Positions 1 through 64,000 of a stretch of 64,000 bases of DNA are shown piece by piece. A program made the position numbers and the translations under genes. The notes beneath the pieces are model-generated. The model was not told the origin of the DNA. It saw nothing but the letters and a program-made list of their open reading frames with translations, and did no database searches. The stretch covers positions 151,057 through 215,056 of the forward strand of contig CAZSVP010000001.1 of assembly GCA_964610335.1 (NCBI GenBank), given 5' to 3'. How positions within the stretch are numbered: the stretch's first letter is position 1; each line of letters opens with the position of its first letter. The stretch comes from an uncultured Candidatus Saccharibacteria bacterium (GTDB taxonomy: Bacteria; Patescibacteriota; Saccharimonadia; CAILAD01; BJGX01).

Positions 1-9
1 TTCCTGGAT

Positions 10-879
10 TTAGGATTTTTCATGAGCTATAGCCTCTAAGTATAAACCGTAACCACTCTTGCGTTGTGACTCCGCCATCTGAAGAATTTGAGCCTTGTCG
101 ATAAAGCCCTCTCTGTAAGCTACCTCTTCAATACAGCCAATCTTGTAGCCAGTGCGCTGCTCTATCACCTCTACATATTGGGCGGCCGCCATCATACTAT
201 CAAAGGTGCCGGTATCGAGCCAGGCCGAGCCACGGTCCATGATCTGTACAGCTAGCTTGCCGGCCTGCAAATAGTGTTCGTTGATGGTGGTAATCTCCAA
301 CTCACCACGATCACTGGGCTCAATGCTCTTGGCAATCTCTACCACTTGATTGTCGTAGAAATACAGTCCTACCACAGCGTAGTTGGACTTGGGTTTTTGG
401 GGCTTTTCTTCGATCGAAGTCGCTTGGTGTGACTTGTCGAAAGCTACTACGCCATAGCGCTCCGGATCAGATACTGGGTAGGCAAATATGGTAGCACCCG
501 GCTTATCAACACACCCTTTGAGGCTGTCACCAAAACCATGACCGTGGAAGATGTTGTCACCAAGCACTAAGGCCACCGAATCTTGCCCAATAAATTTCTC
601 ACCAATCAGGAAAGCCTGGGCCAAACCTTCTGGCTTGGGCTGTGTGGCATAACTGAGCTTGATGCCGAGCTGGCTGCCATCGCCCAGCAGGCGCTCAAAC
701 TGATCACGATCGTGCGGGGTGGTGATAATCAAAATATCAGATATACCAGCCATCATAAGTGTACTAAGTGGGTAGTACACCATGGGTTTGTCGTAGATGG
801 GCATGAGTTGCTTACTGATGCCACGAGTAATGGGATGAAGCCGAGTGCCAGAGCCACCAGCCAAAATAATACCTTTCAT
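10..879 (-). CDS. rmlA: Glucose-1-phosphate thymidylyltransferase RmlA/RfbA. The start is set at the internal [14 protein letters not shown]; the ORF track extends it to 936.
   Basis: N-terminal [18 protein letters not shown]...SKQL(M)PIYDKPM(V)YYP...LGDNIF motifs typical of RmlA nucleotidyltransferase; length ~290 aa. Confidence 0.85.
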
Positions 880-981
880 ACTCGTCATTATACTATCTGT
901 TGGTAAGATAACAACTAGTGATTGCCAAAAAGTCACAAATGTTGTATACTTGGAGTAATATTAAGCAGGTGTTGGTAGCTT

Positions 982-2703
982 ATGGATAAACAAGCCATCA
1001 AAAAAGCAGCTCTAGGGGGTGCGATATTAATCGCACTTGTTTTTGCCGTACTGATAGCTTTTCGAATTGCCTACTGGAACCGCATACTACCAGGAGTAAA
1101 GGTTGGCGCTACTTACGTAGGCGGTCTTAGTACTCAAGAAGCTTCCAACCTGATAGCTCAAGATATTTCTCAGGCTCAAAAGCAAACTTACACCATCAGC
1201 TCAAGTAGCGGCGGCATGCCTGTTACTGTAACCAACAAAGATCTAATTACTAGCTACGACACTGCTGCCGCGGCTACCTACGCGCAATCAGTTGGCCGCA
1301 CGGGCACACCTTGGCATCAGATCAAAGACCAAGTCAGCGCCCTAATCGGCACTACAGCTCCCGTATATATTCCAACCAAGCTTAATCCAGAGGTTGCCGC
1401 AACTGTTGTAGCTTCAGCTGCCATGGTAAGCAATACACCAGCCGAGAATGCCCGCTTCGACGCTAGCAACAACTTCCAGCTTATTGCCGAAAAGTCTGGC
1501 AACCGAGTTGAGCCAAGTAAGTTATTGTCCGCTCTCAAACTCCGTGCGGGGCTAATGGATACTAGCTCCATAGCGGTACACACATATCAGATCCAGCCAC
1601 CACTCACCACTTCTACCCTTGCAACACATGGAGACTTCATAAAACGCGTAGCCCAAAAGCCCATCAATCTCACCGGCGATGGCAAGACTTGGCAGATCAC
1701 GAGCGATCAATTGCTCAATTGGCTAGTAATAGATAGCAACATCAAGCCTTCTATAGCTCAACCAATGCTAGGCTATTACCAATTGCCTCCTCAGATCAAC
1801 GGTCCACAATTCAATCAAAAAGCCATTCGTGACTATGTAAATGGCCTATCTGAGGTGATCAACCAAGACCCTGTCGACGCGACTCTTGGTTTCAATGGCA
1901 CAAACGTAGTAGTTACCAAGGCCAGCGCCAATGGCCGCAAGCTCGATGCCACTGCTACTGCCGATACCCTCATAGCAGCTCTTGAAGCTGGTGATGCTCA
2001 AGCGGTGCCACTTGTAATCGCTATCCAAAAGCCGGATATCCGCGAAGACAACCTTGAAAGCTTGGGCATCAAAGAACTAGTAAGCGAAGGTGTGAGCTAC
2101 TTCCCTCATAGTTCGGCCGAGCGTATGCAAAATGTCCGAGTAGGCGCCAGTAAGTTTCAAAATGCGATTGTTAAGCCCAACAGTGTATTTGGCTTTGGTG
2201 ACATCATGGGCTACGTCGGGCCAGAGACTGGCTACGCGTCGAGTAAGGTGATATTGGGCGACCACCAAGAGTTTCAGTACGGTGGTGGAATGTGCCAAGT
2301 AAGCTCCACAGCGTTTCGTGCAGCCCTCAATGGTGGCTACCCTATACTCGAACGTACCAATCATGCCTTCCAGGTAAGCTATTACACTCAACCATACGGT
2401 GTGCCTGGTGTCGATGCCACGGTCTATGCCCCAGAAGTAGACTTTAAGTTTAAAAATGACACCCCATACTACATACTCATCCAAACCGAGATGGTGGGTA
2501 CTACACTGAAGTTTCGCTACTTCAGTACCAAGACCAAGACTGGCACTATCCGTGGGCCATACTTCGTAACTGGTAGCTTAGATCCCAATACACCATCTCA
2601 AACTGTGTTTTATCGTGATGTGATAGTAAATGGCCAGGTTGCCAAGACCGATACATTCAACACATATTACAAGTCAGCGCTCGACTTCCCTACCAGTAAC
2701 TAA
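982..2703 (+). CDS. VanW-family (YoaR-like) membrane-anchored protein
   Basis: N-terminal TM helix; C-terminal region with GGGMCQVSSTAFRAALNGG motif characteristic of the VanW domain. Confidence 0.65.
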   Translation: MDKQAIKKAALGGAILIALVFAVLIAFRIAYWNRILPGVKVGATYVGGLSTQEASNLIAQDISQAQKQTYTISSSSGGMPVTVTNKDLITSYDTAAAATYAQSVGRTGTPWHQIKDQVSALIGTTAPVYIPTKLNPEVAATVVASAAMVSNTPAENARFDASNNFQLIAEKSGNRVEPSKLLSALKLRAGLMDTSSIAVHTYQIQPPLTTSTLATHGDFIKRVAQKPINLTGDGKTWQITSDQLLNWLVIDSNIKPSIAQPMLGYYQLPPQINGPQFNQKAIRDYVNGLSEVINQDPVDATLGFNGTNVVVTKASANGRKLDATATADTLIAALEAGDAQAVPLVIAIQKPDIREDNLESLGIKELVSEGVSYFPHSSAERMQNVRVGASKFQNAIVKPNSVFGFGDIMGYVGPETGYASSKVILGDHQEFQYGGGMCQVSSTAFRAALNGGYPILERTNHAFQVSYYTQPYGVPGVDATVYAPEVDFKFKNDTPYYILIQTEMVGTTLKFRYFSTKTKTGTIRGPYFVTGSLDPNTPSQTVFYRDVIVNGQVAKTDTFNTYYKSALDFPTSN

Positions 2704-2859
2704 GCTTTGGCTCAATAACTTCGTCATAGTTATCATTCGCCATGTGGGAATTCATTCTGGTCGGATGATATTCGGCCGTCAGAAGAATTTTGATCCTCCA
2801 AGACTCAGTGTAACGATCCAGATAGTCCACTTCGGCCTTCAAACTTCAGCCTTTATTGA

Positions 2860-4224
2860 TTATTTGCCAATGCAAAAGTTGCGGAAGATCTCAGCGATAA
2901 TAGCTTCACTAGCTGAACTGCCATCGAGCTCAGCTATAGCCTCGACACAATCCTGAAGTGTCACTAATAGTACATCTCTAGGATCGTTATGTTTCAATCC
3001 CGACTCCACCTCACTCAATAGCTTGGCTAACTTCTTGAGTACCAAAAACTGTCGCTCGGTAATAACACTTATATCAAGCTGTGACGGCTGATCAACTACC
3101 AAAGCATAGATTGCCTGTAGTAAATCATTTATACCGGATTTGGCCTTGGCAGATACCTCAATACTCTGGTAGTCGTTTAGCTGGTTTTTGACTAACTTAG
3201 GCTTAGCTATATCTGCCTTACTATAGACCACAAGGGTATTTGCTGGCTGAATAGAGTCGATCAGCGATTGTGACTGCAAGTACTCGATAGTCTGGTCTTG
3301 TTTGGTGGGCTCAATCAGCACTAATACCACATCACTAGTTTGTAAGGCTTGCTTGGTACGCTCCACACCGATTAATTCAACCTTATCTGTGGTAGATCGT
3401 AGCCCGGCAGTGTCGGTAAAGTGTAGTTGGATACCTTTGTAGCCGATGGCTTCCGTGATGGTGTCACGCGTGGTACCAGATATCTCAGTCACTATGCTGC
3501 GCTCGTAACCCAATATGGCGTTAAGAAGAGTGCTCTTGCCAGCATTGGGCAAGCCAACAATGGAAACTGCTATGCCGTGTTGAACTATCGGCAAGTACTT
3601 CTGCTGTTGTAATAAGTTGGCTACCGCTAGGCTCACTTGTTGTATCTTGTCTAAGTATTGTTGATCCGACATATCCGCAATGTCTTCTTCGGAAAAGTCC
3701 AAGCTAGCTGTCTCTGCCGCTGCCAAGCTAACTAACTGCTGCTTGATACTACTTATTTCTTTGGATAATCCACCCGCTAATTGGCGCGAGGCGACGCGAG
3801 CCTGTTGCTCACTCTCGGCGTGAATTAGCTCACCGACGGCCTCAGCCTGAGTAAGATCAAGCTTGCCAGCCAAGAAGGCGCGTTTGGTAAACTCACCTGC
3901 TTCGGCACGACGAGCCCCTGAGCTAACACAAAGTTCTATAACGGTTTGCAATATCACTGGCGCACCATGACAGTGGATCTCAGCCATATCTTCACCGGTA
4001 TAAGAGTTGGGAGACTCGAACTGCAGGAGTAATACCTGGTCAACCGGGTTTTTGCCGTCGTAAATCCAACCGAGCTGTACCTGATTGGGTTTGGTGCTGC
4101 CATTGCCCTTGAATAACTTGGCCACTATTTCTGTAGTTTTTGGACCACTCAGGCGCACAATCCCAATCGCCCCCACACCTATAGGTGTAGAGATGGCCAC
4201 GATTGTGTCATTTGTGTTATCCAT
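2860..4224 (-). CDS. mnmE: tRNA modification GTPase MnmE
   Basis: G-domain motifs (GLPNAGKSTLLN, DTAG), C-terminal ...FCIGK; conserved position next to jag-yidC. Confidence 0.9.
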   Translation of the reverse strand: MDNTNDTIVAISTPIGVGAIGIVRLSGPKTTEIVAKLFKGNGSTKPNQVQLGWIYDGKNPVDQVLLLQFESPNSYTGEDMAEIHCHGAPVILQTVIELCVSSGARRAEAGEFTKRAFLAGKLDLTQAEAVGELIHAESEQQARVASRQLAGGLSKEISSIKQQLVSLAAAETASLDFSEEDIADMSDQQYLDKIQQVSLAVANLLQQQKYLPIVQHGIAVSIVGLPNAGKSTLLNAILGYERSIVTEISGTTRDTITEAIGYKGIQLHFTDTAGLRSTTDKVELIGVERTKQALQTSDVVLVLIEPTKQDQTIEYLQSQSLIDSIQPANTLVVYSKADIAKPKLVKNQLNDYQSIEVSAKAKSGINDLLQAIYALVVDQPSQLDISVITERQFLVLKKLAKLLSEVESGLKHNDPRDVLLVTLQDCVEAIAELDGSSASEAIIAEIFRNFCIGK

Positions 4225-4241
4225 ATGGTTGTAAGAGATAA

Positions 4242-4697
4242 TTAGTAGGCGCGTTTTTTGACGATGATACGGCGGTGTGGATCTTCGCCTTCGCTCTCAG
4301 TGATTATGTCACTATATGTCGATAAGAAACTATGAACTTGACGACGATCAAATGCCGACATTGGATTGAGCCGCACTGGTCGAGCCGTTTCTTCAGCCCG
4401 TTTGGCAGCATCGCGTGCTATTTGCTGGAGCTTGTGAATGCGCTCTTGTTTGTAGCCAGCGATGTCAATAGTAACAAACTCAGCCAACGGGTCTTGTTTA
4501 CGAATCAAACTGTTGAGCAATACCTGTAAGGCTCTTAGATTCTCACCCTTCTTACCAATCAGTAGCGCTTGATCATCGGTTTTGACATTGAGGGCTGGCT
4601 GACCATCCATCTCAATAATCGACACAGCAGCTTCGAAACCCATGTTGCGAAGTAACTCTTGTAACCAAGCCTGGGCATCTGCTACTGTGGAGCTCAT
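4242..4697 (-). CDS. jag: Jag/KhpB-like RNA-binding protein (KH/R3H)
   Basis: Size, position between yidC and mnmE, R3H-like C-terminus (HRRIIV). Confidence 0.65.
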   Translation of the reverse strand: MSSTVADAQAWLQELLRNMGFEAAVSIIEMDGQPALNVKTDDQALLIGKKGENLRALQVLLNSLIRKQDPLAEFVTIDIAGYKQERIHKLQQIARDAAKRAEETARPVRLNPMSAFDRRQVHSFLSTYSDIITESEGEDPHRRIIVKKRAY

Positions 4698-5512
4698 TTT
4701 TTCTTACCCTTCTTAGTTTTCTGTTTAGATTTGCCAGTCAATTGCTTGGTACTGTCATTGCGCTTTACTACCACGGCTTCTTCCATGGTCTCAACATCAT
4801 GACGCATGATCAACCATTGTTGGAAGATACTGACGGCATTGGTAGTGGCCCAGTAAAGTGGGAGCGCAGCGGCAAGATTCCAAGCAAACACCACGGTCAC
4901 CACAGGGAACATGTAGTTCATAATGCGTTGGCTTTGAGCTTGTGAGTCACCAGGTTCGGGCTTGACCTTGGGTGTGATCATGCGGACTTGGATGTACTGG
5001 GTAATACCCGCAATCACAGCCAATACATGGTTGGGTTGAGCCATGGAGACTAATCCAAACAAGCTAGGGTCAAACATACTTGGATTAGCTATAAGCTGCT
5101 GCATATAAGGTAGGTTCTTGATTGGGCCGTACAGAAGTGGTACTAGTTGATCAAAATGGGTGGTCTTCTGAAAAACATAAAACATTGCAAACAGAATAGG
5201 TAGCTGAAGTAGTAGTGGTAAACAAGCACCAAATGGATTGATCTCTTTCTCTTTGTAGAGTTCCATCATAAGTGTATTTTCTTTTTGCTTGTCACCAGCC
5301 GCCTCTTTCTTGACGCGGGCAATTTCTGGTTGGAGTGATTGTAGTTTGCGCTGACTATGTAGCTGTTTGGAGGCAAGTGGCCAGAGGATAGCACGAATTA
5401 GTATGGTGAGAAGTATCACACTTACGCCAAAGTCATGACCAGGCAAGATAGCATATATGCCCATCAAAACATTTACTATTGGTTGGATTAAAACTACTTG
5501 GAATATATTCAT
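4694..5512 (-). CDS. yidC: Membrane protein insertase YidC (short Gram-positive type)
   Basis: Polytopic membrane protein, K-rich C-terminal tail, synteny rnpA-yidD-yidC. Confidence 0.85.
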   Translation of the reverse strand: MNIFQVVLIQPIVNVLMGIYAILPGHDFGVSVILLTILIRAILWPLASKQLHSQRKLQSLQPEIARVKKEAAGDKQKENTLMMELYKEKEINPFGACLPLLLQLPILFAMFYVFQKTTHFDQLVPLLYGPIKNLPYMQQLIANPSMFDPSLFGLVSMAQPNHVLAVIAGITQYIQVRMITPKVKPEPGDSQAQSQRIMNYMFPVVTVVFAWNLAAALPLYWATTNAVSIFQQWLIMRHDVETMEEAVVVKRNDSTKQLTGKSKQKTKKGKKK

Positions 5513-5754
5513 TTGGCTACCTCTCTTGGTAAATCAATTGCTGGCTTGGCCCAGGGGTTACAACGGATAATACGCGCAACTGCTAGCCCACTACCACGTA
5601 TCACGCCTTGGTTGAGTATACTTTGGCGGGCGTACTCACTACAACTAGGATAGTAGCGACAGTACCCATATGGGTGACGGTGACGCAATGGCCCATGGTC
5701 AGGCGAAAGGGTCTTTTGGTAACCAATAATCAGCTTGTTAGCAATCTCTCTCAT
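5509..5754 (-). CDS. yidD: Membrane protein insertion efficiency factor YidD
   Basis: CRYYPSCSEYA motif; 81 aa; overlaps yidC start. Confidence 0.8.
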   Translation of the reverse strand: MREIANKLIIGYQKTLSPDHGPLRHRHPYGYCRYYPSCSEYARQSILNQGVIRGSGLAVARIIRCNPWAKPAIDLPREVAK

Positions 5755-5759
5755 AACAC

Positions 5760-6101
5760 TTATTGTACAATACCAGCCTTACTAAATACTGTTATTAGCT
5801 CATCGTGTAAAGCTGTTGGTGATAACTTCACTATATCTTGTTTAACAAGTACTACACAATCATAACCAGGTTTGAGCTGAGGATAAAACAATCTCACCTG
5901 TTCAACAATACGTCGTTTGGTACGATTGCGATCGACAGCACGCTTTAAGACTTTCTTACTAATAACTACACCAACTCGGGTATGATCGAATCGGTTTTGG
6001 CCAGTTCTAAACACCATATGAGCACTACGATTAAACTGACCACGACGATATAGTCGGTCAAAATCCTGGCTTTTGCGTAATCGCTGCGATGCACGCAGCA
6101 A
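5760..6101 (-). CDS. rnpA: RNase P protein component RnpA (TTG start inferred)
   Basis: 113 aa basic protein directly downstream of rpmH; conserved synteny. Confidence 0.8.
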   Translation of the reverse strand: MLRASQRLRKSQDFDRLYRRGQFNRSAHMVFRTGQNRFDHTRVGVVISKKVLKRAVDRNRTKRRIVEQVRLFYPQLKPGYDCVVLVKQDIVKLSPTALHDELITVFSKAGIVQ

Positions 6102-6102
6102 G

Positions 6103-6237
6103 TTAGACCGCCAGTCTTTTACGGGCCTTGAGGCGGCGACGTTTGATCACGGCTTGACCAGCACGACTACTCATGCGAGCCATAAAACCAAGCTTACGCT
6201 TGCGACGTAGGTTGTGGGGTTGATATGTACGTTTCAT
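6103..6237 (-). CDS. rpmH: 50S ribosomal protein L34
   Basis: My own translation of the minus strand gives [44 protein letters not shown], a textbook L34. It is not in the supplied ORF track because it is under 60 aa. Confidence 0.85.
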
Positions 6238-6280
6238 AGATTTGCTATAGTATACCTGTTTTCAGATCATTTTTCAACAC

Positions 6281-6386
6281 TTTTCCACACTATTACAAAA
6301 CCTCTCAATACTATTGTGGATAACTATAGTGATGTCGTAGTATATTAGTATAGTAAGGTGTGAATAAGAGGGGGTATTGTGGATAA
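6281..6386. promoter_or_regulatory. DnaA-box cluster upstream of and overlapping the dnaA start (TTTTCCACA ~6281, TGTGGATAA ~6315 and ~6378)
   Basis: Two perfect matches and one near match to the TTATCCACA consensus in the rpmH-dnaA spacer. Confidence 0.6.
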
Positions 6387-7740
6387 CAACTACAAAACAA
6401 TCTGGAATGCAGTGTTAGCTGAGTTTGAATTGACGCTATCAAAGGCTAATTATCAGACTTGGTTTCGTGATACCCAGCTGGTGAGTATTGATGGTAGTAC
6501 TGCCAAAGTCTATGTGCCCAATATCTTCACTCGTGACTGGATAGCCAAAAAATACCTGGGTGAGCTAATTGATTCACTCAGTAAGCACACCGACAAACCC
6601 ATCTCCAAGGTAGAACTTACTACTAGCTCACCTACTAGTTCAAAAACGTCAAAAGCTCCAGATAAGACACCTAAACCGGTTGAGCAAGTGGTATCTCAGC
6701 CATTCATTAGTAAGTCTGAGGCTCCCCAGTCTTACCCTGAACGCTACAACTTTCATAACTTCATAGTGGGGCCATCCAATCGTCTGGCCTTTTCTGCAGC
6801 TCAACTGGTGGTAGAAAAGCCTGGCGAGGTATACAATCCACTATTTCTATATGGTCCGGCAGGGGTCGGCAAAACTCATCTGATGTCGGCTATTGCTAGT
6901 GAGATAGCTGCCAAATCACCTAACAGCCGGATACTTTATGTTACAACTGAAGAGTTTATCAACAGTTTCGTGGGAGCAATTCGTAAGGGCGAGAAGTTTA
7001 CCAACAAATTCCGAGAAGTTGATGTGCTGTTGGTAGATGATCTGCAATTTATAGCCACAGCCGAGAAAACCAAGGAGGAATTCTTCCATACCTTCAACGC
7101 CCTTTACCAGAAGAATAAGCAAATTGTACTGTGTAGTGATCGCCCACCCAAAGAGATTCCCACCCTCGAAGATCGTTTGCGTAGTCGCTTTGAGTGGGGT
7201 ATGGTAGCCGATATCCAACCACCCGATCTGGAGACCAGACTCGCCATCATCTTAAACAAAGCCGCCGACCAGCAGGTAACACTTAGTAATGAAGTGGCTG
7301 AGTATATTGCAACAGTGGTCGATCAAAACATTCGTGAACTTGAAGGTGCGCTAATCAAGGTGATCGCTTATTCACGTGCCCATGATGAGCCAATAAGTAT
7401 CGAGATAGCTCAAAAAGTTCTCGACGGTGTAGCCGCCCAGAAGTCGCGCAACACTACCCCTAAGAAGGTGTTGGAGGTTTGTTCTCAATACTATGAGGTA
7501 GGACTCAAAGACATCTTAGGCACCAAGCGCGATCGCGAGATAGTGGTGCCGCGACAGGTAGCTATGTACGTGATGCGCCAAGAGCTGAACATAAGTTTTC
7601 CAAAAATTGCCCAATCACTAGGTGGTCGAGACCATACCACCATCATGCACGGTGTTAAGAAGATTCAGAAGCTCAAGAATGACGACCAACAGATCGCTCA
7701 AGATATATCACAAATCAAACAGACCTTGGGGGTAATGTAG
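6379..7740 (+). CDS. dnaA: Chromosomal replication initiator DnaA
   Basis: AAA+ Walker A GPAGVGKTHL, Walker B LLVDDLQF, C-terminal DNA-binding domain (ISFPKIAQSLGGRDHTTIMHGVKKI). Confidence 0.95.
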   Translation: MDNNYKTIWNAVLAEFELTLSKANYQTWFRDTQLVSIDGSTAKVYVPNIFTRDWIAKKYLGELIDSLSKHTDKPISKVELTTSSPTSSKTSKAPDKTPKPVEQVVSQPFISKSEAPQSYPERYNFHNFIVGPSNRLAFSAAQLVVEKPGEVYNPLFLYGPAGVGKTHLMSAIASEIAAKSPNSRILYVTTEEFINSFVGAIRKGEKFTNKFREVDVLLVDDLQFIATAEKTKEEFFHTFNALYQKNKQIVLCSDRPPKEIPTLEDRLRSRFEWGMVADIQPPDLETRLAIILNKAADQQVTLSNEVAEYIATVVDQNIRELEGALIKVIAYSRAHDEPISIEIAQKVLDGVAAQKSRNTTPKKVLEVCSQYYEVGLKDILGTKRDREIVVPRQVAMYVMRQELNISFPKIAQSLGGRDHTTIMHGVKKIQKLKNDDQQIAQDISQIKQTLGVM

Positions 7741-8006
7741 TTGTGGATAACCCTGTGCAAAAGTTGTGTATAGAGTGTGTAAAATGGTTGGGTTATACAC
7801 ATTTGATCCCTTACTTGACAACGCTTGTGGTATTGGTAACTGGGATAAGTATGGTTTATCCCAGACTTGTCACAAAACTATACAAATTACTTAAACACCG
7901 ACAAAAAACAAACATATATCAGGCTCAAAGTGCTTATACACATTATCCACAAGCACTACTACTATCACTACTATTTAATATAAAATAAGAATTAAGAAGG
8001 AGAATA
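7741..8006. promoter_or_regulatory. Candidate oriC in the dnaA-dnaN spacer, with DnaA boxes at ~7742, ~7793, ~7935 and ~7943 plus an AT-rich unwinding-type tract at 7955-8000
   Basis: TGTGGATAA, TTATACACA x2 and TTATCCACA are seen directly. They are followed by actactactatcactactatttaatataaaataagaattaag. Confidence 0.55.
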
Positions 8007-9104
8007 ATGAAAACATCCGTAACTCGTGAAAATCTAATAAAGGCCATAACTCAAGTAGGACATATTATTCATCCTCGTAATCCTTTGGAAATCTTGGCAA
8101 CCATAAAAGTAACAGCTGAGAAGAATACTCTGGTTCTACAAGCCAATAACCTGGAGGTAGCACTGCAGTGTACTATTCCAGCCAGTGTTACTACCCAAGG
8201 TGCGATCTGTGTCCCTACTCGCCTCTTTCAAGATCTCATCACAAACATTCAAGACGAAAAAGTTGAGCTTCAGACGCAAGACAATACATTGGTAGTGAAA
8301 ACCGCCAATACCAATTCTGAAATAGCTGGATTTGCCACCAGTGAGTTCCCTGCCATCCCCGAGGTAGCCAACACAGAGTCACTGAGTCTACCGGTAGTGG
8401 AGTTTCGACAAGGTATAGCTCGAGCAATAGTAGCTGTCGGTATTGACGATGCTCGACCAGTACTAAGCGGCATATATTTTGCCACCAATGACAAAACCCT
8501 AACCTTGGCTGCCACAGATAGCTACCGACTTTGCGAACAACAGATATCTATAAAGCCCCAGGCTGACGTGGCCGTAATCGTGCCAGCAGCAACACTTCAG
8601 GAAGTACTGCGACTACTGCAGAGTGTCGACTCAGATACAATCACTATCAATGTCAGTGAGGCTGCCTTGCAGATAGAGATTGATTCTACACTGTTAGTGG
8701 CTCAGCTTATCAATGGCAAATACCCCGACTATACCAAGATTATTCCAGAGCAAAATACTACTGAGCTGCGCCTCAATCGCGAAGAGCTATTGCGCGCAGT
8801 CCGCACCACAGCCCTTTTTAGCCGTGAAGGGTCACTTAGTATCACACTAACGCTTGCAGGCGACAAATTGTCACTCAAGGCCCAGACGACGTCAGTAGGT
8901 ACCGGTGAAAGCACCATAGCCATTCCGAAAGTTGCCTCCCCTACTACTATTGTTGTAAACGCCAAATATCTTAGCGATGCGCTTAACTGTTTGGATAGTG
9001 AGATGGTGTCGCTCGGCTTCAATACCGAGCTCGAACCACTCATAATCAGACCAATCGACAAAGCCGACCACTTTGTCCACATTATCATGCCGCTACGTGG
9101 CTAG
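8007..9104 (+). CDS. dnaN: DNA polymerase III beta sliding clamp
   Basis: 365 aa, three-domain clamp architecture, position after dnaA, RBS AAGGAG upstream. Confidence 0.9.
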   Translation: MKTSVTRENLIKAITQVGHIIHPRNPLEILATIKVTAEKNTLVLQANNLEVALQCTIPASVTTQGAICVPTRLFQDLITNIQDEKVELQTQDNTLVVKTANTNSEIAGFATSEFPAIPEVANTESLSLPVVEFRQGIARAIVAVGIDDARPVLSGIYFATNDKTLTLAATDSYRLCEQQISIKPQADVAVIVPAATLQEVLRLLQSVDSDTITINVSEAALQIEIDSTLLVAQLINGKYPDYTKIIPEQNTTELRLNREELLRAVRTTALFSREGSLSITLTLAGDKLSLKAQTTSVGTGESTIAIPKVASPTTIVVNAKYLSDALNCLDSEMVSLGFNTELEPLIIRPIDKADHFVHIIMPLRG

Positions 9105-9109
9105 GTGTT

Positions 9110-10147
9110 ATGCTTCAAACTATCAACTTAGAGAACTTTCGTAATCATCATCTCAAGAGTTTTGATTTTGAATCAACTGCAACAGTTATAGTGGGTCCAA
9201 ATGGGGTCGGTAAAACCAACTTGCTTGAAGCTGTGTATATAAGCTCACTTACTCGTTCCTACCGCGGCAATGACAGCTTACTACTGCGGCATAAACACCA
9301 CTACTATAGGGTTGAATCAAGCTACAGCGATGGTACAGCAAGCTTGGGCTATAGTGAGATGGAGCCAAATCGCACCAAGAAAGCTACTTGGAATGATAAA
9401 CAGGTACCACTAAGCAAGCTAATTGGTATGCACCCAGTGGTGCTGTTTGAGCCCAACCAAACACAGTTGTTCTCTGAAGTTCCATCTGTACGCCGACGTT
9501 ACTTAGACACTGTACTGTCACAAGTTGATCCAACCTACTTGGCTCAAGCTCGTGCTTATCGCAAACTGATAGTGCAGCGCAACAAATTATTGGAAGAATA
9601 CCCTACTAGTAGTAACCAGCAAGACCAAATTATGGTTTATACAATTCAGTTGATTGATCCTATCTGCTATATAGTCAAGAAACGACAACATTTCTTACAC
9701 TCGATCATCAAAGACATCAATTGGCTATACCAACAAATCACATCTACTTCTGCGAAGTTAAGTACAAACTACCAGGCAACAGTCGATATTGACCAAGATA
9801 TACCAGCACAGTTTGGCGAGATAATAGCTCGTGAACAACGTGCCAAACGTACCCTAATCGGTCCGCATCGTGATGACTTTGGGGTAGAGATAGATGGCTT
9901 GCCTGTACAAGATGTATCGTCACGTGGCGAGCTCCGTGCAATGTTGTTGGCTCTCAAGTATGCTGAATATCGCTACATCAAGGCTGCTACCAAACATAAG
10001 CCAATCTTGTTGTTTGACGATGTTTTGAGTGAATTTGATCCAGCGCGTCAAAAACGATTCTTACAAACCAACTTTGATGGCCAACTGATTATTACTACAA
10101 CTGAGCTTCCTACTCACCTTTCAAACCTGGGAGTTATTGAGTTATGA
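9110..10147 (+). CDS. recF: DNA replication/repair protein RecF
   Basis: Walker A GPNGVGKTNLLEA, signature/Walker B ...ILLFDDVLSEFD. Confidence 0.9.
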   Translation: MLQTINLENFRNHHLKSFDFESTATVIVGPNGVGKTNLLEAVYISSLTRSYRGNDSLLLRHKHHYYRVESSYSDGTASLGYSEMEPNRTKKATWNDKQVPLSKLIGMHPVVLFEPNQTQLFSEVPSVRRRYLDTVLSQVDPTYLAQARAYRKLIVQRNKLLEEYPTSSNQQDQIMVYTIQLIDPICYIVKKRQHFLHSIIKDINWLYQQITSTSAKLSTNYQATVDIDQDIPAQFGEIIAREQRAKRTLIGPHRDDFGVEIDGLPVQDVSSRGELRAMLLALKYAEYRYIKAATKHKPILLFDDVLSEFDPARQKRFLQTNFDGQLIITTTELPTHLSNLGVIEL

Positions 10148-10416
10148 ACAACCTAGGCGACTTGATTGACAAAAAACAGTCTGCATCCAAATCTGCTCAG
10201 CTGCAGCTCCAGCAAATACGACAGTTGATAGTAAGCCTTACCAATATCGAGCCAGTTAGTATCGGTGTCAAAGACAATCAACTAAATATCAAGGTAGTTG
10301 ATAGTATGCAAGCCAATGAACTTAGGCTGCATCAAACAGAACTACTTGAAGTTGTTCAGCAATCCAATCCGACTATAAATACTATTAGAACAATAGTGTC
10401 CACCAAGTCTAGCTAG
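10144..10416 (+). CDS. Small DUF721-like (RemB/DciA-like) protein downstream of recF
   Basis: 90 aa; overlaps the recF stop; a small gene of this kind is conserved after recF in Gram-positives. Sequence similarity was not verified. Confidence 0.35.
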   Translation: MNNLGDLIDKKQSASKSAQLQLQQIRQLIVSLTNIEPVSIGVKDNQLNIKVVDSMQANELRLHQTELLEVVQQSNPTINTIRTIVSTKSS

Positions 10417-11023
10417 GAGGAGCGCCCTTACCTTCCAATGAACGCAGTGTTTCGTAGATAACGCGCTCAGTATTGGGATTTAAGCCTTGGTTCTTGAAAT
10501 ATTGCATGGCATCAGCTTTGGCCTGCTCGTATGGAAGTTTGGTTATTGTAACTAAGAAACTATCAGTATCGGAGTTGTAGCTAATAGTGTAGTTACTATT
10601 AAAGCGTGGTAATGTCCTTATGAACTGTGCTCGCGGGGAATTATTTCTACCCGTTTTAAAAACCAATGTACTTGATAGTGATCCCCCTGAAGCTGACTGT
10701 ATATTGTTTAGCGATATAATATAAGAAGTATCTTCTGCTAAGGGCTTATTAGGTGTAATAGTAATAGTGTTATTTGCTATTTCTACTAGGTAAGCAAACT
10801 TAGGTGATACCTTGATATTATCTTTGTTCTGATCCAATTTAAGAGGTTGTGAGTAGGTTACAATAATTGGCTTACTCGGATCAAAACCACTAGCATTGTT
10901 GGCTGGAGTTGTGGTTGTAAGTGTGAAAGATTTACTATTACTGCTGGAGATTGCAAACCAAATCCCCAGCGCAATTATCAAAGCTACTACGCCTGCGATA
11001 GTGTATGTGAGCCAGCGATTCAT
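10409..11023 (-). CDS. Membrane-anchored extracellular hypothetical protein (last gene of the hydrolase operon)
   Basis: N-terminal TM helix, S/T/N-rich ectodomain; start overlaps the upstream gene stop. Confidence 0.5.
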   Translation of the reverse strand: MNRWLTYTIAGVVALIIALGIWFAISSSNSKSFTLTTTTPANNASGFDPSKPIIVTYSQPLKLDQNKDNIKVSPKFAYLVEIANNTITITPNKPLAEDTSYIISLNNIQSASGGSLSSTLVFKTGRNNSPRAQFIRTLPRFNSNYTISYNSDTDSFLVTITKLPYEQAKADAMQYFKNQGLNPNTERVIYETLRSLEGKGAPPS

Positions 11024-12027
11024 TTGATCTTACTCGCCATTATAAATATTCCTCCCTGACCCGAAATCAATAAGTTCTTATCTGATGCTATTATCTGGCT
11101 GGCAGACTGTACATAGTCGGGCAGAGTTGTAATACTAGACGAGCTTTTGTTGCTGATATTATAACTCGACAACTTAGTAACACCCTTCTCTACCATAGCA
11201 ACATAGGCCAGGCTATCAGACACTGGATAAAACAAACCGACAGGTGTTACTACATTGGTCTCTATAGTGTTACCAGATAGATTTAGTAGTTTGATATTAC
11301 TATCGGCTTTTTCCTGCAGTATTAGAACGTCTTGAACTTGTCTGTACCCATACAGGCCAGCAACTGTCACGGTATTCTTCTTCTCAAAGGAGTTGTTGTA
11401 GTAGTCTAACTGAATTTTGCCATCAGCGGTGATGTTGCTGGTAATAAAACCATTCTTGTTGGCTAGTACTATATCTATAAAAGTAAAAGTTTGTGAAGAA
11501 GTATTGATTTTGGCCAACCCAGAATCGATTGAATAAAAGCTGATCTTACCAGTATACAAGCTCGTTTCGTATGGCCCATAGACAAATGGATCATTTGGTT
11601 TGAGTGGTTCTAGAACAACTAGATTACCATTACCCCACTTGGTGTATGGTGTAGTGAGATAGGTTTTGCCTAGTGTGCCGTTGCCACCATAGTTATTTAG
11701 ATCAGTTATGACCGTTCTGATAGGATTAGTGTTTTGAATACTAGAAATCATATTAACATTACTTGCCAATTTTGGTTGGAGATCTATCGCTACCGGACCT
11801 ATAAGTTTGTTTTGTTTGGAAGTTTGGTTGTATTGGTAGATATTGGATTGTCCGTCGATGTATGTAAAGTTATCGTTGTTGAAAGTGATTGGTTGAAAGC
11901 TTTGATACTTGTTAATCAACTCAGGTTTGGCGGCTTGTTTGTTTAAGCTAAAGATTGCAAATAGTATCACACCGACAAGTGCTAAGCCGGCTACGACAAT
12001 GATAAACATCTTCTCGCGTTGACTCAT
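11020..12027 (-). CDS. Membrane-anchored hypothetical protein
   Basis: N-terminal TM helix; 4-nt overlaps with both neighbours (operon). Confidence 0.5.
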   Translation of the reverse strand: MSQREKMFIIVVAGLALVGVILFAIFSLNKQAAKPELINKYQSFQPITFNNDNFTYIDGQSNIYQYNQTSKQNKLIGPVAIDLQPKLASNVNMISSIQNTNPIRTVITDLNNYGGNGTLGKTYLTTPYTKWGNGNLVVLEPLKPNDPFVYGPYETSLYTGKISFYSIDSGLAKINTSSQTFTFIDIVLANKNGFITSNITADGKIQLDYYNNSFEKKNTVTVAGLYGYRQVQDVLILQEKADSNIKLLNLSGNTIETNVVTPVGLFYPVSDSLAYVAMVEKGVTKLSSYNISNKSSSSITTLPDYVQSASQIIASDKNLLISGQGGIFIMASKIK

Positions 12028-14516
12028 TGTGTCCCCAGATCAGCACGAAGCTTAGCCATATAGCCAGGTCCAGGGTCAGTATGCCCACGACCAGGTGCTC
12101 CATTCATACAAGTATTGGCTTCAAAATGCCCAAATATGCCCTTACTATTAGGCTCGGCGCAAATTTGTTCATTTTTGATGCCAAATATCTGCATTAGGTC
12201 TTTTACGGTTTCTAGCACAGCTTGGTATTGGGTAGCATTGTTGGTTATCTCGGCCTCGTCAAGGCCATCAATCTCGATACCAATCGAGTGTTTGTTGAAG
12301 CTATTGACGTGTTCGGTATAGGTGTTGAGCGGCTCGACTAGTTGGTAAACCTTGCCTTCGGTGGATATCCATACCTGTACTGAACAACCTTGAGGACCAC
12401 AATTCTTGTTGGAGCGGATAGCGTTAGCAAAGGCCTCGGCGTTGGCTGAGTGGCCGGCAGTATAATGGATTATGATGGTAGTAGGTGTAATGGTGGCACC
12501 CTCAAATGACTTAACTATGGTTGCGTTCTTGAGATTACCGCCCGTGCCATTGCCGCAGCTCACTCCATCGCCGGCTAAGTCTACCATCTTCTGAATCTGT
12601 TCTTTGATGGTGTTGATATAGCTCTCCGTGTTGTTCTCAACTGGTGGAGCGTACTTCATCATGGCATCACGGATTGTGAGCTTGCCATCATCTATATATA
12701 CCTTCTTAAGATAGGTCGGATGGTCATCTTTGGTGCCACCACCATCCAAGCTTATCTCCCAGCTTTCGTACTTAAACCAGCCATCGACTTGAGGCTGTGA
12801 TGCAGCAGCGCGCCGGCCGAAGGCATTTTGACTACCATTGAGAGCTATTCCGGCCGTGCCAAAGCTTGATTCGTGTTGAGCTATAGCAACAACCCAGAAC
12901 GGATTAACGCCGGCGCGTACGGCACCACTGACAAACTTTTCTCCCAAACCACGCATTGGTGAGTTTGGTGGTGAGCCTGTTTCCATGAATTTATTGAGTG
13001 CTTCTCCTACTTTGGCGGCATCATTGATTGTTGGTAGCCTAGTATCGTCCACACATTGACCTGTTCCACTAGCGCTATTGGCAGGACAGTTAGTTGATTT
13101 TGTAACTGTCGTACTAGTACCACCACCATTAATTACATTCTCAACTATAAGATTGGCGTAGGCATCGACACCGGCTGGACTGGTTGGATGAACATAAACT
13201 TCTTGGTTCTCTATGAGGTCTTTGGTATCGACTAAGTCTGCTTTGATGGCGCTCGGATCACCATCAGGGTAGACGGTTTTAAACCAAGATATTACCTTAA
13301 ATCCGCTAGACGACTTTTCTATTAGTGTCTTGTTTTGGCCTTCGTAGGCTTTGTTACGACCTGCAGGCTCAGGGCTATTGGCAGCAAAGTCTACCCAGTA
13401 GACAGCTGCCCCGGGATTATTGTCTTTAATGATCTTCATGGCGGCGTCGACATCTGCTGCAAAAGTAGGACGGTTGTAGGCATTGGTGCCGAGTTCAATT
13501 ACGATAGCTTTGGCAGTTTTGATTTTTTCTGAGTTGTTTTTCATCTCGGTGAGGCCATCGGGCTGAAATGCCGGCGGACCACCAGTGAGTCCACGGCCAC
13601 TCTTGGCAATTATTTCCACCTCGTTCCAACCCTTGGTCTTGAAAAGTGCTATGGTGGGATTGCCTGCAAATGCGGCCAGCATGGAGTCACCAAACATCAA
13701 TACTTTACCAGGACTTTTGTCGCCATTTCCGCTATTGGTGGCACCAGTAGTAGTGGTGGTAGATCCTGGAGTTTCAGCTGCCAAAGTTGAGGGTTTAAAT
13801 GCTGTAGGGTTGCTCTTACTTGATGTGGTAGCTGCCGGTGGTGATGCGTTGCCGTTTGGTTGTCCTATTTGCCGATACCGCTTCAACCCCACAACAATAT
13901 AGTTTGGATCTCCAGGATTGTATATTTGAAAAGCTTTAGCTACTGTACCCTCAGCCACTGGCTGAGTGACTATTGGATCAGCATTGTTCTTTAAAAATTC
14001 TTCTTCGTTGTCTACTCCTAATGGAGGGTTTGGTCCTACCTTGGCATTTTCCTTGAGCCAATATTGAGCAGCTGCTTTAGAAGAGTCTTCAAATTTAGTA
14101 ATGTCACCCCACTCAGTCTTCCAATACTCAACTAGTATTTGAAAAGGCCCTTTTGCATTTTTGTCACTCGTAACATCGGTATTTAGTTTGTTTATATCTG
14201 TGGGAATAGTGCGATAATCATCAGTGCCGTGTTCGTTCATATAAACTGCCGCTAAGACATTGGCACTAGTTTGGGCTGCATTAGCAGCATTGGTTAGCAT
14301 TGTTCTGGCCGGTTCTGGAAAATCACTTGGCAGTGACGAGCTAGTGGTAGAAATTATGTCTGTCTTACCACATGGCACGTCAGTAGCGTCAAACCAATTG
14401 GCACGCTCGTTTTCAAAGTGCCAATCAGCAGCCAATGCCTGCAGTGGCGTGTGTAGCAAGAATGTAATTGTTATTATTGCTAATAAGATAGGCCTTATTA
14501 TTCTAAGAAATGTCAT
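12024..14516 (-). CDS. Secreted multi-domain peptidoglycan hydrolase: SGNH/GDSL-like hydrolase region plus C-terminal N-acetylmuramoyl-L-alanine amidase (Amidase_2/PGRP) domain
   Basis: Signal peptide; FGDSMLAAFAG (GDS(L)-type) block; C-terminal IIIHYTAGHSANAEAF...HSIGIEIDG amidase_2 motifs. Confidence 0.7.
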   Translation of the reverse strand: MTFLRIIRPILLAIITITFLLHTPLQALAADWHFENERANWFDATDVPCGKTDIISTTSSSLPSDFPEPARTMLTNAANAAQTSANVLAAVYMNEHGTDDYRTIPTDINKLNTDVTSDKNAKGPFQILVEYWKTEWGDITKFEDSSKAAAQYWLKENAKVGPNPPLGVDNEEEFLKNNADPIVTQPVAEGTVAKAFQIYNPGDPNYIVVGLKRYRQIGQPNGNASPPAATTSSKSNPTAFKPSTLAAETPGSTTTTTGATNSGNGDKSPGKVLMFGDSMLAAFAGNPTIALFKTKGWNEVEIIAKSGRGLTGGPPAFQPDGLTEMKNNSEKIKTAKAIVIELGTNAYNRPTFAADVDAAMKIIKDNNPGAAVYWVDFAANSPEPAGRNKAYEGQNKTLIEKSSSGFKVISWFKTVYPDGDPSAIKADLVDTKDLIENQEVYVHPTSPAGVDAYANLIVENVINGGGTSTTVTKSTNCPANSASGTGQCVDDTRLPTINDAAKVGEALNKFMETGSPPNSPMRGLGEKFVSGAVRAGVNPFWVVAIAQHESSFGTAGIALNGSQNAFGRRAAASQPQVDGWFKYESWEISLDGGGTKDDHPTYLKKVYIDDGKLTIRDAMMKYAPPVENNTESYINTIKEQIQKMVDLAGDGVSCGNGTGGNLKNATIVKSFEGATITPTTIIIHYTAGHSANAEAFANAIRSNKNCGPQGCSVQVWISTEGKVYQLVEPLNTYTEHVNSFNKHSIGIEIDGLDEAEITNNATQYQAVLETVKDLMQIFGIKNEQICAEPNSKGIFGHFEANTCMNGAPGRGHTDPGPGYMAKLRADLGTQ

Positions 14517-15496
14517 TTGTTATTCTCCGCAATTTGAGCCACCACCACTCCCTGGGAACTATTAAATATCAATGTATTATTGTACTTCACAAAACTCTTC
14601 AGTGGAGGCACAACATAGTTGATTTGGTACAGCAAGGTGGATTTTTGTTGCCCACTTGGGTATTTGCTGACCTGGGTGAGCTTAGGTGTTGTGGCTGCCA
14701 CTAACATACTTTGGTCAGCCTCAACAAATAAGTTTGATAGTAATGCTCCAATACCAGTATCAGTTTTCTTGCCATCAGAAGACAACAAGTAAATCTCACT
14801 ATTAGTAGTAGATTGATTGGTGGATGCGGCAAGTGATGGCGATGCTGTTCTGATATATGATGGATTAATAATCGATTCGATCTGCGTGACAGTCTTGGCT
14901 GCAATGTCTATTCTATTCACTATGGTTGATATATCTAGTCCGCAAGCTAGCAGTATCTGAGTATCCGAGCTGGCAATTACACGAAATGGCATGTTGGTGC
15001 TAGCAATCTTGGTAGTAGAGTTGCTTTGGGTATTGCCCAATAATATTGATTCTTTGACGTCTGGAATAACATCAGTACCTGGCGTACTGGGTTTTGGCTG
15101 TGTAAATACATAATTGCTACCACTACCCACCCAGCCAAAGAAGTCAGATGCCAACACCTTGGTCTGCTTGATATTAATATCATAAATGATGGTTTCTTTG
15201 TTATTACCACTACTTATGAATTTACCGTCATTACTAATACCTACATCACCTATTTTTACACTACCAATTTGATCGAATTGTTTGCTTGATTCGTTATATC
15301 GATAGATATTGTTCTTGCGACTGGCCAACAAGCCATTGGGCGTGATCTGCACATTGTCAAAACCAGATTCCTCGACAAGGTTAAAGTCGAGTGTTTGTAC
15401 TTTGGTAGTACTTTGTTGGGTAAATAGTGTGTATAACAAGGCCAGCACTATGAGTGCCACAAATACAATTAATGCAATTATTATTGGACGCCGCAT
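14513..15496 (-). CDS. Membrane-anchored hypothetical protein (possible beta-propeller ectodomain)
   Basis: N-terminal TM helix; operon overlap. Confidence 0.45.
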   Translation of the reverse strand: MRRPIIIALIVFVALIVLALLYTLFTQQSTTKVQTLDFNLVEESGFDNVQITPNGLLASRKNNIYRYNESSKQFDQIGSVKIGDVGISNDGKFISSGNNKETIIYDINIKQTKVLASDFFGWVGSGSNYVFTQPKPSTPGTDVIPDVKESILLGNTQSNSTTKIASTNMPFRVIASSDTQILLACGLDISTIVNRIDIAAKTVTQIESIINPSYIRTASPSLAASTNQSTTNSEIYLLSSDGKKTDTGIGALLSNLFVEADQSMLVAATTPKLTQVSKYPSGQQKSTLLYQINYVVPPLKSFVKYNNTLIFNSSQGVVVAQIAENNK

Positions 15497-18400
15497 CTTG
15501 CCTTTATATCGTGTTTATCTGGTAACCATTCGCCAGGGTTGAGTGTACGATTGTTCTGATTGTCACCAACTTCAAAATGTAGGTGGTTTCCTGTAGAGTG
15601 GCCAGTACTATCTCCTTTGGCAATCACATCACCTTGTGAAACCTTGGCTCCGACTTGAACCAACACTTCTTGGTTGTGTCCATATAAGGTAAACAAGTCG
15701 TCGGCGTGTTTGATGATTACACTATTACCATAGCCATCGTTTGCTCCAGCCTGCACTACCTCGCCATCAGCCACCGCATAGATATCCGGATATGGGCCAC
15801 CATCGCCTGGTGTCCAATAGATGTCTATGGCCTTGCCGCCACTTGGGTAAGTATGAGGTGGATTACCATCGGCACATCTAGAAATGCCTGTTTTGTCCGT
15901 GCCTACTGGCCATATAAAGCCACCGGGATTCTTACCGCCACTACCGCCACTACTACTACCACTACCAGCATAGAATCCAGCTGGCGGTTTGTCTTGTCCA
16001 AGATCACGAAGCATAGTCATCTGGGCTTTGTAGTATATGTATAGTCGGTAGCGCTTAGCGAATTCTGGATCAATCTTGGCCATTTTCAGAGGATTTGACT
16101 TAGTCATCATTGTTTCGCAGGTGTAAACTTGGAAGAACTCCGAATCTACATTGGGGTTTTCCAATGATGTGTCTGGGTACACTATGTCTGCACCCTCACC
16201 ACCGATGGTAAAACCTGTTCTTATAAATAAATACCTGAGCTGATCAGTAGGCTCTACGTTTGAAAGTGGTACACCTGGAAGGGGCACTCTGGTGAAAAGT
16301 ATTGGCGAGGTGATTTCTTTCTTGAAACACTGGTCGTAGTAGCGCATTTGTTTGATGCGAATATCGTCAGTTTCATCTATGTCTTTCTTGAGTTGCTCTA
16401 TGGCCTTGGCGTTCTCTAGTAAGTTAACTGACTTGAGCTCTGCCTCCGAGAATCCAGCCAGATCAACCTTGAAGTACTTGGCAGTGTCGTTACCGGCTGC
16501 AAACGCAGTGTTATTCTGGCCAGTAGCCACGAAGTTGAGACTGTTACTTAGGCTGGCCAGGTTCTGTAGTGGTGTGCTAACTGATTTTGCTAGGTTGGCC
16601 AAATAGCTCTTGGTACTCTCGACACTAGTGTTCTGTACTGCTATGCGTGAAGCGATCGAGCGTGGACTCTTGGTATCAAATAGTCTGGCGAACAAGCTCT
16701 TGTTTTGTTGTTCTACCCGAGCATTATTTTCTACCTTGATGGCAAGCTCGTTTTGTTCTTGCTCAGTTAAGAAGGCTCCACCGATGGTGCGCATATAGTC
16801 GGAGGTGAGCTGTTCCACACCCATCGATTGGCGGTTGAAGTTGTTGGGACCCGCTTCGGTACCCGACACAGTGCCGGTGGCTGCAATTCTAAACGATGCT
16901 ATCAACATATCTTGTAAACCAAAGTTATTGGGGTTGCCAACTTCAAATATTCCAGCTGATTCAGCGGTTACCTCTGATTTAAATAGTTTATACGCATCAA
17001 GAACCTTATCTTCTCCTAGACTTTGTATAAAACTTCCTATCCACGGTATGTTATTGCCAATTGCCCAAAACGCACAACCACTTCTGAATTTGTCACCAGC
17101 CCTTAAGGCAAACAAAGGACTAACTATGTAGGCTCGGTTGTGCAAAGATTCAGCATTGGCCTGTTTACCTTTGTTGGTGCCATCGACACTAAGGCTATAG
17201 CCGGCACTATCAGCCCAGTTCGATATAGAATTCATGGTGTAGTTGGTTTCTTTGTTACTGTTTTTGTATAAAGCTCCCGAGCCAGAAAGGGATAAGAATT
17301 TCAACCCGTTACGTACCGCTACATCGTGCCGCGTATTGAGTGAGCGGACATAGTTGTCAGGCTCGGTGAACAATGTGTAGTAAGGACACATGGCATCGAC
17401 AACTTGTTTAGGGTCTTGTTCATTCATTTGCTCAGGAAAAGGTAAACCAATCTCTGTGGCCACAGCTTTGTAGTCTATTGTTTCTGGGTCTTCACCTTTC
17501 TCGATCGCATCGTATATCTTGTCGGCAAACTCCTTTATTTTCTGATCATTGGTTTTGGGTGCTTGGTCCTGCTTGCTAGTTACTCTGGAGAGAGTCTTTT
17601 TGAGCAACGCTTCGTCTACTTTCTCTGTTGGTTGGTCCTGTATCTCAGTTTTATCAGTTACATAGCTCAGGTAAGCATCAGAGTTCTTGTTGATAGACCT
17701 GGCATTGGACACACGAGTAGATAGGTTGAACATAGGGTATGTGTTCATGAAGCAATTATTGATGGCAGCAGTTGCTTGATCTAGTGGAATCTCTTTGTTG
17801 GTGGTTTTCTCAAATACTTTGTCAATCAAGTGTATGGTCTTGTGGTCGTAATTGAGATACGGCACAAATGTGAATCGATAGTTACAACTATCGGGGTTGC
17901 CGTACCTCCATTGGGCCTTCTCCCAATCGATGTTGGCTACGATCTCGTCGATACTACCTGGCTCTGGTTTGTTGAGTGTATGGTCAGCAAATGCAGTATT
18001 ATCGTTCTTAATTGGCACGGCGTACCCAAGACGTTCATTTAATTCTCTGGCATACGAAGCTCCGGGTACCCCAATCGCTTCAGCTCCCTGAATCACAAAT
18101 CTTCGAGTAGCCTTGTCGGTTACTACTGTCCTTACAAAATCAAATGGGTTGGCGATAATGCTGGCAAACAAAAACCCAATAAATGCAACAAGTACAATTA
18201 CTGAAGCACCAGCAGCATAAATTGTATGACGTAGTTTCTTATTGGCACCAAGCGACATAGCTACACCTTCCCAATTTTGTTCGGCGGCTTGGGCTAGCGT
18301 TTTAGAAATTGCCTTGGTGCGAGAATCCTCCGATGTTGCACCACCTTGTCTTTTGGACATATCATCTGTGCCTTTTTGGAGATTCTTTTTGGCTTGGTCT

Positions 18401-18810
18401 TTTTTCTGCTGCTTAGGGTTATCGTAACCAGCATCTTCTGCTTTTTTCTGCTGCAGTTTCTTCTCGGCTCTCGGATTGCCATAAATATGGGCCGGTTCTT
18501 TACCACTTGGTGTTTTGCTGGTACTAGTTTCCTTTGGCGGTTGTGATTGTTTGCCGCGGTTGCCAAAATCAAGCTTTTCGCTGCGGTTGCCAAAAACGCC
18601 TTTCTTGGACTCCCGAACAGGTCTTTGCATAGGACTAACACTAGTGTCGTCCATGCCCTCACGATAGTTGCCCGGTAGTTCATCGGGTTCAGTTAAACTA
18701 GCCAAGTCAGGATTGGCATCGGTCATTTCAGCAAACTGCCTATCTATCTCTTGTTGTGGTGTTTCCGAAGGTTCTTCGGTATCACTAGGTAGCTGTGATG
18801 CTCTGGCCAT
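15481..18810 (-). CDS. Giant (1109 aa) membrane-anchored cell-wall hydrolase with a C-terminal M23 (LytM) peptidase domain. It could play the VirB1/PrgK-type hydrolase role of the T4SS-like locus.
   Basis: C-terminal GNSVIIKHADDLFTLYGHNQ...GDSTGHSTGNHLHFEV (M23 HxxxD/HxH motifs); TM helix near residue ~200; first gene of a 5-gene minus-strand operon. Confidence 0.7.
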   Translation of the reverse strand: MARASQLPSDTEEPSETPQQEIDRQFAEMTDANPDLASLTEPDELPGNYREGMDDTSVSPMQRPVRESKKGVFGNRSEKLDFGNRGKQSQPPKETSTSKTPSGKEPAHIYGNPRAEKKLQQKKAEDAGYDNPKQQKKDQAKKNLQKGTDDMSKRQGGATSEDSRTKAISKTLAQAAEQNWEGVAMSLGANKKLRHTIYAAGASVIVLVAFIGFLFASIIANPFDFVRTVVTDKATRRFVIQGAEAIGVPGASYARELNERLGYAVPIKNDNTAFADHTLNKPEPGSIDEIVANIDWEKAQWRYGNPDSCNYRFTFVPYLNYDHKTIHLIDKVFEKTTNKEIPLDQATAAINNCFMNTYPMFNLSTRVSNARSINKNSDAYLSYVTDKTEIQDQPTEKVDEALLKKTLSRVTSKQDQAPKTNDQKIKEFADKIYDAIEKGEDPETIDYKAVATEIGLPFPEQMNEQDPKQVVDAMCPYYTLFTEPDNYVRSLNTRHDVAVRNGLKFLSLSGSGALYKNSNKETNYTMNSISNWADSAGYSLSVDGTNKGKQANAESLHNRAYIVSPLFALRAGDKFRSGCAFWAIGNNIPWIGSFIQSLGEDKVLDAYKLFKSEVTAESAGIFEVGNPNNFGLQDMLIASFRIAATGTVSGTEAGPNNFNRQSMGVEQLTSDYMRTIGGAFLTEQEQNELAIKVENNARVEQQNKSLFARLFDTKSPRSIASRIAVQNTSVESTKSYLANLAKSVSTPLQNLASLSNSLNFVATGQNNTAFAAGNDTAKYFKVDLAGFSEAELKSVNLLENAKAIEQLKKDIDETDDIRIKQMRYYDQCFKKEITSPILFTRVPLPGVPLSNVEPTDQLRYLFIRTGFTIGGEGADIVYPDTSLENPNVDSEFFQVYTCETMMTKSNPLKMAKIDPEFAKRYRLYIYYKAQMTMLRDLGQDKPPAGFYAGSGSSSGGSGGKNPGGFIWPVGTDKTGISRCADGNPPHTYPSGGKAIDIYWTPGDGGPYPDIYAVADGEVVQAGANDGYGNSVIIKHADDLFTLYGHNQEVLVQVGAKVSQGDVIAKGDSTGHSTGNHLHFEVGDNQNNRTLNPGEWLPDKHDIKARCGVQ

Positions 18811-19002
18811 ATATTAACTCTTCCAACTCCAAAAAATTACTACTCTATTGTAACTAAAAGCTAATGGTTAGGCTAGGTGAAAATATACCACCAAACTGTC
18901 TGTGACCAAGGCTATCCATAAATAAGATATGAATTGAGTCCGCTAGATTGCCGATAGTATGCCTGATTTGGTATCATGTTTAATTAACAGTACATAATAC
19001 TT

Positions 19003-19896
19003 ATGGCAAAAAATACCCCTCAAATTTCACCCGAAGAAGCAGAACATGCTCGTTCTACCACGCCACCCAAGAAGAAGGGTGATCAGCGTGCTAGTACGCA
19101 GCAGCATCTAAGCTTCTCCGAGATTAAAGATGGCATTATTGTAATGCGTGATGGCGGTTTGCGTATGGTGATATTGTGTAGCCCCACCAACTTTGATCTC
19201 AAGAGCCCAGCCGAAAAAGATGCTATGGAATTTGCTTACCAAGGTTTTCTCAATGGTCTGCACTTCCCCATCCAAATTGTCGTGCAAAGCCGCCGTGTGG
19301 ATCTAGACAACTACCTCGAGAATCTCGAGAACATACAGGCTAATCAATCGAATGGCTTGCTGGCTGGACTTATGGAAGACTACATCTACAATATCCGCGA
19401 GCTATTGCAAGAGGTAAACATTATGGATAAACGCTTTTACGTGGTTGTTCCCTACTACACCGAGATAATTAGTAAGAAAACTATCTTCAGTGGGCTGAAG
19501 AATGTATTTTCTCCGGTTGGGCAGGTCACACAAACAACCGTTCAGTTTGAGCAGCGTAAGCGTGAGCTGTTGCAACGTACTCAGCTAGTAGCAGGAGGGT
19601 TGGCTAGTATTGGTATACGCTCAGTACTACTAAATACTCAGGAAGTAATAGAAATGCTCTACAATAGTTACAATATAGACGAAAGCCAAAACCAAGCAAT
19701 GGGTAGTGTAGCCGACATGAGCGCCCCAGTTGTACAGCGCAACGGAGATCTTGAAGCCCCGCATCCGGAGGCAGCTGAGGCTCCACCAGCAGACTTGTTT
19801 CAGGCAGCCAATGCGGCTCAGGCGGCTGTAATTGCCCAGCAGGCAAGCATCAATCAAACCCCGCCACCTACTCAAACCCCGGGAGCACCACAGTAA
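19003..19896 (+). CDS. VirB4 N-terminal-domain-like protein (split VirB4, part 1)
   Basis: Pattern ...IKDGIIVMRDGGLRMVILCSPTNFDLKSPAEKDAMEFAYQGFLNGL...IQIVVQS resembles the N-domain of VirB4/TraC/TrsE ATPases. Stop and next start overlap (TAATG). Confidence 0.45.
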   Translation: MAKNTPQISPEEAEHARSTTPPKKKGDQRASTQQHLSFSEIKDGIIVMRDGGLRMVILCSPTNFDLKSPAEKDAMEFAYQGFLNGLHFPIQIVVQSRRVDLDNYLENLENIQANQSNGLLAGLMEDYIYNIRELLQEVNIMDKRFYVVVPYYTEIISKKTIFSGLKNVFSPVGQVTQTTVQFEQRKRELLQRTQLVAGGLASIGIRSVLLNTQEVIEMLYNSYNIDESQNQAMGSVADMSAPVVQRNGDLEAPHPEAAEAPPADLFQAANAAQAAVIAQQASINQTPPPTQTPGAPQ

Positions 19897-21797
19897 TGGC
19901 AGCTATTCCAGGTATGCCCAATAAGCCTAAGATCGACCCTAAGGTAAAGGCTGAGCTTGACCGCCAAGCTTCTATCCAAGCTCAAGCCGAGAAGGTTTAT
20001 CGTGAAGGAATTGTAACTCTGCGCGATATAGTAGCTCCTAGTTCGATTGAGATCGAAAGCAACTACATCAAGATTGGCAAACGCTTTGCGCGCACATTAT
20101 TTGTTTACGGTTACCCTCGCAGTTTATTTACCGGCTGGCTATCGGGTCTAATTAATATCGATGAGGTGCTTGATATCTCACTTCATATAGAACCGGTCGA
20201 AAGTCGAGTTGTGTTGGAGAACCTCAAGAAGAAAGTAACCCAGATGGAAGCCAGTTACTCTATTAATGCCGAAAAAGGCAAGGTGCGTGACCCAGGGCTT
20301 GAAGCTGCAATTGCCGACGCTGAAGAGCTACGCGACAAGCTGCAAGTTGGAGAAGATAGGTTCTTCCGACTAGGGCTCTACTTCACTATTTACGGCAAAG
20401 ATCTCGAAGAGCTAGACGATGTGGGCCGACGAATCGAGAGTATACTTGCCACCAGCCTTACCTACACCAAGCCAACCACAGTAATGATGGAACAAGGCTT
20501 CAACTCTACCCTACCGCTTGGAACGGATCAGCTTCAAGTGAAGCGCAACATGGACACTGGCGCTATCTCGACTACTTTTCCATTCACTACGGCTAACTTA
20601 AGCCGCGATGAAGGAATATTATACGGCATCAATCGCCATAACAACGGGTTGGTATTGTTTGATCGCTTTAGTCTTGAGAATGCCAATATGGTGGTATTTG
20701 CCAAGTCTGGTGCCGGTAAGAGCTTTGCTGTTAAACTCGAGTGTTTGCGATCACTGATGTTTGGCACTGAAGTGATAATCATCGACCCTGAGAACGAGTA
20801 CAAGACACTCTGTGATGCCGTGGGTGGTAGCTTCTTACACTTAAGCCTTGCTAGCAACACGCGTATCAACCCATTTGACATCCCTACTACCATCGACCCC
20901 GAAGAGGCCGATAATGCCTTGCGGGCCAATATAATCATGCTACACGGCTTGCTACGACTTATGACTGGCGATATGAGTCCAGCTGAAGAGGCCGACCTAG
21001 ACGTGGCACTTATTAATACCTACTCGCAAAAAGGTATTACCAACGATCCACTTACTCACCAAGCATCACCTCCAGTTATGATGGATCTATACAACACCCT
21101 CAATGCTATGGGTGGTAATGGGCCGGCACTGGCGGCTCGATTACGTCGATACACCGAAGGAACTTTTGCCGGGATATTCTCTGAGCAAAGCAATGTCAAG
21201 TTGGAGAGCACATTTGTGGTATTCAATATTCGTGATCTCGAAGATGAGCTTCGCCCTATTGGCATGTATATAGTACTCAACTACATCTGGAATCGAGTAA
21301 AGACTGAGAAACGCAAACGCATCCTCGTAGTTGACGAAGCCTGGCAACTCATGCAGTACCAAGACTCGGCTATGTTTATGTTCTCAGTTGCTAAGCGCGC
21401 CCGTAAGTACTACTTAGGTCTCACTACTATCAGTCAAGACGTAGAGGACTTCTTGAGCACGCGACTTGGTCGCGCGATTGTAAACAACTCTAGTTTGCAG
21501 CTTTTGCTCAAACAAAACCCTGCAGCTGTAGAAATAGTTAGCCAGACTTTTAAACTCACCAGCGAAGAATCAAAACTACTAAGTCAGTTCCCAGTAGGAG
21601 AAGGGTTGTTTTTTGCCGGCCTAAACCACATTATATTGCGCGTACTTCCCTTCCCTGGTGAAGAACAGCTTATTACCACCAATCCCCAAGCCTTGCTTGA
21701 ACAAGCCCAACAAGAAGCAGCTGATATGGAAGCTATGGAAAAAGCCACCTTGCAGGGCAATTCAGAATCGCAACCAACCAATCCAACTGTTAGCTAG
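19896..21797 (+). CDS. virB4: VirB4/TrbE/CagE-family type IV secretion ATPase
   Basis: Walker A VVFAKSGAGKSFAV, Walker B ILVVDEAWQLM (the DEAW motif is typical of VirB4), plus GYPRSLF...GWLSGL and LDISLHI blocks. Confidence 0.85.
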   Translation: MAAIPGMPNKPKIDPKVKAELDRQASIQAQAEKVYREGIVTLRDIVAPSSIEIESNYIKIGKRFARTLFVYGYPRSLFTGWLSGLINIDEVLDISLHIEPVESRVVLENLKKKVTQMEASYSINAEKGKVRDPGLEAAIADAEELRDKLQVGEDRFFRLGLYFTIYGKDLEELDDVGRRIESILATSLTYTKPTTVMMEQGFNSTLPLGTDQLQVKRNMDTGAISTTFPFTTANLSRDEGILYGINRHNNGLVLFDRFSLENANMVVFAKSGAGKSFAVKLECLRSLMFGTEVIIIDPENEYKTLCDAVGGSFLHLSLASNTRINPFDIPTTIDPEEADNALRANIIMLHGLLRLMTGDMSPAEEADLDVALINTYSQKGITNDPLTHQASPPVMMDLYNTLNAMGGNGPALAARLRRYTEGTFAGIFSEQSNVKLESTFVVFNIRDLEDELRPIGMYIVLNYIWNRVKTEKRKRILVVDEAWQLMQYQDSAMFMFSVAKRARKYYLGLTTISQDVEDFLSTRLGRAIVNNSSLQLLLKQNPAAVEIVSQTFKLTSEESKLLSQFPVGEGLFFAGLNHIILRVLPFPGEEQLITTNPQALLEQAQQEAADMEAMEKATLQGNSESQPTNPTVS

Positions 21798-21808
21798 AAC
21801 TATATAGG

Positions 21809-22690
21809 TTAGGTGCTTTTCTTGACCTGCACAGAAACGCCTTTTTGCAGAGTCGCAGCGATGGCATCGCGACTTAGTCGGTCTATTGGAGTATTATCGC
21901 GTGATGCTAGTTGGGCAAGTGTATCCTGTACCTCTTGTTGTGTCTTGGTATCGCCTGTCACGGGATTTTGCACCGATGGAGTACTAGGAGCTGATGTAGT
22001 TGGTGTTGGTATCGCAGCGAGGTCTTGCTGGAGCTTGGCTATGGCATTGCGGTGCACACCGACCTCAACATTCTGTAGTAACTGCCCTACTTCGTTCGAA
22101 CGACCACTTTGGCTGTCTAGAACATCATCGGTGGGTACTGTTTGACTAACTGGTTGCAAGGCGCTGGCTGGTGTAGCCATCTGGGCAAGTTCGTTGGGCT
22201 GAACTGATTTAGCATCGATCACACGATTGGCTTGTTGTTGTACTTGACTAGTGTCGTCGCGCAACTGAATAGTATCGTCCTTGTAAGCACCGTGAGTATC
22301 GAGTGTGAATGCTAGCTTTTGGAGTTGTCCTTGGCTGTAGTCGCGACTTGGTTCTGGTGCCTTCACTACCTTCGGAGCTTCTTTGATAGATTTGGTATGC
22401 TCGTCCTTGTGCCAGACTAGCTTGCGGGGGCTCATGAAGTACTGTACAGAAGCTGTGAAGTAGTTTTCAAAACTTATACCCTCGCGCTGGATAAAACCTA
22501 ATGCAAACATAGTAAGGGTAATGGGTGCAGCGATAACTATTCCAACCACGATGTTAAAAGGTGCTATTAGACGGATCGCTATAAATCCCCACATCAGGCC
22601 AATTATGACGTAAATAAACTGCTTAACGCTAAGCGGACCGAGGATCTTGTCTTCGGTTTCGACATTGGATGGTACTTTGTATTGGCCCAT
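21809..22690 (-). CDS. PrgI/VirB3-like small membrane protein with an extended C-terminal tail
   Basis: Two N-terminal TM helices; its position next to VirB6-like and VirB4 matches Gram-positive T4SS organisation. Confidence 0.4.
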   Translation of the reverse strand: MGQYKVPSNVETEDKILGPLSVKQFIYVIIGLMWGFIAIRLIAPFNIVVGIVIAAPITLTMFALGFIQREGISFENYFTASVQYFMSPRKLVWHKDEHTKSIKEAPKVVKAPEPSRDYSQGQLQKLAFTLDTHGAYKDDTIQLRDDTSQVQQQANRVIDAKSVQPNELAQMATPASALQPVSQTVPTDDVLDSQSGRSNEVGQLLQNVEVGVHRNAIAKLQQDLAAIPTPTTSAPSTPSVQNPVTGDTKTQQEVQDTLAQLASRDNTPIDRLSRDAIAATLQKGVSVQVKKST

Positions 22691-22712
22691 ATCTTACTTA
22701 CCTAACTCAGGT

Positions 22713-24971
22713 CTACACTTCGGCACGGTGCCTACCCGGTGTATTACCTGAAGCATTATATCTAGCTGTATTACCGGTGCGAAATTTAGGATCCAGGTTC
22801 ACTGTGACATCTACGGTATAGTCCTTGTTGTCATCAGCACCATAGCGGCCTCGGTACTCTGGGTTTACTTGATCTACATTTAAGGCACCGGCATAGCTTC
22901 GTTCACCTGGTTTAGCTGCTTTGTTGAGCACCTTGGAAAGCTTCTCCATATTTGAGTTGAGGTGAGGTAGCTCAGGAAGATTGTGGCGCACGCGATTGGC
23001 CTGCTGTTCTTCTGACTCGGTGTAGCGTTTGGTTCCTTCCTTCTTAGCGGCTTCACCAATCTTACCTTTGCCGCCTGTGGTCTGTATCAGCGTTCGCAGT
23101 GTATCGCCATCCATCGCTTCAATCTTGTTCTTTATTACATCTTCATGTGCCTTCTTTTGTCGTCCACCTTCGGCGATTCGCTTTGCACCAGCTCTTCTCA
23201 ACCCTGGTACGTGGGAGAACTGTTTACCTACGGCAGTGTTATATTTACCACTCAGCTTGGCTAGCTGACCCTCTTGTCGGCTCTTCTCAACCGCCTCGCT
23301 ACCACGTTCGCGGGCACCACCAGCTAGCTTAGCTGAGACTGCTCCTGCGGTGAAGGCCATGAGCTCGCCGCTGAGCTTAAGACACTTAGGTATGAGGAAT
23401 AGTGCCAGTACTGGTATGAGCGCGCCAGCGAGGATTAATAAGTCGCTGCCGCTCGCTGCAGTACCACCGGTTGGTATGGTTAGTCCAATTGTCTGGAGGT
23501 AAGCGCATGTTGTGTTCCCTGTATTGCCCCTACAACCCTCTGCTATTAGCATGGTCGAAATTATGCCTGATATTGCCAGTAAGCCAGTTACCATTGGGAA
23601 CATTATGTTGAGTTTGATGAGATTGGTTCCCCACATACGAAAATATTTGTTTGTAAGAGGTAATACAGACGCTGCAATTGCCAAAGGAGCAACAAGTACC
23701 AATATGTACAAAGCAAACAAACGGAATACCATGTAAATTAAGGCTAGAATAAGTGCTGCTAAAACGCCTATCATCATAAGTAGAGCTAGCAGGAATCCGC
23801 CTACACCTGCCAATATACTTATGCCAGTACTGCCATTGCCAATTCCTGCAACAGCAAATAGTGCTATCTTTATAGGATTTTGATCTATTACAAAACCTCC
23901 ACCTGTAAGTATGTTTGGCACTGCATAGCCCAAGGTATTACCCACGTCGATTGCAAATGCACATATTAGGTAACTAAACTGTGTAAATATAATTGCCGCT
24001 ACGAGCCTAGGTAATAGCCGCTTAATAGTGTAGTTGTCAATCCCGAAGTCTATAAAGTTCATGAAGATAATTATCAAGAATACCAATACATATATGGAGT
24101 TGGCGATAGTAACGACGTTGGAGTTGGCTTGTTGTAGAGTATTGGTGCTACTAAATTGTAGTGGACGAACAATTAGTAGTGATTGCAATGGTGATTCAGG
24201 ATTGATGCAGTAGGTACCATCTGTTGGTGTACAACCATCTTCTCCGGCGGCCTTAAAACCTAATATATTCTGAATAGAGCCACTGACGGACTTAAATAGT
24301 GGACACAATAAAAACCCTAGTGTCCCAGCCGCATCCTGACACGCTTTGTCCTCATTTTCTTGAGCTGTGGCTGCAGCCACAGACCCAGTAACCCATCCCA
24401 GCCATTTATCTATCCAGGGTGCATTTGGGTACTTTGCCTCCCATGCTGCCTTATTGAAGGGGTCTTTATTGCCATCTGCGATTGAAGACGACGGTGTACA
24501 ATCTTCATAATTAATAATAGAGCAAACACCTGTAGGAGCTGGATCGTCCGCCTTGTCGGTATCAGCAAGATCCCCACAATCACTATCGGCGATGCCGCTA
24601 GAACCGTGTAAAGCCCCTCCTGCATCTATTGTAGATTCAGAAATTAAACAAAAACTATTAACCTCTTCATCATCTGCGTTTTTCTTTGTGACTACCAGGG
24701 CATCTCCATCACTACTATCTGGACTTCGGAAAATAAGCGCGGTGGCGGGCGGTGTTTGCATATTATATCGAGCCGTGCTCCAAACATCAAAGTACCAATC
24801 CTTGCTAACACAGTTAATTACTGCTGAGTTCTTCCAATTTGCTGTGTTGTCAGTTGGCCCACAGGCTAGTCCCAGCGCTTTCGCTCGATTCTGGTTAGTT
24901 GCCACAAACAGCCCAGCTAAAGATAGCAAGACAAACAGTGCTAACAACAAATTTTTACTTTTGGTAAACAT
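22713..24971 (-). CDS. VirB6/TrbL-like polytopic membrane protein with a large Cys/Asp-rich N-terminal ectodomain
   Basis: Signal peptide, ~280-aa Cys-rich ectodomain, ~8 TM helices, charged C-terminal tail; adjacent to VirB4. Confidence 0.5.
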   Translation of the reverse strand: MFTKSKNLLLALFVLLSLAGLFVATNQNRAKALGLACGPTDNTANWKNSAVINCVSKDWYFDVWSTARYNMQTPPATALIFRSPDSSDGDALVVTKKNADDEEVNSFCLISESTIDAGGALHGSSGIADSDCGDLADTDKADDPAPTGVCSIINYEDCTPSSSIADGNKDPFNKAAWEAKYPNAPWIDKWLGWVTGSVAAATAQENEDKACQDAAGTLGFLLCPLFKSVSGSIQNILGFKAAGEDGCTPTDGTYCINPESPLQSLLIVRPLQFSSTNTLQQANSNVVTIANSIYVLVFLIIIFMNFIDFGIDNYTIKRLLPRLVAAIIFTQFSYLICAFAIDVGNTLGYAVPNILTGGGFVIDQNPIKIALFAVAGIGNGSTGISILAGVGGFLLALLMMIGVLAALILALIYMVFRLFALYILVLVAPLAIAASVLPLTNKYFRMWGTNLIKLNIMFPMVTGLLAISGIISTMLIAEGCRGNTGNTTCAYLQTIGLTIPTGGTAASGSDLLILAGALIPVLALFLIPKCLKLSGELMAFTAGAVSAKLAGGARERGSEAVEKSRQEGQLAKLSGKYNTAVGKQFSHVPGLRRAGAKRIAEGGRQKKAHEDVIKNKIEAMDGDTLRTLIQTTGGKGKIGEAAKKEGTKRYTESEEQQANRVRHNLPELPHLNSNMEKLSKVLNKAAKPGERSYAGALNVDQVNPEYRGRYGADDNKDYTVDVTVNLDPKFRTGNTARYNASGNTPGRHRAEV

Positions 24972-25016
24972 TACTTATATAATATACGAGTTAATGGTAT
25001 AAATAAAACAATACTT

Positions 25017-25625
25017 ATGGTTAAATCAACATTCTCTCTCAACCGCGCGATCAAACATTGTATCACAGCAGGGCTGCTCGCTGTACTACTATCCGTATTT
25101 GTGATTATTCCCAAAGGTGCTGGCAATGTTGCACAGGCCGCCGATCCATTGCCCAACCAAATACAGGGTGAACTACCTGCTGATCAGAGGTGTGCTGACG
25201 GTTCTAACCCCAGTGTTGCTATTATTGCTGGACGAGCTACTACTATATGTGCCGATGGTAGCAACACACCCTATCAACAGCGGCAGTTGGACCAACAACA
25301 TGCCTTGGAGGCCCAAAATGCAGCACGAGCATTGGCTGATTCTGGTAGCTGCAAGTACATAAGCACCCCGTTTTTGAATGTGTTTTGTAAAGGGGCTGAT
25401 ATCAATAAAGACCCAGTATCGGTGGTGGGCTGGGTCACTACGATTCTTACAGGAGTTATGGGCTTAGCTTTAGTAATAACGTTGCTTATAAGTGCTATTC
25501 AGTTAATATCTGCCGGTGCCAGCCCAGAAATGGCGGCTAGTGCCAAAAAACGTATCAGCATAGCCGCTCTAAGCCTTGGCCTATTGATTGGACTGCAAGC
25601 TATATTAACCCTCATAGGAGTATAG
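25017..25625 (+). CDS. Pilin-like protein with an extended Cys-containing N-domain and a C-terminal TM-loop-TM pilin module
   Basis: Signal peptide; C-terminal ...LISAGASPEMAASAKKRISIAALSLGLLIG matches the paralog motif of the four downstream genes. Confidence 0.5.
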   Translation: MVKSTFSLNRAIKHCITAGLLAVLLSVFVIIPKGAGNVAQAADPLPNQIQGELPADQRCADGSNPSVAIIAGRATTICADGSNTPYQQRQLDQQHALEAQNAARALADSGSCKYISTPFLNVFCKGADINKDPVSVVGWVTTILTGVMGLALVITLLISAIQLISAGASPEMAASAKKRISIAALSLGLLIGLQAILTLIGV

Positions 25626-25629
25626 AATT

Positions 25630-25923
25630 ATGAATCCAGCTTGTACACCAGGAACAACTGGGCTATTTGCCGGGGTTAACACTTGTAGTGTGAATGGATT
25701 TATTACATTGGGTCAAAACGCCATCACGATCCTCATGGGTATTGTGGGTATGATGGCAGTAATATTCTTACTTGTTGGGGCATTTCAGTATGTTAGCTCT
25801 GCTGGCGATCCAGCACGAGCTACAAAAGCACGCAAGACCATCATGTTTGCAGTGGCTGGCTTGGTCTTAGCGCTGTCGACATATGCACTAGTCAACTACA
25901 TTAGCCAAATATTTGGTATATAA
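25630..25923 (+). CDS. VirB2/TrbC-type T4SS pilin paralog
   Basis: TM1-(Y.SSAGDP..ATKARKTI)-TM2 architecture, 97 aa. Confidence 0.6.
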   Translation: MNPACTPGTTGLFAGVNTCSVNGFITLGQNAITILMGIVGMMAVIFLLVGAFQYVSSAGDPARATKARKTIMFAVAGLVLALSTYALVNYISQIFGI

Positions 25924-25932
25924 TATAGAACT

Positions 25933-26226
25933 ATGAGAAACGGTACCCAACTAGCAGCACTTACATCAAATCTACCTGCAAGCCTGCAAAGTACGCCTTC
26001 AAGTATCAATGCAATCGCCAAAGATGTATCAAACATCTTATTCTTCTTGGTTGGAGCAGTGGCAGTAGGCGCCATTATCTATGGTGGTTTGCTTTATGCG
26101 CTTTCTGGTGGCGACCAAGGCAGGCTTGAGTCTGCTAAGAACACAATCCTATATGCGGTAGTGGGGCTGGTGGTCGCGATACTGTCATATGCAATCGTAG
26201 CTTTTGTGATTGGCGCACTTGCTTAG
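25933..26226 (+). CDS. VirB2/TrbC-type T4SS pilin paralog
   Basis: TM1-(LSGGDQGRLESAKNTILYA)-TM2, 97 aa. Confidence 0.6.
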   Translation: MRNGTQLAALTSNLPASLQSTPSSINAIAKDVSNILFFLVGAVAVGAIIYGGLLYALSGGDQGRLESAKNTILYAVVGLVVAILSYAIVAFVIGALA

Positions 26227-26272
26227 GCATGCGGATCTGGAAAAACAAGAACATTATCAAGATGCTACCCTC

Positions 26273-26301
26273 TTGAGCTTCATGAGCACAAGCTGTATAA
26301 T
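26273..26301 (+). promoter_or_regulatory. Sigma70-like promoter inside the pilin array (TTGAGC-17nt-TATAAT)
   Basis: Near-consensus hexamers with 17-nt spacing, followed by RBS AAGGAGAG and ATG at 26349. Confidence 0.5.
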
Positions 26302-26348
26302 GTGAGCCAAACCATATAAATTTGAAACTAACAAGGAGAGATACGTAT

Positions 26349-26708
26349 ATGAAAATGATTACCAAAGTCCAAGCAGTAGCTACAGGCGCAGTTACAAGTC
26401 TGCTAACAGCCGGTACTGCCGTAGCTGCAGCACCACCAGATGTCCAACAAGGCGTGAACGACGCTCAAGGTCAACTAAGTGGCACACCACTTAACCAACA
26501 GGTTGCGGCTGTTACCAACACCCTCTTGCTTATCATTGGTGTGGTAGCTGTGATTATGCTCATTATTGGTGGTTTTCGCTACGTATTCTCACAAGGTGAT
26601 GAGAAGGCAGTCAAAGGCGCCAAAGATACTATTCTCTACGCCATCATAGGTATCGTAGTAGCACTTCTCTCCTATGCCATCATCAACTTTGTAATCGGTC
26701 GATTCTAA
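26349..26708 (+). CDS. VirB2/TrbC-type T4SS pilin paralog
   Basis: Signal peptide, TM1-(FSQGDEKAVKGAKDTILYA)-TM2...GRF; start chosen at MKMITKV after the RBS. Confidence 0.65.
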   Translation: MKMITKVQAVATGAVTSLLTAGTAVAAAPPDVQQGVNDAQGQLSGTPLNQQVAAVTNTLLLIIGVVAVIMLIIGGFRYVFSQGDEKAVKGAKDTILYAIIGIVVALLSYAIINFVIGRF

Positions 26709-26737
26709 ATAATCATATTCTGGTTGGTATCTGGGCT

Positions 26738-27100
26738 ATGAAAAAGTACTCTACTCGAGCTAGCTTGGCGGTAGTATCTGCCACAGTTGTAAATGTGGCA
26801 ATTATGGGCTCACATGCAATAGCAGCTGGTGAGATTAGCACTGGAGCAAGCGCAGCTCAACCTACTGGCTCTGCAAGTAATCTGCAGACTAACATCAAGA
26901 ATATTACCAATACCCTACTAATTGCTGTGGGTGTAATATCTGTGATTATGATCATAATAGGTGGTATTCGCTATGCTCTTTCGGGTGGTGATGAGAACGG
27001 CGTTAAGGGTGCCAAAGATACTATCCTATACGCGGTGATTGGTGTGGTGGTGTCATTGTTGGCCTATGCCATAGTCAACTTCGTAATCGGCCGATTCTAA
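26738..27100 (+). CDS. VirB2/TrbC-type T4SS pilin paralog
   Basis: Signal peptide, TM1-(LSGGDENGVKGAKDTILYA)-TM2...GRF; closely similar to the previous gene. Confidence 0.65.
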   Translation: MKKYSTRASLAVVSATVVNVAIMGSHAIAAGEISTGASAAQPTGSASNLQTNIKNITNTLLIAVGVISVIMIIIGGIRYALSGGDENGVKGAKDTILYAVIGVVVSLLAYAIVNFVIGRF

Positions 27101-27112
27101 CTAGCCAAATAT

Positions 27113-27769
27113 CTACTTCTTGGCAAGCGCCAAGCCCCAAACGGCTTTGGCGCTTGCTTGTTTTAGTACACGGGCACATTCGTTCAAAGTGGCTCCACTT
27201 GTAACTACATCATCTATAACTACTACTGTACGCCCTTTTACGCGCGAGCCAAGTGCCACGAAGTTATCTGTTACCGCCTCATACCGCTGCGTTCGACCCT
27301 GGCCTATCTGCTCGGCTGAGCGCACTCTAAGCAGGGCGCGATGCAGTGGTTGATTGAGCATACTTGCTACCCCACGTGCTAGCAACTCGGCTTGGTTGTA
27401 GCCTCTTTCGCGCATACGGCCGCCACAGACAGGTACGTAGGTCAACAAAATGTCCTTTACGACCGGTATTTGCCGCGCGATTGACTTGGCAAACAAACTT
27501 GCTACATCACGGTTACCATAGTATTTGAGCTGATATATAAGTTGGTCAAGCGGTGGGTCGTAGTAATATGTCACATGTAAGACATCGAGTGAGGTTTTTG
27601 GTCGACAAGATTTGCAGGTTCGGCCATCGCCGTAGTGGTTACAATAAAAACAGGCCGCTCGACGCGGTTTTAGGTGGAGTTGCTGGCACTCAAGACACAT
27701 CAAACTACCTTGGTTGTTGCATACTACACAACAGTCGGGAGCAATCAAGTTGGCTAGTGTTCGCAACAT
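27113..27769 (-). CDS. comFC: ComFC-family competence protein (double zinc ribbon + phosphoribosyltransferase domain)
   Basis: N-terminal CxxC...CxxC pairs; C-terminal VVVIDDVVTSGATL PRTase motif. Confidence 0.75.
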   Translation of the reverse strand: MLRTLANLIAPDCCVVCNNQGSLMCLECQQLHLKPRRAACFYCNHYGDGRTCKSCRPKTSLDVLHVTYYYDPPLDQLIYQLKYYGNRDVASLFAKSIARQIPVVKDILLTYVPVCGGRMRERGYNQAELLARGVASMLNQPLHRALLRVRSAEQIGQGRTQRYEAVTDNFVALGSRVKGRTVVVIDDVVTSGATLNECARVLKQASAKAVWGLALAKK

Positions 27770-27785
27770 TATCTGGTCACCATGC

Positions 27786-27815
27786 TTGCAATTACAACGC
27801 TCATCTGATTATAAT
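27786..27815 (+). promoter_or_regulatory. Putative sigma70-type promoter of hsp20 (TTGCAA-17/18-TATAAT)
   Basis: Hexamers seen upstream of RBS GGAGGAG and ATG 27870. Confidence 0.4.
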
Positions 27816-27869
27816 AAGTTCAACGCCAATAAATTGGCAATCATAAGGTGAATGGAGGAGCTTTGACTT

Positions 27870-28316
27870 ATGGCACGTAAACGCGACGAAATTGAAGAAG
27901 AAATATTGGAAGATGAGTTTTTGGATGATGACAAGTCTACTGGCGAGCAATCTGAAGAATGGATGAACGAAGAAGAGTTCGAAGGCCAGCTAGCAGTAGA
28001 TGTTTATCAGACCAAAGACGACATAGTAGTAAAAGCCCCTATTGCTGGGGTTAAGCCCGAAGATATCGATGTGGCTATCTCTGAAGATGTAGTAACTATC
28101 CGAGGTGATCGCAAAGAGCAAGAAGTTGTTGAGAAAGATAACTTCTATGTACAGGAATGCTTCTGGGGAAGCTTTAGCCGCTCAGTGATACTACCTACTA
28201 GCACAGTGGCTGAAAAGGCCGAGGCTAGTTTGAAAGATGGCGTACTGAGTATTCGTATTCCGAAGGTAGTGCCAGAAGACAAGGTCAAGAAGATCAAGGT
28301 CAAGCCTGCGGCCTAG
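27870..28316 (+). CDS. Small heat-shock protein (Hsp20/alpha-crystallin family)
   Basis: 148 aa, acidic N-terminus, alpha-crystallin domain pattern (AVDVY..KDDIVVKAPIAG...GVLSIRIPK). Confidence 0.85.
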   Translation: MARKRDEIEEEILEDEFLDDDKSTGEQSEEWMNEEEFEGQLAVDVYQTKDDIVVKAPIAGVKPEDIDVAISEDVVTIRGDRKEQEVVEKDNFYVQECFWGSFSRSVILPTSTVAEKAEASLKDGVLSIRIPKVVPEDKVKKIKVKPAA

Positions 28317-28450
28317 CTTGCCTGGTTGGTACATATCTTTGTCATCACTTCCAGGCTTTTGTTCTACGTAGGTCGACTACGTTTCACAAAAGGCTTCAGT
28401 TCTTCCGTGATCTGTATCCAACCAATCAACCTAGAAAAATAAAACCAACT

Positions 28451-28476
28451 AAAAAACACCCGATCGGGTGTTTTTT
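28451..28476. terminator. Rho-independent terminator after hsp20 (A-tract, CACCCG-AT-CGGGTG, T-tract; possibly bidirectional)
   Basis: aaaaaacacccgatcgggtgtttttt. Confidence 0.7.
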
Positions 28477-28520
28477 AGTCTTGTAGGAACTAAGTCTCTT
28501 ATTTGAGTTGTGTTGTCTTT

Positions 28521-29015
28521 TTACATGTATGCTAGTAATACCATTACAGCCATTACAGCCATAGTAATGTCTTCACCGAGCGTAACGTAGCTCATAGGTA
28601 TCTTAAACACGGTGCCTAGACAAGCACACATCTTGATGTGTGGGTCTCGAGCACCATGCCAGGCACCAATACTATTGATAATCATCAAACAAAGCGTGAT
28701 CCAAGCGACAGGCACTATATCGAACCGGAATAGGAATGCTAGGCCAAGTGAAACTTCTATAAATGGGTATATGTATGCGTAGATATTGCTATGAGCTGCC
28801 ACTACGTCGTACATGCGATAGGCTTCGACGAATTTTGGTAGTTTAAGTGCCTTAAAGGTACCAAAGATTATAAAGAATCCTGCCATAAAGTCTAGCATGG
28901 CTTCGGTGAAGTCCAGACTGCCCCGAGCAAACATACGGTAGCCTACGAATAGCAGTATAAACAGTAGTATTGCTATCAATGGCTCGTAGTTTTTTAGTCG
29001 TCTGCGAAATGTCAT
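28521..29015 (-). CDS. DoxX/MauE-like small polytopic membrane protein
   Basis: Four TM helices, 164 aa; family assignment from general resemblance only. Confidence 0.4.
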   Translation of the reverse strand: MTFRRRLKNYEPLIAILLFILLFVGYRMFARGSLDFTEAMLDFMAGFFIIFGTFKALKLPKFVEAYRMYDVVAAHSNIYAYIYPFIEVSLGLAFLFRFDIVPVAWITLCLMIINSIGAWHGARDPHIKMCACLGTVFKIPMSYVTLGEDITMAVMAVMVLLAYM

Positions 29016-29136
29016 ATTACCATTGTAACAAAAGTACTTATGCCTGTCCTAAATTGTCTTAAGTAACAACTTAGGACAGACCCGCACAAAGCGGTGCTCA
29101 CCAGGTAATGGTAAGTTTGCCTGCCCTGTGCGGTAG

Positions 29137-29739
29137 TCAGCTGGCCAGCGCGAAGCCCGGGAGGCTGCGCTTACCCTGGAGGGTCTCGCGCACTACCTGG
29201 GCGATCAGTGGGCGCTCGGCCTGCTTGATGCGTTCATGAAGCGTTTCCTCGGTGTCACCTGTCAACACTGGCACACGCTGCTGGGCGATGATCGGGCCAT
29301 CGTCGAGCTTGGCGGTAGCCACGTGGATGGTGCAACCGGTCTCGGCTACCCCAGCTTCCAAGGCATCACGCACAGCATTGTCGCCCTTGAAGTCTGGCAG
29401 CAAAGCAGGATGGTTGTTGGTGATGCGGCCAGCGAACTTCTCGAAGATGCTTGGGCTTAGCACAGTCATGAATCCCACCATCGTGACGAAGTCGATGCCG
29501 TGTGCTTCCAGGATCTCTTCGATGCAACCGGTGTACAGCATACGATCGAAGTCGCTGCCGAAGCTGGTGCGTTCCAGGAGTACATAGTGGATGTTGTATT
29601 TGTCAGCTAGCTCGGCTGCCCGACATCCTTGTACGCGATCGGTCAATACCAGGTGTGGCCGTAGACCTTCGTCGAGCATGTGCTCCAGCAGCGTACAGCT
29701 TCCAGACACCATGGCGCACCAGCGCAGTGAAGTGTTCAT
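29137..29739 (-). CDS. purN: Phosphoribosylglycinamide formyltransferase PurN (high-GC island 1)
   Basis: NNHPALLP and GVAETGCTIHVATAKLDDGPII motifs; 200 aa; codon third positions strongly G/C. Confidence 0.8.
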   Translation of the reverse strand: MNTSLRWCAMVSGSCTLLEHMLDEGLRPHLVLTDRVQGCRAAELADKYNIHYVLLERTSFGSDFDRMLYTGCIEEILEAHGIDFVTMVGFMTVLSPSIFEKFAGRITNNHPALLPDFKGDNAVRDALEAGVAETGCTIHVATAKLDDGPIIAQQRVPVLTGDTEETLHERIKQAERPLIAQVVRETLQGKRSLPGFALAS

Positions 29740-29907
29740 GATTTGCCCCTCTTTGGGTTGTCGATGATCGGAACTGCAGCAATACTATCATAATTGACCA
29801 GATAGCACCAGATAAGCGATAATAAGCCGCAGCGAGGGCGGCGCAGCATTGTGCTGCCCTCTTCGTTTCGTTGACAATTCTCTATATTTGGAAGAAAGGA
29901 AGCTACT

Positions 29908-32900
29908 ATGCTTCGTTACTACCGACGTATGCAAACATTCGAGCCAATGTACGGCCGGATGGCTCGCGCCGTGGCCGAGCTGATGGATCCAGAAACAAGC
30001 TTTAGTGCCGAATGGTGCTATCACCTCGAGGGGCGCGGTGAACTAAGTGAGCCTGAGGTAAGTCGACTTACCTACTTGCTCAGCGAGACGTTTGATCCCG
30101 AGGGCTTCAGCTCAGTAACTTGGCTAACCAACAGCTCAGGTGCGTTGGAGCTTGGCCCCCGGCCGAACTTCGAGACGGCGGCCAGCTCGACCAGTCTCAA
30201 CGTGCTTCGCAAGATCGGCATCGATGGTTTCACTCGCGTGGAGCGCAGTTGGCGGATCGGTTTGAGTGAGTTGCCAGAGCCACTTGGCTTGGCCATGTTG
30301 GCCGAAGAGCTGCACGATCGCATGACCGAGATGGTCTACGACGATCCACCACTCAGCTTCCAGCTCGATAGCAGGCCAGAGCCAACCTTTACCATTGCCA
30401 TGATGGAGCATGGCCTGGACGCTCTGTTGCGGTTCAACAGCCAACGCGAGCTGGGCTTCGACAGCGAAGACTGCGAATGGCTGATGTGGCTGTTTGTGGA
30501 TCACATGGGACGCAACCCCACCAACGTAGAGCTCAACATGCTGGCTCAGGCCATGAGTGACCATAGTCGGCACACCATCTGGCGAGCCATCTTGGTACGC
30601 GGTGGCGAGCAGCTCGATTACACCTTGTGGGAGCTGATCCAGCGACCACTACAACGCCATCGCGGTAACGTGTTGGTTGGCTTTGCCGACGACAGCTCAG
30701 CTATCGCTGGCTACGAAGTTGACGTATTGATGTGTGAGTCCCAAGCCGGACCAGCGCAGCTGTACGTTGCTCGTAGGGCACGAGCCATCATTTGCACTGG
30801 CGAGACCCACAACCACCCCAGCGGTGTAGAGCCCTACCAAGGCGCCTACACAGGTGGTACGGGCATGCTGCGTGATGTGTTCTCGATGGGACAAGGCAGC
30901 TTCTTGGGCACCGTCGGATCCGGCTATGCTGTCGGAAGGCTGGCCCTGCCTGGACTTGGCTGGACTCATGTACCCGGTCCGTGGATCGAGCAGACCAAGT
31001 TGCTGGTCGAGGCCAGCAATGGCCTCAGTGACGGCATGAACTGTCAGGGCGTACCAGTCACTGGGGGCTGGGTACAAAGTTACAGCCACACTGAGCCTTC
31101 GGGCCAACATGTGGGCTGGGAGTGCAAACCAATCGTGCATGCTCAGGGCACCGGCACCATCGACATGGACATGCTCCATGGCGAAAAGCCCCAACCCGGG
31201 CAGTGCATGGTGCTACTAGGTGGACCAAACTACCGCATCGGCATGGGAGGCGCCAGTGCTAGCAGTGTGCCTTCGGGTGAGAACACTGCCCAGGCCGACT
31301 TCGACTCGGTGCAGCGCGGTGATGCCGAGATGCAACAGCGCGTCTATCGAGTTGTGAAGGCGCTGGTCGAGGTAGGTATACGGCGTGGTAACAGTGTCAT
31401 CAAGCTGGTCCACGATCTGGGGGCTGGTGGTAACTGCAACGCCATCCCCGAGGCTGCCGAAGGCGCAGGAGCGCGGGTTTGGGCTGATCGGTTTGCGATT
31501 GCCGATCCGACGCTCAGCGACGAGGAGCTGTTTGCCAACGAGTCACAAGAACGTGAAGTAATTGTGATTGAATCGGCTGATTGGCCATTGGTGCAGCAAA
31601 TCGCCCAGCGCGAGAACTGTCCAGCTCAGAATGTAGGCGACATCACCGGCGACGGCAGGATCCAACTGGTGGGTCGAGACGGCGAGCTGGCAGTCGATAT
31701 GGTGCTCGACGACTTCTTGGGTCGCAAGATGCAGAAGCGGCGTGAGTTTGAGCCTTGGGTGCCTCAGTTGCGGCCATTGCAGCTACCCTATGTTGAGATC
31801 TCTGACATGCTGGAACGGGTGCTTCAACTACCGTCGGTGGCCTCGAAACGCTACCTCACCAGCAAGGCTGATCGCAGTGTCGGTGGCTTGGTGGCACAGC
31901 AGCAGTGTGTGGGGCCTTGGCAACTCACATTGGCCGACTTCAGCCTCGAAGCTCACGGCTTCTTTGGCGACACTGGCACAGCACGTGCCTTTGGCGAGGC
32001 CGCCATTGTGTGCTTGGTCGATCCCGAAGAGGCTGCACGCCTATCAGTGTGTGAAGCAGTGATGAACCTCATGGGTGTGCGCCTCAGCGACGTGCTGGAA
32101 GCGAGTTTGCAGGTCAACTGGATGTGGGCGGCGCGAGCTGACATGGATCGCTATCAGCGGGCCGTGAAGGCTCTCAGCGATTACTGTTGTGAGCTTGAAC
32201 TGCCCACCGAAGTCGGTCATGGCCTAGCGCCAGATGGTGGCAAGGACAGCAACAGCTTGCAGCGCACCATGGCCGATGGCAGTGTGGTGGTGGCGCCAGG
32301 ACAAGCGGTAACCACCGCCTATGGCCCGGTGCCAAACGTTGCCAAGAAGGTCACGCCCGACATCAAGGCCCGACAGCGGGGCTTTACCGGTTCCAAGATG
32401 GTCTGGGTGAGATTCAGCAACTGGAGTCCAGCACTCGGCGGATCGGCATTGGCACAGGCCTACGATCAGTTGGGCGACGAGGCTCCCAAAGCTGCCCCGC
32501 CCCAAGAGCTGCTCCGGCTTAAGCGTGTGATTGATGGCTGGATCGACCAAGGCTACATCTTGGCGCTCCACGACGTTGGTCAAGGAGGCCTCGTCACTGC
32601 GGTGGCGGAGATGGCGTCCGGCGGCGGCTGCGGCGTACTGCTCGACTTCCAGCTCAACGGCTATTCGGCGGAAGGGTTGTTGTTTGGCGAGTCACCAGGG
32701 CTGCTACTGGAAGTTCCAGATAGCAAGCTGTATACGTTCTTGACGAGCTTGCGAGAGCAAGGACTATTGGCAGATGCAATTGGTCGCACACATCCTGACT
32801 GGCATACCAACAAAGGGCTGCAAATCAAGTGTGATGGCCGCGTTGTACTCCAACAGCCGCTTGTGCGGTTGCTGGAGTGGTGGGAGCAGACCAGCTATGT

Positions 32901-33813
32901 GATCGATCGCGTGCAGTCCAATCCTTTCACGGCCGACCGTGAGTACACCAACTTCAGCCTCGATCACTTGCCGCGTTGGCAACTTACCTATCAACCACGG
33001 GCTACCAGCCCAGGTGCGCTGCTCAGCCCGGCCAAGCCGAAGCTCGGCGTGATCCGTGAAGAAGGCAGCAATGGTGACGAAGAGCTCAAGGCAGCCTGGA
33101 TGCTGGCCGGCTTCGAGGTGAACGACATCACGATGACCGATTTGGTAGAAGGCCGGGCGACCCTCCAGGGCCTAGCTGGCATCTCGCTACCAGGTGGTTT
33201 CAGCTACGGCGACGTGCACGATGCTGGCAAGGATTGGGCTTCGGTGATACGTTCCAACGCTCGAGTAGCCGACGAATTTGCGACCTATCGCGAGCGAGCT
33301 GACAACTTCATCTTTGGGCCCTGCAATGCCTGTCAATTGATGGCTTTGTTGGGCTGGCTCGACCCGCCCGGCACACCAGAGCACGAGTATACAAGGTTCG
33401 TGCACAACAGGTCGGCTCGTTTCGAGTCACGGTTTGTGACGGTTCATGTGCCTCAGAGTGCCTCCGTGTTGCTTAGTGGTATGTCTGGTTCGCGCCTCGG
33501 TGTGTGGCTATCCAGTGGCGAGGGTCAGTACCGGCCTGGTGCCGGTGGTGCACCGGCTCTTCAGTACGTGAATCCCTATGGTGATCTGCTGGCTGAGCCG
33601 GGCGACTATCCGCACAACCCCAACGGTAGCGCGGATAGCGTGGCTGGAGTGTGCGGTCGTAATGGTCAGGATCTGGCCATGATGCCCCACCCGGAGCGTA
33701 CGCCCTATCGGCTCGAGCAGTTCCCCTGGCTTCCCAGCGAGTACCGGGATCTGCCGGTCAGCCCCTGGGCGCGGCTGTTCCAGAACGGTTACGACTTCGT
33801 TCGTAACAGCTGA
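29908..33813 (+). CDS. purL: Phosphoribosylformylglycinamidine synthase, large single-chain type (lgPurL, 1301 aa) (high-GC island 1)
   Basis: PurM-like synthetase repeats plus C-terminal class-I glutaminase domain (GPCNACQ catalytic Cys, HPER). The length is typical of the proteobacterial/eukaryotic single-chain enzyme. Confidence 0.9.
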   Translation: MLRYYRRMQTFEPMYGRMARAVAELMDPETSFSAEWCYHLEGRGELSEPEVSRLTYLLSETFDPEGFSSVTWLTNSSGALELGPRPNFETAASSTSLNVLRKIGIDGFTRVERSWRIGLSELPEPLGLAMLAEELHDRMTEMVYDDPPLSFQLDSRPEPTFTIAMMEHGLDALLRFNSQRELGFDSEDCEWLMWLFVDHMGRNPTNVELNMLAQAMSDHSRHTIWRAILVRGGEQLDYTLWELIQRPLQRHRGNVLVGFADDSSAIAGYEVDVLMCESQAGPAQLYVARRARAIICTGETHNHPSGVEPYQGAYTGGTGMLRDVFSMGQGSFLGTVGSGYAVGRLALPGLGWTHVPGPWIEQTKLLVEASNGLSDGMNCQGVPVTGGWVQSYSHTEPSGQHVGWECKPIVHAQGTGTIDMDMLHGEKPQPGQCMVLLGGPNYRIGMGGASASSVPSGENTAQADFDSVQRGDAEMQQRVYRVVKALVEVGIRRGNSVIKLVHDLGAGGNCNAIPEAAEGAGARVWADRFAIADPTLSDEELFANESQEREVIVIESADWPLVQQIAQRENCPAQNVGDITGDGRIQLVGRDGELAVDMVLDDFLGRKMQKRREFEPWVPQLRPLQLPYVEISDMLERVLQLPSVASKRYLTSKADRSVGGLVAQQQCVGPWQLTLADFSLEAHGFFGDTGTARAFGEAAIVCLVDPEEAARLSVCEAVMNLMGVRLSDVLEASLQVNWMWAARADMDRYQRAVKALSDYCCELELPTEVGHGLAPDGGKDSNSLQRTMADGSVVVAPGQAVTTAYGPVPNVAKKVTPDIKARQRGFTGSKMVWVRFSNWSPALGGSALAQAYDQLGDEAPKAAPPQELLRLKRVIDGWIDQGYILALHDVGQGGLVTAVAEMASGGGCGVLLDFQLNGYSAEGLLFGESPGLLLEVPDSKLYTFLTSLREQGLLADAIGRTHPDWHTNKGLQIKCDGRVVLQQPLVRLLEWWEQTSYVIDRVQSNPFTADREYTNFSLDHLPRWQLTYQPRATSPGALLSPAKPKLGVIREEGSNGDEELKAAWMLAGFEVNDITMTDLVEGRATLQGLAGISLPGGFSYGDVHDAGKDWASVIRSNARVADEFATYRERADNFIFGPCNACQLMALLGWLDPPGTPEHEYTRFVHNRSARFESRFVTVHVPQSASVLLSGMSGSRLGVWLSSGEGQYRPGAGGAPALQYVNPYGDLLAEPGDYPHNPNGSADSVAGVCGRNGQDLAMMPHPERTPYRLEQFPWLPSEYRDLPVSPWARLFQNGYDFVRNS

Positions 33814-33834
33814 TGTAGAGAAAATAAGTCAACG

Positions 33835-33872
33835 AAGAGGCCCCTTAATTGCGAGGGGCCTCTTCCTATTTT
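33835..33872 (+). terminator. Rho-independent terminator after purL (perfect 12-bp stem GAAGAGGCCCCT/AGGGGCCTCTTC followed by a T-tract)
   Basis: Seen directly; it also marks the right edge of GC island 1. Confidence 0.7.
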
Positions 33873-33884
33873 ATAAAGGCTAAA

Positions 33885-34655
33885 CTATCTCTCACGTATC
33901 TTGAGGCCAATAACAATTAGTATAACTGCGATCGAAAGAGTCGCCGAAGTAATGATGCCTGCATCTGGAGTGCTACTGTCACCTATGCGTTTGGCGATAA
34001 TACCAACATAGGCCCAAGCTATAACCAGGCTGTAGGCATAATCGGCATTGCGCATAATCATACTCACTGCGAGGATCAAGCCAACTACTATTACCGCGAT
34101 GGCCCAGAACTGAGGGCTAAGGTTGAGTGCTGTCCAATGTATTTCGGTAAGCCAAGCTGCGACATTGGCGATGGTAGCTACACTGATCCACCCGAGATAA
34201 ACACTAATTGGTAGTAGTACTAGCCAATTAGTAGCCTTAGAGTAGTTGGGTTTGCCAACGCGTAGGTTTACGTACATTGCAATCAGCGAGATAAGTAAAC
34301 CAGCCATAAGCACTAGCGCCAAACCTGGTCGGAGATTGTGCCAGGCTACTATCCAAACAGCGTTACAGATCGAGCTTATAATAAACCACGGACCGATCTT
34401 GTCTATCACTTCGGTTTCGCGCGATTTCTTACCAAAGGCTAGCTTGAGCTGATAGGCTGCAAACAGTATTAGCAGCAAATAGATGAGTCCCCAGATAGCA
34501 AAGGTAAAGTTGGCAGGTACAAATAAATTATTGAACTTATCTGATACCGCAGCGGTAGATATGCCATTGAGTGGCAGATAGACTGCCATGCCATTCAGCG
34601 TCAAGGCCAATATAAGACTAAGTGTATTGAGGACAGCTAACCAACGTGTTTTCAT
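33885..34655 (-). CDS. TspO/MBR-like tryptophan-rich polytopic membrane protein
   Basis: Five TM helices with W-rich motifs (FAIWGLIYLL, YLGWISVATIAN). Start set at the internal MKTRW. Confidence 0.5.
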   Translation of the reverse strand: MKTRWLAVLNTLSLILALTLNGMAVYLPLNGISTAAVSDKFNNLFVPANFTFAIWGLIYLLLILFAAYQLKLAFGKKSRETEVIDKIGPWFIISSICNAVWIVAWHNLRPGLALVLMAGLLISLIAMYVNLRVGKPNYSKATNWLVLLPISVYLGWISVATIANVAAWLTEIHWTALNLSPQFWAIAVIVVGLILAVSMIMRNADYAYSLVIAWAYVGIIAKRIGDSSTPDAGIITSATLSIAVILIVIGLKIRER

Positions 34656-34766
34656 AACATAAGCATTATAGCATTTTTTTGAAATCAAAAAAATCTCGTT
34701 GTGGTTATTGAATGATATCTTGGGATGACATACATAGGAGTCTTGAGATATAATACTGATCTGATT

Positions 34767-35018
<252 letters not shown>

Positions 35019-35021
35019 TAA

Positions 35022-36035
35022 TTATTTCAGCTTCTTCTTAAGTTCTTCGATCAAGCTAACTTCGAGCGGCTCTACACCATTTAATTCGGCGAGGTACACG
35101 CTGATGTAGTCACCAAGCATGACTGTGTAGAGTAATTGTTCGAGCGGGGTCTGTCCGACAGCCCCAACATTGATGGGATGATAATCGAAGCGGTCTAGCA
35201 GCTGTTCAGTCAGCTGCATGCGGTGGTACATCTTCTCCCCATCGAAGCTACTACGCAGCACAATCGGCTGGATGTTCTTATCTTGCGGGAACTGCCAGCC
35301 CTGAAACTCATTGTGATTGAGCTCTGGGAAGGTATTGTAGAAGGCGGCTTGTTTGGCATTTTCGTTAATACTGATCTTCCAGTAGTAGGCAGCTGATCCT
35401 AGACCTGGGCCAGCGTAAATGAGTGGTACCTTGCCTTCCAATTGCTTGGCTATATCCCGAGCTCGGTTACTCGAAACGGCATCGGCATTGAGGGCGGCTT
35501 TTTGGACATCCAGAAAGTTGCTAGCATCGAGTAGCTCTCTGCGCACATCAACAGCTTCCACCAATCGTAGGTCGGCTACAAGACAGGCCAAGGCCTTGAG
35601 ACCAGCGAATACCGCCAGGCGTGGTGGTAATCCTTTGGGTAGCTCAAGCGTCCAGCGTTCTTGACGCTTGGCTTCCTCGAGGAGTTTGCCGCCACTAGTG
35701 ATTACGGCTATTTGGCAATTCATCTTCTGGGCATACCAGTAAGCACTTAGTACTTCCTCAGTGTTGCCGCTGTAACTACTACAAACTACCAAGGTGTTTT
35801 TGCTAATATGCCCAGGCAACTGATAACCACGGCTGATTTCAAATGGTACTAGCAGCCGCTCAAATACCCAGTTTTTAAATAGATTGCCAGCTAAGGCACT
35901 CCCGCCCATGCCAGCAAATACAATTCCGTTAAGCCCCTGGTTATCTTGCCTTGTTATATCGTCACTCATACTGTCAGCATAGTTGTCACGTAGCTGCTCT
36001 GGCTGAGAGTCGATGAGATTTAGAACTGGATTCAT
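35022..36035 (-). CDS. Bifunctional phosphoglucose/phosphomannose isomerase (SIS-domain family)
   Basis: 337 aa, SIS-fold motifs (GMGGSALAG...VCSSYSGNTEE). Confidence 0.65.
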   Translation of the reverse strand: MNPVLNLIDSQPEQLRDNYADSMSDDITRQDNQGLNGIVFAGMGGSALAGNLFKNWVFERLLVPFEISRGYQLPGHISKNTLVVCSSYSGNTEEVLSAYWYAQKMNCQIAVITSGGKLLEEAKRQERWTLELPKGLPPRLAVFAGLKALACLVADLRLVEAVDVRRELLDASNFLDVQKAALNADAVSSNRARDIAKQLEGKVPLIYAGPGLGSAAYYWKISINENAKQAAFYNTFPELNHNEFQGWQFPQDKNIQPIVLRSSFDGEKMYHRMQLTEQLLDRFDYHPINVGAVGQTPLEQLLYTVMLGDYISVYLAELNGVEPLEVSLIEELKKKLK

Positions 36036-36829
36036 AATGCTAACTCCTTCTTCAATTTATTGTAATCTATGTCTTCATACAAAACATCACGAGCGGACTT
36101 GGTTTCGATGATTGACATCAGCTCTTTGGTTTGTTCAAACATTTGGGTTGCTTTAGTTTTGTTACCTAGGCCGATGTAGGCGTGAGCCATTAAGCCATAT
36201 ATTTGGATGAGCCGCCTGGTCTGATTATCGATCTCATTTGAATCGTTGATCAGCTGCTCAGCACGCAGCAAATAATCGAGCATGTTCTGGTAGTGCTGGT
36301 GTTTAAATTCCAACCCTGCCAATGGCAGCAAAGTAGTCACTATGTATGACCAATGACTGGTTGGTTCTAAAGTGTCTAACCCATGCTTGAGCCACTGCTC
36401 AGCTTGTTTAGTATCATCTTGAAGTAGATAGTTTTGACCAATTTTGGTTTCGGTGATGCCAAGCTCAGCAGTAGCGTCGGTGGCTTGGAGTACCTCGACA
36501 CTCTTTTGCAGATAGGGTAGGCCATCACTATAGCGCTTTTGGTAGTCATACATTATGCCTATGTCGCGATAAATTCTACCTATTCCCACTTTGTCATTGC
36601 GCTGGCTGGCAATTTCGAGGGCGTGTTTAAAACATGGCATAGCATGCTCAATGTCATTTTCAATCTTGTAGCTGACGCCGGCCATATGCCAGGCTTCTTG
36701 AACTAAATGCTGACTATTGGAGTCGCTGACAACTAACTTGGCAGCTTGCACATATTTGATGGCAGCTTGTTTTCCTTGGCCTTGGGTGCGAAGGGTTTCA
36801 GCTTGATCAAACAATTGTTGAGCGTCCAT
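36032..36829 (-). CDS. TPR-repeat protein
   Basis: Repeated 34-aa A/Y/L-pattern helices. Confidence 0.55.
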   Translation of the reverse strand: MDAQQLFDQAETLRTQGQGKQAAIKYVQAAKLVVSDSNSQHLVQEAWHMAGVSYKIENDIEHAMPCFKHALEIASQRNDKVGIGRIYRDIGIMYDYQKRYSDGLPYLQKSVEVLQATDATAELGITETKIGQNYLLQDDTKQAEQWLKHGLDTLEPTSHWSYIVTTLLPLAGLEFKHQHYQNMLDYLLRAEQLINDSNEIDNQTRRLIQIYGLMAHAYIGLGNKTKATQMFEQTKELMSIIETKSARDVLYEDIDYNKLKKELAL

Positions 36830-36910
36830 GTGTACAATTATATCTCATAAACGAACTCAGGCGAGGCCCCGAAGGGCCCCGCCTGTTTAGTTCGACAACT
36901 TGTGTCATGC

Positions 36911-37219
36911 TCACACCAGGTTTGTTCGCCCCCGCGCCTGGTAGAACTGCAGGGACAGCAGCGTGAGTCGAGCGTGATCCTCGGCCGTGGCGCTGTGAAG
37001 GTCGTCGCGCAGCCGCTCCAGCATGGACATGTCCTCTGAAGAGAAGATGTGCATGGCGAGCTTGCTGTCGTCGGCGCCGTCGAAGATGTCGGCCACTGCA
37101 TCACTGATCTGCGCCAGTTCATCAGCCGCGATCACACGGCTCGATCCTGATGATGGGTTGTCCTGGCCGTCTACCAGTCGCAGGCTGCGGCTGGGGTGAC
37201 GGTGGTTTCTTCTGGTCAT
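36911..37219 (-). CDS. Hypothetical protein (high-GC island 2)
   Basis: ORF with G/C-rich third positions; overlaps the upstream gene (operon). Confidence 0.4.
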   Translation of the reverse strand: MTRRNHRHPSRSLRLVDGQDNPSSGSSRVIAADELAQISDAVADIFDGADDSKLAMHIFSSEDMSMLERLRDDLHSATAEDHARLTLLSLQFYQARGRTNLV

Positions 37220-37728
37220 GCTTGATCCCCTTTGGGTTGGCTTCTACAGAGTTGCAGAAGGTATTGGATCTCGATGTCGCTCAGCTGCATCACGAACTTG
37301 CGCGGATCCCCTGACATTTCAGGGTATTCTTGACCAACTACTGATCGAAGATCGGGCTGGCGTTGCAACTCAGCGAGATTCCTCATCGCCTCCAGCATGC
37401 CGACTCGCAGCATGGTGGTGCTATAACCACTCAGGTTGGGCTCAGCAGGGTTGTGGCCGTAGTTCTGAGTACGATACCAGCGCCAGAGCGGATGGCTGCG
37501 TATGGCCTGTTCCAGCTCGATTCGGCTCATGTCAGCAGGTGATTTGCCATACCAGCTAGGTCTGGGTGGTCGCTTGGGGCGGGGTGGTGGTGGAACAGAC
37601 TTTGTCTGCCCTACCGGTATGCTAACCTTACGGTTGGCAACAGGGCTAGCCACTACTCTGGGCCGTCGTTTGGGCTGCTTTGGCACGATCTCACCTCCTT
37701 TGGTGAAAACAGGTTGTCGAAAGGGCAT
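37216..37728 (-). CDS. Hypothetical protein with a Pro/Arg-rich N-terminus (high-GC island 2)
   Basis: 170 aa ORF in a consistent frame; stop/start overlap with the downstream gene. Confidence 0.45.
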   Translation of the reverse strand: MPFRQPVFTKGGEIVPKQPKRRPRVVASPVANRKVSIPVGQTKSVPPPPRPKRPPRPSWYGKSPADMSRIELEQAIRSHPLWRWYRTQNYGHNPAEPNLSGYSTTMLRVGMLEAMRNLAELQRQPDLRSVVGQEYPEMSGDPRKFVMQLSDIEIQYLLQLCRSQPKGDQA

Positions 37729-37849
37729 CCGAAGGTCGGATATGGGGCTAGATTATACAATAAATATTAACTCTTTACAAGTATTACAGATATGAAAAGA
37801 GCCCCACCGTAGTGAGACTCTTCTCATCACAGTGGGGCTTTACCCCTGT

Positions 37850-38662
37850 TCAGGCCGGGTCGAACTCGTCGAGCAAGGCCTCGAGCATCGATGCGGTGCG
37901 GGTCAGCTCGGAGGTGCTGAGCCGATCTGCATCGCTCAGCTTGGTCTGGGCAGCCTTCTCGACCGAGTCGAAGTGCTGTCCCATGCCGTTGAGCCCCTCC
38001 TTGAGGCTGGTGAGCCTGGAAAGCTGGTTCTCCAGGGACGACTTGGCATCGCAGTGGGCCTGCTCGGCTGCGGCCTGCTCGGCAGCTGCGCGCTCAGCGG
38101 CTTGGTGCTCACGGTACCTGGCCACGATGGGCTTGGCGGTGGCAAGCACGAGGCTGAGCCGCTCGACTGCTTGGTTGCTGAACTCGGCCTGGGCAGCCTC
38201 CTCGAGCTCCTGGCGGATGATCTCGGGCAGCCTCAGTCCGTCGATGGCGAGCACGCCTCGAGCGTGCTCGCAGCTCTTGTCGTACTGCTGCATCGCTGCA
38301 GCCAGCAGCTGGTCGCGCTTGGCCTGTTCGGCTGCCTCGGCCGCTGCTTGCAGCTCGGCCTGATAGGCGTCCTCGCGGTCGAGCTCGGTCTTGTCCTCGG
38401 CACGGTAGATGCGCCCGATCAGATCGATCAGCTCGTCGCGGTCCAGATCGTCGCGCTTCACCTGGTCCCAGATGCCCTGGCGCAGGTTCTGCTTGTGCCA
38501 CTGCGAGTTGAGCACTCGCTTGCGCAAGTCCTCGAGCTCCTCGTCGGTGAGGTCTACGGCCCACACACCGACCTCGGTGATGCGGACGAAGATGAGCTCG
38601 GTCGGCTCGGCGTTGCGTCGCTTTGACTTTGACATAACTATACCTCCCCCGGGGGTAGTCAC
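37850..38662 (-). CDS. Hypothetical coiled-coil (A/E/Q-rich) protein (high-GC island 2)
   Basis: 270 aa. Of the many overlapping ORFs in this GC-rich stretch, this is the longest with coherent codon bias. Confidence 0.45.
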   Translation of the reverse strand: MTTPGGGIVMSKSKRRNAEPTELIFVRITEVGVWAVDLTDEELEDLRKRVLNSQWHKQNLRQGIWDQVKRDDLDRDELIDLIGRIYRAEDKTELDREDAYQAELQAAAEAAEQAKRDQLLAAAMQQYDKSCEHARGVLAIDGLRLPEIIRQELEEAAQAEFSNQAVERLSLVLATAKPIVARYREHQAAERAAAEQAAAEQAHCDAKSSLENQLSRLTSLKEGLNGMGQHFDSVEKAAQTKLSDADRLSTSELTRTASMLEALLDEFDPA

Positions 38663-38672
38663 TAAGTTGATA

Positions 38673-38718
38673 AATCCCGGGCTACAACTAGGTTTCTGGC
38701 TAGCTGTAGTCCGGGATT
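38673..38718. promoter_or_regulatory. 19-bp imperfect inverted repeat (aatcccgggctacaactag / ctagctgtagtccgggatt) upstream of the island-2 operon; candidate operator
   Basis: Seen directly, 17/19 complementary with an 8-nt spacer. Confidence 0.35.
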
Positions 38719-38795
38719 ATCTGATCAATGAGCTTCTTCAAAAGAAGATTGTGTAGCATATTACAACAAATCAGCAGAATTGTCAATACACAGCA

Positions 38796-38819
38796 GAAGA
38801 GACCCTCATGGGCCTCTTC
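38796..38819 (-). terminator. groEL terminator hairpin (GAAGAGACCC-TCAT-GGGCCTCTTC)
   Basis: Hairpin 30 nt downstream of the groEL stop on the minus strand. Confidence 0.55.
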
Positions 38820-38848
38820 GTTAATGTTTACACTGTGCAAAGCACAAT

Positions 38849-40498
<1,650 letters not shown>

Positions 40499-40501
40499 CT
40501 A

Positions 40502-40768
40502 TTATTTCTTCTTAATAATCGCGAGCACGTCTTCTTCTTTGGCGATCATAAGTTCGGTGCCGTCGACTTTTACTTCGTTGGGGCCGTATTTGCCGTATAG
40601 TACGCGGTCGCCAACTTTTACTTCTTTTACTTCTGGCCCAACAGCCAGTACCTTGCCTTCGGAAGGCTTTTCTTGAGCACTGTCTGGCAAAATTATGCCG
40701 GAGGCAGTCTTCTCTTCGCTGTCGAGCTGTTCGAGCACAATTCGATCAGCCAGGGGTTGTAAGTTCAT
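40502..40768 (-). CDS. groS: Co-chaperonin GroES
   Basis: 88 aa, ...[22 protein letters not shown]... Confidence 0.93.
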
Positions 40769-40864
40769 AAATCACTCCTTTTTGGTTATGCCATCCCGGA
40801 CTCTATCCGGGATCTGTTAGCAAAAATCCTGAAATGGAAATCAGGATGACATAGTGGTTAAGCA

Positions 40865-40891
40865 TTAGCACTCTCACACTGCGAGTGCTAA
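40865..40891. promoter_or_regulatory. CIRCE element (HrcA operator) upstream of groES: TTAGCACTC-N9-GAGTGCTAA
   Basis: Perfect match to the CIRCE consensus, ~100 nt upstream of the groES start. Confidence 0.9.
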
Positions 40892-40930
40892 TTTATTGTA
40901 ATGACTCTCACCTTCTGCTGTCAAGAGTAA

Positions 40931-41827
40931 TTATTTACCAGCTTTGTTGCGGATGGTTTGGTACTTGTTACTAATCTTCTTGAGTTGGGCCTTGGCATCG
41001 CTGTTTTGCACTATCAAATCAGGACGAATACGCAAGAACGCATTGGGCTGTTTGTACTTCTCTTGCATAGCGACATGTCGTAGATGAACTCTAAATCCTC
41101 TGCTATCGAGCCTATCTAAGAAGCCTAGATGAAAAAGATGTATCGGTAGTCCATGGTGCTTAAACGAATAATTGGGGAACTGATCACGTAGAAATGGACT
41201 ACTAGCCAGTAGCTGTTCCCAAACTCTCTCTCCGTGGACTGGTTTGGCCATAATGCTCCAGTATGGTAACTGCAGATCTGCTGTAGGCATGAGATCGCGC
41301 TCAAACTTTACACCGTTGGTAGTGAGCCACCAACCAGTCGAGAATCGACCAGCTTTATATGTAGGTGTCTCGCGCAGTCGAAAAAGGTTCAATAGGTAGT
41401 AAACTATACCTTTTGTGATATATAGCCGATGTGGCGATGTTACAAACAGCAGATCAATATCACTCTTGTCTGTGCAGTTGCCATAAGCCACGCTGTTTAT
41501 GACCACGATTGATTTGATCCAAGGGATAAGTCTTAGAATTTTACCAAGACGGCGAGCTTTGGCAAGTAACCTGGTTTGCTCTAATGTATGAGGATTTTGT
41601 TTTGGATAATGGTGCCCGGCAATTCCGAAACTGCCATCCTTATATCCAACTACAGCTTTCTTGCGTCGCAGTGATGTAAGAGCGCTTTCGACAGCCACTA
41701 CTGTGGCCTTGCAGTGTATCAACTCAAAGAGCTGTTTCGAGTTGAGCCTGAGACCAAAAACAGCGTAGTAACTCAAGCAGTCGAGAATAGCGGTTTGGAT
41801 AGTTTTGGCGTGACGGGTGGTGGGCAT
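40931..41827 (-). CDS. Hypothetical protein with a minimal nucleotidyltransferase-like motif
   Basis: ...NSVAYGNCTDKSDIDLLFV fits the G[SG]x9-13Dx[DE] pattern; otherwise unassigned. Confidence 0.35.
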   Translation of the reverse strand: MPTTRHAKTIQTAILDCLSYYAVFGLRLNSKQLFELIHCKATVVAVESALTSLRRKKAVVGYKDGSFGIAGHHYPKQNPHTLEQTRLLAKARRLGKILRLIPWIKSIVVINSVAYGNCTDKSDIDLLFVTSPHRLYITKGIVYYLLNLFRLRETPTYKAGRFSTGWWLTTNGVKFERDLMPTADLQLPYWSIMAKPVHGERVWEQLLASSPFLRDQFPNYSFKHHGLPIHLFHLGFLDRLDSRGFRVHLRHVAMQEKYKQPNAFLRIRPDLIVQNSDAKAQLKKISNKYQTIRNKAGK

Positions 41828-42189
41828 GAGATTAAGTATATAGGATTACCAAAAAACTAATAAGAATAAGGATTTTACTCCAAGCTTTGCTTCCTGGAGC
41901 AAGCTTCTTTTGATGGACCAAAAGAAGCCAAAAGTCCTTTGGCATGGACACAATCTAGCAATGATTAGTTAGCTCTTCCTTACTATCCTGTGGAACTCGT
42001 CCTAAGAAGTCCTCAAACAGTCCTCGGATAGTAGTGTCATAGCTACCAAATCTTGCTGATTGCTTTAATGCCATTAAAGAGAAACCAATGCTGGCAATTA
42101 AGAAGTCGGAGATCAAAAAACTTCGGCCATCTGCCTTTTAGCCTTACTACTTAACTTATTGTCCTCTGCTACAAACTTTGAAACGAGTC

Positions 42190-43210
42190 AAAAACTGTAG
42201 TGAGGAGACGAAGCAAATCTCCTAGTGTGGGAGGGTGGCCATCGGTCGATGTGGCCACCCTCCCCGACAAACATCGCTGGTGGTGGAGGGCAGAACCTCC
42301 GAAGGTGCTCAGCCACAGTCTGGCTGAAAGGACTGAGCACCTCCGGGCGACGGCCGACCGGGAGGGGTCGGCTGGTGGTGAGCTGCCGAGTTTTTCGCGC
42401 GGACGCGAAGCTTTCGACAGCGTGCGGCGCCGGCTAGGCAGGTCGGAGACCCACCAAGCATCTGGCGTCGCTGACCGTCCCCGGTCTTCGCTAGGGGACG
42501 GTTGCATGCTCCCGCAAGCGGGAGAAGGTGGCCGGGGCGCGTGCTCGGCACAAAGACTCTGGTCGACCGGTCGGATATGGTTGGTTCCATGGCACCAACT
42601 TCACCTATTGGAGAGACGAGCGCTTTGCAAGGCCCCGGCAACATGGTCGGGGAATTGACCGTTTGGGTTGACGTTGTTTTGAAACGTTCCAAATGGGTTC
42701 CCCGTTGAGATTGCCGACACGCACAGGTACTCCGCCCGGACGGGTGGTGTCCCCTGCTTGCCGTGCGCCATGCGCGTGTCGGCAGAGCTGGGGTAGAGCC
42801 AGGATGAAGCATCGAAACGCAGCTTCCTGACTCTACCCTGAGAGAACAGGTTCACGCCCCGAAGGGCGGCCCCCTCTTGAGTTCCTGCGTCAAGCAGGTA
42901 CCTCCCTTTCTCCCAATGCAACCAACCTTTCCCACGCCTTCATTCCACCTCGGCATCAGTGGTTCGATGGTGACCCCAAGAACTGTCAGAATACTTTTCT
43001 ATGCTTGCCGCCGAAGCGGTCGAAGCCCTACTAGGAATTCTGAAAGTCCACGTGGCCTGTCTAGCCATTACATTAGCCGTCGGGTTCAGTCGGAGTGGTT
43101 CTCTGAAGGTTGCAACTTGCACACCGTGGCACGATCGAATCATGCCAGAAGTGCAGGCTACAACCATCAGATAGAGATTTGCTTCGTCAAGGTATCTTCT
43201 AAATCTCTCT
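42190..43210. other. GC-rich ~1 kb region with no coherent ORF, densely packed with stable hairpins (candidate large structured ncRNA or decayed foreign fragment)
   Basis: Only short, mutually overlapping ORFs with Arg/Pro-rich wrong-frame composition. Examples: a 13-bp perfect hairpin GGGAGGGTGGCCA...TGGCCACCCTCCC at ~42228-42262, and several GAAA/GCAA/CGAA-looped stems. Confidence 0.3.
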
Positions 43211-43250
43211 AGAAGTTAGTTAGAAATAATAGTCTTGCGGCCGCTGACTG

Positions 43251-44591
43251 TCAAGTTTTGATCATGGCAGAGAGCTGCTTGGTCTTGTCAGCTAGTAGCT
43301 GTTTACTATTGGCTTCGACATTGACTCGCAGCACTGGCTCAGTATTGCTGGCACGTACATTGCACCACCACTCAGGATATTCGATAGTTAAACCATCAAG
43401 ATTGTCTTGTACACCATCGGACAGGGTTTCTTTGATCTTGGATATTACAGCCTTAGTGTCCTTGACGGTCAGATTGAGCTCATCGATCGAGTAGTATGGA
43501 CTATCCAGCCCTTTTACTAGCTGAGAGAGTGTTTTGTCACTGGTTGTCAGTATATGGAGTATAGTGAGTGCCGCTATCAAGCCACTATCGGCGCCATAGT
43601 TGTCGCCAAAGTAGAAATGCCCGGAGTGTTCACAGCCAAATACTGCTTTGGTAGTTTTCATCTGTTCTAGTATGAAGCTGTGCCCTACCTGGGTGCGCTC
43701 TGTTTTACCACCCAGCTGTTCGATGGTATCGCGCACCAAGTGCGATGTCGGTGCGCTGTACAAAATAGTCGCCTTGGGGTTTGTCTTGAGCATGTGTACG
43801 GCAAGCAATGCGCCTAGTTCTCCAGCACTCACGCGTTTGCCATGCTCGTCGATCATAAATACTCGGTCGCCATCACCATCAAATGCTAGGCCACAATCGA
43901 GCTTCTTGTTTGTCACCATCTCTTGGAGGTCAGCCGTGGTAGTAGCAATCATAGGATTGGCCACATGATGCGGGAAGCTACCGTCGAGCGCTAGATCAAG
44001 CCCATGGATCTGCAGCGCAGTCAGCTCATGTAGGTATGGCAGCACAATTGCCTCCATGCCGTTTCCAGCATCAACGCCAACTTGGAGCGGTGCAAACTCA
44101 TCGCCCGAGAGGTTGATACAGTGTTCTACCCAGTCACGAAGCACATGTTTCTGAGTGACTTTACCTGTCTTCGTGCCTGTTTTGTACTTGTTGGCCATTA
44201 CAAATTGTTTGATAGTGCTAAGCCCACTATCGCTACCAATTGGTGATACTCCCGACCCCGTCAGCTTAAAGCCATTGTATTGAGCGGGGTTGTGACTAGC
44301 AGTCACCATTGCTGCACCAGCCAGCTGGTATTGGCCAACAGCCCAGTAGCTCATGTCAGTGGTAATGCGGCCCAGATCCCAGACGTCGCGACCTTGTTTG
44401 ATCAGCCCTTCTATCAGAGCCTCACTTAGTTCTGCTGAACCCAGGCGCATATCTCGACCCACCGCCGCAATTCCTGCTGGCAAGAAATCAGCTAGAGCCT
44501 GCCCAACTGCGTAGGCTAGCTCGGGAGTGATATCTTCTGGTATGCGACCACGAATGTCGTAGGCATGAAAAACGCTCTCATTAAACTTCAT
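43251..44591 (-). CDS. Phosphoglucomutase/phosphomannomutase (alpha-D-phosphohexomutase family)
   Basis: Active-site TASHNPAQYNGFK motif, 446 aa. Confidence 0.85.
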   Translation of the reverse strand: MKFNESVFHAYDIRGRIPEDITPELAYAVGQALADFLPAGIAAVGRDMRLGSAELSEALIEGLIKQGRDVWDLGRITTDMSYWAVGQYQLAGAAMVTASHNPAQYNGFKLTGSGVSPIGSDSGLSTIKQFVMANKYKTGTKTGKVTQKHVLRDWVEHCINLSGDEFAPLQVGVDAGNGMEAIVLPYLHELTALQIHGLDLALDGSFPHHVANPMIATTTADLQEMVTNKKLDCGLAFDGDGDRVFMIDEHGKRVSAGELGALLAVHMLKTNPKATILYSAPTSHLVRDTIEQLGGKTERTQVGHSFILEQMKTTKAVFGCEHSGHFYFGDNYGADSGLIAALTILHILTTSDKTLSQLVKGLDSPYYSIDELNLTVKDTKAVISKIKETLSDGVQDNLDGLTIEYPEWWCNVRASNTEPVLRVNVEANSKQLLADKTKQLSAMIKT

Positions 44592-44622
44592 ATGCTTATT
44601 CTAGCAGATTTGACACAAACGC

Positions 44623-45699
44623 TTACCAGAATATGTTGCCGCGATTGAGCTTCATGTAGCCAGCTAGGTAGTAGGCTTCGGCGCGGCGCCAGAGGTCATA
44701 GCGATTGCTGAGTGGTAGATCCCAAGCTCCCACAAATTCCACTACTTCTGGGTTAAATCCAGACTTGAAGCGGTAGAGTCCAGCCTGATGATGATTGGGA
44801 TTGTCGAGCTGATCTCGGGGTGGCACAGCGATAGTGTCGTAGATAGTGGCACCATTGTCTCTGGCCCACTGCATAGCCCGAAATTGTAGCAAGTATGGAG
44901 CCATCAGGTTTTGTTTGATGCGATAGCTGCCGCCATCCTTGTAGTAGGCTCGTTTGCCGTACAAGAACAGATATACAAATGCCAAGTCTTGTCCCCCGTG
45001 GGTGGCCACTAGCAGCTTGCCTAGACCACTGTCAGCAAAACGCTGCCAGTAGTCGGCATAGATGGCCTTGGGGCGCAGATAAAAACTAGCTCTGGCCTGG
45101 GTAGCGCTCATCATATCGTACATCTGGTCAATCGCCGCTGCATCAACTGGCCGTTCCTCCACTACTACACCCTTGCGCTCAGCCAAGCGGATGTTGTAGC
45201 GAGTTTTTTGTTTGAAGCTGGCCAATAGATCATCGTCATTGCGATCAATATCCACTAAGATGGTTGCTTTGAAATACAGATCAGCTCGAGCTTTGACCAT
45301 ACCCAGGCTGGCCATATCTAGCTCATCCGCCAATATCTCCGGCTCGAGTTTGAGTAGTAGCGCTCGCGTGTCGTGTTGCACTAGCATGGCCTTGAGCTCG
45401 CCGATAAATTTGGCCATGGTTGCCTTATCTTTGTGGCTGAGCGAGCCAAGTTTGAATAGCTCGGGCCCCTTGGCTACTACATAGGTAGTACCAAAAGCTG
45501 GCAGACTTTTGCGCAGCAAGGTGAAGTAGACAGGTTTGTCAGCCTTGGTGTGTTGATAGACCCAGTAAAGTGGTTGCCAGCCTGAGATAGCCTTAAAACT
45601 GTTCCATTCAGTAGTTTGAAAGACATGCCCACCGGCGGGATTTCTGGTAATTAGTTTATCCCAATCAGTGATTTCTGACTTAGTAGCTTCGCGTATCAT
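44623..45699 (-). CDS. FemAB-family peptidoglycan interpeptide-bridge aminoacyltransferase, paralog 3
   Basis: 358 aa; paralogous to the two upstream genes; family-typical length and conserved blocks (YLLQ...WA...G...YDT/YDL). Confidence 0.7.
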   Translation of the reverse strand: MIREATKSEITDWDKLITRNPAGGHVFQTTEWNSFKAISGWQPLYWVYQHTKADKPVYFTLLRKSLPAFGTTYVVAKGPELFKLGSLSHKDKATMAKFIGELKAMLVQHDTRALLLKLEPEILADELDMASLGMVKARADLYFKATILVDIDRNDDDLLASFKQKTRYNIRLAERKGVVVEERPVDAAAIDQMYDMMSATQARASFYLRPKAIYADYWQRFADSGLGKLLVATHGGQDLAFVYLFLYGKRAYYKDGGSYRIKQNLMAPYLLQFRAMQWARDNGATIYDTIAVPPRDQLDNPNHHQAGLYRFKSGFNPEVVEFVGAWDLPLSNRYDLWRRAEAYYLAGYMKLNRGNIFW

Positions 45700-45700
45700 G

Positions 45701-46732
45701 TTAATACCACAGCTGCCTTCTTACTCGATGCGCCATAAGCGTGGCTGGCTTTTCGTAGAGTTTAGTGAACCGTTGGTACTTCTTTGGTTGGAAAACTAAG
45801 TCGTAAGTACCCATAAATTCTTTTAGCTCTGGCTTAAAACCTAGCTTGAACTGAGCTAGGCGTGATAGCGGGTGATTGGGGTCGTCTAGCTCACCAGGCG
45901 CAGGCAAGCCCATCAGATCATAGTTAGCGACAGATTTGGCTTGCAGCCAGCGAATAATCTGCCAGTGCAGCGCGTATGGTGCCATTAGACTTTGTTTGGC
46001 ACGGGTGGATCCACCATCTTTGTACCAAGCCTTGTTGCCCAGATGGACAACAAATGCGCCGGCCAACACATCGCCCTCATGACTTGCCAAGAAAAGTTGT
46101 CCGGTATGATCATTGCATAGCGCACGCCAACTAGCTAGTACGTAGCTTTTGTTGGGGTTGAAGTAGTTTGATCGTTCGTGGGTGGTTGCAATAAGCCGAT
46201 ACATGATTTCGAAGTTTTCGGCGGTAGGCTCAACTCCCTCCACAGTTACACCTTTGCGCTCCGCCAGGCGCACATTGTAACGTGTCTTTTGCTTGAAGCT
46301 AGCAAGTAATTCTTCTTCAGACTTAGCTAGATCTACTATACCGGTAGAAACGACTTGTCGGTTGATGGCTGACTTACGGAAATCGCTGGGTAAGCCCGTG
46401 CTAGCTGGAAGCTCCGGTTCAAGCTTGATAGCGACTACGTCTGGCGCAAGTTTGTACAGCTCAGCCAAAATTTCCTCTAGACCTCCTTCGCTGGTAATGC
46501 CAGGACCTTTGGGGCAGTACCAGATCTTGCCAATCGTAGGTATGTTGCGCTCAAGTATAAGTACAGCGACAGTTTGATCTCTTAGCTTAGCTACAAACTG
46601 GCGAGGCTGCCAGCCGTAGTGGCGGCGAAAGTGTGCCCACCCTGCAGATTGCAGAAAATGACCGCCGTCTGGATTACCAGCAATCAACTCGTTCCACTGT
46701 TTGAGCTCGTCGAGAGAGGCTTCGTGTGTCAT
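45701..46732 (-). CDS. FemAB-family aminoacyltransferase, paralog 2. Start set at the internal ATG, which overlaps the upstream stop as ATGA.
   Basis: Paralogous to its neighbours; ATGA start/stop overlap suggests translational coupling. Confidence 0.7.
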   Translation of the reverse strand: MTHEASLDELKQWNELIAGNPDGGHFLQSAGWAHFRRHYGWQPRQFVAKLRDQTVAVLILERNIPTIGKIWYCPKGPGITSEGGLEEILAELYKLAPDVVAIKLEPELPASTGLPSDFRKSAINRQVVSTGIVDLAKSEEELLASFKQKTRYNVRLAERKGVTVEGVEPTAENFEIMYRLIATTHERSNYFNPNKSYVLASWRALCNDHTGQLFLASHEGDVLAGAFVVHLGNKAWYKDGGSTRAKQSLMAPYALHWQIIRWLQAKSVANYDLMGLPAPGELDDPNHPLSRLAQFKLGFKPELKEFMGTYDLVFQPKKYQRFTKLYEKPATLMAHRVRRQLWY

Positions 46733-47688
46733 TTGTTGAGCTTTCGTTTGGTGTCGTAGATACGATATTTGATCTGTTTGAGTGGCTTTTCCCAGGTGCC
46801 AAGAGTTTCTTCGAGGCGGCCACCATAGGCTTTTTTGAACTGTGAGAACCCGTACCATGGATCCTTGGGGTCATCGTGCGGTGTGACTCCCCAGAAGTTA
46901 AATTGCCGGAAATCATGGGACTTGGCGTCTAGTAGCATCTGCCAGACTAGATATACAGAGGCTTTGTACTGGCGATTGAGCGCTTGGTCGTTGCCAGTGT
47001 GGGCATAGTAACGCACGCCATTCCAATCGTAAACCAGGCTGATACTGATATATTTGCCTTCGGCCTTGGCGATAAAAAAGCGAGCCACGCCAGCTGGTAT
47101 AAGTGTCTCAGCCATTGCTCGGAAGTAACTGTCTGGGTGGTTTTGGAATCGCCCACTACCCGTGTCATGTAACAGCCGCAAGAATTCGTCGATCATGCTC
47201 AGATCAGTTGATTCTGTAACAGTAATGCCTCGCTTGGGTGCGGTGTTGATACGGTTGCGATGTCCGCGTTCCAATCCTGCTCGCAGCTCATCCTCTGATG
47301 GAGAAAGATCGAGTACCCAAGGGTATTTGGGCTGAACTGGCTTGACCTCGTGGTAGCCAGCCGCTTCGAGCTCAACGCTTGATACCTTGCCAATCGGCTC
47401 AACTCGTATAAAGTCGAGCTTCTGAGACCTGGCGGCATCCTCGATACTTTCCAGACAAGCTAGTACATCTGTTTGTACGGTCGGCCCGTATGGCAGGCTC
47501 AAAAACCTCACTAGCTTGGCTTGCTGTACAAACCCAACCCAACTCCAGTTCTTAGTCTGATCGTGCAGGACCTTGCGACCGACCATTGATTGAAACACCG
47601 ACCACTCGTGGCTTTGCAGGAAGTGCGCACCTAGCTCTAGCTGCTTGTCGTTCCAATCAAGTGGTGGGAGGCCTTTAGTAAAAGTCAT
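46729..47688 (-). CDS. FemAB-family aminoacyltransferase, paralog 1
   Basis: 319 aa, first of three tandem paralogs. Confidence 0.65.
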   Translation of the reverse strand: MTFTKGLPPLDWNDKQLELGAHFLQSHEWSVFQSMVGRKVLHDQTKNWSWVGFVQQAKLVRFLSLPYGPTVQTDVLACLESIEDAARSQKLDFIRVEPIGKVSSVELEAAGYHEVKPVQPKYPWVLDLSPSEDELRAGLERGHRNRINTAPKRGITVTESTDLSMIDEFLRLLHDTGSGRFQNHPDSYFRAMAETLIPAGVARFFIAKAEGKYISISLVYDWNGVRYYAHTGNDQALNRQYKASVYLVWQMLLDAKSHDFRQFNFWGVTPHDDPKDPWYGFSQFKKAYGGRLEETLGTWEKPLKQIKYRIYDTKRKLNK

Positions 47689-47724
47689 AACCCCATTGTA
47701 GCAAATGTAGTAACCTTATAACAA

Positions 47725-47753
47725 TTGACAAATCACTATAAATATTCTAGAAT
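47725..47753 (+). promoter_or_regulatory. Sigma70-like promoter (TTGACA-17-TAGAAT) preceding the island-4 ORF
   Basis: Hexamers seen directly; low-GC sequence adjoining high-GC coding DNA. Confidence 0.4.
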
Positions 47754-47760
47754 TATCGCC

Positions 47761-47786
47761 AGTTTACAGCTCGAACTAGTTTGGGG
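47761..47786 (+). repeat. Left copy of a ~26-nt imperfect direct repeat (AGTTTACA-N9-TAGTTTGGG) flanking GC island 4
   Basis: Matches 48349-48374 at ~19 of 26-28 positions. Confidence 0.4.
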
Positions 47787-47829
47787 CTGTTGCAGCCCCT
47801 TGCTATTCCAACGACCGAGGAGGTCAACC

Positions 47830-48285
47830 ATGCCAGTATTGAATGTCACCGGAGCTGAGGATTGGGTGATGCGCGCCGACATCATTCGACGTGCCAACCC
47901 CAACGACTTCAAGACCAAGGAGTTCCTCAAGGCCTTGCCGGCCATGGCAGTTGCTGCTATCAACCAAGTCGATGACAGCGGGCTCGAGGTCGAGGAGGTG
48001 ATCACCGTGGTAGGTACCTTCCACCCCTGGAGTTCCAACACCCCGGACATGTGGGTGGATCTGGTGTGTGGCACCATGCCACATGCCGAGGGTGACACCA
48101 TCCCAACGTACGAGCAGCAGGAGAAGCGTCGCGATGACATCTACGCACTTCTCGATGCTTCGATCGACGAGTGGTGGGAGGGCACCGATCCACGACCGCA
48201 GATCGATGTGGAGGTGCGTCCGCTGCAGGGTTCAGGCGGCTCGCGTGACATCAAGGGCGAGCTCTTCGCCCGCTGGGGCGGGTAG
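47830..48285 (+). CDS. Hypothetical protein, high-GC (island 4), ~151 aa
   Basis: GGAGG RBS 8 nt upstream of the ATG; strong third-position G/C bias; bracketed by hairpins. Confidence 0.45.
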   Translation: MPVLNVTGAEDWVMRADIIRRANPNDFKTKEFLKALPAMAVAAINQVDDSGLEVEEVITVVGTFHPWSSNTPDMWVDLVCGTMPHAEGDTIPTYEQQEKRRDDIYALLDASIDEWWEGTDPRPQIDVEVRPLQGSGGSRDIKGELFARWGG

Positions 48286-48348
48286 TTCCATGTTGTAGCA
48301 GCAAGGGGCAGCTCGATCCGGTTATTGACCGGGTCGAGCAGACTTCCA

Positions 48349-48374
48349 AGTTTACAAATACTTGTAGTTTTGGG
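48349..48374 (+). repeat. Right copy of the direct repeat flanking GC island 4; it abuts the stop of the downstream NUDIX gene
   Basis: agtttacaaatacttgtagttttggg. Confidence 0.4.
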
Positions 48375-48376
48375 AG

Positions 48377-49090
48377 TTAGAACAAGTCTTTGGTGTACTC
48401 GACTGTGCGCTCGACAAACATTTCCTCGGAGCTGACTATATCGATCTCGATATCGAAGCTGGTAAATATCTTCGGTTGGCTTAAGGCTTGCTGACGTGAC
48501 ATCCAAGCATTGCGACCGCCCTCAAACTCTTCGATCAATCTGCCGGCCAGGTTGGTACAGTGAATCACAAAAAATATCTTATCCTCTAGCTGATCGCCGG
48601 TTTCCTGCTGATACACCAGCTCGTGGTACACACCAGCTATTCGGTGGTCAGCAGTTAGTCCGGTTTCTTCCATCAGCTCACGCTCGGCGGCTTGTACAAT
48701 CGTCTCGCCCCAGCGGATCTTGCCGGTGGCAAAGCCCCAGAAGCCAAAGTAAGGCTGTTTTAGCCGTTCCTGAAATAGGTACTCTGTCTTTCCATCGCTA
48801 TTTTGGCGCTCAATGGCCAAGATTACCGCTACCTTGGGTTGGCGCTCAATAGTGTTGTTGTCGGTATCAAGCTTGTTGGCGTGTTCCTTGCCCTTGGGTG
48901 TAAGAGTGTAGCTTCCGCGAGCGACCTTCTCAACCAAGCCCAACTCTACCAATTTGCTGATGTGAAAGTTGAAGTGATCGGAGCTCAGTCCTGTCCCCTT
49001 CTGCAATTTGGCAAAGTTGGCATGTGGGTGAAAAAGTAGCTCGCGCAATATCGAAGTCTGGGCATCGTGAATTTTTACTTCATGGCTCAT
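48377..49090 (-). CDS. Winged-helix DNA-binding domain fused to a NUDIX hydrolase domain
   Basis: N-terminal wHTH (LSSDHFNFHISKLVELGLVEK); Nudix box GKIRWGETIVQAAERELMEETGL. Confidence 0.7.
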   Translation of the reverse strand: MSHEVKIHDAQTSILRELLFHPHANFAKLQKGTGLSSDHFNFHISKLVELGLVEKVARGSYTLTPKGKEHANKLDTDNNTIERQPKVAVILAIERQNSDGKTEYLFQERLKQPYFGFWGFATGKIRWGETIVQAAERELMEETGLTADHRIAGVYHELVYQQETGDQLEDKIFFVIHCTNLAGRLIEEFEGGRNAWMSRQQALSQPKIFTSFDIEIDIVSSEEMFVERTVEYTKDLF

Positions 49091-49235
49091 AACATGTATC
49101 TCCTCTTAAGTTGTGTTAGGAGAGCTCTCATTTGCACTATAGCCTGACGCAAAAGAATAAAAAAGTAAAGTCGGCTTCAGGTATTCTTTGGTTGCTTCTC
49201 CAGAATCCATCAGTTACTGATGTGCTCTGGGGAAT

Positions 49236-49255
49236 CCCCGGCCTTGCGGCCGGGG
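49236..49255 (-). terminator. Terminator hairpin CCCCGGCC-TTGC-GGCCGGGG downstream of the island-5 gene
   Basis: Perfect 8-bp GC stem with a tetraloop. Confidence 0.5.
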
Positions 49256-49289
49256 CCCCGACTTGCTGCGGACCTGAGGCAGTGCTGCG

Positions 49290-50183
49290 TCAGTTGACCT
49301 GACGCCCCTCGAGTCCATTGATGAACGCCACCTGCGCATCATGTCCGCCGTTCTCGCCGGTGGCCCTGAGGCCAGCAGCGATGTAGACGAGCATGTGACG
49401 CGCCGAACGCTCGGTCTCGCTCTTGGGCGGCCCGAAAATTGCGTCCATGGTGTCGATCGAGGCCACTCGTGGCATGGCAGGCACGATGGCCTGACCGGCC
49501 TTGAGCTTGCCAACCATCTCGTTGTAGAGCTGGTCGACGTTCTGACCGAACGCGGGATACTTGGTGCTCAGAAGCTTGGACTGCTCCTGGTACACCTCGA
49601 TCTCGCGCTCAGCACTGGCCTGCACCGACTTGCCATCCCAGCCCGGGCGTGCCGACTGCTCGGCATGTCGCAGCTCGTGGAGCAGCACCAGCCCGGCCCA
49701 GGTGGGCGTGAACTGCTGGTTGTCGGCTACCAGGACGCTCATCAGGTTGCCGTTGAATTCGGCAATCCGTCCGTTGGCGCCGATCACATCGGCGAACGAG
49801 TTGCCGTTCTGGGCATCCTCGGTCAGAAGTGGCATGAAGTCGAACTTGCGCTCACCCGTGGGTTCACGCAAGTTCGCGAAGCCGTCGTGCGTGGGTGCGC
49901 CGATGCGACCGTGCTCGCGAGCGAAGTTGACCACCATGGTCAACTCCATCGAGCCGAGGCTGCTGGCCGTGTCGTCGGCGTTCTTGAGCCAGGCATCGGC
50001 CAGTGCGAGATGACGCTGCTTGGCATCGTCACTCACCTTGGTGATCGGGATGGTGCCCTGGCCGTACTTCGTATAACCGTAGGTCGGCTCGGTCGGTGCC
50101 GACTGGCTGGACGGAGAGCTGCTGCAGCCCGCCAAGAAGGCGAGCAACAGAATCAGCCCAAGGAACTTGCGGGGGGACTTCAT
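49290..50183 (-). CDS. Putative lipoprotein zinc metallopeptidase (HEXXH), high-GC island 5
   Basis: Signal peptide with lipobox LLAFLAGC; HELRHAEQ motif; start set at MKSPRKF. Confidence 0.5.
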   Translation of the reverse strand: MKSPRKFLGLILLLAFLAGCSSSPSSQSAPTEPTYGYTKYGQGTIPITKVSDDAKQRHLALADAWLKNADDTASSLGSMELTMVVNFAREHGRIGAPTHDGFANLREPTGERKFDFMPLLTEDAQNGNSFADVIGANGRIAEFNGNLMSVLVADNQQFTPTWAGLVLLHELRHAEQSARPGWDGKSVQASAEREIEVYQEQSKLLSTKYPAFGQNVDQLYNEMVGKLKAGQAIVPAMPRVASIDTMDAIFGPPKSETERSARHMLVYIAAGLRATGENGGHDAQVAFINGLEGRQVN

Positions 50184-50330
50184 GGGTGACCTCCAGGTCG
50201 ATGTTGTCGGGGAGCGCAATCACCACGGTGATGAAAGCTGAACTATACTACCACAAAAGTACATAAATGTCAATACTTACAACAGGTTAAACCTATTGTT
50301 TTGTATCTGATAAGCTATATAATTGATCTG

Positions 50331-51371
50331 ATGAATATCTTAGCTATAGAATCCAGCTGTGATGAGACGGCAGCAGCTGTAATATCATCCGCTGGCAAGC
50401 GGAGGCAGACCATATTGAGCAATGTAATTGCCAGCCAAGTTGAGATTCATGCCAGATATGGTGGAGTTGTGCCCGAGGTGGCGGCCAGATCGCATGTAGA
50501 AGTAATAGTACCTGTCATAGAGCAAGCTCTATCTGATGCTCATCTGGATTGGGATGGTATAGATGCTATCGCTGTGACTCGTGGTCCTGGCTTGGTTGGC
50601 TCACTTCTAATTGGAGTGTTAACTGCTCAAACTCTTGCCATAACTAAGAAAAAGCCTTTAATCGGAGTAAATCACATCTGGGCGCATGCTTTTGCTAGCT
50701 TTTTGACAGATACACCACCAAAGTTTCCTTTTCTGGCACTTACGGTATCTGGTGGTCATACTACCCTATCTGTCTATCACGAAGATCTCACGCGCGAGGT
50801 ACTTGGCCAAACGCTAGATGATGCTGCCGGTGAGGCTTTTGATAAGGTGGCTAAGCTTATCGGGCTGGGCTACCCAGGTGGGCCGGCTATCAGTAAGGCA
50901 GCTGAATCAGGTGATGACAGTAAATATCAATTCCCCATTGCCAATACACCCGGGAAATATGACTTTAGCTTCTCGGGGCTAAAAACTGCTGTACTACGGC
51001 AGGTTCAAAAGATTACAGGTATAAACCCAGGTTCTGAAAAAGCCCAAAAAACCTACCAGCTGGATAAACAGGTTCAAGCTGATCTGGCGGCCAGCTTCCA
51101 GAAAGCTGCTATTGATGCACTGGTGCAGAAAACACTACAAGCTTACAATGATCTGCAGCCCAAGGCTTTTGTGGTAGGTGGCGGCGTGGCTTGCAATACA
51201 TTGCTGCGTGAGTGGCTCAAACAAGTGATCCCGGATACGATCGTGGTTCCACCGGTACTCTGCACCGACAACGCCGCCATGATTGGTGCTATTGCCAATC
51301 ATATGGCGGAGCGAAAGATGTTTACCAAGCCAGAAAATATTGTGGCAGATCCAAGCCTGGAAATATTGTAA
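50331..51371 (+). CDS. tsaD: tRNA N6-adenosine threonylcarbamoyltransferase TsaD (Kae1/YgjD family)
   Basis: MNILAIESSCDETAAAV N-terminus, HxxGH-type metal site (HIWAHAF), ~346 aa. Confidence 0.85.
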   Translation: MNILAIESSCDETAAAVISSAGKRRQTILSNVIASQVEIHARYGGVVPEVAARSHVEVIVPVIEQALSDAHLDWDGIDAIAVTRGPGLVGSLLIGVLTAQTLAITKKKPLIGVNHIWAHAFASFLTDTPPKFPFLALTVSGGHTTLSVYHEDLTREVLGQTLDDAAGEAFDKVAKLIGLGYPGGPAISKAAESGDDSKYQFPIANTPGKYDFSFSGLKTAVLRQVQKITGINPGSEKAQKTYQLDKQVQADLAASFQKAAIDALVQKTLQAYNDLQPKAFVVGGGVACNTLLREWLKQVIPDTIVVPPVLCTDNAAMIGAIANHMAERKMFTKPENIVADPSLEIL

Positions 51372-51439
51372 TTATTACGGATCGAGACCCGGAAGCTGGT
51401 AGCCACCGGGCCTCGAAGTTCGTCCGCTCAACCTAGGAG

Positions 51440-52561
51440 TCAGCGCACCTGCAGCGTGTCGGCCGTGAAGGTGATGTCGAGTGGCCGGATCTCAACCTGC
51501 TTGGCGTCGTGAGCTTCGACCTTGCCGGCGATGTGACACTCGAAGCCGGCTCGCTTGATGATGGTCTCAGCGCGCCAAGCCTCGGAGCGCTTCACGATCA
51601 GCGCGTAGCCGGCACCTTGGTTGTAGTCGCCGTACATGTTGTACAGGCTGATGCCTGCTTCCTTGCGGATGTACTCGAACACCTCGAGCTGAGGCGGCAG
51701 AATATCGATCGCGTAGTTGAACGGCTGCTCGGTGTTGGCACGCATGATCTTGCGCCAACCGTGTCCGGTGATGTTGGCAATGTAGTGGATCTCCACCCGC
51801 TCCTCCAGCAACCGTCGCACAGCACTTGCATAGATCGGTGTGGGCTGCAACAACGCGTCGACGAACCGTTCGCCGCTGGGCATGGTGGCCTTGAGACCCA
51901 CCAGCGGCAGCAGATCGCGGATCAGGGTGATGCCATTGCTGTGCACACCTGAGCTGTGGATCAGGATGATCAAGTCGTCATCTTGGATGTTGCCGTGGAT
52001 CACTCGACTCTTCGGCTTGACGATGCCCATGGCCGAGCCACCGAGTACGGCGGAGCCAGGCATCACCACATCACGCAAGGTCGATGACTCACCACCACCC
52101 CACACGCCGCCAGCGGCCTTGCAGGCCTCAGCCCAGCCGGCAAACAAGCCTCTGGTGCGGGCTTCGCGCTCGAACCAGCTGCCATGGCCGGCAGCAACGT
52201 GCAGGGCTCCGGACAGCAGTCTGGCACCGAGAGTGGCCATGTCGTTGAAGATCATGGCGGCGTTGGTCTGGCCGATCGAGTGCCAGAACAGTTGCTCTTG
52301 TTCCGGCGAGAGCGAGGCCAGGTAGCGAGCGACCTCCTCCGGAATGCGGTTGAGCGTACCCAACCCTTCCTCGACATGTGCCAGGTAGTGGTCGGGTGCC
52401 TCGAGCAGGAAGGCGCTCTCACCGCGCGACCAGTCGGCCACACGGTACTGGGTGTCGGCGATGGCTTCGTCGGTACCGGCCGCATACAGCTGGGCCAGCA
52501 CCTTGAATGGATCCATTGTGGCATAGCTCACGACATCGGCGTACTTCGGTGAATCAGTCAT
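51440..52561 (-). CDS. purM: Phosphoribosylformylglycinamidine cyclo-ligase PurM (AIR synthetase), high-GC island 6
   Basis: DDDLIILIHSSGVHSNGITLIRDLL, ITGHGWRKI and YNQGAGYALIV blocks align with E. coli PurM ([46 protein letters not shown]). Confidence 0.75.
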   Translation of the reverse strand: MTDSPKYADVVSYATMDPFKVLAQLYAAGTDEAIADTQYRVADWSRGESAFLLEAPDHYLAHVEEGLGTLNRIPEEVARYLASLSPEQEQLFWHSIGQTNAAMIFNDMATLGARLLSGALHVAAGHGSWFEREARTRGLFAGWAEACKAAGGVWGGGESSTLRDVVMPGSAVLGGSAMGIVKPKSRVIHGNIQDDDLIILIHSSGVHSNGITLIRDLLPLVGLKATMPSGERFVDALLQPTPIYASAVRRLLEERVEIHYIANITGHGWRKIMRANTEQPFNYAIDILPPQLEVFEYIRKEAGISLYNMYGDYNQGAGYALIVKRSEAWRAETIIKRAGFECHIAGKVEAHDAKQVEIRPLDITFTADTLQVR

Positions 52562-52669
52562 GGGTTTCCCCTATTCGGTTGTCGGGACGAACTTCTTAAT
52601 GCCTCGAATTGTTTCGAAGCAGAACAGGATGATTATAACCCAATGGCTACAATCAACTAAGCATAAATG

Positions 52670-53419
52670 TTATTGCTTTGGCCTGTTTTTTTGAGCTATT
52701 TGAGCGTGAAGCCTATTTTTGTCTCTTGTGGCTTGCAACAGCGCACTTTCGGTTTGACCAGAATTGGCTCGCTGCTTGATGTGCTTGATCTTTGCGGACA
52801 ATCGCTCAACTAAACTAGCCTTTTCTGGGGCGGCATCACTCGTTTTTGCTTCGGACTTGGTGATTTCAGGAGGGGGCGGCGCTAGCATCAGCTCGTACTG
52901 ATGTATGATGGCTTGAAATTTATCGAGCTGCGGGTCTCCTTCTTGCAGCCTTTCCCCAGTAGGACCATAAATAATTGTTCCCAAAAATCCAGGATGGGGC
53001 TCGTTGGCAAAGTATTGTTCTCCAGCTGGCCCCCTAGCTTCAAAACTAAAAACTACTTGATCGGCTTGAGTGATCTTGCCACCTACAAAACCTTGTTTGA
53101 TGGCATCGGCAGTGCGTGAATCTTGGTGATCGTCTAGTTTTTCTGGTGGCTCCGCGCTCTCGGTGCGTAGCAAGTATCCATATCTCTCGCTGGTGTTGTC
53201 CAACTGAATCGCCTTGTCTGCTATGTATTCGGCACTACCAAGTACAAATGGGTTGGCATCGCGCGCTAGGTTGGCATCGCGTAATCGAGCCATAACATCG
53301 AAAGTATCGGTGACAAGCTTACCAATTTCTTGCTGGAGCTTTACCTCTTTGAGTTCGGTTGCCGGTACGGCTTGTTTGACTTCGGTATGTTCTGGACGAT
53401 CGCTGAGTATGTCGGTCAT
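52670..53419 (-). CDS. Hypothetical protein
   Basis: 249 aa ORF with native-like composition. Confidence 0.4.
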   Translation of the reverse strand: MTDILSDRPEHTEVKQAVPATELKEVKLQQEIGKLVTDTFDVMARLRDANLARDANPFVLGSAEYIADKAIQLDNTSERYGYLLRTESAEPPEKLDDHQDSRTADAIKQGFVGGKITQADQVVFSFEARGPAGEQYFANEPHPGFLGTIIYGPTGERLQEGDPQLDKFQAIIHQYELMLAPPPPEITKSEAKTSDAAPEKASLVERLSAKIKHIKQRANSGQTESALLQATRDKNRLHAQIAQKNRPKQ

Positions 53420-53502
53420 AGTTGTACTCTACCCCATTTCGTTTATGCTATCAAACAAACAAGGCTCCATGGTGGAGCCTTGCGAAATACTGATGAGAGT
53501 TA

Positions 53503-54294
53503 CTAGCCAATAACGGCTTTGAGCCCGTCCATGCGCTTTTGGACTGCTGCCTTCTTGGCATTGTGTGCGTCTATCTCTTTTTGCATAGTCAAGATCTGCT
53601 CGTTCTTCTCAGCGATGTCTTGGTCGAGCTTCTTACTTTCTTCATCGAGCTTGCTGATCATATCATTGACATTCTTGTCGACATCTTCAACAACAGTGTC
53701 ATCAGATCCTTCATCGATTGAAGGTGTCGATGGTGTAGTAGAAATCTCTTCAATGGTAGGTGTAGTTGGAGCTGGTTCCACGGGTGCTGGCTCTTCAACT
53801 GGCTCGGCAGGAGCTGCGGCTTCCTCGTCTGGCTGCGCTGGAGTAGTTGCTACATCGGCACCCATCATCTTGGCTGCGGCAGCGTCGTCAGTATTGTCTG
53901 GCTTGAACTGAGGTTCAAAAACAGTTTGCCCCATGTGAGCCATGTTCTCGTCGATTGTGGCAGCTTCATGAGCGGCTGTTTCGTCTACCGGTGCGTCTGC
54001 TGGTTGAGCAGCTGGAGTAGGCTCCGCTGGCTGCTCTGGCATAGCAGCAGGTTCGCTTGGTGCAACAGGCACATCTATAGGTTGAGCCATGGGCTCGGCT
54101 GGCATAGTTGGCTCTGGTGCTGGTGGCGGTGTGGTTTGAGCTGCGTCGTCGCTATTGCTGTGTAGGTCTTGAGCGTGGGGGTCGGTCTGAGCCATCATAG
54201 GTTCATCAACAGCTGTCATAGTACCGTCGTCGGCCATAGGGGCACGCTGATCCCATTGATCATCAATCTCTAGCGGGCTATAAATATCTTTCAT
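53503..54294 (-). CDS. Acidic Pro/Ala/Glu-rich, probably disordered protein with a C-terminal coiled coil
   Basis: Start placed at the ATG 7 nt after GGAGG; low-complexity composition. Confidence 0.4.
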   Translation of the reverse strand: MKDIYSPLEIDDQWDQRAPMADDGTMTAVDEPMMAQTDPHAQDLHSNSDDAAQTTPPPAPEPTMPAEPMAQPIDVPVAPSEPAAMPEQPAEPTPAAQPADAPVDETAAHEAATIDENMAHMGQTVFEPQFKPDNTDDAAAAKMMGADVATTPAQPDEEAAAPAEPVEEPAPVEPAPTTPTIEEISTTPSTPSIDEGSDDTVVEDVDKNVNDMISKLDEESKKLDQDIAEKNEQILTMQKEIDAHNAKKAAVQKRMDGLKAVIG

Positions 54295-54426
54295 CGTCAC
54301 TCCTCCCATATCCCCCTACTAACAAAATTACTCAAAAACAATTACATCCTATTGTATCGATCAACATAAGGATTGTCAAACCTGTCATGCTGTTCAATCA
54401 TATCTGGAAATGCTACAATTTGTGAC

Positions 54427-56808
54427 ATGAGTAGTGAGCAAAAACCACAGATTTCCAAGGCCTATGATGCCTCAGAGCACGAGTCAAATGTGCTTAAGAT
54501 TTGGCAAAAAGCCAACGCATTTGCTCCACAAAAGGATGCTACAGGTGATCCATTCTGTATTATCATGCCCCCACCAAACGCCAATGGCTCGCTGCATGCT
54601 GGGCATCTGATGTATGTAGTGGAAGACATCGCTGCACGCCATGCTCGTATGCAGGGCCGTCCAACACTTTGGCTACCAGGCACGGATCATGCTGGCATAG
54701 AGACCCAAGTGGTTTACGAGCGAATTCTTGAACAGAAGGGTCAGACTCGATTTGACCTGGGTCCCAAGAAATTTTATGAGCAAGTTGATAAGTTTGTACG
54801 ATCACAACAACACACCATCCTTAGCCAAATGCAGGCGATGGGCTTTTCAGCTGATTGGGACAAGCTCAAGTTTACTCTTGACCCAGATATAATTGATGTT
54901 GTTTATGACACTTTTGAAAAACTGCACTCAGATGGCCATATCTATCGTGGCAATCGCATAGTCAATTGGTGCCCACGTTGCCAAGCCGCCTTCCCAGATA
55001 TCGAAACTGATCGTTTGGAGCGCGAAGATGCTATGTATACCCTTGACTACGGTACTATCAAGATAGCCACCACTCGTCCGGAAACAATCTTTGCTGATGT
55101 GGCAGTTGCTGTGAATCCCCATGACGATCGTTACAAAGATTTGGTTGGCAAGTCGGCTACTATTCCTCTAATTAACCGAGAAGTACCAATCATCGCCGAC
55201 GACGACGTAAGCATCGATGATGGCACCGGTGCTCTCAAGATTACTCCTGCTCATAGCATGGCCGATTACGATATAGGTCAGCGACACAATCTCACTGAGA
55301 TCTCAGTAGTTGATACTGAGGGTAAGCTGGTAAATGTACCGGAAGAATTTGCAGGGCTTAGTACTGATGAAGCCCGTATCAAGGTTGTAGAAGCACTCCA
55401 AAAGGCCAAGAAACTAGTAGAAACTTCCCCGCTTACTCATGCTGTCGCAGTTCATGACAGATGTAAGACAGTAATAGAGCCAATCATCTCGGAGCAATGG
55501 TTTATGCGTGTTAGTGAGCTCAACAAGCCTGTAATTGAGGCAATCCACCAAGACAAGGTAACTTTCTACCCTGCAAGATTTAAGAAGGTGGCTCTAAATT
55601 GGCTTGAGAATGAACATGATTGGTGTATCTCAAGGCCTGGTTGGTGGGGCATACGGATTCCTGTCTACTACAAGACAAGCAATGATCCAGATCGAGACAA
55701 TTACATTGTGGCTAGAACAGAGAAGGAGGCCGAAGACTACTATGGCGCTGGTAATTACCGCGCCGAGCAAGACACTTTTGACACCTGGTTTAGTTCTAGC
55801 CAGTGGCCGTACGCTACTCTTATAAGCACTGGCGACTTCGATACCTTCTACCCCACTACATTGATGGCCACAGCGCGCGATATCTTACATAAGTGGGTTA
55901 CTCGTATGATCATGTTTGGCTTGTACAAGACTGGTGATGTGCCGTTTGAAAATGTCTATCTATGGGGTATGGTAACAGATGAGAGAGGGCAAAAACTTAG
56001 CAAGTCCAAGGGCAACTATGATGATCCTATGAAGATCACTGCAGAGTATGGTACCGATGCGCTGCGGTTAGCTCTAAGCATTGGTATTACACCTGGCAAT
56101 GACGGCAAGATTAGCGATGAGAAGATCAAAGGCTATCGCAATTTCTGTAACAAACTCTGGAATGTGAGTCGCTATACCTTAAGCAAGATTGATGCTGATC
56201 ACTCACCTACTACCCCACTGTTGCAAACTTCCGCTGATCACTGGCTAGCAGGCAAACTCAATGAAGCTATCAAGTCTGTAAGTGTTGATCTGGAAAAGTA
56301 TCGTTATTCTGAAGCTGGACAGCGTATCTATTCCCTACTATGGGATGAGATTGCAGATCAATACATCGAGTATTCCAAGGAATATCTCAATACTGATATG
56401 TTGGTATACTCACTTGAAACAGTACTACGCCTACTTCACCCATTTGCTCCATTTGTAACAGAAGCTATCTGGCAGGAGCTTCCATGGACCAAAACAAACC
56501 TTATAACAGAACAATGGCCGAACGCAATCCTTAAGCCAAACCAAGCTCAAGCCGACGAGTTCGCGCTACAAATAATTGATGTTGTTAGTAGTAAGCAGCA
56601 GGACGCAGCAGCCACCAAGGCAAATAAGCTCGAGCGTGAAATTTCTGATAAAGAGCGACTGGTACAAATAACCAAGTCCAAGCTGGACAGTAGTAGTTTT
56701 GTAGAAAATGCACCAGAGCAGGTGGTGACACAGCAACGTAATTTGCTTAAATCCACTGAGGAGACGTTGAAAATGCTTCGGGCGGAGTTGAATGAGATCA
56801 AGAAGTAG
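54427..56808 (+). CDS. valS: Valyl-tRNA synthetase. Start set at the internal MSSEQ; +/-1 nt counting uncertainty.
   Basis: PPPNANGSLHAGHL (HIGH), KLSKSKGN (KMSKS), C-terminal coiled-coil tail typical of ValRS. Confidence 0.8.
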   Translation: MSSEQKPQISKAYDASEHESNVLKIWQKANAFAPQKDATGDPFCIIMPPPNANGSLHAGHLMYVVEDIAARHARMQGRPTLWLPGTDHAGIETQVVYERILEQKGQTRFDLGPKKFYEQVDKFVRSQQHTILSQMQAMGFSADWDKLKFTLDPDIIDVVYDTFEKLHSDGHIYRGNRIVNWCPRCQAAFPDIETDRLEREDAMYTLDYGTIKIATTRPETIFADVAVAVNPHDDRYKDLVGKSATIPLINREVPIIADDDVSIDDGTGALKITPAHSMADYDIGQRHNLTEISVVDTEGKLVNVPEEFAGLSTDEARIKVVEALQKAKKLVETSPLTHAVAVHDRCKTVIEPIISEQWFMRVSELNKPVIEAIHQDKVTFYPARFKKVALNWLENEHDWCISRPGWWGIRIPVYYKTSNDPDRDNYIVARTEKEAEDYYGAGNYRAEQDTFDTWFSSSQWPYATLISTGDFDTFYPTTLMATARDILHKWVTRMIMFGLYKTGDVPFENVYLWGMVTDERGQKLSKSKGNYDDPMKITAEYGTDALRLALSIGITPGNDGKISDEKIKGYRNFCNKLWNVSRYTLSKIDADHSPTTPLLQTSADHWLAGKLNEAIKSVSVDLEKYRYSEAGQRIYSLLWDEIADQYIEYSKEYLNTDMLVYSLETVLRLLHPFAPFVTEAIWQELPWTKTNLITEQWPNAILKPNQAQADEFALQIIDVVSSKQQDAAATKANKLEREISDKERLVQITKSKLDSSSFVENAPEQVVTQQRNLLKSTEETLKMLRAELNEIKK

Positions 56809-57643
56809 GGGAGAGTGGCAGTTTTGGCTGATAGCTGGACTAGTAATCGTAGCTTTAGGTTTGTTGATTGCTGCAACCATGAGCTACATTCAGGGTTTTC
56901 ATACAAAAATAACTGATCAGTTAATAGACAAATCAGCCAACTCACATCAATCGGGCCAGCAATCGTCACTATTAAAAGCAGCTAGCTGGTGGTCGCCTTA
57001 TGACAGTGCGGTTGTTGAAGCCCAACGGAGATATTATCAGTCAAATAGCCAGGCCATCCAGGCTTTTGATACTCTTGCCAATTCACCGACTGCAGTGCAA
57101 CCAGTCTATTTGGGCAATAGTGCCTTAAGTCTTCTGCGCTACGGAGCTGCGCAACAGTTTTTTTTGCTTGCCAGCAAGCCTGAGGCTTCGGCTGAAAGCC
57201 TACAGGGTGAGGCAACAGCACAGATCAACTTGGGCGATACTGACAAGGGCTGCGGCAAGGCTCGCCAAGCCAGCAAGCTAAATCTTAGCAGCACCAGCGT
57301 CGCCACCCTAAACTGGTATTGTGATGTTTATTTGAAGGGTAGTGGGGGAGCGGACAATACCACCATTAATCGGTTAGAGCTAGCCAAGCTATTTGCAATA
57401 GCCGAAAAGATGTTAAGCGATAACCCCAATAAGCTGGCACAGGATTGGCTAGCATTGGCAGGTTACGCTCAAGCAAGAGGGGAGACTGCCAAGGCACTTG
57501 AGCTGGCACGCAAGGCTTATGATATGGATCGCAATAACTTGGTGGTTTTAGAATCAGTTAAGAAGTATGCCGAGCTAGCTCATGACAACGCGTTGGTTCA
57601 AGAACTTCAACAACGACTCGATATAGTGCAACTAGCCTATTAA
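56792..57643 (+). CDS. Membrane-anchored hypothetical protein
   Basis: N-terminal TM helix, 283 aa. Confidence 0.4.
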   Translation: MRSRSRGEWQFWLIAGLVIVALGLLIAATMSYIQGFHTKITDQLIDKSANSHQSGQQSSLLKAASWWSPYDSAVVEAQRRYYQSNSQAIQAFDTLANSPTAVQPVYLGNSALSLLRYGAAQQFFLLASKPEASAESLQGEATAQINLGDTDKGCGKARQASKLNLSSTSVATLNWYCDVYLKGSGGADNTTINRLELAKLFAIAEKMLSDNPNKLAQDWLALAGYAQARGETAKALELARKAYDMDRNNLVVLESVKKYAELAHDNALVQELQQRLDIVQLAY

Positions 57644-57790
57644 ACATAACTAGTTTTTATATGAAAGAGGGGATTTGTCAATATTGCCAAATCAAAATAG
57701 TTATGTTGTATCTGTTATGTTCGTCTATGTGGCCTTGAGTAGATTTGCATTTCAGCGTATAATTACACGGTACTTTTAAGGTATAAATGC

Positions 57791-57883
57791 GGAGAGGTAC
57801 CCAAGAGGCTGAAGGGGCTGGATTGCTAATCCGGTAGGGGGGAGCAATCCCCCGCGAGGGTTCGAATCCCTCCCTCTCCGCCA
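57791..57883 (+). tRNA. tRNA-Ser (anticodon GCT), long variable arm
   Basis: GGAGAGG...anticodon loop TTGCTAA...GGTTCGAATCC...CCA. Confidence 0.85.
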
Positions 57884-57939
57884 GGTATTATTGGCTAGTC
57901 ATATATTTTTTGCACTGAAACAAAATAAAAATCTGTCGA

Positions 57940-58031
<92 letters not shown>

Positions 58032-58140
58032 AGAAAGATACTCACAGAAATGTGGGTCTTTTCTTTTGTAGATGGTTCATGGACAGCCACCAGCATTTAT
58101 AGCATAATGAGAATGATGATAAGCCGAGGGTTTTAAATCT

Positions 58141-58965
58141 ATGCCAGACAATCTTCAACCTGGTCAAAACATACAGCCACAAGGTAGTGATAATGCTTCT
58201 ACGCCCGGAGCTTTTACTCCAGCACCAAATCCATTTGACTCCCCAGCTAATGCACAAGCACCAGAGATTCCCTCTACAGAGCCAAAACCACCAGCCGCTG
58301 AGCGTGTAGAACCATCTAGCGCGCCAGAACAAGTTGAGTCTCCTACAGCACCTATTGAGAACCCACAGCCACAAGCTGCAGCTACTCCAGAACCGCAACC
58401 TCAAGCTGCTCCTGCCCCCACAGTACAACCAGCTCCAGTAGAGCAGCCAGCATCTCAGCCAGTTCAGAATAAGCAAGCTACCGCAGTTGAAGAGGAGGCT
58501 GTACCAGACATTACATTGGTAAATTGGCAAGCACCAGAATTTGTCCAAACCCACAAGCCTGTAGGGTGGTATGTAGTGCTCGTTTTGTTTTTTGTTGGTA
58601 TGAGCATACTGGCCATACTTACACAGCAATACTTAGTGATTGGACTGTTCGCGTTAGTAGGTCTGGCAGTTGCTATATACGCCAATCGGAAACCACGCGT
58701 GTTGCAGTATGCTGTCACCACAACTGGTGTACGAGTGGGGCAGAAGTCATATCCGTATGACAATTTCAGCGGCTACTCGATATCAAACGACTACAACCAG
58801 CCAGTTTACGATCTTGCTCCGACAAAACGCTTTGGTACTCTGGTGAGCCTGCCTGCACCTGCTGACCAACAAGATGCCATCGAAGATGTGTTAGGCGATG
58901 TGCTGCCCAAAACAGAGTCACACGACGACTGGATCGACAAGTTGTTCAAATATCTGCGCTTCTAA
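58141..58965 (+). CDS. Hypothetical membrane protein with a Pro/Ala/Gln-rich N-terminus and two TM helices
   Basis: 274 aa ORF. Confidence 0.4.
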   Translation: MPDNLQPGQNIQPQGSDNASTPGAFTPAPNPFDSPANAQAPEIPSTEPKPPAAERVEPSSAPEQVESPTAPIENPQPQAAATPEPQPQAAPAPTVQPAPVEQPASQPVQNKQATAVEEEAVPDITLVNWQAPEFVQTHKPVGWYVVLVLFFVGMSILAILTQQYLVIGLFALVGLAVAIYANRKPRVLQYAVTTTGVRVGQKSYPYDNFSGYSISNDYNQPVYDLAPTKRFGTLVSLPAPADQQDAIEDVLGDVLPKTESHDDWIDKLFKYLRF

Positions 58966-59123
58966 GCGCTCTTCCCAAAACAAGCATTTTCAGGTATAAT
59001 ATTGCAGTCTTGTTATCTTCAACCGATTCAACAAACCAGGTCGCCGTATGTTGAATCGAGAGGAGAAACTATGCGAGAATTACAATGCGCTTGCGCATAT
59101 CAATCAAAGCGTAGTTTGGACGA

Positions 59124-59200
59124 GTACCCGTAGCTCAGTTGGATAGAGCGTTGGCTTGCGGAGCCAAAGGTCGGGGGTTCGAATCCCTTCGGGTACACCA
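59124..59200 (+). tRNA. tRNA-Arg (anticodon GCG by my hand fold)
   Basis: 77 nt, perfect 7-bp acceptor stem GTACCCG/CGGGTAC, D-loop AGTTGGATA, T-loop TTCGAAT, CCA end. Confidence 0.75.
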
Positions 59201-59362
59201 GTGTCTGTTGCTCAACCAAGGTTGAGCTGTAGACACTGATCTAGAATGGGTGTTGAGAAGCGCCATGGGTTCGGCGAGCGAGGCGCGCAGATTCAACAGC
59301 TAAGCTTGCTTAAGCTTTGATCGAGCACCGAGTGGAGAAGGCGCAGCCGCTATCCCTTCTGG
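59201..59362 (+). ncRNA. tRNA-linked structured element, copy 2 (hairpin plus ~115-nt conserved block)
   Basis: Paralogous to 34857-35018 (see that feature). Confidence 0.4.
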
Positions 59363-59383
59363 TTTATAACGTAAGTCTTGAGA

Positions 59384-59454
59384 TTGACATAGTACTGTGA
59401 ACGAGATACTAAGGTATATTTACTATTGAAAAATAGTCAATGATATGGTATAAA
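59384..59454 (+). promoter_or_regulatory. Two tandem sigma70-like promoters (TTGACA-17-TACTAA and TTGAAA-17-TATAAA) upstream of the MVP homolog
   Basis: Hexamers seen directly in AT-rich sequence just before the GC-rich gene. Confidence 0.45.
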
Positions 59455-59502
59455 TTACCAGTTCGTCTATCAAGGCGCGCAACCCACAACTGAAAACTGC
59501 GA

Positions 59503-64000: not shown

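Follow-up and report, generated by a model that had tools for sequence, protein, structure and literature searches.

What does a type IV secretion system (T4SS) do in a Saccharibacteria chromosome, when it is encoded together with five tandem pilins and large cell-wall hydrolases but with neither relaxase nor coupling protein? We analysed a stretch of 64,000 nucleotides (the window), which is the part of the genome covered here. The T4SS locus (10409-27100) comprised genes for a VirB4 ATPase, a TrsD-like, a PrgI/VirB3-like and a VirB6-like protein and five tandem VirB2-type pilins, together with a five-gene operon on the minus strand (10409-18810) that encodes, among other products, an 830-aa multi-domain peptidoglycan hydrolase and a 1109-aa M23 peptidase. 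All genes that the initial annotation had listed were recovered, at the positions given below.

10409-11023, minus strand: membrane-anchored Ig-like protein, 204 aa, last gene of the operon (Pfam Big_5, E = 4.1e-10)
11020-12027, minus strand: membrane-anchored 335-aa protein, predicted all-beta ectodomain (no family match)
12024-14516, minus strand: predicted secreted peptidoglycan hydrolase, 830 aa (signal peptide; SGNH/GDSL, lysozyme-like and Amidase_2 regions)
14513-15496, minus strand: membrane-anchored 327-aa protein (N-terminal hydrophobic segment; similarity to the 335-aa protein)
15481-18810, minus strand: bitopic M23 metallopeptidase, 1109 aa (Peptidase_M23, E = 1.8e-25 at residues 1009-1089)
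18811-19002, no strand: divergent intergenic region, 192 bp (weak promoter-like sites in both directions)
19003-19896, plus strand: TrsD-like protein, 297 aa, soluble (weak NCBIfam TrsD match, E = 0.0046; synteny)
19896-21797, plus strand: VirB4 ATPase, 633 aa, the signature T4SS motor (NF045971, P-loop_TraG, PDB 4ag5)
21809-22690, minus strand: PrgI/VirB3-like membrane protein, 293 aa (Pfam PrgI, residues 5-92)
22713-24971, minus strand: extended VirB6-like polytopic protein, 752 aa (weak TrbL/VirB6 match, topology, synteny)
25017-25625, plus strand: class 1 pilin, 202 aa (T4SS_pilin, E = 1.9e-4, below cut-off)
25630-25923, plus strand: class 2 pilin, 97 aa, no leader, N-terminal LFxGV-type motif (T4SS_pilin, E = 8.6e-11)
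25933-26226, plus strand: class 3 pilin, 97 aa, no leader (T4SS_pilin, E = 5.8e-10)
26273-26301, plus strand: promoter-like site TTGAGC-17-TATAAT, a consensus match inside the array before pilin 4
26349-26708, plus strand: class 4 pilin, about 119 aa, signal peptide (T4SS_pilin, E = 2.9e-11; TrbC, E = 1e-5)
26738-27100, plus strand: class 5 pilin, 120 aa, signal peptide (T4SS_pilin, E = 4.3e-11; TrbC, E = 4.7e-6)
27113-27769, minus strand: ComF/GntX-family protein (TIGR00201, E = 5.2e-27; GntX, 3.4e-22; Pribosyltran, 2.9e-9)

The locus lies at the replication origin of the Saccharibacteria chromosome, between recF and housekeeping genes. The dnaA-dnaN-recF genes are directly 5' of it (dnaA, 6379-7740, about 2.7 kb away), its GC content (0.39-0.47) is comparable to that of the flanking housekeeping genes, and relatives share the larger block that runs from dnaA through to hsp20/ComF.

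Among the core proteins, VirB4 scored 375 bits against the NCBIfam model NF045971 ("VirB4-like conjugal transfer ATPase, CD1110 family"; cut-off, 325 bits) and matched Pfam P-loop_TraG (E = 5.6e-26). Its best solved relative was the VirB4 of the Firmicute Thermoanaerobacter (4ag5, E = 2.9e-51; TrwK, E = 8e-8), and Walker A (GAGKS) and Walker B (VVDEAW) motifs could be read from the sequence. We confirmed 571 relatives; the best 80 of the 571 (50-92% identical) were nearly all from Patescibacteria MAGs. Judged by its sequence, VirB4 belongs with the monoderm, MPF-FATA-related ATPases, and its close relatives are spread across Patescibacteria. The trsD-like gene is translationally coupled to virB4, and a TrsD homologue stood directly 5' of VirB4 in 70 of the 80 related loci; TrsD homologues beside VirB4 are also described in a phylum-wide survey (PMC12102498). 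The TrsD identity is nevertheless a weak assignment, made from a very weak family match plus synteny.

The Pfam PrgI match (E = 5.6e-14) exceeded its cut-off; the protein has hydrophobic segments at residues 20-69 and a long hydrophilic C-terminal tail, and a homologue was found in 63 of the 80 loci. The VirB6-like protein matched Pfam TrbL/VirB6 under the cut-off (E = 0.0027), and we call it VirB6-like from this match together with topology and synteny (VirB6 homologues in 38/80 loci). A hydropathy scan gave a signal/anchor segment and about 6-8 hydrophobic segments clustered at residues 283-535; most of its 14 Cys lie in an N-terminal ectodomain of about 260 aa, and the C-terminal tail is basic. 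The annotated VirB4, PrgI/VirB3-like and polytopic VirB6-like proteins were all borne out. The order VirB6-PrgI-TrsD-VirB4-M23 was found in relatives (L002, L003, L005 and L007-L009), each with a pilin array in divergent orientation, and the same core order is found in L010, with no pilin array within its stretch.

Profile searches of plausible ORFs in the 64-kb window gave zero matches to VirD4/T4CP, relaxase or VirB11 families, as the initial annotation had said, and a nearby relaxase/VirD4 pair, which it had named as speaking against its reading, was looked for across the 64 kb and not found. Window ORFs of at least 500 aa encode a VanW-like protein, the two hydrolases, VirB4, VirB6, PurL, GroEL, ValRS and an MVP-like protein, and no T4CP. 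VirB8 and TcpC gave no Pfam match in the window either, and the AF2 model of the 335-aa candidate was too low in confidence to be usable (pLDDT 46.6).

In the hydrolase operon, the M23 peptidase was confirmed as annotated. Its first 190 aa or so are hydrophilic and by inference cytoplasmic; one TM segment (193-226), a large ectodomain and the C-terminal M23 domain follow. Matches to solved structures of LytM and M23 proteins reached E = 6e-15, and an HLH motif could be read from the protein sequence. Homologues of this protein come after VirB4 in 12 related loci. The 830-aa protein had been annotated as SGNH plus Amidase_2. Its Amidase_2 domain was strong (E = 1.3e-17, residues 677-817; PHROG amidase, 672-787), whereas the GDSL match was weak and under its cut-off (Lipase_GDSL, E = 6.8e-4, 20.3 bits vs 23.6); GDS and GTN blocks are nevertheless visible, as is an ALA/A signal cleavage site, and residues about 250-450 are probably an SGNH/GDSL esterase. 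What the annotation had missed is a lysozyme/glucosaminidase-like module at about 504-643 (Glucosaminidase, E = 3.9e-4; PHROG endolysin, 504-615, E = 9e-10); the phage-tail-lysozyme family PF18013 was not matched here. The 335-aa and 327-aa proteins matched no Pfam, NCBIfam or PHROG family and are distant paralogues (BLASTP, E = 3e-4); the former is very narrowly distributed, with only 4-5 homologue clusters in two protein libraries. The 204-aa Big_5 protein has an N-terminal hydrophobic segment.

The closest described counterpart is SEML1_0004-0019 of Southlakia epibionticum, a locus that is indispensable there for growth as an epibiont (Wang 2023, Cell; PMC10633639). In that study every T4SS gene scored as essential except the NTF2-like SEML1_0012, and so did all six pilin genes, although the Tn-seq essentiality of single pilins could partly be polar effects. 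Both loci follow dnaA-dnaN-recF, and they agree in gene order, sizes and domains: an Ig-like exported protein, a multi-domain lysozyme-type hydrolase, an M23-type protein (about 1110 aa), VirB4, a TrsD-like protein and PrgI (about 295 aa each), an extended VirB6, a divergent pilin array, and then hsp20 and ComF. The 1109-aa protein corresponds in position and size to the 1113-aa SEML1_0007, and the 204-aa protein resembles the 211-aa, Ig/PEGA-like SEML1_0005 in position and description. The two loci differ in that trsD-virB4 is inverted here, which turns one operon into three units, and the ComF/hsp20 pair is flipped. Here there is one VirB6-like gene rather than two, five pilins rather than six, and no counterpart of the NTF2-like gene between VirB6 and the pilins, whereas the anchored, beta-rich 335-aa and 327-aa paralogues are extra. 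The 830-aa hydrolase carries Amidase_2 and probable SGNH regions where the Southlakia protein has two lysozyme-like domains and a cysteine protease.

Such loci were surveyed phylum-wide by Quinonero-Coronel 2025 (Microb Genom; PMC12102498). The Patescibacteria T4SS described there shows no difference in kind from ours: it has an MPF-FATA-related VirB4, TrsD, PrgI/VirB3, VirB6 and an array of 2-11 VirB2-like genes near virB4, lacks a relaxase and lies close to dnaA. It is therefore very probable that our locus is the chromosomal, origin-proximal T4SS typical of Patescibacteria, a non-conjugative syntenic counterpart of SEML1_0004-0019 that serves host interaction. This type of locus is already published, and the initial annotation read it correctly; its minimal Gram-positive-type T4SS repurposed by an epibiont, with VirB2-type pilins and wall hydrolases but neither relaxase nor coupling protein, agrees with PMC10633639, PMC12102498 and PMC12857230, and with the synteny to Southlakia.

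A gene annotated as comFC at the end of the locus suggests another use, namely that the machine cooperates with ComFC and, like Helicobacter ComB or archaeal Ced, takes up DNA of the host or the environment, either to be transformed by it or to obtain nucleotides. A ComF-family gene does abut the pilin array: its product combines a Cys-rich N-terminal region (11 Cys, with CxxC motifs) with a PRTase domain, and TIGR00201 matched residues 14-217 at 95 bits (cut-off, 233). This neighbourhood is kept in Saccharimonadia relatives and in Southlakia, McLean 2020 gave the first account of the locus and of the ComF/GntX gene beside it, and the survey authors suggest that DNA or other macromolecules are imported. 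VirB4 also matched the NCBIfam CedB and CedD models, but weakly, with scores far under the cut-offs. ComF converges on pilin 5 across a 12-bp gap and is paired head to head with hsp20 (27870-28316, plus strand), and is thus a separate transcription unit. As the whole origin region is syntenic, its adjacency may only reflect conserved genome architecture. Furthermore, competence depends on ComEC, and ComF, ComEC and DprA are all dispensable in the Southlakia Tn-seq data, whereas the T4SS genes are essential (PMC10633639). We regard ComF as a conserved neighbour rather than part of the T4SS machine; a functional link is not supported, and DNA uptake is an unlikely purpose of the locus.

The pilin array confirmed five consecutive VirB2/TrbC-type genes. 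Four of the five passed the T4SS_pilin (PF18895) cut-off (E = 3e-11 to 6e-10), and the TrbC/VirB2 scores of pilins 4 and 5 fell just under theirs. Pilin 1 (21.9 bits vs 26.6) could be aligned with the others and has positional orthologues in the first array place of relatives. It is the one pilin with a large Cys-containing N-domain, as annotated, and this domain sits between a signal peptide and a divergent VirB2-like hairpin. Pilins 2-5 carry the annotated S(G/A)GD...AK(D/N)TI motif, of which pilin 1 has a degenerate version. For pilin 4, the most likely start is ATG 26349, with the RBS AAGGAGAG ahead, rather than TTG 26322 of the mechanical ORF. Structure prediction had been suggested as a check, and the AF2 model of pilin 5 (1752 homologues) gave a high-confidence helical hairpin, in which a loop of five residues connects helices 47-80 and 86-119 (hairpin pLDDT > 90). 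A fold search with this model returned no PDB match at E <= 0.001, and an archaeal conjugation pilus ranked sixth (E = 2); the search could not discriminate because the hairpin fold is too simple.

The five genes could be interchangeable variants, differentially expressed against host defences or for different host strains; differential expression of pilin variants had been suggested in the initial annotation from the number of pilins and an internal promoter at about 26273. Identity within the array is low (19-64%), and versatility towards different hosts is suggested by the survey authors (PMC12102498), who also compare the rows of virB2 copies in Bartonella and Anaplasma T4SSs. Those copies are read as antigenic or host-range variants, unlike the classes here. 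Eight relatives carry arrays of 4-6 pilin genes, and for 33 of 40 pilins the best cross-genome match fell in the same class. Apart from pilins 4 and 5, whose hairpins are 64% identical, the array contains no recent duplicates. The architectures of the classes also differ in N-domain, in motifs and in leaders, which are found on pilins 1, 4 and 5 and not on 2 and 3. In three relatives (L002, L007 and L008) classes 1 and 2 are fused into single ORFs with both hairpins. These comparisons indicate that the five pilins are ancient classes in fixed order, older than the genera compared, rather than recent variants. Given also the essentiality of all six Southlakia pilin genes (PMC10633639), we consider variant switching quite unlikely.

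The promoter-like site itself held up. It lies in a block nearly identical in L001, the surrounding gap being distinguished by an indel of 40 nt, and sites of at least 9/12 occurred in the class-4 gap of 6 of 9 arrays (1.1 expected; 0 of 2000 shuffles reached 6), with a looser, unconstrained count giving 7/9. Rather than switching between variants, it more likely sets different expression levels for class-4/5 and class-1-3 pilins. Class 4 is the most conserved class (mean hairpin identity between genomes, 69%) and is, on that sequence comparison, the candidate major pilin.

Taken with the fixed classes, this allows a tentative proposal, no more than possible, that the filament is a heteromeric VirB2-type pilus of fixed, specialised subunits, with classes 4/5 as major subunits from the conserved internal promoter, 1-3 as minor ones, and 1 and 2 as a physical pair, the last suggested by the one-ORF fusions. 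In our favoured reading of the locus, VirB4 and the TrsD-like, PrgI/VirB3-like and VirB6-like proteins would form the membrane translocon, and the pilins, once inserted into the membrane, would be assembled on the VirB4 platform into a polymeric filament or tube. Conservation and promoter position suggest pilins 4 and 5 as its major subunits and pilins 1-3 as specialised minor ones; pilin 1 would expose its Cys-loop domain at the surface. The hydrolases would open the wall of the epibiont, of the host, or both. By analogy with Southlakia, the machine would not be conjugative; as a contact conduit between epibiont and host, it would export effectors or import host macromolecules. If the proposed pilus is correct, the minor-pilin set could prime assembly or form a host-contacting tip, a role akin to VirB5 of Gram-negative systems or the minor pilins of type IV pili.

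The core is also that of MPF-FATA conjugation systems (pCF10 Prg, pIP501 Tra, C. difficile CTn2), which share the CD1110-family VirB4, TrsD-like, PrgI and VirB6/PrgH-like proteins and a large bitopic wall hydrolase in the VirB1 role (PrgK/TraG). Unlike them, the locus shows neither relaxase nor coupling protein in the 64-kb window, nor a protein recognisable as VirB8-like, and has VirB2-type pilins, which Gram-positive systems lack (PMC12102498). It also lies on the chromosome, at the origin, and the model organism depends on it to grow, not to transfer genes. An integrative conjugative element, remnant or active, with its relaxase and coupling protein outside the window would account for these families, for the VirB4 match to a CTn-type model and for T4CP homologues lying far from virB4 in many Patescibacteria genomes, but it is highly improbable: no integrase family was matched within the 64 kb, the GC is host-like, the same origin position and gene order are shared between genera and even classes, a sign of vertical inheritance, and the survey reports only 109 relaxases phylum-wide and a non-essential T4CP homologue in Southlakia (PMC12102498).

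Relative to the available part of that survey, we make small additions: positional orthology of the pilin classes, the class 1-2 fusions and the conserved internal promoter. Another small addition is the trsD-virB4 inversion, which is found here and in the closest relative, L001. The inversion created the divergent region at 18811-19002, and promoter-like sites, as consensus matches only, occur there in both directions (TTGCCG-18-TATCAT, plus strand, 18948-18977; TTGAGG-18-TATTAT, minus strand, 19023-18994).

ORF mapping placed 15 tightly packed genes within 10409-27769 of the window, with a GC content (0.39-0.47) similar to that of the flanks. The five genes of the hydrolase operon overlapped or abutted one another on the minus strand.

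Genes of the locus (window coordinates, strand, product)
10409-11023, minus, 204-aa protein, hydrolase operon
11020-12027, minus, 335-aa protein, hydrolase operon
12024-14516, minus, 830-aa protein, hydrolase operon
14513-15496, minus, 327-aa protein, hydrolase operon
15481-18810, minus, 1109-aa protein, hydrolase operon
19003-19896, plus, 297-aa TrsD-like protein, divergent from the hydrolase operon (192-bp gap)
19896-21797, plus, 633-aa protein, VirB4
21809-22690, minus, 293-aa protein, PrgI, convergent with VirB4 (11-bp gap)
22713-24971, minus, 752-aa VirB6-like protein
25017-27100, plus, five small pilin-type genes, divergent from the PrgI/VirB6-like pair
27113-27769, minus, 218-aa ComF/GntX-family protein, convergent with pilin 5

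Upstream of the locus lay mnmE, jag, yidC, dnaA (6379-7740), dnaN, recF and a small DciA-like ORF, and downstream lay hsp20, a MauE-like gene, purN, purL and further housekeeping genes. The DciA-like ORF (90 aa, 10144-10416, plus strand; weak match, 7.7e-4) overlaps the ends of recF and the 204-aa gene and is kept in L001, the closest of the numbered related loci, and in L002. A VirB4 scan with one genome per species returned at least 599 candidate stretches, 571 of which were confirmed. Nearly all of the best 80 of these 571 were Patescibacteria MAGs, a few being labelled otherwise (Bdellovibrionales, Oceanicoccus), and the closest among them were Saccharibacteria with 72-92% identity. Because the best VirB4 relatives are Patescibacteria and the neighbours are those of the dnaA region, the window is a Saccharibacteria chromosome at the replication origin.

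The initial annotation had read VirB4, PrgI/VirB3-like and VirB6-like genes here, and all three were recovered. The 633-aa protein matched Pfam P-loop_TraG (5.6e-26) and the NCBIfam model 'VirB4-like conjugal transfer ATPase, CD1110 family' (375 bits, cut-off 325). Its best solved relative was the Firmicute VirB4 4ag5 (2.9e-51), with the Gram-negative TrwK at 8e-8. Walker A (GAGKS) and Walker B (VVDEAW) both read as intact, and the protein is a predicted VirB4 ATPase. The 293-aa protein passed the Pfam PrgI model (5.6e-14). The 752-aa protein matched TrbL/VirB6 below the Pfam threshold (0.0027). Its signal/anchor is followed by a ~260-aa N-terminal ectodomain that contains most of its Cys (14 in all), then, by hydropathy, by ~6-8 clustered hydrophobic segments and a basic tail. 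The 297-aa protein matched TrsD very weakly (0.0046, NCBIfam), and in 70 of the 80 related loci its homologue immediately preceded VirB4. No ORF of the 64-kb window matched coupling-protein, relaxase, VirB11 or integrase families, and a T4CP was found in 0/9 window ORFs of at least 500 aa. The reported lack of VirD4, relaxase and VirB11 thus held across the window, which also contained no relaxase/VirD4 pair near the locus, the feature named earlier as the mark of an ordinary conjugative element.

In the characterised Saccharibacterium Southlakia epibionticum ML1, dnaA, dnaN and recF are followed by SEML1_0004 and 0005 (Ig-like), 0006 (two lysozyme-like domains and a cysteine protease), 0007 (1113 aa, M23-like), 0008 (VirB4), 0009 (293 aa), 0010 (PrgI), the VirB6-like 0011 and 0013 with the NTF2-like 0012 in between, six pilins (0014-0019), 0020 (Hsp20) and 0021 (ComF) (Wang 2023, PMC10633639). 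The window has the same gene map; among other differences, the trsD-virB4 pair is colinear in Southlakia but inverted in the window, and the ComF/hsp20 pair is flipped. Judged by gene order, the locus is the syntenic counterpart of the Southlakia T4SS locus. That locus is essential for epibiotic growth; its small proteins were named pilins, relaxase and coupling protein were absent, and in Tn-seq all T4SS genes except 0012 were essential and ComF was non-essential (PMC10633639). McLean 2020 had described a VirB4/VirB6/PrgI region in TM7x that comprises a GntX gene and 4-6 arrayed small secreted proteins and recurs across Saccharibacteria. In a phylum survey (Quinonero-Coronel 2025, PMC12102498), a VirB4 clade emerged as the sister group of MPF-FATA, accompanied by TrsD, PrgI/VirB3, VirB6 and VirB2 arrays of 2-11 genes; the survey also reports few relaxases, dnaA nearby and substitute wall hydrolases. 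A 2025 review places these systems on a new branch within the T4SS superfamily, and a 2026 preprint describes tubular structures at a parasite-host interface that may be T4SS pili. Because every element of the initial finding and its interpretation is in the literature, the locus is already known, being one more instance of the Patescibacteria T4SS and not a new kind. The earlier reading as a minimal Gram-positive-type T4SS repurposed by an epibiont is supported by the published work on these systems.

Related loci showed how this order is conserved. In L002, L003, L005 and L007-L009, VirB6, PrgI, the TrsD-like protein, VirB4, the M23 protein and more exported proteins were encoded on a single strand, with a divergent array of 4-6 pilin genes at the VirB6 side and recF-dnaN-dnaA past the hydrolase end; L010 had the same core order in a stretch without the array. 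Only the window and L001 had the trsD-virB4 pair inverted; it was colinear in Southlakia and in every other Saccharimonadia locus examined. The inversion has split one ancestral operon into three and created the divergent 192-bp region as a new control region. No inverted repeats were found at its borders, only short matches of chance quality. In six relatives, a conserved, anchored protein of ~445 aa followed the pilin array on the same strand (L002 2973-4322; L003 2530-3876; L005 491-1816; L007 580-1902; L008 1800-3110; L009 25-1362). On visual inspection, the sequence looks like that of an ABC-transporter solute-binding protein, and no counterpart was found anywhere in the window.

The 1109-aa protein of the hydrolase operon begins with a hydrophilic stretch of ~190 residues and a single membrane segment and ends, after a large ectodomain, in the M23 peptidase (1.8e-25) of the first annotation. 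The 830-aa protein, described earlier as SGNH+amidase_2, has a signal peptide and a clear Amidase_2 domain (1.3e-17); the SGNH esterase is probable, with a weak Pfam match and visible GDS and GTN blocks, and a lysozyme/glucosaminidase-like module (residues ~504-643) had been missed. A phmmer search of this hydrolase against PDB sequences returned nothing at E<=0.01. The 204-aa product is anchored and Ig-like (Big_5). The 335-aa and 327-aa proteins, both anchored and rich in beta structure, share faint similarity (E=3e-4), and neither matched a known family. For the 335-aa protein, billions of proteins yielded 4-5 homologue clusters, too few to build a family, and structure prediction from 6 sequences reached a pLDDT of 46.6. 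Since the genes after the M23 protein vary in number and size between relatives, the 335-/327-aa stretch is a fast-evolving and possibly host-facing part of the locus. PHROG endolysin and tape-measure matches raised the question whether the M23 and amidase genes came from a phage. This origin was rejected because the matches span catalytic domains only and synteny ties the operon to the T4SS hydrolases of Southlakia. Elsewhere in the window, three consecutive FemAB-family genes (peptidoglycan interpeptide-bridge transferases; 44623-47688, minus strand) lie beside a phosphoglucosamine-mutase-like gene. The trio suggests a branched peptide cross-link in the wall of this organism, a point of relevance to the bonds that the M23 peptidase could cleave.

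The five consecutive VirB2/TrbC-type pilin genes were confirmed. Four of the five proteins passed Pfam T4SS_pilin (3e-11 to 6e-10), two nearly passed the TrbC/VirB2 model, and pilin 1 (202 aa) fell below the T4SS_pilin threshold (1.9e-4). Pilin 4 most likely starts at ATG 26349, which has a AAGGAGAG ribosome-binding site ahead. The VirB2-type hairpin proposed for these proteins was borne out for pilin 5 by a model (alignment of 64 homologues; 1752 found), with predicted helices at 47-80 and 86-119, a five-residue SGGDE loop between them and pLDDT >90 over the hairpin. Foldseek of this model against the PDB gave no match at E<=0.001 (an archaeal conjugation pilus ranked 6, E=2); it cannot single out VirB2-type pilins because a helical hairpin is too simple. 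A profile of the pilin alignment returned MacB transmembrane noise alone from PDB sequences. Across nine arrays, the pilin classes, named by array position, held the same order.

Pilin classes
class 1, long, signal peptide, Cys-loop N-domain, divergent hairpin
class 2, no leader, LFxGV-type N-terminus
class 3, no leader
classes 4 and 5, leader present, highly conserved hairpin

In the eight arrays with five assignable classes, the best cross-genome match fell in the same class for 33/40 pilins. Same-class identity across genomes was 0.38, 0.44, 0.46, 0.69 and 0.61 for classes 1-5, and mean identity between positions within one genome was 0.38; classes 3 and 5 separated least cleanly. The class 1 and class 2 genes are 4 nt apart in the window, and in L002 (5566-6276), L007 (3161-3754) and L008 (4731-5591) a single ORF with two hairpins covers both, which are fused there. 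In other Patescibacteria classes (L045, L047, L052, L053, L054, L057, L078), proteins of ~250-340 aa directly upstream of PrgI gave 2-3 matches each to the pilin profile (68-81 bits), and no VirB6 homologue was detected in these seven loci. These proteins could represent pilins with tandem hairpins or stand in for VirB6; alternatively, transmembrane composition may explain part of the matching.

A promoter-like site at 26273-26301 sits where the array has its largest gap. The segment that starts at its -35 box and ends shortly after its -10 box is nearly identical in L001, despite a 40-nt indel in the gap. The largest gap preceded the class-4-type gene in 9/9 arrays. By the rule of the scan tool, 6/9 such gaps held a sigma-70-like site scoring at least 9/12 (1.1 expected; 0/2000 shuffles reached 6), a shuffle result that is not an independent-sample probability because the nine gap sequences are related. 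A looser, unconstrained count gave 7/9. The raw number of promoter-like sites in the region (18 versus 14.3 +/- 3.6 by chance) was not above chance, and the internal promoter therefore rests on conservation. The proposed promoter at ~26273 thus stood. The fixed class order, the class 1/2 fusion, the conserved promoter and the trsD-virB4 inversion argue against interchangeable pilin variants and favour specialised pilin subunits whose expression levels are set separately.

The analysis establishes the gene content, predicted topologies, catalytic motifs, conserved gene order and chromosomal position near the origin, and family knowledge suggests how the machine might work. With PrgI/VirB3 as its anchor, VirB4 would combine with the TrsD-like protein and VirB6 into a membrane platform that pulls pilins out of the membrane in which they are inserted and polymerises them. 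The bitopic M23 protein may take a VirB1-like role, as do the PrgK/TraG-type hydrolases of Gram-positive systems. The secreted four-module 830-aa hydrolase would cut peptidoglycan, and its SGNH module may strip O-acetyl groups protecting host walls. By analogy with Southlakia, the machine would serve host interaction rather than conjugation.

A DNA-uptake machine involving ComFC is a possible but weaker explanation. The initial annotation had noted comFC at the locus end, and the 218-aa protein indeed belongs to the ComF/GntX family (5e-27) and is a genuine, conserved neighbour of the array: it abuts the array directly in the window and L001 and lies beyond the pilin end in L002, L003, L008 and L014, with hsp20 there in every related stretch extending that far. 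However, nothing links ComF to the machine. The gene converges on pilin 5 (12-bp gap) and forms its own divergent pair with hsp20. In Southlakia, competence requires ComEC, and comEC, comF and dprA are dispensable whereas the T4SS is essential regardless (PMC10633639 for Tn-seq). Host interaction is the reading we prefer.

The Patescibacteria T4SS is the leading candidate for the way in which a large share of uncultured ultra-small bacteria tap their hosts. To our knowledge, it stands alone among T4SSs in being essential for growth of its own carrier bacterium, and we know of no other monoderm T4SS with VirB2-type pilins. What this locus adds is the fixed pilin-class order, the class 1/2 fusion, the conserved internal promoter and a tolerated trsD-virB4 inversion, which are testable hints on what the pilus is made of and how the operons are built; for specialists, the findings on pilin classes, fusion and promoter are leads of modest weight.

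Two further features of the window were recorded. A 605-aa ORF (60312-62129, plus strand) matched vault repeat domains and the shoulder domain of the Major Vault Protein (1.5e-25). The stretch in which it lies has 65% GC, compared with ~45-50% elsewhere, and this vault-protein-like gene was probably acquired horizontally. De novo nucleotide synthesis is usually taken to be missing from Saccharibacteria. At 29137-33813 and 51440-52561, the window has genes for domains of the purN type (formyl transferase), the purL type (FGAR amidotransferase) and a purM-like kind (AIR synthase-related); the purL-type gene has 59% GC, and the purN- and purL-type genes are shared with L001.

Follow-up and report, generated by a model that had tools for sequence, protein, structure and literature searches.

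Apparently old and still-used purine genes, of probably mixed origin, in GC-rich patches of a Saccharibacteria chromosome

Among CPR epibionts, Saccharibacteria have received the most study, and they are generally portrayed as incapable of making nucleotides. Partial purine pathways occur in some cyanophages (cyanomyoviruses), whose auxiliary genes include subsets of the pathway, for example purN, purL and purM. Published work describes most Saccharibacteria as being without de novo nucleotide synthesis (PMC6031116, PMC12592800), and soil members have a horizontally acquired cytochrome bo3 oxidase cluster (PMC6031116). For Ca. Lutisaccharimonas (Saccharimonadia), a preprint reports near-complete de novo nucleotide synthesis, including a near-complete IMP pathway; it also describes a partner that is actinobacterial and finds evidence that genes have passed between the genus and Actinomycetota (bioRxiv 10.64898/2026.09.16.751625). 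This genus, of family UBA4665, belongs to the same class as the organism studied here and is likewise reported to have pur genes in an otherwise reduced epibiont.

We use "the window" for the whole stretch of DNA that was analyzed, which is 64 kb long and makes up ~15% of a 420,536-bp contig. It is part of a Saccharibacteria/CPR (Patescibacteria) chromosome near dnaA, as judged from its T4SS pilins and from a gene order that agrees throughout with that of L009, a MAG of an uncultured Candidatus Saccharibacteria bacterium; on the same grounds, the description of the organism as reduced, made in an earlier note on this DNA, is correct. Marker genes include YidC/Jag/MnmE-DnaA-DnaN-RecF, VirB4/PrgI/T4SS pilins, three FemAB genes, GroEL and ValRS. 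The window contains three purine genes, purN, purL and purM, which seem to have been acquired long ago from more than one source and to be in use still. The overall explanation that we favor, with a probability of roughly 0.6, is that these are working genes that entered the lineage separately and long ago, were inherited vertically, bear a fading GC mark and serve an ordinary pathway encoded elsewhere in the genome. The genes and their borders are as follows.

28521..29015, minus strand: MauE-like membrane protein, the native left border gene (Pfam MauE; GC3 0.45)
29137..29739, minus strand: purN, GAR formyltransferase (step 3), 200 aa, GC3 0.71 (TIGR00639, Pfam Formyl_trans_N)
29908..33813, plus strand: purL, single-chain FGAM synthase (step 4), 1301 aa, GC3 0.67 (NF003672, six Pfam domains)
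33834..33865, plus strand: terminator-like hairpin 3' of purL, common to the convergent 267-aa gene (13-pair stem, then a T-run)
33885..34688, minus strand: 267-aa gene, the native right border (no family match; GC3 0.46)
34767-34856: tRNA-Ser, ~950 bp past purL and beyond the native right border gene
51440..52561, minus strand: purM, AIR synthetase (step 5), 373 aa, CPR-type, GC3 0.79 (TIGR00878, AIRS and AIRS_C)

The foreign-looking composition of the three genes, pointed out in the earlier note, is real: their GC contents are 0.59 (purN), 0.59 (purL) and 0.62 (purM) against a background of 45%, and their GC3 values (0.67-0.79) compare with 0.40-0.50 for adjoining genes. GC content climbs and drops at the ORF ends, and is 0.47 in the purN-purL spacer. 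The codon shift toward G/C-ending codons is global, and is accompanied by more Arg and Gly and by less Lys, Ile and Asn. The sole border feature of the pur islands is an imperfect 19-nt inverted repeat that brackets purM; no integrase or transposase was found near the islands, no direct repeats bracket them, and no phage genes were found beside the pur genes.

The pur genes are not alone as islands, since at least seven other ORFs between 36.9 and 63.8 kb have GC3 values of 0.70-0.86; apart from several unknown ORFs, the GC-rich patches contain an isochorismatase gene and one that is MVP-like. The idea that the remaining GC-rich ORFs are divergent pur genes was rejected, as they lack Pfam matches and were negative by tblastn. 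Translations of the other GC-rich ORFs are basic, Pro-rich or coiled-coil, and are not enzyme-like.

Family models and Pfam domains confirm the identities given to all three genes in the earlier note. PurN matches TIGR00639 (141.9 bits, narrowly under the curated equivalog cut-off of 150.1) and Formyl_trans_N (PF00551, 112.8 bits), while scores with the PurU, Fmt and ArnA models are much poorer; among solved structures the top match is M. tuberculosis PurN (3da8), which aligns over the full length. The catalytic triad (Asn108, His110 and Asp146) is intact, and is invariant in the PurN alignment. The N-terminal phosphate-binding loop, SGxGS/T, reads SGSCT in the window and in P0419 and P0423, SGAGS in L002 and SGSGT in actinobacterial relatives. 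PurL is indeed of the single-chain form, with 1301 residues, a score of 974.6 bits against NF003672 (above the cut-off of 783) and six Pfam domains spread over residues 35-1298 (FGAR-AT_N, linker, AIRS, AIRS_C in two copies, PurM_N-like and GATase_5); with TIGR01735 it scores 1023 bits, under the cut-off of 1123. When PurL is aligned with Salmonella 1t3t-type and 9n9w chains its glutaminase triad is intact, with the Cys in GPCNACQ and the His and Glu in MMPHPER, and these residues are invariant in the PurL alignment. The catalytic residues singled out in the earlier note, Cys/His/Glu of PurL and Asn-His-Asp of PurN, are thus all in place.

PurM has TIGR00878 as its sole NCBIfam match (129.3 bits, under the curated cut-off of 236.35; E = 1.8e-37), carries AIRS (PF00586) and AIRS_C (PF02769), and has only PurM proteins among its PDB matches. 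The CPR-type PurM family is divergent as a whole, and the window's protein has motifs in common with PurM/AIR-synthase proteins of Saccharibacteria, Saccharimonadales, Azambacteria, Taylorbacteria and Paceibacterota, to which it is 44-48% identical. In the window and in P0122, GLGTK is changed to GLGTL, GAxP to GARL and GGET to GGES, at positions that are otherwise invariant. The second of these falls in DX4GAXP, the nucleotide-binding signature of the PurM superfamily, which reads NDMATLGARL in the window; this retains the Asp, Gly and Ala but has Leu in place of Pro (also in P0122), while other CPR PurM proteins retain GALP or GIRP. With the PurM motif changes and the PurN SGSCT loop, the activity of these enzymes might be altered.

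All three genes are under purifying selection and have been inherited in place. Values of dN/dS are 0.09 for purL, 0.26 for purN (against L002) and 0.30 for purM (against L013), compared with 0.004-0.17 for native genes, and the pur ORFs are full-length in every relative. The order MauE-purN-purL-258aa is kept in L002, L005 and L009, and in these relatives, as in the window, the MauE-like gene adjoins purN and the right border gene (267 aa in the window) adjoins purL; the order ValRS..purM-TsaD..FemAB is kept in L013. Divergence of purN and purL at 4-fold sites equals that of native genes, both between the window and L002 (0.47 vs 0.55) and between the window and L009 (1.34 vs 1.41). Retention of the genes goes back beyond the window-L009 and window-L013 splits, and the PurN and PurM proteins have diverged faster than core genes.

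The DNA ahead of the genes contains the following predicted control features.

29740..29907: divergent purN/purL control region, 47% GC (predicted function)
29756-29763, minus strand: putative CGACAACC box ~20 nt ahead of the purN start
29794-29823, plus strand: putative promoter-like element TTGACC-18-GATAAT (consensus scan)
29797-29804 and 29807-14: putative tandem ACCAGATA boxes over the promoter-like element (motif search)
29834-29861, plus strand: hairpin with a T-run in the purN/purL spacer
within 29740..29907, plus strand: purL ribosome-binding site AAGGAAG
52562..52669, minus strand: predicted purM promoter and 5' leader, with a TTATAAT -10 element, a short hairpin and a GGGG ribosome-binding site
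52577-52584, minus strand: putative CGACAACC box in the purM leader

Most columns of the purN/purL spacer are invariant across the window, L002, L005 and L009, while 4-fold sites are only ~39% identical between the window and L009. Likewise, the 110 nt upstream of purM are ~95% identical between the window and L013, whose native 4-fold sites are near saturation (d = 1.46). In an Rfam search for riboswitches or known RNAs, the pur leaders gave nothing at E <= 1 except chance hits, and the motif search found no ACCAGATA operator boxes upstream of purM. A CGACAACC box stands 20-30 nt ahead of the start in three cases, purN, purM and one more GC-rich operon, so that some of the GC-rich genes might belong to a common regulon.

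We propose that the three genes were acquired separately, each at its own time and from its own source, before the sampled relatives split. The nearest PurN homologs outside the clade are from Acidimicrobiia/Actinomycetota (54-58% identity), the top named ones being from Rhabdothermincola, Acidimicrobiales and an "Actinobacteria bacterium" (54-58%). The gene for the Rhabdothermincola PurN has a GC3 of 0.93, and no donor nearer than 58% was found. On this basis purN probably came from an Acidimicrobiia-like high-GC actinobacterium. The gene for a PurN of 53% identity, on a 33% GC contig, has a GC3 of 0.19, a value wholly native to that contig.

Relatives of PurL that share the gene order are 91% and 57-59% identical to it, and all others, which come from many phyla, are at or below 42%. 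The nearest of these outside proteins (42%) is encoded in a purD-K-M-E-L-N-C-F operon of 69% GC, and members of its cluster are labeled Streptosporangiaceae (Gram-positive). In a neighbor-joining tree of 29 sequences, from which no donor could be identified, the window's clade is a long isolated branch near a Patescibacteria PurL and a "Streptosporangiaceae MAG" cluster. We suggest that purL came from an unsampled lineage with the single-chain form. The earlier argument from the form of PurL that its donor was not a typical Gram-positive is weak, the nearest outside PurL being labeled Streptosporangiaceae and the nearest PurN being from Actinomycetota. PurM differs in that every one of the nearest relatives with a name is from CPR bacteria, and it would represent a type that circulates within CPR bacteria.

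Of the possibilities raised earlier, piecemeal acquisition gains support from the three different affinities of the three proteins. Old separate transfers, after which the foreign composition was partly lost, would account for purN and purL but not for purM, in which the GC-richness ought to have decayed meanwhile; nor is composition equivalent to foreign origin for purM, given its CPR relatives. After their entry the genes would have been inherited vertically at fixed positions, changing faster than core genes yet under purifying selection, and encoding working enzymes for GAR to FGAR, FGAR to FGAM and FGAM to AIR, each with its own conserved promoter/leader. Their GC-rich codon and amino-acid usage would be mostly a slowly fading trace of their origin.

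The last point can be examined at 4-fold sites. For purN and purL, back-calculation under neutral decay gives a GC4 of ~0.98 (0.89-1.11) at the window-L009 node, a value compatible with a donor of Rhabdothermincola-like GC, and decay works only if the transfer coincided with this deepest observed node. Changes polarized with L009 as the outgroup number 58 GC>AT vs 30 AT>GC, where ongoing decay predicts 59.5:28.5 and equilibrium 51.4:36.6; decay is thus favored only ~2.7-fold, and the saturated GC-rich outgroup yields much of the raw excess by itself. For purM, simple decay fails, as it demands an impossible ancestral GC4 of 1.15 (with a native window-L013 4-fold divergence of 1.46). At the gene's own lower divergence the ancestral GC4 becomes 0.92-1.0, which is implausible for a CPR-type purM.

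These difficulties lend some weight to an alternative that we consider unlikely but worth keeping in mind, in which the GC-richness, instead of fading, is a steady state maintained gene by gene, by codon selection, GC-biased gene conversion in accessory genes that are often exchanged, or repeated replacement from a GC-rich pool, so that the pur genes and the other GC-rich ORFs stay distinct from the core genome. It concerns the origin of the composition and leaves enzyme function aside. GC3 stays at 0.66-0.74 for purN and purL in four lineages and at 0.77-0.79 for purM in two, with native 4-fold sites near saturation, and purM, although CPR-type, has a high GC3 in all the Saccharibacteria contigs that were examined (0.69, 0.72, 0.77 and 0.79). 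Synonymous divergence of purM, hyp186, hyp270 and hyp102 is below native (0.83, 0.84 and 0.18 vs 1.46 and 0.55), as expected under synonymous constraint or recent exchange. In addition, a second, unrelated Patescibacteria contig (L010) has a lone purL with a GC3 ~0.2 above its flanks, which may mean that something recurrent, and not transfer by chance, is at work. Against a steady state, the polarized purN/purL counts lean toward net loss of GC (the likelihood ratio of ~2.7 given above), the high-GC actinobacterial affinity of purN accounts for its composition without a special force, and the 53%-identical PurN with its low GC3 indicates that the family has no intrinsic GC demand. GroEL is highly expressed and has a GC3 of only 0.52, which makes expression-linked codon selection unlikely. 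To our knowledge, the effects of GC-biased conversion reported in bacteria amount to a few percent, and not to 25-40 points. An extension of the steady-state idea, that two compositional classes of genes are kept side by side in the long term and that the GC-rich single-gene patches sit at a codon-usage equilibrium of their own, set by selection, biased conversion or re-supply from a shared pool, is in our view rather doubtful; its bolder variant would have steps 3-5 running alone on host-derived intermediates.

That variant bears on the completeness of the pathway. As stated in the earlier note, the window has no other pur genes: none turned up in Pfam scans of ~55 ORFs, which alone covered PurB, and six-frame tblastn of the 64 kb with PurD, PurK, PurE, PurC, PurF, PurH, GuaA and FolD gave nothing below E = 0.3. 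As the 64 kb are ~15% of one contig, this absence says little. Under the explanation that we favor, purN, purL and purM most likely serve the ordinary IMP pathway of ten steps, whose remaining genes would lie dispersed in other parts of the genome; since no other pur gene of this genome has been seen, we infer this completeness rather than observe it.

The contrary possibility, that purN, purL and purM are the organism's only pur genes and convert host-derived GAR or FGAR to AIR, which is handed back or used (e.g., in the thiamine pyrimidine branch), seems improbable to us. It would agree with the restriction of the window to steps 3-5, with the pathway reported missing in most Saccharibacteria and with the long-term purifying selection, which shows that the three genes are useful; the partial sets of cyanophages also suggest that such genes can pay off when a partner supplies the remainder. 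However, the window covers only a small part of the contig, and related genomes have their pur genes dispersed singly (purM or purN stands alone in other CPR contigs, and purM alone in other Saccharibacteria). Moreover, near-complete IMP synthesis is reported for one Saccharimonadia genus, the closest outside PurL is in a complete operon, and phosphorylated purine intermediates are not known to be transported.

Non-functional cargo, a further suggestion of the earlier note, in the sense of recently acquired and decaying genes, is contradicted by the data and is very improbable. PurN and PurM do fall below NCBIfam equivalog cut-offs, diverge faster than core genes and have motif changes, but the ORFs are full-length in all relatives, dN/dS is 0.09-0.30, the catalytic residues are intact, the genes predate the window-L009 and window-L013 splits, and both the promoter/leader DNA and the order of the genes have persisted over a divergence at which neutral sites are saturated. 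Finally, the abrupt GC steps at gene ends might suggest high-GC DNA of another organism misjoined to a CPR contig by assembly or binning, a chimera that we dismiss because assemblies made independently from different samples, and those of diverged relatives, have identical junctions (L001, L002/L003/L004, L005-L008, L009, L012 and L013), with conserved, native-like spacers and flanks.

If working old acquisitions are the right reading, Saccharibacteria lineages with purine genes would mark a less dependent lifestyle, and the locus would be a dated example of gene-by-gene assembly, with one piece each from the actinobacterial host phylum, the CPR pool and an unsampled source. The stable GC-rich patches, purM above all, test the assumption that odd composition means recent transfer; should it fail here, caution is needed when transfers in CPR genomes are called from composition.

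In comparison with known systems, the PurN, single-chain PurL and PurM of E. coli/Salmonella have the same domain architectures as those of the window, and the catalytic residues of Salmonella/E. coli-type PurL (triad glutaminase) and PurN (Asn-His-Asp) are also the same. The window's PurL scores 573 bits with Salmonella 1t3t and 795 bits with the 1369-residue chain 9n9w, which we take to be a eukaryote-type PurL, whereas its PurM scores only ~89 bits with E. coli 1cli. Unlike the canonical genes for steps 3-5, those of the window are scattered, exceed the genome in GC and are provided with leaders of their own. The purN-purH operon of Rhabdothermincola sediminis (L021) encodes the closest named relative of the window's PurN (54%, GC3 0.93), but in the window purN is not followed by purH and is paired divergently with purL of the single-chain form. 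The pur sets of cyanomyoviruses are likewise partial middle steps in a small, host-dependent genome; those of the window, in contrast, are chromosomal, lie beside core genes near dnaA and are stably inherited in gene order. Acquired add-ons of Saccharibacteria are multi-gene clusters, while the islands of the window consist of one or two genes with native-looking spacers. A two-class composition like that of the window is found in L017, where the COX genes, UbiA, RNR and purM have GC3 values of 0.64-0.75 vs 0.51-0.57 for nearby regulatory genes. As for Ca. Lutisaccharimonas, the accessible part of the preprint describes neither GC-rich single-gene islands nor a mixed origin of the pur genes.

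The three purine genes of the window have the following positions and family matches.

29137–29739, minus strand: purN, GAR formyltransferase, 200 aa; TIGR00639 at 141.9 bits (cut-off 150.1), clear Pfam Formyl_trans_N match
29908–33813, plus strand: purL, single-chain FGAM synthase, 1301 aa; NF003672 at 974.6 bits (cut-off 783), 6/6 expected Pfam domains
51440–52561, minus strand: purM-type protein, 373 aa; TIGR00878 at 129.3 bits (cut-off 236), AIRS and AIRS_C domains

The NCBIfam and Pfam matches agree with the identities proposed in the earlier note. PurN and PurM fall below the curated score cut-offs because their sequences are divergent, and TIGR00878 is the sole NCBIfam match of PurM. 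The earlier note saw no other pur genes here, and this holds both for Pfam scans of the 64-kb window (∼55 ORFs) and for tblastn with PurD, K, E, C, F, H, GuaA and FolD, which gave nothing below E = 0.3. The purN and purL genes are transcribed divergently from a shared 168-bp spacer. The foreign-looking composition is likewise real, with GC of 0.59, 0.59 and 0.62 and GC3 of 0.71, 0.67 and 0.79 for purN, purL and purM, respectively, versus a GC3 of 0.40–0.50 in nearly all neighbor genes. The elevation is confined to the ORFs, starting and stopping at their boundaries (the spacer is 0.47 GC), and the codon shift is global: all amino acids move to G/C-ending codons, while Lys, Ile and Asn are depleted and Arg and Gly enriched, a shift of the kind expected of genes that evolved in a high-GC genome.

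The chromosomal setting is that of a reduced bacterium. In the window, YidC, Jag and MnmE are followed by DnaA, DnaN and RecF, several T4SS_pilin genes belong to a type IV secretion cluster with VirB4 and PrgI, and ComF, Hsp20, three FemAB, GroEL, PGI, PGM, TsaD, ValRS and several NUDIX genes are also present. A contig of a GTDB Saccharibacteria genome (L009) shares the window's gene order, starting at the secretion genes and running through ComF-Hsp20-MauE-purN-purL-258aa. This order and the gene content identify the window as part of a Saccharibacteria (CPR) chromosome, close to the origin of replication. It represents ∼15% of one 420,536-bp NCBI contig, which encodes its PurM, PurL and PurN. 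Three tRNA-Ser genes (34767, 57791 and 57940) are present, as is a tRNA-Arg (59124–59200, plus strand) with anticodon GCG, the usual one in bacteria being ACG. NUDIX hydrolase genes are found at 48377–49090 and 62224–62982, and in two comparison contigs (L011, 90–590; L002, 11576–11995); one is fused to a winged-helix domain and one is NUDT9-like. Many NUDIX genes have been reported for the soil Saccharibacterium T. rhizospherense, which the several in the window echo.

The three proteins point in three directions, which suggests a three-way mixed origin. For PurN, a clade of its own (73–87% identity) is followed by best matches at 54–58%, and the named ones are all Actinomycetota of class Acidimicrobiia (Rhabdothermincola sediminis, Rhabdothermincola sp., an Acidimicrobiales MAG and an “Actinobacteria bacterium”); among solved structures, M. 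tuberculosis PurN matches best. In Rhabdothermincola, purN has a GC3 of 0.93 and lies in a purN-purH operon. PurM has relatives at 66% and 52%, followed by a flat plateau at 44–48% whose named members are all CPR (Saccharibacteria, Saccharimonadales, Azambacteria, Taylorbacteria and Paceibacterota) and share distinctive motifs with the window protein. PurL has relatives at 91% and 57–59% that keep the window gene order, while everything else is at most 42% identical and spread across many phyla; its clade is a long isolated branch in a neighbor-joining tree. The nearest outside PurL is on a 69% GC contig (L020) with a complete, compact purD-purK-purM-(purE)-purL-purN-purC-purF operon (3128–14124), in a cluster with members labelled Streptosporangiaceae MAGs; the 367-aa PurM of this contig is 40–42% identical to the CPR type. 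A single-chain PurL would not be expected in such a cluster, since the split PurL/Q/S form is the usual one in actinobacteria. The earlier argument that a large PurL speaks against a Gram-positive donor is thus not safe.

We read the composition of purN and purL as the product of an old transfer with partial decay. Four-fold divergence of the two genes matches that of native neighbors (0.47 vs 0.55 against L002, a relative with the MauE-purN-purL order; 1.34 vs 1.41 against L009), and they have therefore been inherited chromosomally since before these lineages split. Under a neutral-decay model toward native composition, in which among-site rate variation could only speed decay, the present GC4 of ∼0.63 extrapolates to ∼0.98 (0.89–1.11) at the window-L009 ancestor. 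This is just compatible with an Acidimicrobiia-like donor, and only if transfer occurred near that node. Polarized four-fold changes between the window and L002 (58 GC>AT, 30 AT>GC) fit ongoing decay a little better than equilibrium; allowing for a saturated outgroup, the expectations are 59.5:28.5 and 51.4:36.6, respectively, with a likelihood ratio of only ∼2.7.

For purM, neutral decay fails. The ancestral GC4 would need to be 1.15, or still 0.92–1.0 with the gene's own lower divergence of 0.83 (0.60–1.29), which is implausible for a CPR-type gene. Its GC3 is high in every Saccharibacteria contig read (0.77, 0.72 and 0.69 in L013, L015 and L017), a persistence for which decay does not account. 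A live rival to old transfer with decay is that the GC-richness is maintained, whether by selection, by biased conversion or by renewed supply from a gene pool; against an intrinsic GC demand counts a PurN of 53% identity, encoded on a 33% GC contig, whose GC3 of 0.19 is fully native. A lone single-chain purL occurs in an unrelated Patescibacteria MAG contig of ∼38% GC (L010, 9992–13876), with a GC3 of 0.50, 0.2 above its flanking genes (0.26–0.39), and no other pur genes within 10 kb.

Indirect evidence favors a complete purine pathway in the source genome, because three long-selected enzymes need a GAR source and an AIR sink. Phosphorylated intermediates are not known, from established biochemistry, to be imported, and other CPR contigs carry purM or purN as isolated genes, which makes dispersal the rule; both points count for a complete pathway. 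That the organism has the PurN, PurL and PurM steps only is unlikely on these grounds, although the pathway is described as absent from most Saccharibacteria (PMC6031116, PMC12592800). Also in favor of a complete pathway, a 2026 preprint (bioRxiv 10.64898/2026.09.16.751625) reports near-complete IMP synthesis for every genome of Ca. Lutisaccharimonas, a genus of Saccharimonadia.

Non-functional or decaying cargo, one reading in the earlier note, is not borne out by the catalytic residues, the dN/dS values or the conserved control DNA. The residues singled out there are intact: PurN Asn108, His110 and Asp146 are invariant across relatives, and the PurL glutaminase Cys (GPCNACQ) and His/Glu (MMPHPER) match solved structures in alignment. 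The dN/dS values are 0.09 for purL and 0.26 for purN (window vs L002) and 0.30 for purM (window vs L013, a relative with the order ValRS..purM-TsaD..FemAB), with native genes at 0.004–0.17; the pur genes are under purifying selection, somewhat relaxed. Two points call for caution: PurM of the window and its closest relative has GLGTK to GLGTL, GAxP to GARL and GGET to GGES changes at three positions otherwise invariant in CPR PurM, and the window PurN has SGSCT where relatives have SGSGT. An assembly artefact is ruled out, since the GC-rich/native junctions recur across assemblies of different samples and in diverged relatives (L001–L009, L012 and L013).

In L005 and L009, both with the MauE-purN-purL order, the purN-purL spacer differs hardly at all from that of the window, and the 110 nt 5′ of purM are ∼95% identical to L013, while native four-fold sites are near saturation in the same comparisons (F81 d = 1.41 and 1.46). 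Within the spacer, tandem ACCAGATA boxes overlap a promoter-like TTGACC-18-GATAAT; ribosome-binding sites and a hairpin with a T-run are present as well. This conservation argues that expression of the pur genes is probably regulated. An octamer, CGACAACC, lies 20–30 nt 5′ of three starts, on the coding strand.

29756–29763, minus strand: box 5′ of purN
52577–52584, minus strand: box 5′ of purM
37712–37719, minus strand: box 5′ of the GC-rich hyp170/hyp102 operon

The window has five copies versus 1.5 expected, the other two being inside GC-rich ORFs. The octamer is invariant 5′ of purN in four lineages, with one-base differences in L013 (purM) and L002 (hyp170), and is a tentative candidate for a common control element. 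An imperfect 19-nt inverted repeat (16/19 positions; 51415–51433 and 52577–52595) also flanks the purM ORF, its arms 7 nt past the stop and 16 nt ahead of the start; ∼9–10 nt of complementarity are kept in L013. It could reflect mRNA-end pairing or a gene-cassette remnant.

The pur genes belong to a broader mosaic: GC3 reaches 0.70–0.86 in at least seven more ORFs, set among native genes at 0.40–0.50. These stretches, and one without a convincing ORF, are as follows.

36911–37219, minus strand: hyp102
37850–38662, minus strand: hyp270, coiled-coil ORF, GC3 0.84
41828–43250: 1.4 kb without convincing ORF (core 42630–43240; second block ∼42162–42227)
47725–48285: GC-rich ORF stretch
49290–50219: GC-rich ORF stretch
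59503–62129: GC-rich ORF stretch, comprising the next two
59503–60333, plus strand: 276-aa ORF without family match, overlapping upstream of the MVP-like gene
60312–62129, plus strand: MVP-like protein, 605 aa; Major Vault Protein shoulder and Vault_3 repeat domains, weak SPFH/Band_7 match
63096–63770: isochorismatase

Only the isochorismatase and the MVP-like protein have family matches. The MVP-like gene and its 276-aa neighbor are the most GC-rich DNA of the window (65% GC, GC3 0.84–0.86). Two-class composition is also seen in other Saccharibacteria contigs, for example in the COX, UbiA and RNR genes of L017. Relative to L002, dS is 0.17 for hyp270 and 0.31 for hyp102 versus 0.6–0.8 for native genes; the exchange or acquisition of both therefore postdates the split of the lineages. 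In the 41828–43250 stretch, GC1, GC2 and GC3 are all ∼0.63, and ∼610 nt are ∼99% identical to L002 (8 substitutions and two 1-nt indels), with flanking genes only ∼62% identical at four-fold sites. The stretch is predicted to fold well on either strand (z about −4.5), no Rfam family matches it even at E ≤ 1, it contains neither a tRNA nor a tmRNA, and a 23-mer from it was not found in JGI metagenome and viral contigs; it is a candidate large structured RNA or very recently exchanged element.

As an acquired island, the pur locus fits in composition for all genes and in phylogeny for purN, with no integrase, tRNA target or flanking direct repeats. Both purine synthesis in Saccharimonadia and the transfer of genes between Saccharibacteria and Actinomycetota have been recorded before; this locus adds the three-way mixed origin suggested by the proteins, the conservation of the leaders and the long persistence of GC-rich single-gene patches. 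The window proteins agree with textbook PurN, large PurL and PurM in structural and catalytic tests of membership, and are predicted to work like them.

Follow-up and report, generated by a model that had tools for sequence, protein, structure and literature searches.

To our knowledge, very few non-coding RNAs exceeding about 500 nt have been described in bacteria, and each of the large RNAs that we know to have been studied (RNase P, tmRNA, group II introns, OLE, GOLLD, ROOL) shows unusual biochemistry or architecture. OLE, GOLLD, ROOL, HEARO and raiA exceed 500 nt and are intricately folded, stand-alone RNAs with conserved secondary structure. The element presented here, found in a Saccharibacteria (CPR) bacterium, resembles them in all these features, as well as in its discovery as a GC-rich intergenic stretch free of ORFs and in having no assigned biochemical function. 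Unlike them, it matches none of their Rfam models, is restricted to Saccharibacteria, resides among housekeeping genes instead of in prophages or next to tRNAs, and lacks dedicated partner-protein genes. In addition, relatives differ about 4-fold in the size of the element, and turnover of its interior is much faster than in this group of RNAs. OLE, GOLLD and ROOL are reported to form RNA-only multimers (PMC12286853).

A second comparison is offered by RNase P RNAs of CPR bacteria, which frequently score under the Rfam thresholds and in which helices are often extended or absent (PMC8172020). Similarly to the element, they combine an end-pairing helix and a multi-helix core with lineage-specific extensions that defeat standard models (PMC8172020), whereas the element has no P4, CR-I or CR-V, gives no weak match, and is not universal at its locus. 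By analogy, rRNA expansion segments or intervening sequences and the yeast telomerase RNA "flexible scaffold" may also be considered, in which a small conserved core and a terminal stem are accompanied by large, fast-evolving GC-rich hairpin insertions, and structure is kept over sequence. In contrast to these, the element is not embedded in rRNA and has no known catalytic or templating role.

The studied window is the whole 64-kb stretch of DNA analysed, and it contains a single copy of the element. The locus follows the order glmM, RNA element, Pol-beta nucleotidyltransferase-like gene and groES-groEL, and at least five other lineages are arranged alike. Homologous loci are labelled below with L numbers; the same locus carries the element in L002, L006, L033, L036, L037, L038, and L039. 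The element is thus conserved and vertically inherited, while the size of the RNA at this shared spot ranges from about 270 to 1,100 nt among related Saccharibacteria. In our view, the element is likely to be an independent minus-strand gene that encodes a stable structured non-coding RNA of a new Saccharibacteria family positioned between glmM and the Pol-beta-nucleotidyltransferase-like gene. The RNA would measure about 1.1 kb; with the 3' tail counted, its length would reach up to about 1.3 kb. A large structured non-coding RNA had already been proposed in an earlier note on this DNA, and the proposal is backed by covarying base pairs, a conserved promoter, terminators in relatives, and the locus shared in Saccharibacteria.

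Between the arms of the terminal helix (42207-43188) the GC content is 0.597, compared to 0.44-0.49 in flanking 1-kb bins. The earlier note had described a GC-rich region of about 1 kb without a coherent ORF, and this description holds: each frame of the GC-rich kilobase contains 2-11 stops, none is open from end to end, and the longest open stretches in the element are 180 codons on the minus and 149 codons on the plus strand. The genome, considered AT-rich at that time, is only moderately so (about 45% GC). Dense and stable secondary structure was also correctly recognized. Inverted-repeat pairs number 15 over 1.6 kb here, against 1-2 in each of the other GC-rich islands of the window, and folding is far more stable than in dinucleotide shuffles on both strands (z = -6.1 on the plus and -11.7 on the minus strand; none of 20 shuffles equally stable). 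Paired positions of the element are 68% GC and unpaired ones 44%, the latter equal to the genome background. The element is therefore GC-rich because its stems hold the excess of GC, and not because of foreign origin.

This distribution of GC bears on the alternative that had been retained previously, a degraded high-GC pseudogene. In this reading, the region would be a decayed protein gene from a high-GC donor, comparable with other GC-rich islands in the window. Several islands of 55-65% GC do encode proteins, and ORFs of 167-181 aa are annotated inside the element in public assemblies. However, substitutions show no codon periodicity, the three codon positions being equally affected by mismatches (p = 0.82 and 0.87), and internal ORFs of the element have no Pfam match. 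A search through 5.8 billion and 1.84 billion proteins disclosed two matches to a 167-aa ORF on the minus strand and one to a 152-aa ORF on the plus strand, all of them spurious ORFs in copies of the element. Covariation of stems, confinement of the GC excess to paired positions, and the abundance of inverted repeats relative to coding islands point in the same direction, and we regard a decayed gene as extremely improbable.

The minus strand is the functional strand of the element. In the consensus structure, 133 G-U cells stand against 25 A-C cells when it is read on this strand, and the fold energy of the alignment is -306 kcal/mol compared to -267 kcal/mol on the other strand. The UUCG, UCCG, and CUUG tetraloops are present only in the minus-strand reading; on the opposite strand, on which a CGAA loop had been listed before, they read CGAA, CGGA, and CAAG. 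A sigma-70-type promoter (Table 1) is the only promoter-like site within 41700-43400. Its -35 and -10 boxes do not vary among the six aligned homologues. L002 has the same promoter, preceded by its own glmM terminators, and variants are TTGACA-17-TAAAAT in L038 and TTGACA-17-TACAAT in L039. This near-consensus promoter would drive the RNA transcript, with transcription probably starting near 43219.

Table 1. Features of the RNA element and its promoter, listed 5' to 3' on the minus strand (positions in the window).
Feature	Position	Strand	Description
Sigma-70-type promoter TTGACA-17-TATTAT	43226..43254	-	11/12 consensus positions; overlaps glmM stop codon
5' leader hairpin CUUCUAgagagauUUAGAAG	43196..43215	-	Read from sequence
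P1 5' arm, GACGAAGCAAAUCUC	43174..43188	-	Perfect 15-bp complement of 42207-42221
Lineage-specific 5' expansion, about 380 nt	42792..43173	-	Helices 2-14 with compensatory changes
H1 core hairpin	42712..42784	-	14-bp outer stem, irregular nearly invariant interior GGCGCACGGCAAGCAGGGGACACCACCCGUCCGGGCGGAGUACC
H2 CGGGGAAC...UUCCCCG and junction strands AUCUCAA / ACCAUGU	42648..42704	-	Helices 16-19
H3 domain, GUUGCCGGGGCC ... GCCCCGGCCAC	42528..42645	-	Inverted repeat; helices 20-25
Lineage-specific 3' expansion, about 260 nt	42265..42527	-	Indels between lineages
H4, 13-bp perfect hairpin	42229..42264	-	Directly before P1 3' arm
P1 3' arm, GAGAUUUGCUUCGUC	42207..42221	-	Helix 1 of consensus structure
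3' hairpin CCUCacUACAGUUUUUGA...UCAAAGUUUGUAgcaGAGG	42163..42205	-	Nearly invariant in the window, L033, L036, L002, L006
3' tail, non-coding, putatively same transcript	41917..42162	-	Hairpin CUAUCCGAGGAC...GUUCCACAGGAUAG shared with L002, L006

The search for homologues and the covariation test, both suggested in the earlier note, revealed syntenic homologues and compensatory changes in excess of shuffles. In an alignment of five sequences that form just two well-separated groups, 93.5% of the cells of 266 predicted pairs are base-paired; sliding the partners by 1-3 columns lowers this share to 37.5-42.3%. Compensatory double changes were observed in 54 pairs. Shuffles give 24.9 ± 3.5 such pairs, with 54 attained in none of 500, and slid controls give 2-12, where relatedness of the sequences is corrected for by the slid control and not by the shuffle control. 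The secondary structure of the element is under selection.

The whole element is bracketed by a perfect 15-bp inverted repeat overlooked in the earlier note, corresponding to the terminal helix P1. This helix is kept in all homologues, with compensatory changes in L038 (GAUGAAGUAAAUCGC/GCGAUUUACUUCAUC) and L039 (GACGAAGUAAAUCGC/GCGAUUUACUUCGUC). The position of the 5' leader hairpin is occupied in every lineage, although its sequence differs in L038 (UCGCC...GGCGA) and L039, and the structure of the 3' hairpin is preserved with covariation (CUUCA...UGAAG in L038, GCUUC...GAAGC in L039). P1, flanked by these two hairpins, pairs the ends of the RNA and encloses a multi-helix junction (H1-H4). 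The stems of this junction covary, and sequence conservation is seen in H1 and in the junction strands.

Among the structures reported before, the 13-bp perfect hairpin was found with arms GGGAGGGTGGCCA and TGGCCACCCTCCC at 42229-42241 and 42252-42264. In L002 and L006 this hairpin, H4, is formed by GGGAGGGUGGUC/GACCACCCUCCC, and in L041 CCGGGGCUCGGGGUC...GACCCCGGGCCC at the same position appears equivalent when compared by eye. The stem GGTGCTCAG/CTGAGCACC also exists, its 14-nt arms being 93% complementary, but it closes a 20-nt loop that contains GAAA and not a GAAA tetraloop. The motif CCCCGAAGGG is indeed repeated at 36867; the kinship that this seemed to suggest does not hold, as the second occurrence belongs to a terminator hairpin of the usual type, looped by C(UUCG)G. 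The link between the element and this hairpin at about 36860 is coincidental.

H1 is nearly invariant, with 37 consecutive identical nucleotides between the two long-form groups, in which whole elements are just 72-75% identical. A covariance model of H1 (R1) has one match in the window and matches L041 with E = 3.5e-4. A model comprised of H1, junction, H2, and junction (R2) matches L041 in the same locus and strand with 38.9 bits (E = 8.6e-7), and the junction strands common to this match are CUUCAUCGGGAAG and CCCGACCAUCGU. The short form in L041, about 270 nt long, folds as P1 and four hairpins (z = -7.8). Since this form of a more distant relative shares the core, the RNA in the window is an expanded version of it: the core of about 270 nt has been enlarged in the window lineage by two GC-rich hairpin blocks.

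The 5' expansion has no counterpart in the L041 short form, where H1 follows about 16 nt after P1. In this expansion, a domain closed by CCGACU-GAA-CCCGACG / CGUGGG-AAA-GGUUGG is accompanied by a long hairpin and two more hairpins, one of them UUCG-looped. The 3' expansion is built of hairpins with G(CUUG)C, G(UCCG)C, and CCUCCC loops and a long one at 42299-42346, connected by single-stranded linkers CACCACCAG. Double changes are present in 9 of 19 pairs of helix 30 in this expansion, and in 11 of 38 pairs in the helices of H3. Internal duplications were looked for as the origin of the expansions, and none were found.

Interiors of the element in L038 and L039 look unrelated to that in the window, yet they are highly structured (z = -11.4 and -17.1, respectively). 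They are not alignable with the window RNA, and models R1 and R2 find no core above noise in them. These two are counted as homologues because they share the locus, the promoter, P1, the hairpins flanking it, and one short motif; in L038, GGGGAGACAACCCGUCCGG is located at the position matching H1. Because these interiors are unalignable and negative with R2, a common core is claimed only for the lineages of the window, L002/L006, and L041.

An end-pairing helix similar to P1 of RNase P, together with a multi-helix junction, could also indicate a diverged and expanded housekeeping RNA (RNase P RNA, 6S, SRP RNA, or tmRNA) missed by Rfam models, and the window indeed has strings resembling RNase P signatures (GAAAGTCC on the plus, GGGAAAGGU / GAACCCGACGGCU on the minus strand). 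These strings are, however, positioned in the 5' expansion, a block not present in L041 and L038. The Rfam scan proposed before was run with Rfam 15: no family matched at gathering score in the whole window and seven homologous loci. When the limit was relaxed to E of 5-10 for the element, L002, L038, L039, and L041, there was still no match to RNase P, 6S, SRP, or tmRNA. Look-alikes below threshold are miRNA precursors and viral stem-loops, all far below it and none recurring between homologues; matches of 5-15 bits would be unlisted because E-values are multiplied by 4,227 families. For signature motifs of RNase P, tmRNA, SRP, and group II domain V, including CR-I, CR-V, CR-II, T-loop, and SRP motifs, no conservation was seen among five homologues, whichever strand was read. 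Furthermore, a housekeeping RNA is expected to have a conserved core, while the window RNA cannot be aligned in its interior with L038 and L039, and L043 has no RNA at the locus. A disguised housekeeping RNA is, in our opinion, quite improbable.

The earlier exclusion of a group II intron, RNase P, and tmRNA by eye stands after Rfam, ARAGORN, and motif scans. For RNase P RNA, the P4 motifs CR-I (GGAAAGUCC) and CR-V (ACAGAA..GGCUUA) are those not conserved, in addition to the lack of an Rfam match. ARAGORN finds no tmRNA. As for 6S RNA, which is a single extended hairpin of about 180-200 nt with a large central bubble, all forms of the element are multi-branched. A group I intron was rejected because there is no Rfam match and the flanks are a promoter and a terminator, instead of halves of a tRNA, rRNA, or CDS. 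Covariance models of GOLLD, ROOL, OLE, HEARO, and raiA have no match in the window or in the seven homologous loci. No domain V-like pattern or Rfam match was detected for a group II intron either, and group II introns are reported as undetected in Patescibacteria (PMC13011429).

The perfect 15-bp inverted repeat could alternatively be understood as the ends of a selfish or mobile insertion, either MITE-like or resembling an intervening sequence, with no function in the cell. Conserved ends combined with interiors wholly different between lineages, as well as variation in presence, absence, and size among relatives, would fit such an insertion. Nevertheless, only one copy exists in 64 kb, and it occupies the same site in the same orientation in all lineages. 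Its promoter is aligned and conserved, the repeat covaries as an RNA helix, and internal stems have compensatory changes. There is no indication of a target-site duplication at the ends (CCTT/GACG... vs ...CGTC/TCCT, with the slash at the element border), no transposase is located nearby, and blastn against plasmid and phage collections gave no match to the element. Mobile origin is thus very hard to reconcile with the data, and we favour a vertically inherited RNA gene.

The next question concerns the 3' end of the RNA and its relation to the downstream operon. Canonical intrinsic terminators are present on the RNA strand about 60 nt past P1 in L038 and L039, while terminator candidates in the window are weaker or ambiguous. 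The window RNA may end at a weak hairpin with a U6 tract near 42125-42150. The 3' tail holds a further terminator-like hairpin (41943-41927) followed by UUCUUUUGG, and no frame of a small ORF in this tail is conserved across homologues. An unlikely but not negligible explanation is that the element is a cis-acting leader or regulator of the operon that follows it (nucleotidyltransferase-like gene, groES, groEL), such as a very large RNA thermosensor, or an attenuator with terminators that control read-through. Wherever downstream sequence is known, the element directly precedes the 298-aa gene, groES, and groEL and shares their strand, L041 has no canonical terminator between the RNA and the next gene, and in the window the 3' tail extends to about 100 nt from the start codon. 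On the other hand, past the strong terminators of L038 and L039, a TATAAT box of its own stands a few bases ahead of the next ATG, which points to two transcription units. In L006 the downstream neighbour is different, and in L043 the operon is retained although the RNA is missing. Stable trans-acting RNAs, and not leaders, typically have their ends paired in a terminal helix, and an element of 1 kb far exceeds the size of known thermosensors or attenuators. The predicted structure of the downstream 298-aa protein (pLDDT 52) was too poor to use.

In L043, flanking genes are kept with a gap of just 69 nt between them, so the RNA is dispensable at the locus in some relatives. At the same time, Saccharibacteria have very small genomes, roughly 1 Mb in size, and live attached to other bacteria. 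For this reason, an RNA of about 1.1 kb that is conserved and has a strong promoter is unlikely to lack a role. Our best guess is that it acts in trans, as a stable scaffold or the RNA of a ribonucleoprotein. P1 and its flanking hairpins may define and protect the RNA ends, an arrangement of the terminal helix also present in 6S, SRP, RNase P, and tmRNA. A long terminal duplex such as P1 is a typical RNase III substrate, and P1 may also be a site of RNase III processing. The nearly invariant H1 and junction would be the functional site, binding a protein or ligand. Fast-evolving hairpin expansions would be peripheral, in the manner of rRNA expansion segments or extended helices of CPR RNase P, and a partner may be offered the single-stranded CACCA(G) motifs repeated in them.

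The CACCA motif is present 5-7 times on the RNA strand in the window, L002, L006, L038, and L039, compared to 0-2 times on the other strand. Observed counts are reached in 0-17 of 500 shuffles; the enrichment is 3- to 4-fold and is partly expected from loops rich in A and C. There are only two copies in L036 and none in the L041 short form. CsrB/RsmZ sponge RNAs are comparable in that their length and number of hairpins vary between lineages and in that a short motif (here CACCA, often CACCACCAG) is repeated between stable hairpins. They differ in that the motif of the element is not GGA, is modestly enriched, is missing from the short form, and has no known partner.

A more far-reaching and speculative view, to which we give a rather low probability, is that the element represents a new class of RNA restricted to episymbiotic Saccharibacteria, in which a conserved core of about 270 nt (P1, H1, and the junction), working as a ribonucleoprotein or binding a ligand, has in some lineages repeatedly grown to about 1 kb, into a sponge or scaffold displaying several single-stranded CACCA(G) sites separated by very stable hairpins or into a self-assembling RNA. 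The partner could be a protein or an RNA, such as SD-like GGUGG sequences; self-assembly would resemble that of OLE, ROOL, and GOLLD. If correct, this would explain why a protein-free gene of more than 1 kb is kept in a small genome. The family is in any case tractable, with the short form of about 270 nt as a minimal core, expanded forms that reveal freely variable parts, and P1 and H1 as handles for pull-downs and structure work.

The conserved 19-mer GGCGCACGGCAAGCAGGGG was used in a scan of metagenomes and yielded 24 matches, one of which is a real copy (L030, identical to L006); the remaining ones are chance matches in high-GC coding DNA, and a viral scan gave one chance match. Other GC-rich islands of the window were considered as further copies of the element and rejected, since they have few inverted repeats and some are clearly protein-coding. 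Proteins encoded in the 55-65% GC islands include FGAR amidotransferase and AIR-synthase-like and MVP-like proteins. Regarding the ORFs placed by gene callers inside the element, public databases hold spurious ORFs of 150-200 aa from this RNA as proteins, which represents an annotation problem.

The GC-rich element at 42207-43188 is a separately promoted, structurally constrained non-coding RNA with paired ends. Its GC content is 0.597, compared to 0.44-0.49 in adjacent 1-kb bins, and all six reading frames are broken by 2-11 stops each (longest open runs 180 codons on the minus and 149 on the plus strand), in accord with the earlier description of about 1 kb of GC-rich sequence without a coherent ORF. 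The dense, stable secondary structure described there was also found: the region holds 15 inverted-repeat pairs within 1.6 kb and folds far more stably than dinucleotide-shuffled sequence (plus strand z = -6.1, minus strand z = -11.7). All hairpins named previously are present, with one correction: the loop given as GAAA is 20 nt long and contains that sequence. A perfect 15-bp inverted repeat enclosing the entire element had been missed. Paired positions are 68% GC and unpaired ones 44%, the latter rich in A/C and poor in G; GC-richness thus comes from stems and not from foreign origin.

The element is surrounded by ordinary bacterial genes of minus-strand orientation, in the order three FemAB-family genes, glmM/phosphoglucomutase, the element itself, a 298-aa gene, groES and groEL. 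Among loci from other assemblies, copies at the matching position were found in L033, L035 and L036 (GlmM identity 87-93%, element identity 89-95%), L006, L037, and L038 and L039 (GlmM identity 56-57%). Within the species collection the nearest genome is L002, a MAG of an uncultured Candidatus Saccharibacteria bacterium (GlmM identity 66%). It carries an 899-nt GC-rich element in the gap after glmM, with terminal helix and promoter as in the window, glmM terminators upstream of that promoter, and related hairpins that differ in compensating fashion, e.g. GGGAGGGTGGTC/GACCACCCTCCC. Spacing between terminal-helix arms ranges from 532 to 982 nt across copies. Promoter, 5' hairpin, terminal helix (P1), 3' hairpin and terminator are common to the window RNA, L038 and L039, with compensatory changes in P1 of the latter two (GAUGAAGUAAAUCGC/GCGAUUUACUUCAUC and GACGAAGUAAAUCGC/GCGAUUUACUUCGUC, respectively). 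The interiors of L038 and L039 align neither to the window RNA nor to one another, and are equally hyper-structured (z = -11.4 and -17.1). In L043 just 69 nt separate the same flanking genes, so the element is missing at this locus. A single copy is present in the 64-kb window, and plasmid and phage collections gave no match.

Several features assign the RNA to the minus strand. The hexamers of its sigma-70-like promoter are identical in 6/6 aligned homologues; L038 has TTGACA-17-TAAAAT and L039 TTGACA-17-TACAAT. The minus-strand consensus structure has 133 G-U pairs versus 25 A-C mismatches, and alignment folding energy is -306 kcal/mol versus -267 for the other strand. Among the minus-strand loops, C(UUCG)G occurs three times and G(UCCG)C and G(CUUG)C once each, and a single U(UUCG)A in the window corresponds to C(UUCG)G in L002. 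In L038 and L039, canonical intrinsic terminators lie ~60 nt past P1, and a separate TATAAT box then stands directly ahead of the next gene; in the window the terminator is harder to identify, with two candidates.

Covariation was assessed with an RNAalifold consensus of five sequences (window, L033, L036, L002 and L006), comprising 266 pairs in 31 helices. Standard pairs fill 93.5% of consensus cells, compared to 37.5-42.3% in controls with the 3' partners slid over 1-3 columns. Changes on both sides affect 54 of the 266 pairs, versus 24.9±3.5 in column shuffles (0/500 reach 54) and 2-12 in slid controls. The structure of the element is under selection, and the search for homologues and covariation proposed in the earlier note has returned copies at the same locus with 54 double-changed pairs. 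That note had kept a degraded high-GC pseudogene as the alternative. When the window is compared to L002 or L006, mismatches fall evenly on the three codon positions (p = 0.82 and 0.87), ORFs inside the element have no Pfam match, and among 5.8 billion + 1.84 billion proteins only spurious ORFs from other element copies matched; together with covarying stems and GC residing in stems, this led us to reject the pseudogene. Public gene calls place 153-200 aa "proteins" within the element on either strand, and these ORFs (database entries P0001, P0002 and P0128) are spurious entries now in protein databases. A MITE reading likewise fails, as the element is single-copy and syntenic, has a promoter aligned with it, and has a "repeat" that covaries.

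Although overall identity between the two groups of long forms is just 72-75%, the core hairpin H1 is nearly invariant. Its covariance model matches L041 (GlmM identity 52%) at the same locus and strand (E = 3.5e-4), and a model of H1, H2 and their junctions reaches 38.9 bits (E = 8.6e-7), with junction strands CUUCAUCGGGAAG and CCCGACCAUCGU common to both RNAs. The L041 RNA, only ~270 nt long, folds into a P1-related terminal helix AAGCGAAAGCA/UGCUUCGUU around four hairpins (z = -7.8), and is a demonstrable homologue of the window RNA core. Both it and the L044 short RNA occupy the glmM-to-nucleotidyltransferase gap of more distant Saccharibacteria; L044-L051 match more weakly at the equivalent place (E = 0.15), leaving the L044 RNA a weak candidate homologue. 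Relative to L041, the window RNA has ~380 nt extra between P1 and H1 and ~260 nt between H3 and H4, and no internal duplications were found in these expansions. Core models detected nothing further in L038 and L039 beyond one short motif in L038, where GGGGAGACAACCCGUCCGG is the positional counterpart of window GGGGACACCACCCGUCCGG.

The earlier exclusion by eye of RNase P RNA, tmRNA and group II intron holds. The Rfam scan proposed in the earlier note, run with Rfam 15 on the window and seven homologous loci, produced no hit at gathering score; permissive E-values gave only generic hairpin look-alikes, none recurring between homologues. ARAGORN found no tmRNA. Because CPR RNase P RNAs can escape standard thresholds (PMC8172020), signature motifs were checked on both strands of five homologues; neither CR-I, CR-V nor others are conserved, and in the window the few strings that resemble RNase P are located in the expansion specific to its lineage. 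No group II intron has been detected in Patescibacteria (PMC13011429).

The main reading of the earlier note, a large structured ncRNA, is therefore supported. The RNA is outside every catalogued family, no description was found in the literature searched, and it constitutes a new family of an already known kind, the large structured bacterial ncRNAs, notable for its CPR host and four-fold size range among relatives. It may be a stable scaffold or ribonucleoprotein RNA acting in trans, in which P1, a possible RNase III site, and its flanking hairpins would set and shield the ends, the functional site would be formed by H1 and its junction, and expansions would be peripheral. A possible lead to function is CACCA, often as CACCACCAG: each long form has 5-7 copies on the RNA strand and 0-2 on the other, mostly in unpaired linkers, including those of the otherwise unalignable L038 and L039; the motif is not present in L041, and the enrichment is partly expected given A/C-rich loops.

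Features of the window and of related loci (window numbering unless a locus is named)
Feature	Position	Strand	Remark
Perfect 15-bp inverted repeat GACGAAGCAAATCTC / GAGATTTGCTTCGTC	42207-42221 + 43174-43188		encloses entire element
H1 hairpin, 73 nt	42712-42784	-	near-invariant between two groups of long forms
Sigma-70-like promoter TTGACA-17-TATTAT	43254-43226	-	sole such site in 41700-43400
Candidate terminator hairpin	41943-41927	-	then UUCUUUUGG
Candidate weak hairpin + U6 tract	near 42125-42150	-	read from sequence by eye
3' tail, non-coding, lower GC	41930-42160; L002 8440-8660; L006 1260-1470	- (window)	downstream of RNA
Short structured RNAs, ~270 nt	L041 5405-5680; L044 4430-4745		z about -7.7 to -7.8
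Spurious ORF calls in element	L001 7780-8283; L037 3604-4149; L006 574-1104; L039 5398-6430
glmM/phosphoglucomutase	43251-44591	-	neighbour of element
298-aa gene	40931-41827; orthologues L044 4753-5643, L041 5693-6583	- (window)	between RNA and groES
GC-rich hairpin, C(UUCG)G loop	36858-36885	-	CAGGCGGGGCCC-UUCG-GGGCCUCGCCUG, between two minus-strand genes
tRNA-Ser (GGA, GCU, UGA), tRNA-Arg (GCG)	34767-34856, 57791-57883, 57940-58029, 59124-59200		three and one genes

The 3' tail hairpin CUAUCCGAGGAC...GUUCCACAGGAUAG is common to the window, L002 and L006. L033 and L036, closest to the window in the RNA itself, carry different sequence in place of the tail, which is thus mosaic. The conserved gene that follows (296-300 aa across orthologues) is a weak match to Pol-beta-superfamily nucleotidyltransferases (PF01909, E = 3e-6 in L044, 0.016 in the window); its protein possibly has an N-terminal winged helix, and the AlphaFold model is poor (pLDDT 52). 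A TATAAT box a few bases ahead of the ATG apparently drives its transcription, which would make the mRNA leaderless. Because loci lacking the RNA carry this gene too, we do not claim a functional link.

The hairpin at 36858-36885, previously suggested to be linked to the element, is followed by a TATAAT-like box and looks like an intrinsic terminator; CCCCGAAGGG occurs in both only by chance of design. Other GC-rich islands (37216-38662, 49290-50219, 59503-60333) contain long ORFs in both orientations, match nothing in Pfam and have hardly any inverted repeats, and are thus unlike the RNA element; they probably encode foreign proteins without a known family. Purine-synthesis genes (29908-33813, plus; 51440-52561, minus), for a large purL-type FGAR amidotransferase and an AIR-synthase-like protein, stand in islands of 55-60% GC within this ~45% GC genome. 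They look horizontally acquired, which is notable as Saccharibacteria genomes are usually described as lacking nucleotide synthesis. Two vault-protein families match a 605-aa ORF (60312-62129, plus) in a compositionally foreign 65% GC island (~59500-62100): PF11978, the shoulder domain of the major vault protein (MVP; E = 1.5e-25), and PF17795, a vault repeat. An MVP-like gene is unusual in a bacterium. The island adjoins the tRNA-Arg (GCG) gene, which at its edge could mark an integration site.
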